Shown: positions 1-36,417 of the stretch, piece by piece
Position numbering within the stretch: position 1 is the stretch's first letter
Layout of the letters: each line of letters begins with the position of its first letter
Source of the DNA: Dehalococcoidia bacterium
Lineage (GTDB): Bacteria; Chloroflexota; Dehalococcoidia; Tepidiformales; Tepidiformaceae
NCBI GenBank assembly: GCA_036010925.1
Contig: DASCML010000069.1
Location: 1 to 36,417 of the forward strand
Length of the DNA: 36,417 nucleotides
Direction of reading: 5' to 3'
Notes under the pieces: model-generated
What the model was told of the DNA's origin: nothing
What the model saw: only the letters and a program-made list of their open reading frames with translations
Databases searched by the model: none
Position numbers and translations under genes: made by a program

Positions 1-101
1 AGACCGGTCATCGCAACCCCGTCCAGGCAGTGACATTGTAGGTGCGCGGCGAAGAACCGGTGAGGTGCCCTCTATCCGGCCTCGGGATTGCGAAGCAGCG
101 C

Positions 102-1781
102 TCAGGTGGGCGAGCCAGCCTCTTCGACTCCCACGACTATTGCCCCGGTCGGGCATGCTTTGAAGCAGCGCCCACAGTAGATGCAGGCATCCTGGTCGAT
201 TTCATAAACGGCGAAGTCGCGGACATCCTCAACTGGTCTCACAGAACCATCGTCGTCGAGGGCCACCCGATGGATGCACTCCTCCGGGCAGATGATTGCG
301 CAGGCCTGACAGGCCGTGCAGAGGTCGAAGACAACGCTTGGCGGCAGGCCGCAGTAGAGGCAACGGAGCCCGTCGGCCATTGCCTCCCGTTCGGCCATCG
401 TCAACTCGGCCTCCACGTCCAATCCGAGATCCGGCTCACCTTCTGCGTCAGCCAATGTCGCGCTCGACATCATGTTTTCGATGCTCTGGATCTCGAATCG
501 CTCGACTTCGGGCCACCCGCCGTCTGGCGCGTATCGATCGTGGAGATACCGGTGGATGGATTCGGCCGCCGCATGCCCCCCGGCGACGGCTTCGATGATG
601 GTTGATGCGCCGGTGACAAAGTCGCCGCCGGCGAACACGCCGTCTTCGGGAGTCATCGATGTGTCAGGGTCGGTGGTGCGAAGGTCGGCACCCACTTTGG
701 GGTCGAGGGACTCGGCGTCGGGTTGCTGCCCGAGCGCGAGAATGACCATGTCCGCGGTGAATACGAACTCTGTGCCTTCTATTGGGACGGGCCTTGCCCG
801 ACCAGAGGCGTCGGGCTCTCCCAACCGGTTACGGATACAGCGCACGCCGGCGACGCGGCCGTCCAAGCCCTCGACCATCTTCAGGGGGGAGACGAGGTAT
901 TCAATATTGACGCCTTCGCGGAGGGTGTCCTCCATCTCCTCGTCGTGGACTTCCGTTTCGGCGCGAGTGCGCCGGTAGAGCATGGTCACCTTTTCGGCGC
1001 CAAGCCTGATGGCGGTGCGGCAGGCGTCGACGGCCGTGTAGCCGCCGCCGATCACTGCCACCTCCTTTCCGCACTTCGGGCGCCCACCGAGATTGGATTC
1101 TTCGAGGAGGGGAAGGGACTGGATGACTCCGGGGAGGTCGACACCCGGTACATCGAGGTCGTTCCAGCGCATTGCCCCGGCACCGATAAAGACCGCCTGG
1201 TGGTCGCTCCTCAACTGTTCGAGGCTGACATCATGGCCAACCCTGATGCCGGTTCTGAGTTCGATTCCGAGATCAAGAATCGAGGCCAGATCGCGATTGA
1301 TCGCGTCATGTGAAAGCCGGAAGCGCGGGACCCCCAGGAGGGTCATTCCGCCGGGTTCGTTGGCAGCTTCATAGATCGTTACTGCGTGGCCCTTCATGGC
1401 CAGGTCGTGGGCGGCGGTCATCCCGGCCGGGCCGGCGCCAATCACCCCGACCGCTACACCCGTTGGCGGTGTGGGCGTCTTTTCGACGCCACGTGCTTCG
1501 TAACGGTCGGTAAGAAAGCGTTTTAGCTTCCGGATCCGGACCGGCTTGTCAAATTCTCGCCTCGTGCAGACGTCTTCGCAGGGCGCGCTGCAGGCTCGAC
1601 CACAAACGGCGGCAAACGGGTTAGGGTCGCGAGCCGCAGTGAACGCTTCGTTGAACCGTCCCCGGGCGGTGAGTGTCACGTAGCTCCGGACGTCGGTGTG
1701 CACCGGGCAGGCAGCCTGGCATGGGGCCGGGTACTGATGCCGCCAACGGTTGAATTCTTCGAAGGCGTCGAGCTTCGGCAT
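102..1781 (-). CDS. GltD-like FAD/NAD(P)H oxidoreductase fused to Fe-S domains (N-terminal Cys clusters plus C-terminal 2x[4Fe-4S] ferredoxin)
   Basis: 559-aa ORF. Two Rossmann motifs (VGVIGAGPAGMTAA, VAVIGGGYTAVD). N-terminal CQAACPVHTD and CGRACSAPCEDVC motifs as in the glutamate synthase small-subunit family. C-terminal CTACQACAIICP and CIYCGRCFKACP ferredoxin motifs. GAGGAG lies 4 nt upstream of the ATG at 1781. Confidence 0.85.
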   Translation of the reverse strand: MPKLDAFEEFNRWRHQYPAPCQAACPVHTDVRSYVTLTARGRFNEAFTAARDPNPFAAVCGRACSAPCEDVCTRREFDKPVRIRKLKRFLTDRYEARGVEKTPTPPTGVAVGVIGAGPAGMTAAHDLAMKGHAVTIYEAANEPGGMTLLGVPRFRLSHDAINRDLASILDLGIELRTGIRVGHDVSLEQLRSDHQAVFIGAGAMRWNDLDVPGVDLPGVIQSLPLLEESNLGGRPKCGKEVAVIGGGYTAVDACRTAIRLGAEKVTMLYRRTRAETEVHDEEMEDTLREGVNIEYLVSPLKMVEGLDGRVAGVRCIRNRLGEPDASGRARPVPIEGTEFVFTADMVILALGQQPDAESLDPKVGADLRTTDPDTSMTPEDGVFAGGDFVTGASTIIEAVAGGHAAAESIHRYLHDRYAPDGGWPEVERFEIQSIENMMSSATLADAEGEPDLGLDVEAELTMAEREAMADGLRCLYCGLPPSVVFDLCTACQACAIICPEECIHRVALDDDGSVRPVEDVRDFAVYEIDQDACIYCGRCFKACPTGAIVVGVEEAGSPT

Positions 1782-1867
1782 GCGGTTCTCCTCGGGGCCT
1801 ATCGGCGCCCGGTTGGCTCCTTGCGTAGGTCAGATTTGATTCGGGCGCCATAAATCCGACAGGGAGT

Positions 1868-2059
1868 CTACGGCCGATCGACCTTGCCGGCCATGATGCG
1901 TGCTCTGTAGAGTGCCGATTGGATTGCTTCGACCAGCTGGCGCGCGGCCCCCTTCGTCATCTCAACGGCGATGCGAGTACCCGGACCAGTCGATTCGTTT
2001 ACGAAGTCGATGTGGAGAGCGTGTTCCTGGTCGAGATGGAAAGGGTGATCTAAGGTCAC
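1868..2059 (-). CDS. hypothetical small protein (63 aa)
   Basis: ORF between two same-strand genes. The translation is unbiased and protein-like. GTG start without a convincing SD. No family recognised. Confidence 0.3.
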   Translation of the reverse strand: MTLDHPFHLDQEHALHIDFVNESTGPGTRIAVEMTKGAARQLVEAIQSALYRARIMAGKVDRP

Positions 2060-2174
2060 GTAGGTGTGGTCCAGCCGGAACTAGGTGTCTCCTCGGCCGG
2101 CGCAACCATCGACCCGGATTTTTTCTGCAATCATCGTGCACATGTGCGTTTCCGTTATTGCTTCGCGGAGCGAT

Positions 2175-2936
2175 TCAGGAAAGATGGCGGCCGAAGAAAT
2201 CGAAGACCTTCTTCCAGCCGTCCACGGCCTGCTCGGCTCTGTAGGCGGCGGGCCGGTCGTGGTAGAAAAAACCGTGCCCGGCTCCGGAGTACATATGGAA
2301 CTCGTGTTCCTTACCGAGCCTCTTGAGCTCGGTCTCATGCGTGGCTACCTGCTCAGGCGCGGGTGACCGATCGTCCTCTCCGAAAAGCCCGAGCAGCGGA
2401 CATGAAAGGTCGGCGGAGTAGTCGATTGGCGCTACTGGGCGCTGGAGTGATAGCTCTTCAGGCTGGGCAACGACTCCCCCACCCCAGAGATCGGCGGCCG
2501 CTGAGAAGCCGTCCGTCCTGCTCGCGGCGAGGACAGTGTGGCGTCCGCCGGAGCAGGTTCCAATGACGCCGATCTTGCCATTGCATTGCAGCTGAGCGGC
2601 GAGGTAGGACTGGGCCCCGGCCACATCGGCGACAGCCTGATCGTCTGCTACGCCGCCGCCAGCCCGGACCTTGGCCGCGATGTCTTGAGGGGTGCCATGG
2701 CCCGCCCTGCAGTAAAGGTCAGGCGAAATCGCCAGGTACCCGTGGTGGGCGAATTTGCGAGTGGCCTCCCGGTACCACTCGTCCCAGCCTGGCATATGGT
2801 GAATGAGCACCATGCCGGGGAAGGGCCCAGGCCCCATCGGTCGCGCGTAGTAGGCGTGGATATCGTCTCCATTGTGTCCGCGGATGGTGAGCGTTTCGGC
2901 AACCATGCCTTCGTACTGGTCAGTTTCGTACATCAT
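2175..2936 (-). CDS. dienelactone hydrolase family protein
   Basis: ORF 2175..2966. Start moved to the ATG pair at 2936/2933, directly after GGAGGA. Alpha/beta fold with nucleophile elbow GTCSGG (Cys nucleophile type) and a C-terminal GAGHGF His motif. Confidence 0.85.
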   Translation of the reverse strand: MMYETDQYEGMVAETLTIRGHNGDDIHAYYARPMGPGPFPGMVLIHHMPGWDEWYREATRKFAHHGYLAISPDLYCRAGHGTPQDIAAKVRAGGGVADDQAVADVAGAQSYLAAQLQCNGKIGVIGTCSGGRHTVLAASRTDGFSAAADLWGGGVVAQPEELSLQRPVAPIDYSADLSCPLLGLFGEDDRSPAPEQVATHETELKRLGKEHEFHMYSGAGHGFFYHDRPAAYRAEQAVDGWKKVFDFFGRHLS

Positions 2937-3024
2937 TCCTCCCCGCGGCGTAAGGCCGTTGATCAAATATTGCCGAAAGACGACCGGTTTCGGCTACCGA
3001 ATCGACATGCGAAAGACGAAGAAA

Positions 3025-3053
3025 TTGTTCGCATCTGTTATTTTCCATATACT
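3025..3053 (+). promoter_or_regulatory. candidate sigma-70-type promoter (TTGTTC-17 nt-TATACT)
   Basis: Hexamers read directly in the AT-richer divergent intergenic region, about 110 nt upstream of the DUF3179 start codon. Confidence 0.35.
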
Positions 3054-3176
3054 TCCGACGATGAGCCGGTGTGTAGCTCATTGGGCGGACAGGCTTGCTC
3101 TCCACCTAAGATGTGGGCCCTTCTTCCTGACGAGGTTGTACATGTCGATTCTCTTTTGTGTGGCGTGAAAGTACGC

Positions 3177-4376
3177 ATGTCAACCCGGGCGAAGCCCCGG
3201 GTGATTGTCCCAGCAGATTCAACTCCGGTCTTGCTGCTCGCTCTCTTGGGGGCCGCAGCGGTTTTGGCAATCGGCTGCGGTGGTTCTTCAGATTTAACGC
3301 CGTCCGATTCTGATACACCAGGCAAGGTGGCATCCATTGTTTCGCCCACCGATTCGCCACCGTCGGGTCCTTCGCCGTCTCCTCCGCTAGCGGCAGATGG
3401 CATTACCGGTGCATCGGTTCCTCCACCGATGATCGAATCCGCGAAGTTCGATAGCTCGCGCGTGTCCGAGAGTGCGGGCAGCTTCCCGGCTCTGACCGAC
3501 CCTGAATTTGTGAGTGCCGGCACGGTAGATTGGATGAGTTTCGACGACCTCGTGCTGGGCGCGGTCCAAGGCGATGAATCGCGTGCCTATCCACTTTCGA
3601 TGATGACCTACCACCACGTGGTCAACGATACGCTGGGAGGTAGCCCTTACCTGGTTACCTTCTGAATAGTCTGCTCATCGGGGGTCGGTTTCGACCCTCA
3701 AGTCGGAGGCGAGCGCCTCCTCTTCCGGGCAGCGGGCCTCTACAACGGCGTCTTCGTCATGTGGGATGATGTTACTGGAACTTCCTGGTCGCACCTGGAC
3801 GGCGTGGCGCTCGACGGCGCTCTAGCGGGCGAACAGCTGCCAATCCTTCCGCTATGAACCGCGACCTGGGAAGAGTGGCTCAAGGATCACCCAGACACCA
3901 CCGTGATTTCGAATGACACGCCGTACAGCAACTCCTACCGGACCGTTAGCCTCGGCGCCCCCGGCCTGGGCACGCGGTTCGTGGACACGCTCGATGAAAT
4001 CGACGACCGACTCCCGATAAACACGCTCGTAATTGGAGTCCTTGCCGGGTCGGAAGCTATTGCATTTCCGCTCGATGCCGGGACGCAATCACCGATGCAG
4101 GCTGACGTGGGTGGGACCCCGGTCGTGGTTCTCGAAAGCGGCGATGGGACTCCGTCGCTCGCGTACCATCGCGCGCTCAGTGATGGCCGGATCCTCGATT
4201 TCGAACGGATAGACGGGGTGGTCTAAGACGCACAGACGGGCTCGACGTGGTCGGCCGATGGCCTCGCCCTGGAGGGTGAGCTTACCGGCGTTCAGCTGAC
4301 CTTCGTCACCTCGTTCCTGACGGAATGGTACGGATGGGCCGCATTCCACCCGGAGACTGAGATCTTCTTGGACTAG
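3177..4376 (+). pseudogene. DUF3179-family lipoprotein gene interrupted by three in-frame stop codons
   Basis: A single frame (phase 0) runs from ATG 3177 (or GTG 3165) to TAG 4374-4376. Signal peptide plus lipobox LAIGC. DUF3179-like blocks lie on both sides of every stop: ...RAYPLSMMTYHHVVNDTLGGSPYLVTF*IVCSSGVGFD..., ...LPILPL*TATWEEWLKDHPDTTV..., ...GVV*DAQTGSTWSADGLALEGELTGVQL...EWYGWAAFHPETEIF. Stops are TGA 3663-3665, TGA 3855-3857 and TAA 4224-4226. No frameshift is needed. Confidence 0.75.
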
Positions 4377-4380
4377 GTAA

Positions 4381-5148
4381 TCACCGGGCGGTATAACCGC
4401 CATCGACCGGGAGCGTCGCCCCGGTGATAAAAGAGGCTTCATCGGAGGCCAGAAACGCTGCGACGGTCGCAATTTCGGCGGGTTCGCCGAGTCGCCCCAT
4501 AGGGTGCAGGTCCGCGAGGTGTTTCTCTCCGGCCGGGTCCTCTCTAACTGCGGCGGTCATCGGTGTCACAATGAACCCCGGTGCGATGGCGTTCACGCGA
4601 ACGCCTTTGCGAGCGAATTGGACCGCGAACTGGCGCGTCAGCTGAATCACTCCTGCCTTTGACGCGTGGTAGGCCCCAGACCCGTACTCGGTCGGTGGAG
4701 CGTCGGGCATGGGTGCTGCCGGAAGAGCTACGAGTCCCGCGATCGAAGCTGTACTGACAACCGATCCACCACCCCTTTCGGATAGCACCTGGCAGCCGTA
4801 GTAGAGGCCGTTGTAAACCCCGCCCAAGTTTACCTCTATTACGCGGTCCCAGCCGAACCCAGCGCCGCCAATCCCTGCGTTGTTGAACAGCACGTCAATG
4901 CCGCCGAACTCAGTGGCGGTCTGTCGCAGGGCAGCGGAAACTGCCTTCCCGTTGGCGACGTCGAGCTCGAGAGCCTCCGCCGTACCCCCATGCTCACTGA
5001 CGGCGGCTGCGGTAGCCTCGGCACCAGCCATGTCTATGTCGGCGCACATCACCGCTGCGCCCTCCCGGGCGAAGGTGATGGCGCTTTCACGGCCGATTCC
5101 AGACGCAGCGCCGGTTACCAGCGCAACCTTGCTATTCAGTCTTCCCAT
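4381..5148 (-). CDS. SDR family oxidoreductase
   Basis: TGAASGIGRE (TGxxxGxG), NNAG and YHASK (YxxxK) motifs. Start placed at ATG 5148 after GGAGAGGGA. Confidence 0.9.
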   Translation of the reverse strand: MGRLNSKVALVTGAASGIGRESAITFAREGAAVMCADIDMAGAEATAAAVSEHGGTAEALELDVANGKAVSAALRQTATEFGGIDVLFNNAGIGGAGFGWDRVIEVNLGGVYNGLYYGCQVLSERGGGSVVSTASIAGLVALPAAPMPDAPPTEYGSGAYHASKAGVIQLTRQFAVQFARKGVRVNAIAPGFIVTPMTAAVREDPAGEKHLADLHPMGRLGEPAEIATVAAFLASDEASFITGATLPVDGGYTAR

Positions 5149-5214
5149 TGATGTCCCTCTCCGGACGGCCACAGTACGACGAGGACGATACCGCTTCCAG
5201 CGGGAGCTTCGCGA

Positions 5215-6006
5215 TTAATCTTCGGACTGGCGGGTGTTCGAGATCCACGATCCGAAGTTCCAGAAACGCCGCGCCCGGTCTCTGATCAAACCGGGTGAGA
5301 GCAGGTGGCGGCGGGGAAAGCCTGCAAGTTCCCTGAGTTCATCTCCGAAGGTATCGATAACTGGCCGCCCGTGCCCGGCAAGGCCCGAAGCGGGAGCCGA
5401 AGCGGCGAACCGAGCAAGCGTTTCGAGATACTGCTCATCATTGCTGTTCGCCATCTTCATCGGACGGGACAGGCAATCGCGGTGTGAGATGACAAGGTCG
5501 CCAACGATTGCGAGGTCTCTATCTTCGAGGATGAAAGCGAGCGAACCCGGCGTGTGGCCGGGCACCGGTATAGCCACCGTTCCGGCCGCTACTTCTGTTC
5601 GCCTGTCGACTACCTCGTCGACCGGTATTGTCGCTGGGCGGCCTCGAAGTCGACCAATGACTCGGCCGACCCGTTCTGTCGGACCTCCGCCGGCCGTTCC
5701 ATCAGACAGCACCGGTTGACCGCTTTCGGTCGGTCGGGTGTCACCTTCACCAGCGAGGACGGTTGCCCCCGTCAGCCTACGCAGTCGACCGGCGGCGCCG
5801 GCATGATCGCGGTGCGCGTGCGTGAGGAAGATCCTGGAAAGTGTTCTGCCCGGGGCAGTTTCTTCGAGTTCGCGGATTACTGGACGAGTGTTTTCTTTGA
5901 ATCCAGGGTCGACGACGATTAGCTCGCCACCACAATCGACGAGATACACGTTGCAGCCCTTAGTCCCGTGGAACCACCAGACCCCATCTGCGACCTGCTC
6001 CGCCAT
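5215..6006 (-). CDS. MBL-fold metallo-hydrolase
   Basis: THAHRDHAG (HxHxDH) motif and a later GHTPGS His motif. Start at ATG 6006 preceded by GGAGG. Confidence 0.85.
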   Translation of the reverse strand: MAEQVADGVWWFHGTKGCNVYLVDCGGELIVVDPGFKENTRPVIRELEETAPGRTLSRIFLTHAHRDHAGAAGRLRRLTGATVLAGEGDTRPTESGQPVLSDGTAGGGPTERVGRVIGRLRGRPATIPVDEVVDRRTEVAAGTVAIPVPGHTPGSLAFILEDRDLAIVGDLVISHRDCLSRPMKMANSNDEQYLETLARFAASAPASGLAGHGRPVIDTFGDELRELAGFPRRHLLSPGLIRDRARRFWNFGSWISNTRQSED

Positions 6007-6086
6007 GCAACCTCCGACCGTGCGTGATTGTAGCCGCATCCGTGGGCCAGTAGCCTTGGCCGGAAATTTCGACTCCGGAGGTAGAG

Positions 6087-6482
6087 ATGTTCCTTGGAGT
6101 GGATCATGTGGTCATCGCGGTGAAGGACCTGGACGCCTCGGTCGCGCGTTACGAGGGAATCTATGGGATGGAGGTCAGCGAACGAAGGGAATCGCCCGAG
6201 GCAGGTATGGCGATGGCCTTCTTCAGGTTTCCAGACAGCTACGTGGAGCTTGTGACTGCTACGAGCGAGGCAGGACCCGTCGCGAAACGGCTCGCTACGA
6301 GCGGCGAAGGAGTCCACCTGATAGCAATGCGTGTGGACGGCCTGGAGGACACCTTGAACGGTCTACGTGAGCAGGGTATTCGCCTCGTCGGCGACCCCGG
6401 ACCGGGTAACCCCGTGACGGGCCAGGTCTTCTTGCACCCGGCGGCCGCCGGTGGAGTGCTGACACAGCTGGTCGAGGGCTAG
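6087..6482 (+). CDS. VOC/glyoxalase-fold protein, methylmalonyl-CoA epimerase-like
   Basis: 131 aa. N-terminal GVDHVVIAVKDLD and later VHLIAMRV blocks typical of the epimerase/VOC fold. GGAGG lies 6 nt upstream of the ATG. Confidence 0.75.
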   Translation: MFLGVDHVVIAVKDLDASVARYEGIYGMEVSERRESPEAGMAMAFFRFPDSYVELVTATSEAGPVAKRLATSGEGVHLIAMRVDGLEDTLNGLREQGIRLVGDPGPGNPVTGQVFLHPAAAGGVLTQLVEG

Positions 6483-6800
6483 AGGTTTGTCTTCGATGAA
6501 CTCCTCGGTGTGGGAGTTGATTGGCGAGCGCGATGAGCGACAGCACGCGAGACTCGCCGAGCGAGGCCCAGCAGTGTACTTCTAGGATAAGTTCGAAATC
6601 GGTCCGGGGGGACTTGCGTGCCGACTTTGTGCTGGGGTTTTTCGACAAGTCGTGATCCCCGTGTATTGCAACCGGGTGATGGAGGACGAGCGGGCGATTG
6701 CAGTCGCGCGCCCAGACCATCGGCGAAGAGCAATTCGGGCCTTACTAGGCCAATGGGGGACGGCCGCTCAGGGAATCCCCGCGAGTAGTGAGCCGTTCCC

Positions 6801-7445
6801 TCAGCGCTGCAGGTGGGCGATGTCTTCGTCCCGCCCGGCGACTATCCACAGATCATTGGATTGAACGACATCGTTCAGCTCGGGGTTGAAGGTTATTGAG
6901 CCGTCCCTGACCCGGGCTACGAAGAACACTTTGAAGCGGTCCTGGACGTCGATGTCACCGATACGAATGTTGTGGGCTCCGGTCGGGGCTTTCACCTTGG
7001 CGATCCCGTAGTCAGCCTGAACGGACATGTAGTCGGAGACGGACCGGGATCCGAGCGTGTGCGCGAGCCGAACGGCGGATTCCTTCTCCGGGTTCACAAT
7101 CACGTCTGCCCCGGCGAGTTCGAGGGCTCGCGTGTGGTCGTCGCTGCCCGTCTTGGCGGCGACGTGTCGCAAGTGCATCCGCTGCTTGAGCGTGAGGGTG
7201 ATGAGCACGCTAGTGGCAACGTCGCTACCGATCGCGACTATCACGTAGTCGTAATCGCCAAGAGCGAGCGACTCGAGGAATTCGACATCTGTGAGATTGC
7301 CCTCGGCAGCGAAGAGCACTTCTTCTGCGAGGTCGTTGACTAGTGCGGGGTTCTGGTCCACTGCAAGGACATCCACTCCGAGCCGCATGAGCTCGCGTGC
7401 TATCTGTGTGCCGAATCGACCGAGTCCCAAGACTGCTGCGTTCAT
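6801..7445 (-). CDS. trkA: TrkA/KtrA-type K+ uptake regulatory subunit (RCK_N + RCK_C)
   Basis: 214 aa. N-terminal Rossmann VLGLGRFGTQIAREL. Lies 3 nt downstream of the TrkH-family gene. Confidence 0.88.
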   Translation of the reverse strand: MNAAVLGLGRFGTQIARELMRLGVDVLAVDQNPALVNDLAEEVLFAAEGNLTDVEFLESLALGDYDYVIVAIGSDVATSVLITLTLKQRMHLRHVAAKTGSDDHTRALELAGADVIVNPEKESAVRLAHTLGSRSVSDYMSVQADYGIAKVKAPTGAHNIRIGDIDVQDRFKVFFVARVRDGSITFNPELNDVVQSNDLWIVAGRDEDIAHLQR

Positions 7446-7448
7446 AGA

Positions 7449-8867
7449 TCAACCAAGCCGGATGCTATCCCCCGGGACCCTGAAGGTCGACCGCCGCCGC
7501 GGTGCGTTCATCTGGAGAAGCAGTACGAGAGGCCCAAATCGACCCAGTAGCATTGCCCCGGTGAAGGCCAGCCGGGCCATTGCGTCCGCCCGGCCAGGTA
7601 CGCCGGTCGACATCCCGACAGTGCCCAGGGCCGAGACCGAATCGAACATCACGTTCACGAACACCTCGTCTGTCAATGCCATCATCAGGAGGATGAATGC
7701 CAGCGTGACCAGAAGACCCCAGATGGTGATGGCAAGCGCCTGCCTGATCATCCGTTCGGGGATCTTGCGGCGGAACAGGACTGCGTCGGGCTCTCCTCTG
7801 ACAGTCGCGAGCATCGCTGCCAGCAAGAGGGCGAACGTCCCGATCTTGATCCCCCCGGCGGTGGACCCGGCGGCCCCGCCGACAAACATCAACGGAGCCA
7901 CGAGCATCTTGGTCTGGTCGCGGGTTTCGTCGAGAGGAATGACGCTGAACCCGGCGGTCCGACTCATCGCAACCTCGAAGAACGAGTCAAGAACCCGCAC
8001 TTCTACGTTCTCCCGGCCGATCGTTTCGTCGTCGTCCCATTCGAAGACTGCGAACACGACGGTACCCAACACGAGGATTACCCCGGTCATCAGAAAGATG
8101 ATCTTCGCATCGAGTGGAAGCTTTCCCCAGGAACGGCAGCCAACGAACGCCAGCACCGGGATCGCTCCCATCCCCCCTAGGACCACAAGGACTGAGATGG
8201 TCCCAGTTATGGTGTGATTGGCTCGGAAGTCGATCATGTCGTTGCCGGTGATGTTGAAGCCGGAATTGTTAAAGGCGGAAATAGAGTGGAAGCCGGCCTG
8301 CCAGCCGGCTTCCCCAACGCCGTAGTCTTCCCCGAGGAATGCGAAGAAGAGGATCACGGTCCCGATAGCCTCTAGGGCCAGGGCATAGATGGCGATGTTT
8401 CTTACAAAGGCCAGGGTCTCGCCTAGGCTCGGGGCGCTGTAGTAAAGGCGCAGAAGTTGTCTGTCCCGGAGCCCCATTTGCCGGCCCGCTGCCCAGAGAA
8501 GCACGCCCGTGCCCACCATGTAACCGAGTCCACCGAGCTGCACGAGGGTGATGATCACGATTTCACCGAACATGCTCCAGTGAGTACTCGTGTCAAAGAC
8601 GGTGAGGCCCGTGACGCAGATCGCCGAGACGCCCGTGAACAGGGCGTCGACGAGGTTGGTCGGCTCTCCGTCTTCTGCGGCAAGCGGTGTCCCAAGGAGG
8701 AGGACTCCGATCAGCAGGGCAACGGCGAACCCCGAGAGTGCACGGACGGCGCCGCTACCCAGGGATCGGGATGGTCCAATTTCGCGGATTCGAACCTCAG
8801 CCGTGCCCATCCGCCGTAAGCGGATGGGTCGGGTCGCGCGCGAGAGCCTAGGGGGGCGCGACATCAT
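7449..8867 (-). CDS. trkH: TrkH/KtrB-family K+ transporter membrane subunit
   Basis: 472-aa polytopic membrane protein with repeated selectivity-filter-like Gly motifs (TGLTV, NNSGFN, TAGFS, TVGMSTG). The start could instead be the internal Met20. Confidence 0.88.
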   Translation of the reverse strand: MMSRPPRLSRATRPIRLRRMGTAEVRIREIGPSRSLGSGAVRALSGFAVALLIGVLLLGTPLAAEDGEPTNLVDALFTGVSAICVTGLTVFDTSTHWSMFGEIVIITLVQLGGLGYMVGTGVLLWAAGRQMGLRDRQLLRLYYSAPSLGETLAFVRNIAIYALALEAIGTVILFFAFLGEDYGVGEAGWQAGFHSISAFNNSGFNITGNDMIDFRANHTITGTISVLVVLGGMGAIPVLAFVGCRSWGKLPLDAKIIFLMTGVILVLGTVVFAVFEWDDDETIGRENVEVRVLDSFFEVAMSRTAGFSVIPLDETRDQTKMLVAPLMFVGGAAGSTAGGIKIGTFALLLAAMLATVRGEPDAVLFRRKIPERMIRQALAITIWGLLVTLAFILLMMALTDEVFVNVMFDSVSALGTVGMSTGVPGRADAMARLAFTGAMLLGRFGPLVLLLQMNAPRRRSTFRVPGDSIRLG

Positions 8868-8933
8868 CGTCCGCGAGGGTCCGCCTGAACCGCTGGTAGG
8901 TCAAGGTGTGAGCGCAGTTGAGTCGAAGAGGAA

Positions 8934-9224
8934 GTGTACGATCAGAACGTGGAAGTCCGGTTCTACGCCACCCTGCGTCCCATCGTCGGAGGCAAATTCA
9001 TCGATGTCGACATCGAAGGCGAAGCCTCCGTGCGCCGGTTGCTTGACGCACTAACGGACCGCTTCCCGGAACTCGGTCCCCTCGTTTGGTCGGGGGAAGG
9101 AGAGCTGAGGGACTTCCTTAAGCTGTTCGTGAACGGCAGAGATGTGCGACACCTCCAGATGCTCGATACTCCGGTGCCGGCCGATGCCATTGTCGATGTC
9201 TTCCCACCGGTGGCGGGTGGCTGA
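8934..9224 (+). CDS. MoaD/ThiS-family ubiquitin-like sulfur-carrier protein (C-terminal Gly-Gly)
   Basis: 96 aa ending ...VFPPVAGG-stop. VRFYATLR... beta-grasp N-terminus. Start uncertain (GTG 8934 or GTG 8949). Confidence 0.8.
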   Translation: MYDQNVEVRFYATLRPIVGGKFIDVDIEGEASVRRLLDALTDRFPELGPLVWSGEGELRDFLKLFVNGRDVRHLQMLDTPVPADAIVDVFPPVAGG

Positions 9225-9474
9225 CGGAGTGGTGCGACTGGAGGTCCGGAATCTTCCGCGCGACCTGATCAGCGGCTACCTCGTGGATGAGTTCGGAGGA
9301 ACCCGTCAGGGGGACACAGTCGTCGGGGACGGCTGGACCGTGACATTCCGGGAGGCTACCACAGCGTGGGTGGGCGGCATGCAGGTGCCGGCCCTCTTCA
9401 TCGACGTCGAAGGTCCACGAGAGACCGATGCCGCCCGCTTTCTCCGCCTAAAGACGATGCGTGGAGGCGGCTAA
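9217..9474 (+). CDS. hypothetical small protein ending in Gly-Gly-Gly
   Basis: ORF in phase +1. A GTG at 9217 overlaps the moaD-like stop (GTGGCTGA). The translation is protein-like and ends ...LKTMRGGG. No family recognised. Confidence 0.45.
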   Translation: MADGVVRLEVRNLPRDLISGYLVDEFGGTRQGDTVVGDGWTVTFREATTAWVGGMQVPALFIDVEGPRETDAARFLRLKTMRGGG

Positions 9475-9492
9475 GCGGCATCGACGCGCAGG

Positions 9493-11307
9493 TTACGCGA
9501 TGGCCAGTTCCTTGAGTTTTGCCTCGGTGACGACGCCTTTCTCCCACCCCCGGGCGGCGTAGTATTCCTCGAGCATCTCTGTGAGTTCACAAACTTGGCC
9601 TTCGGAACCCCGGGAGTTCGATGGTTCATCGAGGAAGCGCTGGGGCAGAGTGTCTGAGCCTTCCCCGAATCCAGCCAGGTTGTTGTAGTGGCGCTCGAGG
9701 TTGTAGATTCGCTCGCCGGTCTTGAGCACATCGTCGGCCGTGAACGAATCCAGTCCCGTCATCACCCGGTATTGCTCCGCATACTCATCCGGGCCCTCGG
9801 CGAATGCGCTGAACTTGCAGAGGTCGAGGCTGTCCGAGAAGGCGTGGATATCCTGCAATAGCTTGAGCAACTCGCCTTTCCCCTCCCAGACGAGAGGGTC
9901 ACTCTTCAGTCCGATCAAGCCGAGTTCACTGGCGGGACTGTATCCGCGCAGATGGCAGGCACCACGGTTCGACGTTGCGTAACCGAGGCCCATGCCCTTG
10001 AGTCCTCGCGGATCGTAGGCAGGAGTGGCCTGGCCTTTCACGGTCATAGCCATCTCCGGGTGGCCGACGAAGTTGGCGAACGCTTCGATCCCGTCGGCAA
10101 GCTGATCGCCGATTCCCTCGCGGAAGGTGACCATTCGGGAAACTTCGATCATCCGACCCTGGTCGCCCCAGGCGATGCCCTCACCTGTAGGAATGTATTC
10201 GCGCTGCGTAGCTTCCATGACCGCCGAGAGAGCCTGGCCAATCTCAATGGCGTCATATCCCCAGTCGTTGGCCAGGTTGATCATGTACGCCACGGATGCA
10301 ACGTCGCTGTTCCCACAGTTGGCGCCGAGCGACCAGGCGGGCTCGTACTCGACCGACTCCATCTTGACCTTGTACGGGCCCTCGGTGATGTCGACCTCTT
10401 TCTTGCAGGCGACGGGACAGGCGTGGCACGTGGGGTCGTTAATCAGGTAGTGCTCTTTCACGTACTCGCCGCTCAGCATCTCCGCCTCTTCGAATGAGGT
10501 GTCCTGGCTGTTTCTGCCGCCGAGTGCACCAATCGAATTGGTCACGTTCATGAGAACGTTGGTACCGAAAACGCTTAGTCCACCTTTCTTCGGAGAGGTG
10601 ATGTGTTCTTCGTCCATGATCTTTTCGAGTGCGACCTTGTGCGCGACTCTCCATTCGTCTCGGTTCGTGGCCCTCGGCCTTGTGTTTGTCGATTTCACGA
10701 CGACGGCTTTGAGCATCTTGTCGCCGCCGACGCAACCGGTGCCGCCGCGTCCGGAGGCGCGGTCGGTTTCGTTGATCCAGGCTGCGAATCGGACCTTGTT
10801 CTCGCCGGCCTGGCCGATCGACATGACACTCAGGTCGTCTTCTCCGTAGCGTTCGCACATGATCTGCACAGTCTCGTGAACGCCCTTCCCCCAGATGTCC
10901 GTGGCGTCGCGTAGCTCGACGCTGTTGTCGCTCACGTACGCGTAGACGGGTGAGGTTGCCTTTCCTCTGAAGACGAGGCCATCGAAGCCGGCCCAGCGCA
11001 AACGGGCTGCGCTCCATCCCCCCATGTGACTGTCCGTAACGGTCCCGGTGAGCGGACTCTTGGTTACGATTGCCAGCCGGCCGCTCATGTTGGCCTCGGT
11101 GCCCGTGAGGGGCCCGTTCATGAAGCAAAGAATGTTGTCCGGACCGAGTGCGTTGACAGATGGGCCCGCCTCGTATACGTAACGCACGCCGAGGCCGCGG
11201 GCGCCGATGTATTTCAGCGCCCAATCTTCGGGGATGGGCTCATAGCTCACGCTTCCGACGGCCAGATCGACGGTTGCAACTCTTCCTGAATACCCACCAA
11301 GTGGCAT
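9493..11307 (-). CDS. aor: aldehyde:ferredoxin oxidoreductase (tungstopterin AOR family)
   Basis: 604 aa from ATG 11307 (GAGGAG SD). The 86-codon N-terminal extension of the tracked ORF is Arg/Pro-rich and non-homologous. AOR N-terminal block GRVATVDL...YIGARGLG, the [4Fe-4S] motif CHACPVACKK, and GLGYATSNRGACHLRG. Confidence 0.92.
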   Translation of the reverse strand: MPLGGYSGRVATVDLAVGSVSYEPIPEDWALKYIGARGLGVRYVYEAGPSVNALGPDNILCFMNGPLTGTEANMSGRLAIVTKSPLTGTVTDSHMGGWSAARLRWAGFDGLVFRGKATSPVYAYVSDNSVELRDATDIWGKGVHETVQIMCERYGEDDLSVMSIGQAGENKVRFAAWINETDRASGRGGTGCVGGDKMLKAVVVKSTNTRPRATNRDEWRVAHKVALEKIMDEEHITSPKKGGLSVFGTNVLMNVTNSIGALGGRNSQDTSFEEAEMLSGEYVKEHYLINDPTCHACPVACKKEVDITEGPYKVKMESVEYEPAWSLGANCGNSDVASVAYMINLANDWGYDAIEIGQALSAVMEATQREYIPTGEGIAWGDQGRMIEVSRMVTFREGIGDQLADGIEAFANFVGHPEMAMTVKGQATPAYDPRGLKGMGLGYATSNRGACHLRGYSPASELGLIGLKSDPLVWEGKGELLKLLQDIHAFSDSLDLCKFSAFAEGPDEYAEQYRVMTGLDSFTADDVLKTGERIYNLERHYNNLAGFGEGSDTLPQRFLDEPSNSRGSEGQVCELTEMLEEYYAARGWEKGVVTEAKLKELAIA

Positions 11308-11474
11308 TGCATTCTCCTCACAATTGAATGAATCGTCCCTGCGAGTATAGACAGCAGGAAAAGAGCCTGGTCGGGGGCACGCGCTTCGCGGCAGGTTCTT
11401 TGCTAAGGCTGACGGTTGGGCCGAGCCGGACCCAGCGCTCGGACCAGTGCCCTTTGCGTGGTACTGTGCCACCG

Positions 11475-12267
11475 ATGTCATCCGGTGCCCCGGATTATGG
11501 ACTGATCGACCGGGTTGGGTTGGGGCGTTCCGTGTTCTTTCCCAGGCCCGATGCAACCCAACCACCTGACGGAGCTACCGACTTCGAGATCCCGGTTGGC
11601 AACGGGATCACTGTCGCGGCGAGGATGTATAAGACCGATCCCGGCGCCCCAACTTTTATGCACTTTCACGGGAATGGGGAGGTGGTCGCCGACCACGATG
11701 GGATTGCTCTGATGTACCGAGAGATGGGACTTAATCTCGTCGTGGTTGACTTTCGCGGCTACGGCGTGGGCCGTGGCGTTCCCACGTTCGCAGCATTGGT
11801 GGGGGACGCACGACCAGCTGCAGCCGAATTCCACGCCAGGCTTGATGCCGCTCGAATCGTGGGCCCGCGGATTGTCATGGGTCGAAGCCTCGGTGCGCAT
11901 CCTGCGCTCGAAATTGCGGCGCGCTGCTCGGAACGATTCTGCGGCCTTGTGATCGAAAGTGGAGCGGCGAGCCTCAGACGTCTCGTGGCGGTGCCGGACG
12001 TCGGCGAACAAGCCCACACGCTGGTGACAACTCACGAGGAAAAAATCCGAGGAATTCGGCTTCCAACGTTGCTGCTGCACGGGGAGTATGACGAAATTGG
12101 TGCCGCTTGAAACTGCGGTGGAGCTGTACGGGCTTCTGGGCAGCGCTGAGAAGGATCTAAAGGTGATGTCCGGTGCCGGCCACAATGATATCTTCTGGAC
12201 CGATTCTGATGCCTATCTCCAGGCTCTGGCCGACTTCGCGGGAGGATTGGCGCCCGCGGGAAATTAG
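11475..12267 (+). pseudogene. alpha/beta hydrolase with a single-base (+1) frameshift before the catalytic His
   Basis: Phase 0 carries the nucleophile elbow GRSLG and ...LLLHGEYDEI, then stops at 12108-12110. Phase +1 from 12100 continues seamlessly as VPLETAVELYGLLGSAEKDLKVMSGAGHNDIFW...APAGN to TAG 12265-12267. The junction is att-g-gtg at about 12099. Confidence 0.7.
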
Positions 12268-12646
12268 TGAGGACAGCCGCGGGCTGTTGTTGACACGGCA
12301 TTCGTAGGCTGGATGCCGGCCCTGGTCGAGAATTCTCATCCCCGCAAGGGGCCGGTTCCGCTCGGATCCCACGTCTGCCATCTGGTCTCTTCTTCTGGCT
12401 TCACCGCCGCTGACTACAGGTCCAAGTCTTCTTGGCGGTGCGCATTGGGCAAAGTGCCTCCCGCGCGTTCCTGATCTTATTCGTCTGGTTCGGGCCACGT
12501 ACTACAACAACATCGCGTGTTCACTGCTGGGACTCAAACCTCCATGGGCCCTCTTAGCGGGCGAGGCATGGACCTTTGACACTCGGCTCGAGGTTTTAGA
12601 TTCACGGACCTCTGGAGCGGCCGAAGAGCAGGCCGGGCTGGTTTCT

Positions 12647-12675
12647 TTGACATGCTCCTGTACTCAAATTATCGT
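12647..12675 (+). promoter_or_regulatory. candidate promoter TTGACA-17 nt-TATCGT
   Basis: Consensus -35 hexamer at 12647-12652, a 17-nt spacer and a TAnnnT -10 at 12670-12675. Lies about 80 nt upstream of the nitroreductase ATG. Confidence 0.5.
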
Positions 12676-12711
12676 GGCGCTCGATCCGGAATTTTATCGC
12701 GTACAAGAATC

Positions 12712-12737
12712 GATTCGACCGGCTCGCCGGTCGAATC
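12712..12737 (+). promoter_or_regulatory. perfect 11-bp inverted repeat (GATTCGACCGG-CTCG-CCGGTCGAATC) in the nitroreductase 5' leader
   Basis: Read directly. It overlaps a second 10-nt palindrome GAATCGATTC (12707-12716). It ends 5 nt before the AGGAG SD at 12743-12747. Confidence 0.4.
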
Positions 12738-12752
12738 CGAGTAGGAGCGGGA

Positions 12753-13424
12753 ATGACAGCTTACGCAGGGGCATCAACTCTATCTGTTGGCCGCGACCCG
12801 AGCGACGACGTTTGGGAAGCCATGTACACACAGCGAGCGATCCGCTACTGGCAGGATCGCTCGGTTCCGCGAGAGCTTCTCGAACGCGTTATTGAGGCCG
12901 CCACGAAGGCACCCAGCGGCAGCAACCTGCAGCCCTGGGTCTTTGTCGTCGTCGACGACACCGAAACGCGTATGAAGATTTCCACGGCGTTGAGGACTAT
13001 CTACGAAAATGCTCCGCCGCTGCAGGCAATCATCTCGGAGGGAGAGAAGTCCGAGGACAAGACACAGCGCCTGATGCTTCGAGGCGCCCGAGCCTTCTTC
13101 TCCCAGCTGGAAAAGGCACCTGTGCTGATAATCCCATGCCTTTACCAGCTTGCCTCGCCAACTCAGGACCCCACGACGCTCACGGCGGGCAGTTCGATCT
13201 ATATGGCGGTGCAGAACCTGATGCTTTCCGCCCGCGCGCTCGGCCTAGGCACGGTCATGACCACTGCCCATGGGATGATCGAGCCGACACTCCGGGAAGC
13301 CATCAGGATGCCAGACGACGCCTATCCGGTTGCGCTGATTCCGCTCGGATACCCCGATGCCAATTTCGGTCCGACCACTCGAAAGCCGGTGAGCGAAGTT
13401 CTCCGATGGAACACTTGGAGCTAG
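12753..13424 (+). CDS. nitroreductase family protein
   Basis: 223 aa. RAIRYW...PSGSNLQPWVFVVVDD block typical of the FMN nitroreductase fold. AGGAG SD. Confidence 0.88.
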   Translation: MTAYAGASTLSVGRDPSDDVWEAMYTQRAIRYWQDRSVPRELLERVIEAATKAPSGSNLQPWVFVVVDDTETRMKISTALRTIYENAPPLQAIISEGEKSEDKTQRLMLRGARAFFSQLEKAPVLIIPCLYQLASPTQDPTTLTAGSSIYMAVQNLMLSARALGLGTVMTTAHGMIEPTLREAIRMPDDAYPVALIPLGYPDANFGPTTRKPVSEVLRWNTWS

Positions 13425-14146
13425 GCGAGATCGAGGGCCTCGAAAAGCGGACTCCTCGCCCCATTAGTTCGGTCAGGGTCTCGCTCGCTTTGGCCCCGGG
13501 TTGTGAAAGCAGCATCACGTTGCCAGGTTCTGTCGGAAAGCCCTTGAGAGAAGCCAGCCGACTCGTTGGCACGTAGAGCCCTACGTAGTTGGGGCCGGCC
13601 GTCTGGATTTCTGCACCTTCAGCTTCGCGACCACTTCCCGCTCGAGTGCGACCATCTCTTCTTCTTCGGTTTCAGAGAATCCTGCGGTGAAGAAGTGAAT
13701 GGCGCGAACCTGCTTTCTCAATACCGTGGTTGACTAATTCCGGCACGACCCGTGCTGGAACCCGCGAAATCACACGGTCGACCATGCCGGGCGTTTCCAA
13801 CGGGGTGGCCGTCAACGTCATCCAGCTTGGGATTGACCACGTAGAGTTCGCCTGCCTCCGGGAAGCCCGCCTCCGGCTAGTCCTCGTCTCTCGGAGGGGA
13901 CGCCGACAACTGCAACCGCTCGGGGTGGGATATCGAGTCGCGGGATGCTTAGACACTACCGTTCACAGCTCACCCTGTCTTATGCGTGAGCCGAAGGTCG
14001 TGTTTGGAATCGACGGATTGTACCCTGGCCCCAGCTCTGTGGCGCATCATCTGCCGGCAGCCATGGTTTCCAGCAATATCAGCTCGAGCCGTATCGTTTC
14101 GGGGTCGCAGCACTGCTACCAGAATGCCGCAGGAGGCGGTCGAAGC

Positions 14147-15812
14147 ATGGAGATGACCGGCGGCCAGGCTCTGGCCCAGTCCTTGAAGATCGAAGGCGCC
14201 GATACCCTCTTTGCTCTCCCAGGCATCCAGATGGACTACCTGTTTGACGCGATCTGGGAGGAGCAGGACCACTCACAAGGTGATTCATCCTAGGCACGAG
14301 CAGGCGACGACCTACATGGCCGACGGCTACGCCCGAGTGACGGGGCGCATAGGGACGGCGATCACAGTCCCCGGCCCCGGCCTTCTGAATGCTACGGCTG
14401 CCTTATCCACCGCCTACGCCTGTAATTCGCCTGTGTTGATGGTCACCGGTCAGGTTGTCTCCGACCAGATCGGGCAAGGGCGAGGCGCGCTGCACGAGAT
14501 CAACGATCAGCTCGAGACAGTTTCATCCGTTGTGAAGTACGCGGAGCGCGCAATGAGGCCAACGGAAATCCCCGGCATGGTCAGGCGCGCTGCCAAGGCT
14601 CTCCAGACCGGACGCCCAAGGCCAGCAGAGATCGAAGTTCCACCGGATGTCCTTGCCGGAGTGACCGATGTCACCCTTCTCGAGCCAGAGACCTGGTTCC
14701 GATCTGACCTGCACCAGGCCGACCCCGACCTCGTCGAGCAGGCCGCTGAAATGCTGGGCAAGGCCGAACGCCCTCTCATTTGCGCGGGTGGTGGAGCTCT
14801 TTCGGCTGAGGCCTGGGCTGAGGTCGGGGAGCTGGCCGTGATGCTCGAAGCGCCCGTGCTCATGTCGAGCAACTGTAGGGGCGTCGTGTCGGACCGCGAC
14901 TATCATGCGCATACCGGCCGAGTTGCGACGCTGGCGCTGGTCCCGGAGGCCGACGTCATCCTCGTGATCGGCAGCCGCTTTCTGCTTGCTTCCAGTGCCT
15001 CCTTCGCGGGCGCGACGAAAGTGGAGGCGATGGTCGTTCAAATCGACATCGACCCGGATGAGCTGGGTCGCAACCGCGAGCCTGACGTGGGTCTCCGGGG
15101 AGACGCAAAGAGCGCGACCGCGGCACTTCTCGAGCGGATTCCGGCCCACAATCGCTCGCATCCTTCGCGCCATGACGAGTTGGGGGCGATACGCGACCGC
15201 TCTCGCGAAGGTTCTGCTGGCGCCCTGCTGGTATCGGACTTGGGAACCGTCATACGCGAAGAGCTGCCCGACGACGGAACACTGGTGACGGAAAGTACAC
15301 AGGTCGGTTACTGGGCTCAAAACGGCGGCTTCGAGGTATACGAACCGCGTACAATGATCACGTCGGGCTATCAGGGTACCCTCGGGTACGGTTACGCAAC
15401 TGCGCTGGGAGCCCAGGTTGGTCGGCCGGATCGCAAAGTGGTCTCGATCAACGGTGATGGCGGGTTCATGTACAGCGTCCAGTAGTTGTCGACCCAGGTT
15501 CAGTAGGACAACCCCCTGGTGACGGTCGTCTTCAACGTCATGGCCTACGGCAACGTTCGCCGTATCCAGGCTCTTCGTTACAACGGTCACACCATCGCCT
15601 CTCGGCTGCACAACCCGGACTTTCTGAAACTTGCTGACTCGTTTGGGATGGCCGGGACAAGAGCCGAGACTCCCGATGACTTTCGGCATGCGCTGCGGCA
15701 CGCGCTTGCCAGCAATTCGCCCACCTTGATCGAAGTGCCGATGCCGTCAACCGAAGAACTGGAGGGGGCGTTTAGGATGCATCCGGCGCCTCCTAGGCCG
15801 GTCCTGCAATAG
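14147..15812 (+). pseudogene. thiamine-diphosphate enzyme (acetolactate-synthase-like) with one frameshift and two in-frame TAG codons
   Basis: The N-terminus MEMTGGQALAQSLKIEGADTLFALPGIQMDYLFDAIWEEQDH is in phase 2. The conserved continuation KVIHPRHEQATTYMADGYAR... is in phase 0, with the junction at about 14270-14280. The ThDP motif reads GDGGFMYSVQ*LSTQVQ*DNPLVTVVFNVMAYGNV, with TAG at 15483-15485 and 15504-15506. The frame then continues to TAG 15810-15812. Confidence 0.8.
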
Positions 15813-15899
15813 TTCCCGCCACTTGTGATCGCATTGCGCGAAGGCTCAGTATGATGCGACCAGCATCAGGCACCTGTCCGGCGACGCCTGCGCTGCTCG

Positions 15900-17258
15900 A
15901 TGGTATCAGTCGGACAGGGCGGCGGCTTGCGGCAGACGACAACATCGGACACACGCCCGAGGCTGGACGGCGTTTTCACGACATTCGCGAGCGCAGGGAG
16001 CGTGTTTCGGGACCTGCATTTCAGCCTCTACTGGGTAAGTAACGCTCTCTTCTTCATCGGCCAGGGACTGGTGCTCATCGGCGCTCAATGGCTGATGCTA
16101 TCGCTGACGGATTCCCGGACGGTGCTCGGGGCGATGGGGGCGATCCAGGCGATCGTGGTGATCTCCCTCTCCCCTGCAGCGGGTGTCCTGGCGGATCGTC
16201 TGCCGCGCAGGGATTTGCTGATCTTCGGTCGGGTTGGCTTCGCCATCGTCACGGGCGGAATGGGTTTTCTCGTCGTGGCCGGAGCAGCAACGGTGCCGCT
16301 GATTCTCGTGTCCGTCGGAATTTCGGCTATCTTCCTCGCGATTAGTCAGCCGGCCAGCCAGAGCTACGTATTCGACCTGGTTGGTGCGCAGCGTCTGATG
16401 ACCGCGCTAGCTCTCAACACTCTTGCTACGGGCGTTTTCCAGATACTCGGGCCTTCGGCCGGTGGCGGGCTTGTCGCCGCCATCGGGTCTGAAGCCACCT
16501 ACCTCGTCGGCTCCGCCGGATACCTGATCGGCGCGATCTTCCTGATCATGATTCCGACCCGAGGCAAGACCGAACACCCCTCGGCTGATTTCTCGTTTCG
16601 CCAGGATGTCGCTGAGACGGTACGCCATCTCAAACGTGATCCCCAGCTGAGATATGTGTTCGCGCCGGTGATGTCGATAGCTATCTTCTCGGGTGCCATT
16701 CTCGCCCTGCGTCCGGTCTTTGCGCGGGAGATTCTTGACGTCGGAGCGTCGGGCCTTGGCTGGCTTAGTGCGGCGTTCGGGCTTGGGAGCCTCCTCGGCA
16801 GCCTCATCGTGATCGGTCTCGGTGAGCGCATGCGACTGAAGGGTCTGGTCCTCCTGATTTCGGCGCTGGATTGGTGCGTATGCATGGTCTTTTACGCGAT
16901 TAGCCCCTGGTTCGTTGCGGACCTGTTTCTGGAGCTCATGCTCGGCATGGCAGCACCGTTCTGGACGACGGCCAGCATGACGCTCCTCCAGGTCCGGGTG
17001 CCTGAGCAGCTGCGAAGCAGGGTCCTGGCAGCGTTCTTTATGCTGATGCAACTTCTGCAGCTCAACTGGCTCTTCACCGGCCTCTTGGCCGATGCCATCG
17101 GCGATCGCGAGGCTCTGTTTATCATGGGCTTGATTCCCACTGGCCTTATCGTTGTAATGCTGATCGTCCTGCGCCCCTTGGTCACCATGGGAAGCGCGCG
17201 GAATCCACTCGTTCCTTACGAGATTCTTCCGGACGGGGTAGCAGCAACGCGGACTTGA
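15900..17258 (+). CDS. MFS transporter
   Basis: 452 aa with about 12 hydrophobic segments. ADRLPRRDLL loop motif between TM2 and TM3. Start codon uncertain. Confidence 0.85.
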   Translation: MVSVGQGGGLRQTTTSDTRPRLDGVFTTFASAGSVFRDLHFSLYWVSNALFFIGQGLVLIGAQWLMLSLTDSRTVLGAMGAIQAIVVISLSPAAGVLADRLPRRDLLIFGRVGFAIVTGGMGFLVVAGAATVPLILVSVGISAIFLAISQPASQSYVFDLVGAQRLMTALALNTLATGVFQILGPSAGGGLVAAIGSEATYLVGSAGYLIGAIFLIMIPTRGKTEHPSADFSFRQDVAETVRHLKRDPQLRYVFAPVMSIAIFSGAILALRPVFAREILDVGASGLGWLSAAFGLGSLLGSLIVIGLGERMRLKGLVLLISALDWCVCMVFYAISPWFVADLFLELMLGMAAPFWTTASMTLLQVRVPEQLRSRVLAAFFMLMQLLQLNWLFTGLLADAIGDREALFIMGLIPTGLIVVMLIVLRPLVTMGSARNPLVPYEILPDGVAATRT

Positions 17259-17289
17259 TGGTTGTCTTTTGGCCGAGGGGAACCCCACG

Positions 17290-17721
17290 CCGAAGAGCGA
17301 GGGCCTTGCCCGACCCGCATGCGGAGCACCCTATGAGTTCGGGACGGAGGTTGATCTGGGGGGGCTCCCGTTGAACTAGAACCTTGACGATTGGCCTTAT
17401 TTCACACCAGAGCGAAACTCCGGCATCGCGGAGCTCAGTTTCCCGAACGCGGGGTATGACATCTGGTCAGCCGAGTTTGACCACCTGTACCAGAAGGTGG
17501 GCACCGGCATCTTTGCCTTCACGGTGCACCCGTAGTGCATCGGCAAAGGCGGCCGGATGCTCATTCCTGAACGGCTGATAAACCACGTCAAGAGCCACGA
17601 AGGCGTGCGATTTACCACGATGTCCCAAGTCGCTGCAGAGTTTCGCGAGACTCGGACGGTTGCTGATGAGACCGAAAAGGAGACGGCGTTGCCCACGTCG
17701 CACTTGTGGCTTTCACGGTAG
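17290..17721 (+). pseudogene. 5'-truncated polysaccharide-deacetylase-family remnant with two in-frame TAG codons
   Basis: Phase 1 reads ...APYEFGTEVDLGGLPLN*NLDDWPYF...YDIWSAEFDHLYQKVGTGIFAFTVHP*CIGKGGRMLIPERLINHVKSHEGVRFTTMSQVAAEF.... TAG codons lie at 17377-17379 and 17533-17535. There is no start codon and no N-terminal catalytic domain, because the frame runs into the end of the MFS gene. Confidence 0.6.
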
Positions 17722-17806
17722 GCGTGTCCCGTTCACAGCCTGTATAAAACGCAATACCGGGGCCGCTCATGTGTGAGCGTACGGCATCCCCGTGGAGGGT
17801 TTGTAG

Positions 17807-18841
17807 TTGGAAGATAACGTCGTCAAGAACAAGGAATTCAACGAACGGATCGTCAAGTACCTTGAGCGGCAAATTCCAGCCGCTCAAGAGTTGTCGGCCC
17901 ACGTTGTCCGGATGATGGGTGGCCGCTCTTGGGACCTCTTTGGCGTCCGTGCCGAGTGGCAGGAGGGTGGTCAGCCGAAGAAGGACGCTTGGGTGTTCAA
18001 GGTTTCGCCTAAGGGTGGGATTCTCGAGCCGCACGACCCTTCGGTGGAGTTCCGTCTCCTCGAGGTCTACGAGCGGAACGGACTGCCTGTTCCCAGGCCC
18101 GTGTGGCTCGAGATGGAGAGCGAACCGCTGGGACGCCCGTTCTATGCTATGGAGTGGGTGGAAGGCGGCGACATTCCATCGCTCGCAGACCCGCGATTCG
18201 AAGATCCGGCGGAAAAGGACCGCTGGGGCAAAGCCTTCGCCGGGATGTTGGCTCGCATCCACAACCTCGACTGGCGAAAAGAGAACCTGACCGAGTTCAT
18301 ACCCCCACTCGATGCGCCGGGGAATGACCCGGTGGAACGCGAAATTGCTTGGATGGAGCAGAAAGCTGCTGGGATGGAGCTGCCGCCGACGCCCGCGCTT
18401 CGGGGAATCTTCCAGTGGTTGCGGGTGAATCGTCCCATCATCTCAGATGACGAAGCCCGCCTTGTTTACGGCGACTACCGCTTCGACAACTTCTTCTGGA
18501 AGGATGGGGAGCTCGTATCTCTGCTCGACTTCGAGATGGGCCTTATCGGTCACCCTATGGAAGACGTGGCGTTCGCCCGCATGCTGTCTGGCTGGGCAGG
18601 AATCCACGGCGACCATGCTCGCCACTATGAGGAGCTCAGCGGTGTCAAGATCGACGAGCAGCTCGTTGCCTATTTCCTTACGCTGAAGATGACTCAGATC
18701 ACTGTGATCGTCTCGCTCGCGGGAATCCAGGGGGCGATGCAGGGGCGTTCGAGAGACTCGCGGGGGATTAGCCTCGCCAATGGCGCTCACGTGGGGTCCG
18801 TTGGAATGCTCGGACAGTTTGTAACAGGAGGTGCCCGGTGA
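17807..18841 (+). CDS. phosphotransferase (APH/choline-kinase-like) family protein
   Basis: 344 aa. Catalytic-loop motif LVYGDYRFDNFFW and the Mg-binding LLDFEMG motif. TTG start 8 nt after GGAGGG. Confidence 0.85.
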   Translation: MEDNVVKNKEFNERIVKYLERQIPAAQELSAHVVRMMGGRSWDLFGVRAEWQEGGQPKKDAWVFKVSPKGGILEPHDPSVEFRLLEVYERNGLPVPRPVWLEMESEPLGRPFYAMEWVEGGDIPSLADPRFEDPAEKDRWGKAFAGMLARIHNLDWRKENLTEFIPPLDAPGNDPVEREIAWMEQKAAGMELPPTPALRGIFQWLRVNRPIISDDEARLVYGDYRFDNFFWKDGELVSLLDFEMGLIGHPMEDVAFARMLSGWAGIHGDHARHYEELSGVKIDEQLVAYFLTLKMTQITVIVSLAGIQGAMQGRSRDSRGISLANGAHVGSVGMLGQFVTGGAR

Positions 18842-19350
18842 GACCGACCGTTCCTGCAATTCTGCGAATCCTCAAGAACAGCCTCGAGGAGCATGTTATC
18901 CCCGAGCTCGAAAGTCACTACGCTCGTGGTCAGGCTGGCCAAATCGCGCTGACACTTGAGTGGCTGGCCGACGGTTGGGTGGAGCCGCTCCAGAAGACAC
19001 GGGAGGGCAACGCTGCTGTCCGAAGTTCGCTGATGGCCGTCAACGACGAGCTCGTGAAACTGGTCCAGAGCGATGCGGCACAAAAGGACCACTGGGCCGC
19101 CGCCCAGTCTCAGCTCGGCGACATGCTTGGCGACGCTGTCGAGGACACCGCAGCGGCTCAGGATGCCGACCGAGACCGCGTATTCAAGATCCTGGATGAC
19201 CTCGTGATTGCGGCGGGGGCACCGATGCCCGGTACGGAAGGCACAGGCCCACTCTGGGCGGCATTGTTGGCATCGCTGGAGCAACTGTCGGAGGCAGAGA
19301 CCTACTACGGTCAGATTCCTCTGCCGGAGGAACACTGGGTCGCTACGTAG
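18838..19350 (+). CDS. hypothetical helical protein, translationally coupled to the phosphotransferase
   Basis: 170-aa ORF. Its GTG start overlaps the upstream stop by 4 nt (GTGA). No family recognised. Confidence 0.6.
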   Translation: MRPTVPAILRILKNSLEEHVIPELESHYARGQAGQIALTLEWLADGWVEPLQKTREGNAAVRSSLMAVNDELVKLVQSDAAQKDHWAAAQSQLGDMLGDAVEDTAAAQDADRDRVFKILDDLVIAAGAPMPGTEGTGPLWAALLASLEQLSEAETYYGQIPLPEEHWVAT

Positions 19351-19382
19351 CTGGTTTGTCCTTAAGACTGGGGCTCACGCCC

Positions 19383-19800
19383 ATGGCCACTCTCGAAGAG
19401 CACTTGGCCAACTTGGCTGAGGCCTTCGACAGTGCCTATATGGACGAGCTGCGGCTCCCGTCCGGAAGCTGGGAGACCAATCCGGCTGCGTCTGGCGATG
19501 GTGAAGAAACCTAGAGCGGCCCGGCAGGTCGCCGAGCACATGGCGACCGCCTCGGCCGGCTCCGTAGCCGGGATCGCGTTCTTCATCGGGGTCCCCGGAC
19601 CGGTCCGCGAGGAGTCCGAGTTTCCGTCGGTTGACGAGGCCCTGGGCGCCACGCAGGTCGCGTACGCGAAGTTCATGGTGGTCGTGAGAGCCATCCCAGA
19701 GGACAAGCTGAAAATGGAGGTCGAAGCGCCCAGGTTCGGCAAGAACACAATCTCAGGGTTCCTCGGGATGGCCGCTCAGCACCTGCACCAGCACTCGTAA
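19383..19800 (+). pseudogene. DinB-like four-helix-bundle protein, probable +1 frameshift
   Basis: Phase 0 reads MATLEEHLANLAEAFDSAYMDELRLPSGSWETNPAAS... and stops at 19512-19514. Phase +1 carries ...KKPRAARQVAEHMATAS...ISGFLGMAAQHLHQHS. The His in the early helix and the terminal HxxH are consistent with the DinB metal triad. The junction is somewhere in 19470-19500. Alternatively, a shorter intact ORF starts at ATG 19498. Confidence 0.45.
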
Positions 19801-19860
19801 CAGCTGGCGGAACTCAACTGGTAACCCGCTCGTATCGGTTGGTGCCGGTGGTCGAGCCGA

Positions 19861-20682
19861 CTAGCCGGAGCCAGGAACCTGAAAAGAGCTGAATTGCTCC
19901 CGCTCGCGCGCAAGGTCGGCCGCTTCGCGCTTCCCCCAGGGCAGGAGCTTGACTCGTCGAACGTGGTCGGCTCCGGAGCCGTTTAATCCTGCGAGGTTCA
20001 GAGTGCCAGCCAGGTCTGGGCTTCCTGAATAGTACGCAGGCGTTGAGCCATCGCCGGCCGGCGTGGCGCGATCCCAATGCCCGAGCGCGATGTAATCTGC
20101 GTCGACCGCGGCCATCTCCTCGCTCGTTATAAGCCATGAACGATGTTCATCCCGCCCGTGTTCAAGCCAGTGGCCATGCGCGACCGCGACCTGGTGCTCG
20201 GCGAAACGAACTGGCGCGTCTCGGAGGGGGGACATACTCCCGTAGTCGACGTGAGGCTTCCCCCAGAATCCTAATCCGAGCTCCGGGATCTCAATCCGGT
20301 CGTCGTCAGTCACACCGAACACATACACGTTGTCCGGGTCCCCAATACCTCCTCTTCGATACACCGACGACGGCACAAGGCAGTCGTGGTTCCCGGGGAG
20401 GACGACCACCGGGATAGGCGCATCGCCGAGCAGGCGGGCCGCGGCGTCGAGTACCTCGAGTCGCAGTCGATTGTGGTCGAAAATGTCGCCTGCCAGGACC
20501 AACGCGTCAGCGCCCTCGGCCACGGACGTTTGGATAACAGAACGAAGTGAGCCCAGATCTTCGATGCCGGAGTGATTACCGATGTGCAGGTCCGAGCTGT
20601 GGGCCAGTAGCAGCTCCGAAGAATGCCCCTGCTGTTCGGAGCTGCCCGCGGTCGACTCTACGTCGCTATTCTGCACCCGCAA
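19861..20682 (-). CDS. metallophosphoesterase (calcineurin-like)
   Basis: DLHIG, LAGDIFD, GNHD and VAHGH motifs in canonical order. TTG start is uncertain. Confidence 0.85.
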   Translation of the reverse strand: MRVQNSDVESTAGSSEQQGHSSELLLAHSSDLHIGNHSGIEDLGSLRSVIQTSVAEGADALVLAGDIFDHNRLRLEVLDAAARLLGDAPIPVVVLPGNHDCLVPSSVYRRGGIGDPDNVYVFGVTDDDRIEIPELGLGFWGKPHVDYGSMSPLRDAPVRFAEHQVAVAHGHWLEHGRDEHRSWLITSEEMAAVDADYIALGHWDRATPAGDGSTPAYYSGSPDLAGTLNLAGLNGSGADHVRRVKLLPWGKREAADLAREREQFSSFQVPGSG

Positions 20683-20706
20683 CCGCTGCCTTAAACGTTC
20701 TGATCA

Positions 20707-21924
20707 CTAAACCGCCTTGATTCCCTGGTATTCCTGGCTGAACACGATTTCGATGAGGCCGAGGCCTACATCGGAGGAATCGTCCAGGTTTGTGACGCTT
20801 CCGTAGAGTTCGGCAAAGTGCCCGCCGGGCCTCTGTGGGACCTCCGTCTTCCCGGATTCGTCGAAGACCTTTACGGGATGGCTGACATCCCAGATCTCGC
20901 CCTCCAGTACATCTTCACCCCTGAAGATGCCACGGCCCAGTCCGTCGTTCCAGCCTCCCCAATAGCCGCCGCCCTGCATGTAAACGGGCTCGCTGATGAT
21001 GTCGACTTGGAAGCGGTCCAGTCCGCCATCCGGACGGGTGAAGTGGATCTCCGCCGCTTTCATTCTCGGCCAGCCATCTTCGAACTGAGCGTCCACGACC
21101 TTGACGTCTGTGTAGGCCCAGCCCTCTTTGCCCGAATCGTAAGGGTAGTCAATCCAGCTGTGGACCGTGCCCTCCTCGTTGGCGCCGGTCCCGGACGCGA
21201 CGTGTGAGCCGTCGTTGTGGTGCCGGAAAGAGTAGTAGAGTGAGCGGTCGGGAAAACGAATCAAGGACCAGTGCCGCGCGCCGGGCTCACCCCAGAACGA
21301 CCGTGGTCGCCCTTGCCCTGGGGCTGCGTGGGGATGGGGCTTCTCGCCCCATCCGGTGTCACCGAGCCCCCAGGAGTGGTCTTTGGCCCCGACCCAGCCA
21401 TCCTCGACTTTGAAGTTGTACTCGCGGGGTCCAACCTTCAGATACCCCGAAAGGTTTCCGAGCTGGATGATGTTTGAGCGCTCGCCCATAAGCCTGCCAT
21501 CCACCCAGCGACGCACGCCCGAAGCCTCGTCGTAAGGCGGTGCGGCGCTCTCCCAGAGGATGTCGAACTCGACCTGGTGGGGGTTGCTCTCTAGGCCGAG
21601 CTTCAGGGTCCTGTGGCCCCGGATAATGTCCATCGAGAAGGGCCCGACCGTCAGGTCGTCGATATCAGGGCGCAGCCTCCGGGTGGCCCGGACGTTGTAC
21701 TGCTTACCGTCGACCGTCGCCACGATCACGTACGCGTCGATCACATTGGTGTTGTGATAGAGCCGCAGGGCTGAGATCAGATTGACCTCGCCACCGGGAT
21801 CCCCGACGCAATGCCAGTATCCGTCGCTCCAGCCAGGGCTGGCGCTCGAGACCATGTTGAAGGTGTCGATTGTTTGATGCCGGGGCCATTCGTCGAGTTC
21901 GGTAAGGACACGTCGTGCAGGCAT
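20707..21924 (-). CDS. conserved hypothetical protein (405 aa, Trp/Gly-rich)
   Basis: Long unbiased ORF. Start at ATG 21924 after GAGGGGGAA. No catalytic motif recognised. Ends 24 nt upstream of the metallophosphoesterase start. Confidence 0.7.
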   Translation of the reverse strand: MPARRVLTELDEWPRHQTIDTFNMVSSASPGWSDGYWHCVGDPGGEVNLISALRLYHNTNVIDAYVIVATVDGKQYNVRATRRLRPDIDDLTVGPFSMDIIRGHRTLKLGLESNPHQVEFDILWESAAPPYDEASGVRRWVDGRLMGERSNIIQLGNLSGYLKVGPREYNFKVEDGWVGAKDHSWGLGDTGWGEKPHPHAAPGQGRPRSFWGEPGARHWSLIRFPDRSLYYSFRHHNDGSHVASGTGANEEGTVHSWIDYPYDSGKEGWAYTDVKVVDAQFEDGWPRMKAAEIHFTRPDGGLDRFQVDIISEPVYMQGGGYWGGWNDGLGRGIFRGEDVLEGEIWDVSHPVKVFDESGKTEVPQRPGGHFAELYGSVTNLDDSSDVGLGLIEIVFSQEYQGIKAV

Positions 21925-21958
21925 ACGGTTCCCCCTCAAAGGTGCCGATGAGTATAGC

Positions 21959-21987
21959 CCCCGCCGACCCAACTTGGGTCGGCGGGG
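21959..21987 (-). terminator. 12-bp perfect GC-rich hairpin (CCCCGCCGACCC-AACTT-GGGTCGGCGGGG)
   Basis: Read directly. It sits between the LLM oxidoreductase stop (22033) and the next same-strand start (21924). No U-tract, so it is either an intrinsic-like terminator or an RNA-stability hairpin. Confidence 0.45.
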
Positions 21988-22032
21988 TGCTCCGGTCGAG
22001 CCACAGTTGAGCGCCGTTCAGGTGCCGAACTG

Positions 22033-22896
22033 TCAGGCTGTGATCGTCTTCGCCATTTTCTCGAGCTGGGCGAATGCCTCCGGCTCCGGAACGGATGCCA
22101 GCCCAAGATTGATTCGGTTCACTTCAAGATCCTCGAGCTCGGAAATCGAGTAGACCTCGAGTACGCCGGCACCTGCGGTGATCTTGGGAGTTTCGCGGCC
22201 TGCCGCCTTCGAGAGGCTGCGCATCTCCTCGACGATCTGCGGTAGCTCGCTCACCGGGGTCATTCTTCCGCGGAAGCTCTCGTCAAACTGAACCGTGAGC
22301 GCGGGAAGCCAGCCGTCCCCGTAGGCGACCACGCGCTTGATCACGTTCTCCCCGGCACCGCCGACCAGGATCGGCGGATGAGGCTTTTGGACAGGCTTTG
22401 GGAACTGCCAGGTGGGGGCGAAATCAACGTGGCGGCCGTGGTACTCTGCTTCATCCTGCGTCCAGAGCTGCTTCATGGCCTCGACACGCTCGCGCATGAG
22501 GCGGAACCGGGTCTTCGGGTCCGTGCCGTGGTTCTCCATCTCGGGTTCGTTCCACCCCGCGCCGATGCCGAGTATGACCCGGCCGTTCGAGAGCTGGTCG
22601 AGGGTGGCAATTTCTTTCGCGCAGTTGAAGGGGTCGCGCTGTGTGATGAGAGCGATCGCCGTTCCGAGCTTTATCTTCTCGGTCACTGCTGCCGCCGCTC
22701 CAAGCGATACGAACGGGTCGAGGATGCTCTTGTACATCATCGGAACTTCAGGGCCGAACGGCCATGGCGTGTCCACCGGCATATGCGAGTGCTCGGGTAC
22801 GAACATGGCTTCGAACCCCAGTCGCTCTGCTTCGACGGCGACCCTGTCAGGGCGTGCGCTGTCGGGTGTTGGGAAATAGGTGAATCCGTACTTCAT
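22033..22896 (-). CDS. LLM-class (luciferase-like) F420-dependent oxidoreductase
   Basis: MKYGFTYFPT..., FEAMFVPEHSH and GRVILGIGAGW blocks typical of the family. Start at ATG 22896 after GGAGGAA. Confidence 0.88.
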   Translation of the reverse strand: MKYGFTYFPTPDSARPDRVAVEAERLGFEAMFVPEHSHMPVDTPWPFGPEVPMMYKSILDPFVSLGAAAAVTEKIKLGTAIALITQRDPFNCAKEIATLDQLSNGRVILGIGAGWNEPEMENHGTDPKTRFRLMRERVEAMKQLWTQDEAEYHGRHVDFAPTWQFPKPVQKPHPPILVGGAGENVIKRVVAYGDGWLPALTVQFDESFRGRMTPVSELPQIVEEMRSLSKAAGRETPKITAGAGVLEVYSISELEDLEVNRINLGLASVPEPEAFAQLEKMAKTITA

Positions 22897-22977
22897 TTGG
22901 ATCGATTCCTCCAAGTCTTCTTTTCAATTTCGCGTGCCCGGCCGTGGCAGCCGGCACCTTTCTGTCGCTAAGTTCTC

Positions 22978-23309
22978 CTAGGCCATTCCCCGTTTCTTCA
23001 TTTCGCACTGGAGTCGAGCAGCGCTCGACTCCAACAGAGGCGTCCGCTCATCTTCAGTGAGCGTTCCCTCGGTATCTTTCGCTATCTTGGCGCTGTCGAA
23101 CAGGATCCACTTCTCTGGTACGACCTTGGCAATGACTCGCAATGGCAAGGTCGGGCGGCGTACGAAGTCGACCGCGGCTGCCGGATCGGTCGGGTTCAAC
23201 TTGGCCGAGACCTCCGGGTAGAATCAGCTCTTGGTCTCGCGGCCCTCGTGGGCTATTGCTCTGGTCCTTGGCGGTCGCCGTCGCCCAAAGGAGCCTGTGA
23301 GGACACCTG
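22978..23309 (-). pseudogene. possible 5'-truncated PPOX/F420-type flavin-binding remnant with an in-frame TGA
   Basis: The 73-aa TTG ORF (22978..23199) reads ...PTLPLRVIAKVVPEKWILFD, resembling the C-terminal strand of PPOX-class proteins. The same frame upstream reads AIAHEGRETKS*FYPEVSAKL, with TGA at 23221-23223. It has no start codon and abuts the modC stop. Confidence 0.35.
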
Positions 23310-24395
23310 TCAGTCGGCACGCACGATGTGGATGTCGGCTGGATCTATCTCGATGGCGAACTCGCGGCGGTGCGATATGCCAAGGACTTCGTACGGCCTC
23401 GCCGCGATCTCCACTTCGATCTCCGGACCTATCCCCTCCGGTTGTAGCTTGAGAGCATAGGCCGACCCATAGGCGAACTCTTCGATGATGCGCGTGGTGG
23501 TCAGGTTCGCATGGACTTCGGAGGGGTGGAGTTCACGTCTCAGGTTCACTCGCTCGGCCCGCACCATCACGTCGACCGCATCGCCGGGTTGGAGGTCACC
23601 CGAGGCCGTGTTCGCCACTAAAACGAGGCCGTTGACGCTGACGGTTGTGCGGGGCGGTTCCACCGCGACCACCCTGCCGCCCCAGATATTCGAGACTCCG
23701 GTCAGTTCAGCGACTCTGCGGCTCGAAGGCTTTCGAAAGACGTCGTCGCGAGGCCCAAGCTGAAGGATTTCGCCGTCGTCGAAGACCGCGAGCCTATCGG
23801 CCAAGAGATGTGCCTCGCGGAGGTCATGGGTGACAAAAAGGATTGTCAGGCCCATCTGCGCCCGGAGCTGCAGGAGTTCGGCTCGCAGCCCCGCCCTGAG
23901 CGATTCGTCAAGGGCGCTGAATGGCTCGTCGAGGAGTAGTAATTGTGCCCGTCTTCCTAGGGCGCGGGCTAGGGCAACTCGTTGCTGCTGCCCTCCGCTC
24001 AGTGTCGCCGGCTTGCGGTTTTCAAAGCCTTCGAGGCCCAGGCCGGCGAGCAGTTCCATCGCGCGGCGGTCCCGCTCCGGGGTGTTCTTCATCCCGAAGG
24101 CAATGTTCTCCGCGACCGACATGTGCGGAAACAGGGCTGGATTCTGAAGTGCATAGCCGGCTGACCGCCGCCGCGCTGGCAAGTTGAAACTGCGCTCGGA
24201 GTCGAACCACCAACTGCCGTCGTAGGTGATCTGGCCGGCGTCCGGTGTTGTCAGTCCGGCTATCATCCGCAAGGTCTGACTCTTGCCGGAGCCGGAGTGG
24301 CCGAACAGGACGAGGAGCTCTTCTTGGGCTTCGAAGGCAGTGGTCAGCTCAAAGTTTCCCAGTCGCTTTCTCACGTCGATCGCGAGGCCGGTCAC
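23310..24395 (-). CDS. modC: molybdate/tungstate ABC transporter ATP-binding protein with a C-terminal TOBE-like domain
   Basis: Walker A GHSGSGKSQ, signature LSGGQQQRVALARAL, Walker B LLLDEPFSALD, and about 120 aa of C-terminal extension. Confidence 0.88.
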   Translation of the reverse strand: MTGLAIDVRKRLGNFELTTAFEAQEELLVLFGHSGSGKSQTLRMIAGLTTPDAGQITYDGSWWFDSERSFNLPARRRSAGYALQNPALFPHMSVAENIAFGMKNTPERDRRAMELLAGLGLEGFENRKPATLSGGQQQRVALARALGRRAQLLLLDEPFSALDESLRAGLRAELLQLRAQMGLTILFVTHDLREAHLLADRLAVFDDGEILQLGPRDDVFRKPSSRRVAELTGVSNIWGGRVVAVEPPRTTVSVNGLVLVANTASGDLQPGDAVDVMVRAERVNLRRELHPSEVHANLTTTRIIEEFAYGSAYALKLQPEGIGPEIEVEIAARPYEVLGISHRREFAIEIDPADIHIVRAD

Positions 24396-25066
24396 CTTCG
24401 ACCTCCAACTTGGAGCAGCAAGGCCATGGCGAGCAGGATCGCAAGGCCAATCAGGGCCGAAAAAAGCGCAAGAGTATTAGCCAGGTCTTGGTTGCCCGCC
24501 TGGACAGCGTCGAAGATGGCAGCGGGTACTGTTTGGGTCTCGCCGGGGATACTTGCAGCGACGATGACCGTCGCGCCGAACTCGCCAAGGCTCCGGGCGA
24601 AAGCAATGAGGACGGCGGCAGCGAGCCCGGGCCAGGCAAGCGGCAGGGCCACGCGGAGGAAGAGTCGGAGAGGCGAAGCCATGGTCTCGCCCACCGCGAG
24701 GATCTCGGGCTCTATCTGCTCGAAACCCGCCTGGGCTGTGCGGACGTAAAGGGGGAGCGAAACGATAGCGGCGCTGATCGCCGCTCCCTGCCAGGTGAAC
24801 ACCAGTCTTAGCCCGAGGTCATCGATGAGGAACTGACCGAACGAGCTCTGGCGCCCGAGTCCGTACAGCACGTAGTAGCCGATCGCGGTCGGAGGCAACA
24901 CGAGAGGTAACAGGGCAACCGAAGATAGTAGAGCCGATATGCGGCGATCGCTTCGGGTGATGAGCCAGGCAAGGGGCGTCCCGGCGAGGATGCAGAGTGT
25001 CGTAGCAGTGAGGGCGACGTAGGCCGAGATTCGGAATGTCGACCAGTCAACGTCTCCGAAGTTCAT
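24392..25066 (-). CDS. modB: molybdate ABC transporter permease
   Basis: 224-aa membrane protein. FARSLGEFGATV (EAA-loop-like) motif. 4-nt overlaps with both neighbouring genes. Confidence 0.88.
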   Translation of the reverse strand: MNFGDVDWSTFRISAYVALTATTLCILAGTPLAWLITRSDRRISALLSSVALLPLVLPPTAIGYYVLYGLGRQSSFGQFLIDDLGLRLVFTWQGAAISAAIVSLPLYVRTAQAGFEQIEPEILAVGETMASPLRLFLRVALPLAWPGLAAAVLIAFARSLGEFGATVIVAASIPGETQTVPAAIFDAVQAGNQDLANTLALFSALIGLAILLAMALLLQVGGRR

Positions 25067-25917
25067 CGCCTCGCGACCTCAAATCCAAAATCGCTTAAGA
25101 ACGTTTGCCCTTCCGGATCGAGCAGGTACTGGAGGATGCAGCGGCCCGTGAGCTCCGCACCGGTGCCTTTGATGACCGCGCCGGTCTGGAGAATGGGCTC
25201 GTGAAGCGTGGATTCGATGACCTGGAACGGTCGCCCGGTATTCACGACGAGGGCCAGTGCAACCAGCGCTGCGTCGGCGTTTCCCGTCTCCGCGTAGTCG
25301 ACTGCCTGGCGGGCGTTATCCCCGAGCACAAGCCGATCCTCGACGGCATCGAGGACTCCAACCTTCGAGAGGGCTTCGCTGGCGGCGCGGCCGTAAGGCG
25401 CGTGAGAGGGGTTTGCAATCGCGATGGTGCCGAATGAGGCGTCACTGAGCGATCCAAGAGCGGCAGGTGGGTCGACCCCGTTTCGCCAGATCAGTGCCAG
25501 CCGCCCGATTCCATAGGCTCCAGCGCCATCAGGCACGACGAATCCTTTTTGAAAAACCTCCTCGGTAAAGGCGATATCGGCTGAGAGAAAGAGGCCGAAT
25601 CTTGCACCCGCAAGGACCTGCATCCGCAACCTTCCAGACGATCCGAAAACGAATGTAATGTCGGATTCGCACGCGTCCTCTAGGGCGGGTTGGAGGCGCT
25701 CCAGTGCGTCCCGAATGTTCGCGGCTGCGGCGACTGAAATACTTGACGATGCTTTCTCGCCCACCACCACGACATCGTCTACGGAGTCGCCTGGGAATCG
25801 AAGTGGTACTGGCTCGGTCGTGGTCGTGGTCGTTTCGTTCGCCGAGCAGCCTGCGAGCACGACCAGCAAAGCGATGGTAGTGGCGAGTGTGGCCATTCTG
25901 TTACAGATTCGCAGCAT
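25063..25917 (-). CDS. modA: molybdate-binding periplasmic lipoprotein
   Basis: Lipobox LAGCS. FGSSGRLRMQVLAG...LFLSAD block typical of ModA. ATG 25917 overlaps the padR stop by 1 nt (TGATG). Confidence 0.82.
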   Translation of the reverse strand: MLRICNRMATLATTIALLVVLAGCSANETTTTTTEPVPLRFPGDSVDDVVVVGEKASSSISVAAAANIRDALERLQPALEDACESDITFVFGSSGRLRMQVLAGARFGLFLSADIAFTEEVFQKGFVVPDGAGAYGIGRLALIWRNGVDPPAALGSLSDASFGTIAIANPSHAPYGRAASEALSKVGVLDAVEDRLVLGDNARQAVDYAETGNADAALVALALVVNTGRPFQVIESTLHEPILQTGAVIKGTGAELTGRCILQYLLDPEGQTFLSDFGFEVARR

Positions 25918-26444
25918 CAGCGATTCCCGAGTGTGAGCCGGTAGGAATTGAGCCATCCCAGCGTGGCTTCGGCGGCCGATCGCTTCGAATCATCGACGAG
26001 TCGGGAGAATTCGGTGCCGGCTTCACGACGATTGAGGCCGGTCAGGTACGTTTCGCACACCTGGAGTTGGCCATCCACGAGGCGTTCGAGCGCGGGCTGG
26101 TCGGTTCGCTCGAGGAAGAACAGCTTGAGGAGGAACTCGAGCCGAATCTCTCGCATTCGTTCAACTGGCTCGCGAAGCCAGGCCTGCAGTAGCTCCCACC
26201 CTGCCGGGTCGAGTTCGAAGATCTTGCGCGGCGGGCGGAGGCCGACGCGCTCCTCCTTCCACCCGACCAGGTCCCGGGTCTCCAGATTCCGCAGATACGT
26301 GTAAAGAGTGCTGTGCTCGACCGGGCAGACATCGATGAGCGACTCGGATTCGAAGAAGTTGAGCATCTCGTATCCGTGCATTGGCCTGAGGGCTAGAACT
26401 CCGAGAATGGCGAACTCACCGGGGAGGAGGGCCCGCTCGCTCAT
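25917..26444 (-). CDS. PadR-family transcriptional regulator
   Basis: Winged-helix block ILGVLALRPMHGYEM...STLYTYLRNLETRDLV. First gene of the padR-modABC same-strand cluster. Confidence 0.85.
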   Translation of the reverse strand: MSERALLPGEFAILGVLALRPMHGYEMLNFFESESLIDVCPVEHSTLYTYLRNLETRDLVGWKEERVGLRPPRKIFELDPAGWELLQAWLREPVERMREIRLEFLLKLFFLERTDQPALERLVDGQLQVCETYLTGLNRREAGTEFSRLVDDSKRSAAEATLGWLNSYRLTLGNR

Positions 26445-26709
26445 GCTCAAACTCTAGGTGGTAGCCGTATAGTTGGCAACCGAATAAGTGGCTGCAAACC
26501 TTGATGGAGGAGGAGACGACTTCGACGGACGCGTGGGGACGTTTGCAGGTCTGTTGCGGCTATCGACCTATCCGGCGTAGAACGGCTGATCAAGTACCCA
26601 ACGACCTCGTAGCCGTTTGGTGGAACGGCCTGTCAAGGATTTGGGCCGGGGAGAATGAGATGAAGTCAGTCGAAAAATTTGGACTCGCAGCCCACTGGGA
26701 GAGGAACCG

Positions 26710-27777
26710 ATGAGCTTCACGACAGAGGAGGTCTCTGCCTACCTGAGCGAGCGCCTCGACGCCCCGACGACCGTCGGCTCTCTCTTCCAGACTTTCCCGG
26801 GAATGTCGCGGGAGACATGGATCGTGAAGGCGCAAGTTGGCGAAGGCGCTCTCGCAGAGGAAAGAGATCTCGTAATTCGTGTGAATCTGCCGAGCGGCGG
26901 AATCGTTCCCCTTCCCCTTAAGCTGGAGTGGGACGTTTACCAGAAGCTTTGGGGCACGGAGATCCCGGTAGCAGAGCCACTCTGGTACGACGAGGGACTT
27001 CCTTTTGCGGATGGAAGGGCTCATATGGTCCGCAATCTCGTCAATGGGAGCACGAGCGTTCCCGGAATTGGCGAGTCGGGGCCCAAAGGCGATGCCTTCA
27101 GGAAGCGAATCGCATTCGAACATGCGGAGAAACTTGCCCTCGTGCACACGTTCGACTGGAGGGCGAAGGGGCTCGACAAGATTCTCCCCACTCCAGACTC
27201 AGCCGCGGAGGCCTTCCGCCACGATTTCGAGATGTGGGTAACTCTCTGGGAGCAGCATCGTCCAGCCCCGTATCCGGAGGTCACCAGGTTCCTTTACTGG
27301 CTGCGGGAGCAGATTCCAGACACAACGCCCCGGATAGCGCTCGTCAAGGGAAACAACGGTATCGGAGAAGAGATCTGGAAGGACGGCAAGATCGTCGCCA
27401 TGAGTGACTGGGAACTCGCTTCTCTGGGCGACCCTACCCAGGACTGGGCGTTTTCACAGGGCATGTTGGGCCTCGCTGACCCATCAGAGACGCTCGCGCA
27501 CTACGAAGAAAAGGCCGGTTTCAAGCTTTCGCGGCGTGGCATGGCGTTTGCCCAGCTATTCATCGCCTTTAAAACGATCGCCTGTCTTAGCAACAGCCTG
27601 AAAAGCTTCATCGCCGGCGAGGACCACCGGCCGGTTCCGGTCACGCTTGGGCTCGGCAACGTGAAGAACTCGATCCATCGGCTGGCGCCACTTGTCGGCA
27701 TGGACCTGGTCGACGCGGCGGACGTCCTGTCGGGGCCACGGGCCCCCTCCAGCGTCTATTTTTCAAAGGATGATTAG
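26710..27777 (+). CDS. APH-like phosphotransferase-fold protein lacking canonical catalytic residues
   Basis: 355-aa paralog of 17807..18841. It aligns unambiguously around the shared WKDG. The motifs read LVKGNNGIGEEIW (the paralog has LVYGDYRFDNFFW) and VIRV (the paralog has VFKV). MSDWELA is retained. GGGAGAGGAA SD. Confidence 0.85.
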   Translation: MSFTTEEVSAYLSERLDAPTTVGSLFQTFPGMSRETWIVKAQVGEGALAEERDLVIRVNLPSGGIVPLPLKLEWDVYQKLWGTEIPVAEPLWYDEGLPFADGRAHMVRNLVNGSTSVPGIGESGPKGDAFRKRIAFEHAEKLALVHTFDWRAKGLDKILPTPDSAAEAFRHDFEMWVTLWEQHRPAPYPEVTRFLYWLREQIPDTTPRIALVKGNNGIGEEIWKDGKIVAMSDWELASLGDPTQDWAFSQGMLGLADPSETLAHYEEKAGFKLSRRGMAFAQLFIAFKTIACLSNSLKSFIAGEDHRPVPVTLGLGNVKNSIHRLAPLVGMDLVDAADVLSGPRAPSSVYFSKDD

Positions 27778-27863
27778 ACTAAATCCGGACCTTCCGATGG
27801 CGTGTGGGAGGCCCGAATTTACGATCCGGTCACAGTTTCGAACTAGATCCGTGGTATCCTAGG

Positions 27864-27982
27864 CACGCGTCGAATCCCGTCCAACGGGAACGGGGGAACC
27901 AAAATTTGGGGCTAACGAGCGGCTCGTCTGCTCGCGGCGACTTCCGACGCCGAGCCCGTCAGCTAACCTCGTAGACGCTAAT
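27864..27982 (+). promoter_or_regulatory. c-di-AMP riboswitch (ydaO-yuaA class)
   Basis: Class-typical blocks occur in order: GCGUCGAAUCC, hairpin CCCGU-CCA-ACGGG, ACGGGGGAACCA, GGGGCUAAC, internal GC hairpins, then CCGAGCCCGUCAGCUAACCUCGUAGACGC. The P1 helix GCGUC (27867-27871) / GACGC (27974-27978) closes the element. An extended -10-like TGGTATCCT lies at 27852-27860, just upstream. Confidence 0.8.
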
Positions 27983-27984
27983 CG

Positions 27985-28033
27985 GGAGACGGTTTCGTCT
28001 CCTCCACCGAGTCTCTTCGGAGATTGCCGGAGG
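27985..28033 (+). promoter_or_regulatory. putative expression platform: two mutually exclusive hairpins, the second sequestering a GGAGG
   Basis: Hairpin A is GGAGACG-GUUU-CGUCUCC (27985-28002). Hairpin B pairs CCUCC (28001-28005) with GGAGG (28029-28033) and encloses AGUCUC-UUCG-GAGAUU (28010-28025). A and B share C28001-C28002. Confidence 0.4.
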
Positions 28034-28290
28034 TCCGACTTGCCGCGCTTGGATGCGTCCCAGAGAGTTGATCTGCGTCGCCGGGGAATGGCCCGGTGGG
28101 CGCTCAGTCACGCTGTCTCGCTGAATCCGATCGCGGGCGCCAGGTCGCTTGTTCGCTATCCCGGTGGCAGGGCCGGGGTTTGCGGATCCAGACAGCCTGG
28201 TCGGTCCTTCGTGCGACGCTTCAGCCCTTGCTCTGGTCGATGCTTGGCGTTGGCTTCAGCAGGGTTTCACTGGTGATCTGGAGGATCTCA

Positions 28291-28701
28291 ATGACAGTCA
28301 TATTCGACACTGACCCTACCGGGCTGGATGCCCAAATCACGTCCCATGACCCCCTCGAGGAGGTCGTAGGCGCGCTCCGCGCTGCCAGGGAAGTCCCGTT
28401 CGAAGCGGAGAGACCTGCCCTCTGGCATAAGCGCTTTACCGCTCGCGTTACTGACGCGCTTGTTGCGATGCGCGGCCACGCTACCAACGCAAGGACGGCC
28501 GCAGGCTCTCTACGTTCCGAATGTTCGACCCTTGTGACAAAGATCGACGGACTTCTCGCTTCAGCTCTCAGCGCTCAGCCGAGACAGGTCCAAGTACCCC
28601 AGATGGTGGAACTATCCGAACAGGCGGTGGCCCTTGAGCTGGCCGGCCGCGACCACGCGCGAGTGGCTGCTCTGTGCGAAGAGGGCGCCCCCGGCGGTTG
28701 A
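28291..28701 (+). CDS. hypothetical protein (136 aa)
   Basis: ATG 28291 lies 5 nt after GGAGGA (28280-28285). The third codon position is GC-rich. The part of ORF 28096..28701 upstream of this ATG is Arg-rich and unconvincing. No family recognised. Confidence 0.5.
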   Translation: MTVIFDTDPTGLDAQITSHDPLEEVVGALRAAREVPFEAERPALWHKRFTARVTDALVAMRGHATNARTAAGSLRSECSTLVTKIDGLLASALSAQPRQVQVPQMVELSEQAVALELAGRDHARVAALCEEGAPGG

Positions 28702-28784
28702 CCTAAGACCAAACTCTCGCCAGCATCAGCGTTCGCGCCTCGCCGGGGGCCAGTTTTGAACCGGGAGGCGCTTCAGGAGGACCC

Positions 28785-30128
28785 ATGACAGAGCACAAGT
28801 ATCACGCCTATGGCGCGCACAATATCAGCAACGTTCCGCAGTTCGCGAATCTTCCAGAGGAGGACAGGTTCGCGATCGATGTGGTGTCGCGGGTGCTCCC
28901 ATTCAAGATCAATAACTACGTTGCCGACGAGCTTATCAATTGGGACAATGTACCTAACGATCCCGTCTACACTCTCACGGTGCCTCAGCGCGGAATGCTC
29001 GCGCACCATCACTTCGAGGCCGTCGCTCGGCTGGTTCGGGACGGCGCTCCGAAGGATCAGATTGATTCAGCTGTGGCCGAAATCCGAGCGACCTTGAATC
29101 CGCACCCGGCCGGCCAGCTCGAGCACAACGTGCCAGAGCTCTATGGCGAGCGCCTCGAAGGTATGCAGCACAAGTACCGCGAGACCGTCCTCTTCTTCCC
29201 AGCCAGTGGACAGACCTGTCATGCCTACTGCACATTCTGCTTCCGATGGCCACAGTTCGTTGGCGACAAGGGCCTCAAATTCGCCTCAGCCGAGGCCTCT
29301 GCGCTCGTCGACTACCTCCGCTATCATCCCGAGGTAACAAATGTCCTCTTCACCGGGGGGGACCCGATGGTGATGAGCGCTGCGCGTTTGGAGTCCTATA
29401 TCCGGCCGATTCTGGAGGCCAGGCTCCCGAACATCGTCAGCATTCGCATCGGCACGAAATCCCTCAGCTACTGGCCCTACCGGTACCTTACCGACAAGGA
29501 TTCGGAGGACGTGCTCAGCCTCTTCCGTGAAATAACCGGCAATGGTTTGCATCTCGCCATCATGGCGCACTTCAACCATCCCCAGGAACTGCAGACATCC
29601 GCAGTCGCCGAGGCCATCGGCAAGATTCGCGACACCGGGGCCGAGATCCGGACGCAGTCGCCGTTGATGGCCAATATCAACGACAGGGCCGAGGACTGGT
29701 CTGCTATGTGGCGAAAGCAGGTCAATCTCGGCTGCATCCCCTACTATATGTTCATTGCGCGTGACACCGGTGCACAGCAGTTCTTCAGGGTGCCCCTTGT
29801 CCGGGCGCAGGAGATCTACCGCGAGGCATACGCACACGTAAGCGGACTCGCGAGGACCGTTCGCGGACCTAGTATGTCCGCCGATCCCGGAAAGGTCCGG
29901 GTCATCGGACCTGTCGAGCTTCCGGGTCGCAAAGTGATGGCGCTGAACTTCCTTCAGGCCCGGGACCCCGACTGGGTGCAGCGAATTTTCCTGGCCGAAT
30001 GGGATGAGAACGCTGCCTGGCTCGATGAGCTGAGGCCAGCCTTCGGAGAGACGCGATTCTTCTTCGAAGACGAACTCGCCGCTATGCACGGCAACGCTCT
30101 CCAGGAGCTCGTGTTCAGCGCACGCTAA
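28785..30128 (+). CDS. KamA-family radical-SAM aminomutase (lysine/glutamate 2,3-aminomutase-like)
   Basis: 447 aa. Radical-SAM CHAYCTFC (CxxxCxxC) motif followed by FRWPQF, and the FTGGDPMVM motif characteristic of the KamA family. AGGAGGA SD 4 nt upstream. Confidence 0.88.
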   Translation: MTEHKYHAYGAHNISNVPQFANLPEEDRFAIDVVSRVLPFKINNYVADELINWDNVPNDPVYTLTVPQRGMLAHHHFEAVARLVRDGAPKDQIDSAVAEIRATLNPHPAGQLEHNVPELYGERLEGMQHKYRETVLFFPASGQTCHAYCTFCFRWPQFVGDKGLKFASAEASALVDYLRYHPEVTNVLFTGGDPMVMSAARLESYIRPILEARLPNIVSIRIGTKSLSYWPYRYLTDKDSEDVLSLFREITGNGLHLAIMAHFNHPQELQTSAVAEAIGKIRDTGAEIRTQSPLMANINDRAEDWSAMWRKQVNLGCIPYYMFIARDTGAQQFFRVPLVRAQEIYREAYAHVSGLARTVRGPSMSADPGKVRVIGPVELPGRKVMALNFLQARDPDWVQRIFLAEWDENAAWLDELRPAFGETRFFFEDELAAMHGNALQELVFSAR

Positions 30129-30172
30129 GTTCGTTCCCTGTGGGGCCGCGGGTTTCCCCTCCTCCTCTGTGG

Positions 30173-31105
30173 TTACTCGGCCGACTCAGCGCTCAAGAGG
30201 TCCAGCCGTTCGGCCTCCCCCTGCGTTAGCTCGAAGTCGAGGGCGCCCGCGTTCGACGTAGCCTGGTCGCTATCCTTGGCTCCCGGTATCGGAATGACGC
30301 CCTCCTGTCGCGCGAGCCAGTTGAGCGCTACTTGGGCTGGCGTTTTCTCGTGCTCATTGCCAATGCTCGCGAGTTCCTCAATGAGAGGCTGCAACTCGCC
30401 AATCTTCCTGAACTGACGCCGCATCCGCCGTATGCCGTCTACGCTGGACCCGGGGCCATATTTGCCCGAAAGCGCACCCGAAGCGAGCGGGGTGTAGGCG
30501 ATGAGGGCCACGTTCAGCTCCCGACAGGCATTGAGGACTCCGTTCTGTTCGGGATCCCGGTGAAGAAGGCTGTAGTTGACCTGGTTTGAAGCCAGCGGAA
30601 TGTCCCACCTTTCGAGGGCTTCGAATGCTCTCCTCATCTGGTCCGCGTTGTAGTTACTCACGCCCACCGCTTTGATTCGCCCAGCCTCGATCTCGTCGGC
30701 CATCGCTTCCATCAAAGGCTCGATCTTGAGAAAAGAAAAAGGCCAGTGCACCTGATAGAGATCGACGCTTTCCATGCGCAATCGCCGGAGGCTTCCGGCC
30801 AGCGCCTTCGACAAGGATGAGGGCCGCAGGCGGGTCGGAAGTGGCGCGAATTTGGTGGCGACCAAAGCCTCCCTCTCAGAGCGTTGGAGGAAATAACCGA
30901 CGAGTCGCTCCGATTGCCCGCGGCCATACATCTCTGCTGTGTCTATCAGTGTGACACCGGCGTCCAGCGACGCCTGGAAGGCGCGATGCGCCCCTTGCAC
31001 ATCCTTCCTGTTCCATGTCATGGCACCGACTCCAAGCGTTGGGGTCGTGAGTTCGGTTTTTCCGATCGTCACAGGTGTCCTGAGATCGCCCAATTTCGCC
31101 TCCAT
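30173..31105 (-). CDS. aldo/keto reductase
   Basis: GVGAMTW..., IDTAEMYGRGQSERLVG and VGVSNY blocks. Start set at ATG 31105. The upstream 51 codons of the tracked ORF are non-homologous. Confidence 0.82.
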   Translation of the reverse strand: MEAKLGDLRTPVTIGKTELTTPTLGVGAMTWNRKDVQGAHRAFQASLDAGVTLIDTAEMYGRGQSERLVGYFLQRSEREALVATKFAPLPTRLRPSSLSKALAGSLRRLRMESVDLYQVHWPFSFLKIEPLMEAMADEIEAGRIKAVGVSNYNADQMRRAFEALERWDIPLASNQVNYSLLHRDPEQNGVLNACRELNVALIAYTPLASGALSGKYGPGSSVDGIRRMRRQFRKIGELQPLIEELASIGNEHEKTPAQVALNWLARQEGVIPIPGAKDSDQATSNAGALDFELTQGEAERLDLLSAESAE

Positions 31106-31270
31106 CCCGGAGCCAGCCCGGCTGGGCGGACCGCCAAGAAATACCTCGGTCTCTAGCCGGGATAATAGCCTCCCCGAAACGCCCCGGCATAGCAAGAAAT
31201 CTTGAGCTGCGCCCGCGATGGTTCCATTGTAGTGCGATGCTCGTTGGAGCTTGGTCATCAGCTACGATGA

Positions 31271-32047
31271 TTGCCGGAAGAGAGGCACTCGGTGGATTCT
31301 GTAGCGATTGGAGTTGACATAGGTGGAAGCAGTATCAAGGTCGCTGCAGTCGATCTGACTAAAGGCGCCCTTGCGAGCGCGAGGCTTGTTGCGCCCACAC
31401 CGGAAGTTGCCTCTCCCGCGGCCGTCGGGGAGATTGTTCATGACTTGGTCAATGACGCTTCGATGCCGGTCGACGTGCCGGTTGGGATCGGATTTCCCGG
31501 AGTCATCAAGTCCGGCTTGATCTGCACGGCGACTAACCTGGGGGAGACCTGGGTCGGGATCGACATCAACAACGCGACCGGTCGGGCGGTGGGCCGGCCC
31601 ACCGCGGCAGTCAACGACGCTGACGCGGCCGGTCTAGCCGAAATGCGATTCGGCGCCGGGCGTGGTGTGAGGGGGCTGGTGATCATGGTTACGCTGGGTA
31701 CTGGCATAGGTACGGGCGTGTTTCACGATGGGCGCCTCGTCCCGAACGCTGAACTTGGGCATATCGAAGTGCGCGGTGTCGATGCCGAGACCAGGGCGGC
31801 GGCTTCAATACGCGATAGTAAGAAGCTCAGTTGGGTGGCCTGGTCCCGGAGGGTCGAGGAGTATCTGGATGCCCTCGATCGGCTCCTCTGGCCCGACCTT
31901 GTGATCATCGGTGGGGGCGTGAGCGCTGAGCCGGAGAAGTTTCTGCCACTGATCAAGGTACGGCCGCAGGTAGTTCCGGCGGTCATGGGGAACGACGCTG
32001 GTATTGTTGGAGCCGCGCTCTGGGGATTCGAAGGCGATGAGTGTTAG
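31271..32047 (+). CDS. ppgK: polyphosphate glucokinase (ROK family)
   Basis: IGVDIGGSSIK, GFPGV, ATNL...W and GTGIGTG...ELGH blocks. The start may be GTG 31292 instead of TTG 31271. Confidence 0.82.
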   Translation: MPEERHSVDSVAIGVDIGGSSIKVAAVDLTKGALASARLVAPTPEVASPAAVGEIVHDLVNDASMPVDVPVGIGFPGVIKSGLICTATNLGETWVGIDINNATGRAVGRPTAAVNDADAAGLAEMRFGAGRGVRGLVIMVTLGTGIGTGVFHDGRLVPNAELGHIEVRGVDAETRAAASIRDSKKLSWVAWSRRVEEYLDALDRLLWPDLVIIGGGVSAEPEKFLPLIKVRPQVVPAVMGNDAGIVGAALWGFEGDEC

Positions 32048-32146
32048 CTGTGATCAAACGGGCCCGTTCGGGTGCAGCTAAGAAGAACACAGTTTCACGC
32101 CCGGGAGAGTTGAGACCATGGGTGGGTCAGCTGGCTCAGGTTTGGG

Positions 32147-32643
32147 CAAATCGGCCCAGATTCTAGGGAACAATCTAGATCAATTCTGCATCAATCGGTC
32201 GAGCACCTGGCTTCTTTCCGGATGATGCTGGGATTGATCGTGCTTCGGCCTGCTGGCGTAAATGAGACTTCGCGGCCTGGGGCGTCGCAGTTGGCCCAGC
32301 TGACTACCCGGACGTGGCGGTTGGGGTGACCGGACGCGTGGCCGGCGGCCACGCCGACCGGGGAGTCTTGCTGTGTGGGAGCGGGGTTGGAGTGAGTGTT
32401 GCAACAAACAAAGTGGCCGCAATCCGCCATGACACGTTTTCGGCAAGGCAGGGAGTCGAGGATGATGCTATGAATGTCCCGTGTCTTGGTGCGCGAGTTA
32501 TTGGCCCGGAGCTGGCTGTTGAGGTCGTCGGCGCCTTCGCGTCTGCCGAATTCCTAGCAGCTGAGCGAAACGCATGGAGACCGGCCAAGGTTATTGCGCT
32601 TGAATCAGCGGGAGCACCTCAAATTACGGGAGGTACCGAATGA
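32147..32643 (+). pseudogene. rpiB: degraded ribose-5-phosphate isomerase B gene
   Basis: The 3' two-thirds is an open frame, ADYPDVAVGV...ADRGVLLCGSGVGVSVATNKV...LGARVIGPELA..., but catalytic-region residues diverge: EDDAMNV where the family has HN-x-x-NV, and ERNAWRP where it has ERH-x-RR. About 4 residues are also missing after ...AAIR. The 5' third is split between phases 2 and 1 (...QIGPDS..ILHQSVEHLASF / DDAGID...). There is an in-frame TGA at 32263-32265 and no usable start codon. Confidence 0.6.
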
Positions 32644-33761
32644 CCGATACCGGAGCGTCGACCCTCAAGACCCACCAGCTCCTGGAGGCCGAGCAGAGCC
32701 CCTGGCTCGACAACATCCATCGCGAGTTACTCACTTCCGGCGAACTTGCGCGCATGGTTGAGGACGGTCTCGTCACCGGCCTCACTTCCAATCCGACGAT
32801 ATTCGACCGTGCCATCTCAGGCTCTAGCGAGTACGACGAAGCCCTGGACCACATCACCGCGAAAGGTGGGCTGAGTCCGTACGAAGGGTTCCTCGAAATC
32901 GCGGTCGACGACATTCGTGCCGCCACCGAGATTCTTCGCCCAGTGTACGAGCGCACGAACTCCGGAGATGGCTATGTGTCTCTCGAAGTTCCGCCGGGCC
33001 TCGCTGCTGACGCCGAGGCGACGGTCGCCGAGGCCGCGCGTCTCTTCGAGCGAGTTGGCTGCCCAAACCTGATGGTCAAAGTCCCTGGGACGCCCGAGGG
33101 CATGATCGCCACTCGCCGCCTGATAGCTGCGGGCGTCAACATTAACGTCACGCTGCTGTTCAGCATCGAGCAGTACGAAGCGGCGGCAGAGGCCCATATT
33201 GCCGGCTTGGAAGATCGCCTGGCCGCAGGGAATGACGTGTCGTCGGTCGCGGGGGTTGCTTCATTCTTCGTATCCCGAGTCGACACTGCTGTAGACGCGC
33301 TTCTTTCGGGCGATTCACAGCTACGAGGGCGAATTGCTGTGGCGAACGCACGCGCCGCCTATGGCCGCTACCAGGAGATCTTCAGCGGCGACAGGTGGGG
33401 CCGGCTCACCGCCGCGGGCGCAATGCCGCAGCGCCCACTCTGGGCATCTACGGGGACCAAGAATCCTGATTACAGCGACGTGCTCTACGTCGAAACCCTG
33501 ATCGGCCCGGACACCGTGAACACAATGCCTGAAGCCACTCTCGCGGCGGCCCTCGACCACCTGAAGGTTGCCCCGACGCTTATCCCAGGGATCGAGCCCG
33601 CGAAAAGAGAGCTTGCTCAGCTCGCAGCGGCCGGGATTGATCTCGCCGGCGTTACGACCAGGCTTCTCGAGGAGGGTCTGGCGTCCTTCGCCGCCGACTT
33701 CGACCGTCTCCTCGACCGAATTGCTGAGCGCCTCGAGCAGAGAACCGGGGCAGCTGGATGA
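32640..33761 (+). CDS. tal: transaldolase
   Basis: 373 aa. SPWLDNI, TSNPTIF and MVKVPGT (Schiff-base Lys) blocks. Its ATG overlaps the rpiB-frame stop (ATGA). Confidence 0.9.
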   Translation: MTDTGASTLKTHQLLEAEQSPWLDNIHRELLTSGELARMVEDGLVTGLTSNPTIFDRAISGSSEYDEALDHITAKGGLSPYEGFLEIAVDDIRAATEILRPVYERTNSGDGYVSLEVPPGLAADAEATVAEAARLFERVGCPNLMVKVPGTPEGMIATRRLIAAGVNINVTLLFSIEQYEAAAEAHIAGLEDRLAAGNDVSSVAGVASFFVSRVDTAVDALLSGDSQLRGRIAVANARAAYGRYQEIFSGDRWGRLTAAGAMPQRPLWASTGTKNPDYSDVLYVETLIGPDTVNTMPEATLAAALDHLKVAPTLIPGIEPAKRELAQLAAAGIDLAGVTTRLLEEGLASFAADFDRLLDRIAERLEQRTGAAG

Positions 33762-35296
33762 GTTTGGCTTTGCCGGGCCGTGAGATGACAGAAACCCTGC
33801 GGCAAATAGAGGAAGCCGGGGTTATCGATCGAATCTGGGCGGGTGATCATACGGTCTGGAAGCCCGATCCGACCGAAATTGCGGATCGCCTTGGTTGGCT
33901 TGCTCTCCCCTCTTCAATGCTGACGCACGTCGACGATCTGGAGGCTTTCGGCCGCGAGGCTCGCGATGAAGGAATCAGCGCGGTCGTCCTTCTTGGGATG
34001 GGAGGATCGAGCCTTGCTCCGGAGGTCATGGCCGCGACTTTCGCCTCCCAGCCGGGGACACCTCGCCTTGAGGTGCTAGACACGACGGACCCCGCTCAGA
34101 TCATGGACTTGGAGTCGCGGATCGACCTCGGGCAGACGCTCTTTGTCGTCGCTTCGAAGTCGGGGACCACAATCGAGACTAGATCACAGTTTGCTTACTT
34201 CTGGGAAAGGTTTCCCGAGGGCCGCAACTTTGTGGTCATCACCGATCCCGGCAGTGCCCTAGAGGAGATCGGAGCCAGCCACAACGTTCGCCGGGTATTT
34301 CTGAATCCGTCCGATATCGGTGGAAGGTACTCAGCGCTCTCTTTTTTTGGCCTCGTGCCTGCGGCGCTCATCGGTGTCGACATACGTGCGCTTCTTGAAC
34401 GAGCTGGCGAAATGATGCGGGCTTGCGGTGCCGGAATTTCGGTTTCCGACAATCCGGGTGCGAACCTCGGAGCGGTCATGGCCGGGTTATCCAAGAGGGG
34501 CCGGGACAAGCTCACGCTCGCGCTTCCCGAGGGTCTTTCCACGCTGGGGTACTGGATTGAACAGCTGGTCGCTGAGTCGACTGGCAAAGAAGGCTTGGGA
34601 ATTCTTCCCGTCGAAGGCGAGGTGCTGGGAACACCCTCTGTATACGGTGATGACCGCCTCTTCGTCGCAATCGGCAACGATCCACGCCTAGGCGAATTGG
34701 AGTCTGCCGGACACCCTGTGCTGCGCCTGGAGCACGAACCGGGTGAGCCTGCCAAGCTCGGCGCTGAGTTCTTTCGCTGGGAGTTTGCTACGGCGATTGT
34801 GGGGCACCTGCTCGGCATCAATCCGTTCGATCAGCCCAACGTCCAGGAGGCCAAGGACGCCACGAATCGAGTGCTCGACGGCGACGTACCAAATCCAGAG
34901 ACTAGGCCGCTTTTAAACGTCCTTGCGGACGTACACCCGGGCGACTACGTGGCGATTACCGCTTATATCCCGCAAAACTCAGAAACCATCACGACCTTGG
35001 CGAGCGTCCGGCACGCCATTCGTAACCGTTACAAGGTCGCGACAACCGTTGGCTTCGGCCCCCGTTTCCTTCATTCAACGGGCCAGCTCCACAAAGGAGG
35101 TGCCAACAATGGCGTTTTCCTCCAGGTACCCCCGGAGGCGCCCTCCGACCTGGAGATCCCGGGGAGTCCGTTTAGCTTTGGGCAGCTGCACGCCGCCCAG
35201 GCTCTCGGGGATTTCTCTTCGCTCGTGAGCCACGAGCGAAGAGTCTGGCGCGGCACCATGATCGACCTGCTCGCGGCCGCGCATGGTGCCTTCTGA
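33758..35296 (+). CDS. pgi: glucose-6-phosphate isomerase
   Basis: 512 aa. VLLGMGGSSLAPEV, VVASKSGTTIET and DIGGRYSALS sugar-isomerase blocks. 4-nt overlap with tal. Confidence 0.88.
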   Translation: MSLALPGREMTETLRQIEEAGVIDRIWAGDHTVWKPDPTEIADRLGWLALPSSMLTHVDDLEAFGREARDEGISAVVLLGMGGSSLAPEVMAATFASQPGTPRLEVLDTTDPAQIMDLESRIDLGQTLFVVASKSGTTIETRSQFAYFWERFPEGRNFVVITDPGSALEEIGASHNVRRVFLNPSDIGGRYSALSFFGLVPAALIGVDIRALLERAGEMMRACGAGISVSDNPGANLGAVMAGLSKRGRDKLTLALPEGLSTLGYWIEQLVAESTGKEGLGILPVEGEVLGTPSVYGDDRLFVAIGNDPRLGELESAGHPVLRLEHEPGEPAKLGAEFFRWEFATAIVGHLLGINPFDQPNVQEAKDATNRVLDGDVPNPETRPLLNVLADVHPGDYVAITAYIPQNSETITTLASVRHAIRNRYKVATTVGFGPRFLHSTGQLHKGGANNGVFLQVPPEAPSDLEIPGSPFSFGQLHAAQALGDFSSLVSHERRVWRGTMIDLLAAAHGAF

Positions 35297-35323
35297 CCCA
35301 CACTCAAATCACCGGAGGCCGAG

Positions 35324-36208
35324 ATGACTGAGACGATGACGATTGGAATGGTCGGGCTGGGGAGAATGGGGGCCGGAATGGCTAAGCGTCTCCGCGATGC
35401 CGGCCACGATGTAATCGGTTACGACCGAAATCCAAATGTATCGGATGTGGAGTCGCTCGAAGAGATGGTGGAGCAGCTCCCGTCTCCGCGGATCGTTTGG
35501 ATGATGGTTCCGTCAGGCGAGATCACCGAGACTGCTATTCGCGATGTCGCCAATCTCCTCGAGCCCGGAGACATCCTTGTCGATGGCGGCAACAGCTACG
35601 TGAAGGACACCGTCCGGAGGGCGACCGAGCTGTCCGAGCGTGAACTGCGCTTTCTCGACGTCGGCACATCCGGGGGTGTTTCAGGGCTCGAGAACGGGTT
35701 CTGCCTGATGGCGGGTGGGGACCCCGAGGTCTTCGCTGCAGTTGAGCCCGTCCTCGCCGCGCTCGCCCCGGCGGACGGTTATGCCCGCGTAGGCGGACCC
35801 GGCGCTGGACACTTCACAAAGATGGTCCATAACGGGGTCGAGTACGGCATGTTGCAGGCCTATGCTGAAGGGTTCGATCTTCTCCATGCCGCCGCCGAAT
35901 ACGATTTCGACCTTCACCAGATCGCAGCCCTCTGGAACCAAAGCAGCGTCGTTCGTTCCTGGTTACTGGAGCTTGCCGAGAACGCGTTCGAAAAGGACTC
36001 GGAGCTCGAAGGGCTCAAGGCCTACGTGGATGATTCAGGCGAGGGACGTTGGACTGTACTCGAAGCCGTAGAGCGGGGAGTCAACGTGGGGGTGCTTTCG
36101 CAATCGTTGTTCGCGCGGTTCAGTTCGCGTGAAGACAATGCCTTCTCGATGCGCGTGATCGCGGCGCTGCGAAATGAGTTCGGCGGCCACGCGGTGAAGA
36201 GCACATGA
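35324..36208 (+). CDS. gnd: 6-phosphogluconate dehydrogenase, decarboxylating (short ~300-aa form)
   Basis: MVGLGRMGAGMAKRL Rossmann motif, VDGGNS, GTSGG and HFTKMVHNGVEYG blocks. GGAGG SD. Confidence 0.85.
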   Translation: MTETMTIGMVGLGRMGAGMAKRLRDAGHDVIGYDRNPNVSDVESLEEMVEQLPSPRIVWMMVPSGEITETAIRDVANLLEPGDILVDGGNSYVKDTVRRATELSERELRFLDVGTSGGVSGLENGFCLMAGGDPEVFAAVEPVLAALAPADGYARVGGPGAGHFTKMVHNGVEYGMLQAYAEGFDLLHAAAEYDFDLHQIAALWNQSSVVRSWLLELAENAFEKDSELEGLKAYVDDSGEGRWTVLEAVERGVNVGVLSQSLFARFSSREDNAFSMRVIAALRNEFGGHAVKST

Positions 36209-36272
36209 CTCCGGACCGTCCGGACGAGGTCCGAACCCCGCCGGCAGATCTAGGATTCGTCTCGGATCGCCG

Positions 36273-36417
36273 CTAGAAGTCCATGTCGTCCATACCGGGC
36301 ATACCCCCGCCCATACCGGGCATACCCCCGCCCATACCGGGCATACCCCCGCCCATGCCCGGCATACCTCCCATGTCATCCATGCCACCTAGGTCACCAA
36401 AACCGCCCATGTCGAAG
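36273..36417 (-). CDS. groEL: chaperonin GroEL, C-terminal end (partial, continues beyond the window)
   Basis: The minus-strand frame reads FDMGGFGDLGGMDDMGGMPGMGGGMPGMGGGMPGMGGGMPGMDDMDF-stop (TAG = 36273-36275). This is the characteristic Gly-Met-rich GroEL tail. The tracked ORF 36035..36388 is a different frame. Confidence 0.75.
   Translation of the reverse strand, partial: FDMGGFGDLGGMDDMGGMPGMGGGMPGMGGGMPGMGGGMPGMDDMDF
36291..36353. repeat. 3 perfect tandem copies of a 21-nt unit (CATACCGGGCATACCCCCGCC), plus a degenerate fourth
   Basis: Read directly. Encodes (GGGMPGM)n within the GroEL tail. Confidence 0.9.

What the first reader, a model, noticed from the sequence alone, without database searches (positions are those of the whole stretch)
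1..36417. Window-wide excess of freshly inactivated genes among intact neighbours
Five clear cases are the DUF3179 gene, the alpha/beta hydrolase, the ThDP enzyme, the deacetylase remnant and rpiB. Three weaker ones are the DinB-like gene, the PPOX-like remnant and the 13.4-14.1 kb patch. Together they cover roughly one sixth of the window. The lesions are in-frame nonsense codons (TGA, TAA and TAG all occur) and single-base phase shifts, and the three well-defined shifts are all one extra base. About 30 other genes have clean frames, SD sites and coupled overlaps. All three stop codons also end intact genes here, so codon reassignment does not explain the pattern. The remaining options are genuine ongoing genome reduction (for example a host-associated or niche-restricted lineage), a hypermutator history, or consensus or indel errors in the assembly. 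Nonsense substitutions are not a typical indel-type sequencing error.
Basis: partly seen in the sequence, partly recalled or inferred. Interest (0 to 1): 0.7.

Follow-up and report, generated by a model that had tools for sequence, protein, structure and literature searches.

The report
Real, fixed pseudogenes in marine bacterium
About one locus in six on this contig from an uncultured marine Chloroflexota-like bacterium is a genuinely broken gene, and nearly every break recurs in over a dozen independent metagenome assemblies, so this is gene decay in a nearly clonal ocean population and not sequencing error.

Summary

Twelve DNA sequencing runs and about a dozen further assemblies are 99.97-100% identical to the window. 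They carry every lesion, with no indel at any lesion site. Assembly error is therefore excluded, with one exception: the two TAG stops at 15483 and 15504. These belong to 11 substitutions found only in this contig.

- The TGA at 3663 is not a lesion. It is the selenocysteine codon of a known UxxC selenoprotein family, and relatives keep it. The gene is still dead (TGA 3855, TAA 4224).
- The PPOX-like remnant and the 13.4-14.1 kb patch have no support.
- Part of the 27.8-28.8 kb gap is a c-di-AMP riboswitch.

Codon reassignment, programmed frameshifting and a current hypermutator are not supported. The best reading is ongoing gene decay in a cosmopolitan, almost clonal Dehalococcoidia-like lineage. 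Whether the excess is genome-wide is untested, because only 46 kb was visible. This is a known kind of phenomenon in an unusual setting.

The parts
1868..2143 (-). DUF6295 pseudogene with one in-frame TAG at 2081-2083, at the position of a conserved Trp
   Evidence: Pfam PF19812 scores 89.6 bits across the stop and 102.4 bits with W there. Sequence read. Identical in L092-L098 and X1.
3177..4376 (+). DUF3179 lipoprotein selenoprotein gene, now a pseudogene. Sec codon TGA 3663-3665 (UxxC). True nonsense codons TGA 3855-3857 and TAA 4224-4226. Normal stop TAG 4374.
   Evidence: Pfam covers 3-292/292 in one frame. Stop positions. Homolog alignment and relatives' DNA.
3678..3709 (+). Conserved hairpin just downstream of the Sec TGA; candidate SECIS element
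   Evidence: RNAalifold on the window, L084, L085 and L087 gives a stem with one compensatory pair. The stem also encodes conserved residues, so the evidence is partial. No Rfam hit.
11475..12267 (+). Alpha/beta hydrolase pseudogene with a +1 frameshift (extra A in the run 12094-12096)
   Evidence: Hydrolase_4 profile 8-129 lies in one frame and the C-terminal catalytic part in the +1 frame. The mended protein matches the C-terminal ends of alpha/beta-hydrolase NCBIfam models (bioH 182-244/245). X1, X4, X9 and X13 contigs span the site with no gaps.
14147..15812 (+). ThDP enzyme pseudogene (PRK08266-like) with a +1 frameshift (extra base near 14274). In this contig only, five clustered substitutions at 15475-15538 include TAG 15483 and TAG 15504.
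   Evidence: The population alleles appear in every run that covers the cluster (7 runs) and in L001.
17329..17721 (+). Remnant of a polysaccharide/peptidoglycan deacetylase: C-terminal third only, with in-frame TAG 17377 and TAG 17533
   Evidence: PDB 3qbu at E 7.5e-13, chain residues 213-320 of 326. Stop positions. In hydrothermal-vent strains the first stop is TAA (17379 G>A).
19383..19800 (+). DinB-like gene, probably +1 frameshifted (extra A in 19507-19509, then in-frame TAG 19512)
   Evidence: Pfam DinB_2 coverage and score improve after mending. Moderate support.
32179..32643 (+). rpiB pseudogene: 5' part destroyed, TGA 32263 in frame, 4-aa internal deletion. The 3' end still overlaps the tal start.
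   Evidence: Pfam covers profile 37-135/138 only. Residues 37-151 are 65% identical to the intact rpiB of L100.
27858..27993 (+). c-di-AMP riboswitch. Not a lesion; it accounts for part of a large non-coding gap.
   Evidence: Rfam RF00379, 76.4 bits, E 3.2e-16, full model.

Best explanation
These are genuine pseudogenes. All had become fixed before the sampled strains of one almost clonal, widely distributed marine bacterium diverged. The bacterium is Chloroflexota, Dehalococcoidia-like, and is found in seawater, oxygen-deficient-zone and hydrothermal-vent metagenomes.

Each gene was knocked out by an ordinary spontaneous mutation. Two look like TGG to TAG and one is TAC to TAA. Three are single-base insertions, two of them lengthening a short A run. 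Two genes were truncated by deletion. The broken copies have not yet been removed.

The lesions span a range of ages:
- four genes carry a single lesion;
- one carries two;
- two are truncated remnants;
- several 0.3-0.7 kb gaps have no recognisable content.

This range points to a continuing process and not to one event.

Shown: the lesions, their reproducibility, the intact state in relatives, and the very low population diversity. Inferred: that the cause is weak purifying selection in a lineage with a small effective population or a recently narrowed niche, and that the rest of the genome looks the same.
For: Reproducibility:
- Logan contigs of 12 DNA runs show no indel at any lesion site and carry every lesion except the two contig-only TAGs.
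- ENA, NCBI and JGI assemblies L001-L003 and L088-L099 are 99.87-100% identical.

Intact state elsewhere:
- Relatives have uninterrupted DUF3179 apart from the Sec codon, an intact rpiB and 554-aa ThDP enzymes.
- Their loci show normal gene density.

Freshness:
- The mended ThDP scores 665.7 bits, full length.
- The pseudogenes keep the codon-position GC pattern of intact genes.

Neutral drift inside a remnant: TAG becomes TAA at 17379 in vent strains.

An additional relic (a Molybdop_Fe4S4 fragment, 27.2 bits) lies in the 10 kb beyond the left end.

Taxonomy: the best named relatives are Dehalococcoidia and Tepidiformaceae, and identity to the closest non-clonal homologs of the four proteins searched is 65-77%.
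Against: - Only 46 kb of the genome could be examined. The 10 kb left flank holds 11 intact genes and one relic, which is a lower density than in the window.
- No IS elements and no drop in GC were seen. Both often accompany reductive evolution.
- No host or restricted niche is known.
- The run index finds only near-identical DNA, so the apparent clonality could partly reflect how the runs were found. However, reads laid at 90-92% likeness also showed no sister population.
Confidence: 0.72

Rival explanations
1. The pseudogenes are genuine but local. This stretch is a dispensable accessory region where several redundant paralogs happen to be decaying, while the rest of the genome has normal pseudogene density.
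For: The affected genes are accessory: a hydrolase, a ThDP paralog family with thousands of Dehalococcoidia homologs, DinB, and DUF proteins. The adjacent 10 kb has 11 intact genes and only one small relic.
Against: The lesions are spread over the whole 36 kb, between conserved genes such as trkAH, AOR and tal-pgi-gnd. rpiB sits inside a core pentose-phosphate operon. No mobile-element or island signature is present, and GC is flat at 58-64%.
Confidence: 0.22
2. Assembly or consensus errors in the MAG created the lesions.
For: Eleven substitutions are unique to this contig. Nine of them fall in three tight clusters, and they include the two TAGs in the ThDP-binding motif. No listed run carries them.
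Against: All other lesions, including every frameshift, are reproduced by independent assemblies made with different assemblers from different samples.
Confidence: 0.03
3. The interrupted genes are still expressed through recoding: stop-codon readthrough or reassignment, and programmed +1 frameshifting.
For: One in-frame TGA (3663) really is recoded, as selenocysteine. All three shifts go in the same +1 direction.
Against: - The other stops align with Gln, Tyr, Trp and Asp/Glu, which fits no single reassignment.
- All three stop codons terminate intact genes.
- Homologs carry no shift at the corresponding positions.
- No slippery motif or long homopolymer is present.
- Two loci are truncated remnants.
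Confidence: 0.03
4. A past or present mutator phenotype (a mismatch-repair or 8-oxoG-repair defect) produced the burst of lesions.
For: There are many lesions in a short stretch. One nonsense change is C to A, and several single-sample differences in low-depth contigs are G:C to T:A.
Against: Strains from different studies and years (runs dated 2017-2025) differ by 0-5 bases per 10-20 kb, which does not fit a current mutator. The lesion types are mixed. The G:C to T:A singletons sit in 3-5x contigs and may be library damage.
Confidence: 0.08

Closest known systems
Pseudogene-rich genomes of recently bottlenecked or niche-restricted bacteria (Mycobacterium leprae, Yersinia pestis, Shigella, Sodalis glossinidius; from general knowledge)
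   Same: Many recent pseudogenes with one or a few lesions, interspersed with intact genes. Reduced coding density. Extremely low population diversity.
   Different: The organism is an uncultured marine Chloroflexota-like bacterium found in the water column, with no known host. No IS expansion and no GC decline appear in the 46 kb seen. The genome-wide fraction is unknown.
DUF3179 (PF11376) selenoprotein family, UxxC/T motif (PMC9312934; PMC13188914)
   Same: The in-frame TGA sits at the first Cys of the CxxC motif. Orthologs in relatives keep the same TGA, and a conserved hairpin follows it.
   Different: In this lineage the gene carries two further nonsense codons and cannot yield a full-length product. 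Whether the Sec machinery is present in the genome is unknown.
Near-clonal cosmopolitan marine microbes such as UCYN-A, and the low coding density of Trichodesmium (from memory, not tested here)
   Same: Near-identical genomes across distant samples. In Trichodesmium, a large non-coding or pseudogene fraction in a free-living marine organism.
   Different: These belong to a different phylum and have a different lifestyle. The resemblance is a lead only.

Membership tests
Genuine pseudogene (not an artefact) | The lesion is reproduced in independent sequence data | tested here: met
   Twelve runs plus about a dozen assemblies carry every lesion except TAG 15483 and TAG 15504.
   DUF3179, ThDP, rpiB, DUF6295 and DinB, hydrolase.
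Bacterial selenoprotein gene (DUF3179, UxxC) | In-frame TGA aligned with Cys in Cys-containing homologs and conserved in orthologs | tested here: met
   TF-U-IVC aligns with TY-C-VVC. L084 and L087 keep the TGA.
Bacterial selenoprotein gene (DUF3179, UxxC) | SECIS hairpin shortly downstream of the TGA | tested here: inconclusive
   A conserved stem-loop with one compensatory pair is present. It overlaps conserved codons, and no Rfam SECIS model matched.
Bacterial selenoprotein gene (DUF3179, UxxC) | selA, selB, selC and selD present in the genome | not testable with these tools
   Only this contig and 10 kb of flank were accessible.
Reductive genome evolution after a bottleneck or niche restriction | High pseudogene fraction across the whole genome | not testable with these tools
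   Seven of 37 loci in the window, and one relic among 12 loci in the left flank. The rest of the genome could not be seen.
Reductive genome evolution after a bottleneck or niche restriction | Very low within-species diversity | tested here: met
   0-5 differences per 10-20 kb among samples from at least seven studies.
Reductive genome evolution after a bottleneck or niche restriction | IS-element proliferation | tested here: not met
   No transposase appeared among the Pfam hits for any ORF or gap in the window or flank.
Stop-codon reassignment | The codon no longer terminates conserved genes, and in-frame occurrences align with one amino acid | tested here: not met
   TGA, TAG and TAA end 17, 8 and 5 intact genes. 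In-frame stops align with Gln, Tyr, Trp and Asp/Glu.
Programmed ribosomal frameshift | The shift site is conserved in homologs and has a slippery or stimulatory motif | tested here: not met
   Homologs of ThDP are unshifted. For the hydrolase and DinB-like genes the mended reading matches single-frame family profiles. No slippery motif at any of the three sites.

The most novel reading that the evidence does not exclude
A cosmopolitan, almost clonal planktonic Dehalococcoidia-like lineage with no sampled close relatives is in an early stage of genome decay. More than 10% of its loci are pseudogenes genome-wide, following a recent bottleneck or a shift to a restricted lifestyle (host-, particle- or oxygen-deficient-zone-bound). 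This would be a free-ocean counterpart of recently host-restricted pathogens and symbionts. The decay includes loss of a selenoprotein.
Probability: 0.3. Interest if true: 0.7.

Novelty: new member of a known kind. Interest (0 to 1): 0.5.

Why it matters
In-frame stops and frameshifts in MAGs are usually dismissed as assembly noise. Here the same lesions recur in many independent datasets. They are therefore biology, and they can be used as evidence about the organism.

If the density holds across the genome, this lineage would be a rare example of active gene decay together with extreme clonality in an open-ocean bacterium. It would be a natural system for studying how effective population size, dispersal and niche restriction shape marine genomes.

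The case also shows two annotation pitfalls. A selenocysteine codon was counted as a lesion, and contig-private nonsense codons were counted as real.

Tried and rejected
It returned only Chloroflexota loci at 71% identity or less, sharing just the AOR-MoaD pair. The source genome and close relatives were not recovered.
- Cluster look-ups gave no names, and every non-identical member turned out to be the same clone.
- The loci of relatives (L084, L087, L100-L103) are not syntenic with the window, so ancestral codons could be inferred only for DUF3179, ThDP and rpiB.
- PPOX-like remnant: six-frame Pfam and PDB searches of 12100-12760 and a Pfam search of the 73-aa ORF at 22978-23199 found nothing.
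- 13.4-14.1 kb patch: no Pfam hit, flat GC across codon positions, and no similarity to the genes that flank ThDP in relatives.
- Metatranscriptome contigs (X21, X22) cover only a few hundred bases and none of the lesion sites.
- No donor sequence for the 15475-15538 cluster exists elsewhere in the window. No indexed run holds that variant.
- A prfB-like +1 shift at TCC TAG G (14290) was considered for ThDP. It was rejected because homologs align with the +1 frame from about 14275 onward.
Full report
**What the window is.** It is a complete 36,417-bp contig with 58-64% GC and no tRNA genes. The same DNA occurs in marine, seawater and hydrothermal-vent metagenomes. Named relatives of its transaldolase, ThDP enzyme and aldehyde:ferredoxin oxidoreductase are Chloroflexota, mostly Dehalococcoidia and Tepidiformaceae. 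The closest non-clonal homologs of the four proteins searched are only 65-77% identical. The lineage therefore has no closely related sampled neighbour.

**Gene map.** Thirty ORFs are clean, and most match their families over the full length. They include the following:
- a GltD-like oxidoreductase, a dienelactone hydrolase, an SDR, an MBL-fold protein and a glyoxalase;
- TrkA and TrkH;
- ThiS/MoaD-like proteins next to a tungsten-type AOR;
- a nitroreductase, an MFS transporter and two APH-like kinases;
- a metallophosphoesterase, an Rv3169-family protein and an LLM oxidoreductase;
- a PadR regulator with a molybdate/tungstate-type ABC transporter;
- a KamA-family radical SAM enzyme, an aldo-keto reductase and a ROK kinase;
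- tal, pgi and a gnd-like gene.

TGA, TAG and TAA terminate 17, 8 and 5 of these genes, so no stop codon is reassigned.

**Disrupted loci.** There are seven.

1. *DUF6295 (1868-2143, minus strand).* It has one TAG at 2081-2083. The Pfam score rises from 89.6 to 102.4 bits when that position is read as Trp.

2. *DUF3179 (3177-4376).* It keeps one frame and covers the whole Pfam profile, but contains TGA 3663, TGA 3855 and TAA 4224.
   - The first TGA aligns with the first Cys of CxxC in full-length homologs.
   - The closest homologs were all called as ~220-240-aa proteins covering only the part downstream of that TGA; four of them (P0001, P0005, P0008, P0015) begin within two residues of it.
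   - In two relatives the DNA reads ...LVTF-TGA-I(A/V)CSSG..., followed by a conserved hairpin.
   - DUF3179 is a catalogued UxxC/T selenoprotein family (PMC9312934 and PMC13188914).
   - So 3663 is a Sec codon. The other two stops replace Gln (CAA/CAG) and Tyr (TAC) of the relatives and are true nonsense mutations.

3. *Alpha/beta hydrolase (11475-12267).* The reading ...LLLHGEYDE runs into a stop. The +1 frame continues with LVPLETAVELY...GAGHND. One extra A in GACGAAATTG explains this.

4. *ThDP enzyme (14147-15812).* The first 40 profile positions are in one frame and the rest are in the +1 frame.
   - Eight homologs of ~554 aa (554-555 aa) show exactly one residue (Phe or Tyr) at the junction, which implies one extra base near 14274.
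   - With that base removed and the population bases at the contig-only sites, the protein scores 665.7 bits, full length, against NF006122.

5. *Deacetylase remnant (17329-17721).* Only the C-terminal third survives. It matches PDB 3qbu residues 213-320 at E 7.5e-13 and carries two TAGs.

6. *DinB-like gene (19383-19800).* Removing one A from 19507-19509 extends the Pfam match to the full profile and lifts it above the gathering score. Support is moderate.

7. *rpiB (about 32179-32643).* A relative has an intact 160-aa rpiB overlapping tal.
   - Here residues 37-151 are 65% identical to it, the same as the 64.5% for tal.
   - The 5' part is unrecognisable, TGA 32263 is in frame, and four residues are deleted.

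Together these seven loci cover 14.4% of the window. Intact coding sequence covers only 73%.

**Are the lesions real?** Yes.
- Logan contigs from 12 DNA runs were laid on the window. No insertion or deletion appeared at any lesion site. One low-depth contig shows an extra A at 12580, in unassigned sequence.
- Independent ENA, NCBI and JGI assemblies are 99.87-100% identical over stretches of up to 17 kb.
- Every frameshift, and every stop except two, is present in all of them.
- Two hydrothermal-vent runs share 3472 G>A and 17379 G>A. The second changes the remnant's TAG to TAA, as expected for neutral drift in a dead gene.

**What is private to this contig?** Eleven substitutions are absent from every run that covers them: 12724-12725, 15475, 15483, 15504, 15511, 15538, 28646, 30183, 32289 and 32298. 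No indexed run holds the variant words.
- The five in ThDP all change residues that are invariant in eight homologs, and they create both C-terminal TAGs.
- The pair at 12724-12725 is an exact flip of the 2-nt loop of a perfect 10-bp hairpin.
- I cannot tell whether these are mutations of a private strain or consensus errors. The two TAGs should not be counted as established lesions.

**Items not supported.**
- Nothing supports a PPOX-like remnant.
- Nothing supports coding remains in the 13.4-14.1 kb patch.
- Part of the 27.8-28.8 kb gap is a c-di-AMP riboswitch at 27858-27993, scoring 76.4 bits.

**Explanation.** Recoding beyond the single Sec codon fails for three reasons.
- The in-frame stops align with four different amino acids.
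- Relatives of the ThDP enzyme carry no shift, and the mended hydrolase and DinB readings match single-frame family profiles.
- No slippery motif is present.

A current mutator does not fit a population whose members differ by a handful of bases per 20 kb. What remains is ordinary mutational inactivation that became fixed before the sampled strains diverged. The mixture of ages points to a continuing process. Relatives show normal gene density. The 10 kb beyond the left end holds 11 intact genes and one small molybdopterin-oxidoreductase relic.

I infer weak purifying selection in a lineage with a small effective population or a recently narrowed niche. That step, and any genome-wide claim, remain untested. 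No IS elements and no GC decline were seen.

**Verdict.** It is a new instance of a known phenomenon in an unusual ecological setting, and of moderate interest.

Noticed in passing
window 27858-27993 (+): A full-length c-di-AMP (ydaO-type) riboswitch at 76.4 bits. It lies upstream of a 136-aa ORF (28291-28701) and a KamA-family aminomutase (28785-30128). This may be osmolyte-related regulation.
   Followed up: partly
window 12714-12735: A perfect 10-bp inverted repeat, TTCGACCGGC..GCCGGTCGAA. Its 2-nt loop reads TC in this contig and GA (the reverse complement) in all other datasets. This is a hairpin-loop flip of the template-switch type, or an assembly artefact.
   Followed up: partly
window 15475-15538: Five contig-private substitutions within 64 bp. 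All are nonsynonymous and all hit invariant residues of the ThDP-binding motif. Two create TAG. No donor sequence exists in the window, and no run carries them.
   Followed up: yes
whole window and L092-L099: Population diversity is extremely low: 99.97-100% identity across samples from at least seven studies, runs dated 2017-2025. A small vent-associated subclade is marked by 3472 G>A and 17379 G>A.
   Followed up: partly
window 8934-11307 and 23310-26444: A tungsten-type aldehyde:ferredoxin oxidoreductase with two MoaD/ThiS-like genes. The AOR plus the ThiS/MoaD-like gene (8934-9224) is shared with 61 of the 80 Chloroflexota loci. A PadR-regulated molybdate/tungstate-type ABC transporter lies nearby.
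   Followed up: partly
L092 15700-16270 (left flank, outside the window): A 52-residue Molybdop_Fe4S4 fragment (27.2 bits) on the reverse strand between an MFS gene and a Dabb/PASTA gene. It is probably another gene relic.
   Followed up: partly
window 36290-36310: One NCBI metagenome assembly (L091) lacks 21 bp here, an in-frame indel inside the Zn-ribbon gene at the right end of the window.
   Followed up: no
window 2584, 8662, 1115, 30013, 35938, 29136: Most differences seen in a single sample, in low-depth contigs, are G:C to T:A. This could be oxidative library damage and not real polymorphism.
   Followed up: no
window 32289 and 32298: Both contig-private substitutions in the rpiB remnant are synonymous in the old rpiB frame. 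The remnant's 3' end still overlaps the tal start codon (ATGA).
   Followed up: no

Follow-up and report, generated by a model that had tools for sequence, protein, structure and literature searches.

A c-di-AMP riboswitch ahead of genes for a small four-helix-bundle protein and a KamA-like radical-SAM enzyme in a Dehalococcoidia bacterium

The window, that is, the whole stretch of DNA analysed here, comprises 36,417 nucleotides of contig DASCML010000069.1 (Dehalococcoidia bacterium, assembly GCA_036010925.1) and carries a c-di-AMP riboswitch followed by two genes on the same strand. The initial annotation had described these genes correctly, as a 136-aa ORF and a KamA-like ORF, which lie at 28291-28701 and 28785-30128. 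The features of the locus are the following:

27852-27860, + strand: putative extended –10 promoter element, TGgTATCCT
27858-27993, + strand: c-di-AMP riboswitch aptamer (RF00379), from the Rfam and R1 covariance models
27868-27871 with 27975-27978, + strand: P1 helix of 4 bp, CGUC with GACG, closing the aptamer
27941-27947, + strand: P7 loop strand of the pseudoknot, CUUCCGA, complementary to 27982-27988 (7 pairs, one of them U-G)
27982-27988, + strand: 3′ tail strand of the pseudoknot, UCGGGAG, overlapping the 5′ arm of H1
27984-28003, + strand: hairpin H1, GGGAGACG-GUUU-CGUCUCCU, 8 bp, in the MFE and centroid folds
27994-28290, + strand: structured leader of 297 nt from the aptamer to ORF136, from fold energy against shuffles
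28000-28005, + strand: CU-rich anti-Shine-Dalgarno strand UCCUCC, 3′ part of H1, from predicted folds
28291-28701, + strand: ORF136 (ATG at 28291), small four-helix-bundle protein of 136 aa and trimmed copy of the SP family, from BLASTP, phmmer and AF2
28702-28784, + strand: intergenic spacer of 83 nt between ORF136 and the KamA-like gene, with no terminator, from a terminator scan and a hairpin comparison with shuffles
28785-30128, + strand: KamA-like radical-SAM/PLP enzyme of 447 aa from an uncharacterised clade, from profile and structure-relative matches

The aptamer was recognized at 27858-27993 (+) by the Rfam c-di-AMP riboswitch model RF00379 with 76.4 bits (E 3.2e-16), against a gathering score of 38, and this match, which spanned the full model (positions 1-134 of 134), was the sole Rfam match in the whole window. 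A self-built covariance model, R1, scored the same aptamer at 99.5 bits. Helices P1 to P7 and the pseudoknot were all present, the blocks ACGGGGGA and CCGAGCCCGUCAGCUAACCUCGUAG were aligned to the RF00379 consensus with high posterior probability, and the segment CCGAGCCCGTCAGCTAACCTCGTAG was located at 27950-27974. The earlier assignment to the ydaO-yuaA (c-di-AMP) class, made from a near-invariant segment and a closing P1 helix, is thereby upheld in both respects, and from its sequence the element is a c-di-AMP riboswitch. Moreover, the loop and tail strands of the pseudoknot differ among relatives yet stay complementary (UCUCC/GGAGA, GCCUUC/GAAGGC and CUCCGA/UCGGAG), a complementarity that, as in the window, was judged by eye, without a statistical score. 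The candidate –10 element aligns with TGCTATAAT of locus L081, which lies at an equal distance from the aptamer, and transcription from it would begin near 27866, at the base of P1; a scan with the sigma-70 consensus returned no site near this element.

The first gene, ORF136, is preceded by the Shine-Dalgarno (SD) sequence GGAGGA at 28280-85 and had no family match in Pfam or NCBIfam, and its unannotated family is here named the SP family. A word-indexed search that returned only ORF136 suggested a spurious orphan, a candidate explanation that was rejected; the ORF is taken to be real because of a BLASTP match with the 159-aa protein of L091 (E 4e-9), the five true relatives recovered by an exhaustive phmmer search over 1.84e9 representatives, its conserved position behind the riboswitch, and confident AF2 models (pLDDT 84.4, pTM 0.77 and four helices for ORF136). 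Polymorphism was uninformative on coding, with one differing site within the ORF among five near-identical contigs. No function could be assigned to the SP family from Pfam, NCBIfam or Foldseek-PDB, in which only generic four-helix bundles were matched. A weak hemerythrin-like hint was observed (Pfam E 0.93; 3cax at rank 7). The initial annotation was thus right in calling the 136-aa ORF a gene, but not in leaving it as an unknown bystander, since no family is targeted directly by this riboswitch subtype more often than the SP family, which supplies the first gene behind it in 28 of 80 metagenome loci. Elsewhere the SP gene precedes the gene for OtsA (trehalose-phosphate synthase), a KamA-like gene, or both.

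The second gene has its own SD sequence, AGGAGG at 28775-80, inside the 83-nt spacer. By profile comparison, its 447-aa product is a KamA-family relative that nevertheless falls below every curated aminomutase cut-off. It matched the KamA-family model TIGR00238 at E 5.8e-39 (134 bits against a cut-off of 199.2) and the lysine 2,3-aminomutase (LAM) structure 2A5H at E 8.6e-21, or 7e-26 with a profile, and it scored 117.9 bits with the AblA model TIGR03820 (cut-off 525.4), 97.9 bits with the EpmB model TIGR03821 for EF-P beta-lysylation (cut-off 369.3) and 81.7 bits with the glutamate 2,3-aminomutase (Eam) model TIGR04368 (cut-off 650), the lowest of the curated models and a point against a glutamate substrate. 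The KamA-family placement made earlier therefore stands, but a choice among lysine, glutamate and EpmB types does not, because all equivalog cut-offs failed and the enzyme belongs to a separate clade. This clade, with more than 8000 homologues, reaches through both Bacteria and Archaea at 55-70% identity, with members in Chloroflexota, Bacteroidota, Proteobacteria, Nitrosopumilaceae and Methanosarcinaceae, and sources name homologues 'lysine 2,3-aminomutase'; the nearest relatives of the window enzyme come from Dehalococcoidia or Chloroflexota MAGs and 'bacterium HR29'.

The [4Fe-4S]/SAM motif CxxxCxxC was found as C145-H-A-Y-C149-T-F-C152, invariant in 81 sequences. Alignment to LAM places R154 on R134, R326 on D293, S363 on D330 and K370 on K337, and these four residues of the window enzyme are invariant or nearly so across the 81 sequences. 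K370 aligns gap-free with Lys337, which we take to be the PLP-binding lysine of LAM, and lies 14 residues past a conserved SG, as in LAM. In LAM, Asp293 and Asp330 reportedly bind the epsilon-ammonium group of lysine and Arg134 the carboxylate, and Eam has a basic and a neutral residue, Lys/Asn, in place of the two LAM Asp. The substrate of the KamA-like enzyme is probably acidic, and the enzyme probably a glutamate 2,3-aminomutase, because of the Asp to Arg/Ser substitutions and of a gene neighbourhood that, in the beta-glutamate-accumulating Nitrosopumilaceae (730 mM in N. maritimus; PMC8269262), includes MscS and glutamine synthetase.

The linkage of the riboswitch with the KamA-like gene is evolutionarily conserved and not due to chance. 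The co-occurrence of this riboswitch class with KamA-like genes, raised by the initial annotation, was borne out by an RF00379 element upstream of orthologues of the 447-aa enzyme at 18 distinct loci, all identifiable ones from Chloroflexota, against none (RF00379 or R1) at 71 loci of other phyla. Among nine Chloroflexota genomes, seven had RF00379 or R1 matches 95-260 nt upstream of the orthologue; the riboswitch also precedes all four closer metagenome homologues, directly in L081, L090 and L092 and by way of a longer operon in L091, and a riboswitch-first scan added six further KamA-like loci. The order is riboswitch, SP homologue, OtsA and KamA-like gene in L091 and riboswitch, SP gene and OtsA in L094, and the riboswitch stands immediately before OtsA in L136, L140 and L158. 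Such sister loci, with the same subtype before OtsA with or without a KamA-like gene, strengthen the earlier proposal that osmolyte biosynthesis is controlled. Regarding co-transcription in the window, the finding of no terminator-like site and the linkage kept in relatives, both read from sequence only, are consistent with an operon.

The window also contains trkH (7449-8867, – strand) and trkA (6801-7445, – strand), as had been noted. The tie to the riboswitch that had been drawn for them was rejected, the two genes being 20 kb away, on the opposite strand and without a riboswitch of their own.

No terminator-like site was found by the search for intrinsic terminators after the aptamer or between the two genes (27993-28785). 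Hairpin H1 and the pseudoknot exclude one another through 5 shared nt. The same hairpin occurs with a different loop in L081, an analogous GGAGGGC...GCCCUCC hairpin is present in all short-leader sister loci, and the layout of a hairpin followed by an SD is common to the window, L081, L097 and L109. A terminator scan of Dehalococcoidia loci did not flag the conserved hairpins, for which reason they are called terminator-like only. When the pseudoknot tail was blocked, UCCUCC was predicted to pair with GGAGG at 28029-33 in the short segment 27982-28055, and with GGAGGA at 28280-85 in the whole-leader fold. Similarly, in the predicted folds of 8 of 11 short-leader SP loci, tail blocking shifted the SD from mostly free to paired with CCUC of the former H1 arm. 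In the window's own folds each candidate SD was paired in either state, only with changed partners, so that these folds do not by themselves reveal a switch. Long-range pairing of anti-SD and SD, considered as a possible conserved feature, was predicted in the window and not reproduced in L091 or L094.

The 297-nt leader is more stable than expected, with an MFE of -139.9 against -127.1 +/- 5.6 for shuffles (z -2.3; 0 of 100 shuffles as stable), and L091 and L094 have leaders of similar length, 297 and 308 nt respectively. Its sequence showed no conservation with L081 or L091, and no second RNA family was found at E<=1 in 27700-28900 with permissive filters. The SD-like GGAGG at 28029-33 is followed by a TTG at 28040 that opens a 78-codon ORF ending at 28276, whose GC by codon position (0.62/0.67/0.65) is non-coding-like. 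The idea that the window encodes a conserved leader peptide was rejected, as a uORF-peptide HMM built from L081, L091, L109, L121 and L124, which additionally recovered L108 and L112, found nothing in the window leader.

Taken together, we think it rather likely that the riboswitch governs ORF136 and the KamA-like gene as a two-gene operon with OFF logic, and that the enzyme forms beta-glutamate. The riboswitch would act as an OFF switch, as in characterised members of the class. At high c-di-AMP, signalling adequate turgor and solutes, the aptamer would be locked, including its pseudoknot, which would sequester UCGGGAG, the purine-rich 3′ tail; UCCUCC, the CU-rich strand otherwise paired with this tail in H1, would therefore be freed, and could mask an SD, either GGAGG at 28029-33 or the GGAGGA of ORF136 across the folded 297-nt leader. 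Under hyperosmotic stress, c-di-AMP would fall, H1 would re-form and the operon would be expressed. The enzyme would then act on an acidic alpha-amino acid, L-glutamate being the likeliest, to give its beta isomer, and the resulting beta-glutamate would serve as a compatible solute.

The direction of the switch may be read otherwise, with H1, which includes the pseudoknot tail, terminating or attenuating transcription in the ligand-free state and being broken by c-di-AMP binding. The mutual exclusivity of H1 and the pseudoknot would fit such an ON switch, as would the U-tract 3′ of H1 in sister loci L134, L178 and L111 (e.g., CCCUCCCCUUUUUCUU in L134); if H1 is a terminator in these loci, the logic there would be ON and not OFF. 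In the window, however, H1 is followed by CCACCGAG rather than by U residues, masking of the SD is predicted once the CU-rich arm is free, those members of the class that have been tested behave as OFF switches (PMC9337991), and a solute synthesis repressed at low c-di-AMP would contradict known physiology; we hold an ON switch to be quite improbable. Apart from its direction, the reach of the switch may be shorter than the operon. Most of the 28 SP loci carry the SP gene as a stand-alone, monocistronic target of the riboswitch with convergent genes next, so that in the window the riboswitch might govern ORF136 alone, the KamA-like gene being a mere neighbour with its own promoter in the spacer, where a hairpin also occurs (28735-28771). 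This hairpin, however, does not exceed shuffles in stability (z 0.2) and has no U-tract, the two genes lie 83 nt apart on the same strand, at least 13 other loci have a KamA-like gene immediately after RF00379, and the order of riboswitch, small ORF and KamA-like gene recurs in L091, L114 and L164; control of ORF136 only is, in our judgement, unlikely.

The homologues named 'lysine 2,3-aminomutase', the best solved relative, which is LAM, and the Dehalobacter ablA precedent (PMC9337991) would suit an AblA-like lysine 2,3-aminomutase making beta-lysine or N-epsilon-acetyl-beta-lysine, but the AblA score lies far under its cut-off, the invariant Arg326 and Ser363 occupy the positions of LAM's lysine-binding Asp pair, and no AblB-like acetyltransferase was found among the annotated conserved neighbour families (larger clusters only), which leaves this identity very improbable. 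A place of the clade in amino-acid catabolism or another pathway, with the riboswitch serving some other c-di-AMP-controlled process, would fit the class I/II aminotransferase adjacent to the clade gene in 11 loci of several phyla and the second, divergent c-di-AMP riboswitch before a class-III aminotransferase in L008. It is opposed by the KamA-like gene in the OtsA operon of L091, by the same riboswitch subtype driving OtsA, by clade neighbours that include MscS, glutamine synthetase and, in one Burkholderiales MAG, a Na+/H+ exchanger, and by a known c-di-AMP regulon centred on osmotic homeostasis (PMC9337991), and we regard it too as having a rather small chance.

A bolder reading, advanced tentatively and possible rather than probable in our view, is that the clade constitutes a second, independently evolved glutamate 2,3-aminomutase, the source of the beta-glutamate (730 mM) of marine ammonia-oxidising archaea, and that in Chloroflexota it forms, with OtsA and the new four-helix-bundle protein, a compatible-solute regulon under c-di-AMP riboswitches, run by a translational strand-exchange platform. 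In the searchable literature, no enzyme was found to be assigned to beta-glutamate formation in marine Thaumarchaeota, and this widespread clade offers a testable candidate, made concrete by the active-site charge reversal and by the neighbouring MscS and glutamine synthetase genes.

c-di-AMP is chiefly known for restraining K+ and osmolyte uptake, and to our knowledge its riboswitch control of solute biosynthesis has one tested case, ablA in Dehalobacter. In Dehalobacter sp. CF, a tandem Na+-I/c-di-AMP riboswitch before ablA (lysine 2,3-aminomutase) was OFF in vitro (White et al. 2022, PMC9337991) and was interpreted as control of osmolyte production (PMC9337991), which overtakes the initial annotation's view of this pairing as uncharacterised. 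In both systems a KamA-family aminomutase gene follows a c-di-AMP riboswitch. They differ in that the window has a single riboswitch, with neither a Na+ aptamer nor a terminator, an enzyme from another clade than AblA, and an extra conserved small protein between riboswitch and enzyme gene. The element keeps the conserved ACGGGGGA and CCGAnCCCGUCAGCUAACCnCGUAG blocks of the RF00379 class, but its platform combines a long, structured 297-nt leader with the lack of an intrinsic terminator, its pseudoknot tail serves also as the 5′ arm of a hairpin that carries the anti-SD on its 3′ side, and the genes that follow it differ from the usual ones for transporters or cell-wall hydrolases. The recurrent layout of hairpin, anti-SD and SD provides a model for high-GC organisms that use this riboswitch class without intrinsic terminators. 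With KamA (2A5H) and Eam (TIGR04368) the enzyme shares CxxxCxxC, the carboxylate-binding Arg, the same-spaced PLP Lys and a collinear core; it is set apart by scores below all cut-offs, by its own N- and C-terminal regions and, in the case of Eam, by Arg/Ser instead of the Lys/Asn of that enzyme. Finally, the sister loci that share the riboswitch subtype and the small protein before OtsA resemble the OtsA trehalose response to osmotic stress, whereas the window has no otsA and the KamA-like gene takes that position. The locus and its relatives extend c-di-AMP control to a biosynthetic set in uncultured Chloroflexota that comprises OtsA, an aminomutase clade and a new small protein.

The RNA element had been assigned in the initial annotation to the ydaO-yuaA class, and this was borne out by covariance-model analysis. 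RF00379, the Rfam model of the c-di-AMP riboswitch (ydaO/yuaA leader), matched positions 27858-27993 (+) with 76.4 bits (E 3.2e-16; gathering score 38 bits), spanning model positions 1-134 of 134. No other Rfam family was found by the Rfam search of the whole window, and RF00379 was the sole family matched in 27700-28900 under permissive filters (E<=1). The near-invariant segment and closing helix also described there were located as the conserved block CCGAGCCCGTCAGCTAACCTCGTAG at 27950-27974 and a 4-bp P1 joining 27868-71 with 27975-78. The pseudoknot typical of the class was present, the P7 loop CUUCCGA (27941-47) being complementary to the 3′ tail UCGGGAG (27982-88); in related riboswitches these pairs differ yet stay complementary (UCUCC/GGAGA, GCCUUC/GAAGGC, CUCCGA/UCGGAG). 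Judged by its sequence, the window RNA is an unremarkable representative of a known riboswitch class. The window, probably of Chloroflexota origin, recurred at 99.7-99.95% identity in five contigs, of which four came from metagenome assemblies and one was assembled from a public sequencing run. The sole polymorphism hotspot among near-identical contigs was the intergenic stretch 32270-32351 between a ROK gene and a transaldolase gene, with 13 substitutions, mostly to G or C, in contig L087.

The two plus-strand genes that had been noted downstream were both located, each with its own Shine-Dalgarno (SD) sequence:

28291-28701 (+): 136-aa ORF (ORF136) with ATG at 28291; strong SD GGAGGA at 28280-85
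28785-30128 (+): 447-aa ORF, the KamA-family relative; strong SD AGGAGG at 28775-80

The window scan found no terminator-like site between the aptamer, ORF136 and the KamA-like gene, and co-transcription of all three is plausible. The window also carries two APH-type phosphotransferase-family genes (26710-27777 and 17807-18841), a luciferase-like monooxygenase, an aldehyde:ferredoxin oxidoreductase and a DUF3179 gene, the last found ahead of the riboswitch in L090, L092 and L093 as well.

Co-occurrence of the riboswitch with KamA-family genes was then assessed across genomes. Eighty genome loci with a gene of the KamA-like protein's clade were scanned with RF00379 or our own covariance model (R1) for an upstream riboswitch on the same strand; one was found 95-260 nt upstream in 7 of the 9 Chloroflexota loci (L001-L004, L008, L009, L014) and in none of the 71 non-Chloroflexota loci. 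Closer homologues from metagenome assemblies (67-72% identity) had it in four of four cases (L081, L090, L091, L092/93), and Rfam confirmed 15/15 representative loci at 69-93 bits. Conversely, a riboswitch-first scan of metagenome contigs with a 29-nt pattern of the subtype yielded 80 loci, in 6 of which the KamA-like gene came first or second. Altogether, 18 distinct loci, the window included, carry the pairing, which on this comparative evidence is real.

The commonest first gene after the riboswitch subtype, in 28 of the 80 loci, encodes a small protein of the ORF136 family; it is mostly monocistronic, with its ATG 70-110 nt past the aptamer. A word-indexed search with ORF136 retrieved only itself, and five true relatives of 136-171 aa emerged when phmmer was run exhaustively against 1.84 billion representatives; the 159-aa L091 protein in the equivalent position shares 31% identity with it (E 4e-9). 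ORF136 is a real gene; compared with the canonical sequence, its product lacks about 18 residues. AF2 modelled both this protein and a canonical member as confident four-helix bundles (pLDDT 84, pTM 0.77), and searches of Pfam, NCBIfam and PDB folds gave nothing beyond generic bundles. In L114 and L164, a mini-ORF of 13-17 codons ending RWDIERFP* just past the aptamer precedes a helical ORF of ~128 aa, which does not significantly resemble the ORF136 family (hhalign probability 2.7%), and the KamA-like gene.

Elsewhere the small protein is the first gene of an operon: in L091 the riboswitch is followed by the small protein, OtsA, the KamA-like gene and a cytidylate-kinase-like gene, and in L094 and L129 by the small protein and OtsA. 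In L136, L140 and L158 it is followed by OtsA alone. The predicted regulon of the subtype thus includes two solute-synthesis enzymes, and c-di-AMP control of osmolyte biosynthesis, the central idea of the initial annotation, is therefore supported. Other recurrent first genes (L099-L178) encode an unannotated protein of ~160-190 aa (12 loci), cytidylate-kinase-like proteins (PF13189), a DUF2269 membrane protein and an MFS transporter.

Several neighbouring arrangements were also observed. L008 carries a second c-di-AMP riboswitch (4464-4599, -), back-to-back with the KamA-like one; the class-III aminotransferase behind it (3126-4403, -), whose best matches are GSA-aminomutase-like and below cut-offs, suggests a further enzyme of the same regulon. 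In L002 (7595-8758), L004 and L008 the KamA-like gene is followed after ~250-320 nt by a same-strand gene for a LysM plus M23 peptidase, and cell-wall hydrolases are classical targets of c-di-AMP riboswitches; no second riboswitch was found at this gene in these loci. In L081, the closest relative, a DUF5698+DUF2179 membrane protein gene (7355-7906) overlaps the KamA-like stop codon, a sign that translation of the two may be coupled; in its place the window carries a convergent aldo/keto reductase.

Short-leader loci present a stereotyped order of aptamer, UUCGGAGGGC, loop, GCCCUCCC, GC-rich hairpin, AGGAGG and AUG, in which UUCGGAGGGC serves both as pseudoknot tail and as 5′ arm of a first hairpin closed by GCCCUCCC. 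The window has the same platform parts:

27982-88: pseudoknot tail
27984-28003: hairpin H1
28000-05: anti-SD UCCUCC
between the anti-SD and GGAGG: UUCG hairpin
28029-33: GGAGG, followed by TTG at 28040

In unconstrained ViennaRNA folds of 11 short-leader small-protein loci, the tail:CCCUCC hairpin formed and the SD was mostly free; when the tail was forced single-stranded, mimicking its capture by the ligand-bound pseudoknot, the SD paired with the CCUC strand in 8/11. The short-leader platform is probably a translational OFF switch by strand exchange, in which the ligand-bound pseudoknot would capture the tail and the freed CCUC strand would mask the SD; hyperosmotic stress would lower c-di-AMP and so induce solute synthesis. 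This polarity agrees with that physiology and with the OFF switching documented for the class (PMC9337991). An ON switch with H1 as attenuator is a conceivable alternative, kept in view of the U-tract that follows H1 in some sister loci. In five Dehalococcoidia loci (L002, L003, L004, L008, L014), a conserved GC-rich hairpin with compensatory changes follows the aptamer, then a short U-run; the KamA-like gene's SD and ATG come next, ~80-190 nt past the aptamer; a simple terminator scan did not flag these hairpins. When the window sequence itself is folded, both states have the candidate SDs paired. Its 297-nt leader is more stable than shuffled sequences (z -2.3; 0/100 as stable), and the predicted closing helix pairs UCCUCC with the ORF136 SD. 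Long-leader loci (L081 5767-5895, L109, L091 2443-2625, L121, L124, L108, L112) contain a conserved upstream ORF of ~33-62 codons, unlike the L114/L164 mini-ORF, with motifs including RNRPWQPVVGHL and SSYIAxHSRRS. Over 12 codons, L081 and L109 show 8 synonymous and 0 non-synonymous differences, indicating a peptide under selection; this ORF is not encoded in the window leader.

The 447-aa protein is related to the KamA radical-SAM/PLP aminomutases (TIGR00238, E 5.8e-39), matching lysine 2,3-aminomutase (LAM, 2A5H) at E 8.6e-21, or 7e-26 with a profile, and it missed every curated cut-off among six models.

Scores of the 447-aa protein against curated models (score; cut-off)
KamA family (TIGR00238): 134 bits; 199 bits
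AblA: 118 bits; 525 bits
AblA-like 2: 112 bits; 396 bits
EpmB: 98 bits; 369 bits
Arginine 2,3-aminomutase: 93 bits; 600 bits
Glutamate 2,3-aminomutase: 82 bits; 650 bits

By homology, it is part of a separate, very large and unusually conserved clade (>8000 homologues scored), with 55-71% identity across Dehalococcoidia/Chloroflexota, Bacteroidota, Ignavibacteria, Proteobacteria, Nitrosopumilaceae and one Methanosarcinaceae MAG. No gaps interrupt the LAM alignment around the active site: the cluster cysteines are C145/C149/C152, R154 corresponds to LAM R134, K370 to the PLP lysine K337, and R326 and S363 to D293 and D330. All these residues are invariant or conserved in 80/81 clade members from both domains, as are R357 and R360. 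D293 and D330 of LAM reportedly grip the epsilon-ammonium of lysine, and glutamate 2,3-aminomutase is said to have Lys and Asn instead. The charge reversal to Arg plus the neutral Ser at these positions argues for an acidic substrate.

In ~25 Nitrosopumilaceae loci a divergent MscS-type mechanosensitive channel flanks the KamA-like gene, immediately followed in 12 of them by a type I glutamine synthetase; a Na+/H+ exchanger follows it in a Burkholderiales MAG. Beta-glutamate is the most abundant metabolite of Nitrosopumilus maritimus, at 730 mM (PMC8269262), and no report assigning a gene to its synthesis there was found in the searchable literature. From the active-site substitutions, the gene neighbours and this metabolite, we infer that members of the clade function as glutamate 2,3-aminomutases, separate from the known enzyme Eam. 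A class I/II aminotransferase adjoins the gene in 11 loci of several phyla, and such neighbours leave a catabolic role open. That this clade would supply the beta-glutamate synthase still missing from marine archaea and many bacteria is a tentative proposal, which we consider less likely than not.

The pairing had been described as uncharacterised, which is only partly right, because Dehalobacter ablA offers a tested case of a c-di-AMP riboswitch preceding a KamA-family aminomutase for osmolyte production (PMC9337991). The concept therefore has a precedent, whereas the enzyme here belongs to a different, uncharacterised and extremely widespread clade, whose predicted active site suits an acidic substrate. 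Beyond that system, the new elements are this clade, the co-regulation of OtsA, a putative hairpin/anti-SD/SD platform without terminator, and a four-helix-bundle family that lacks annotation and forms the main target of the riboswitch subtype.
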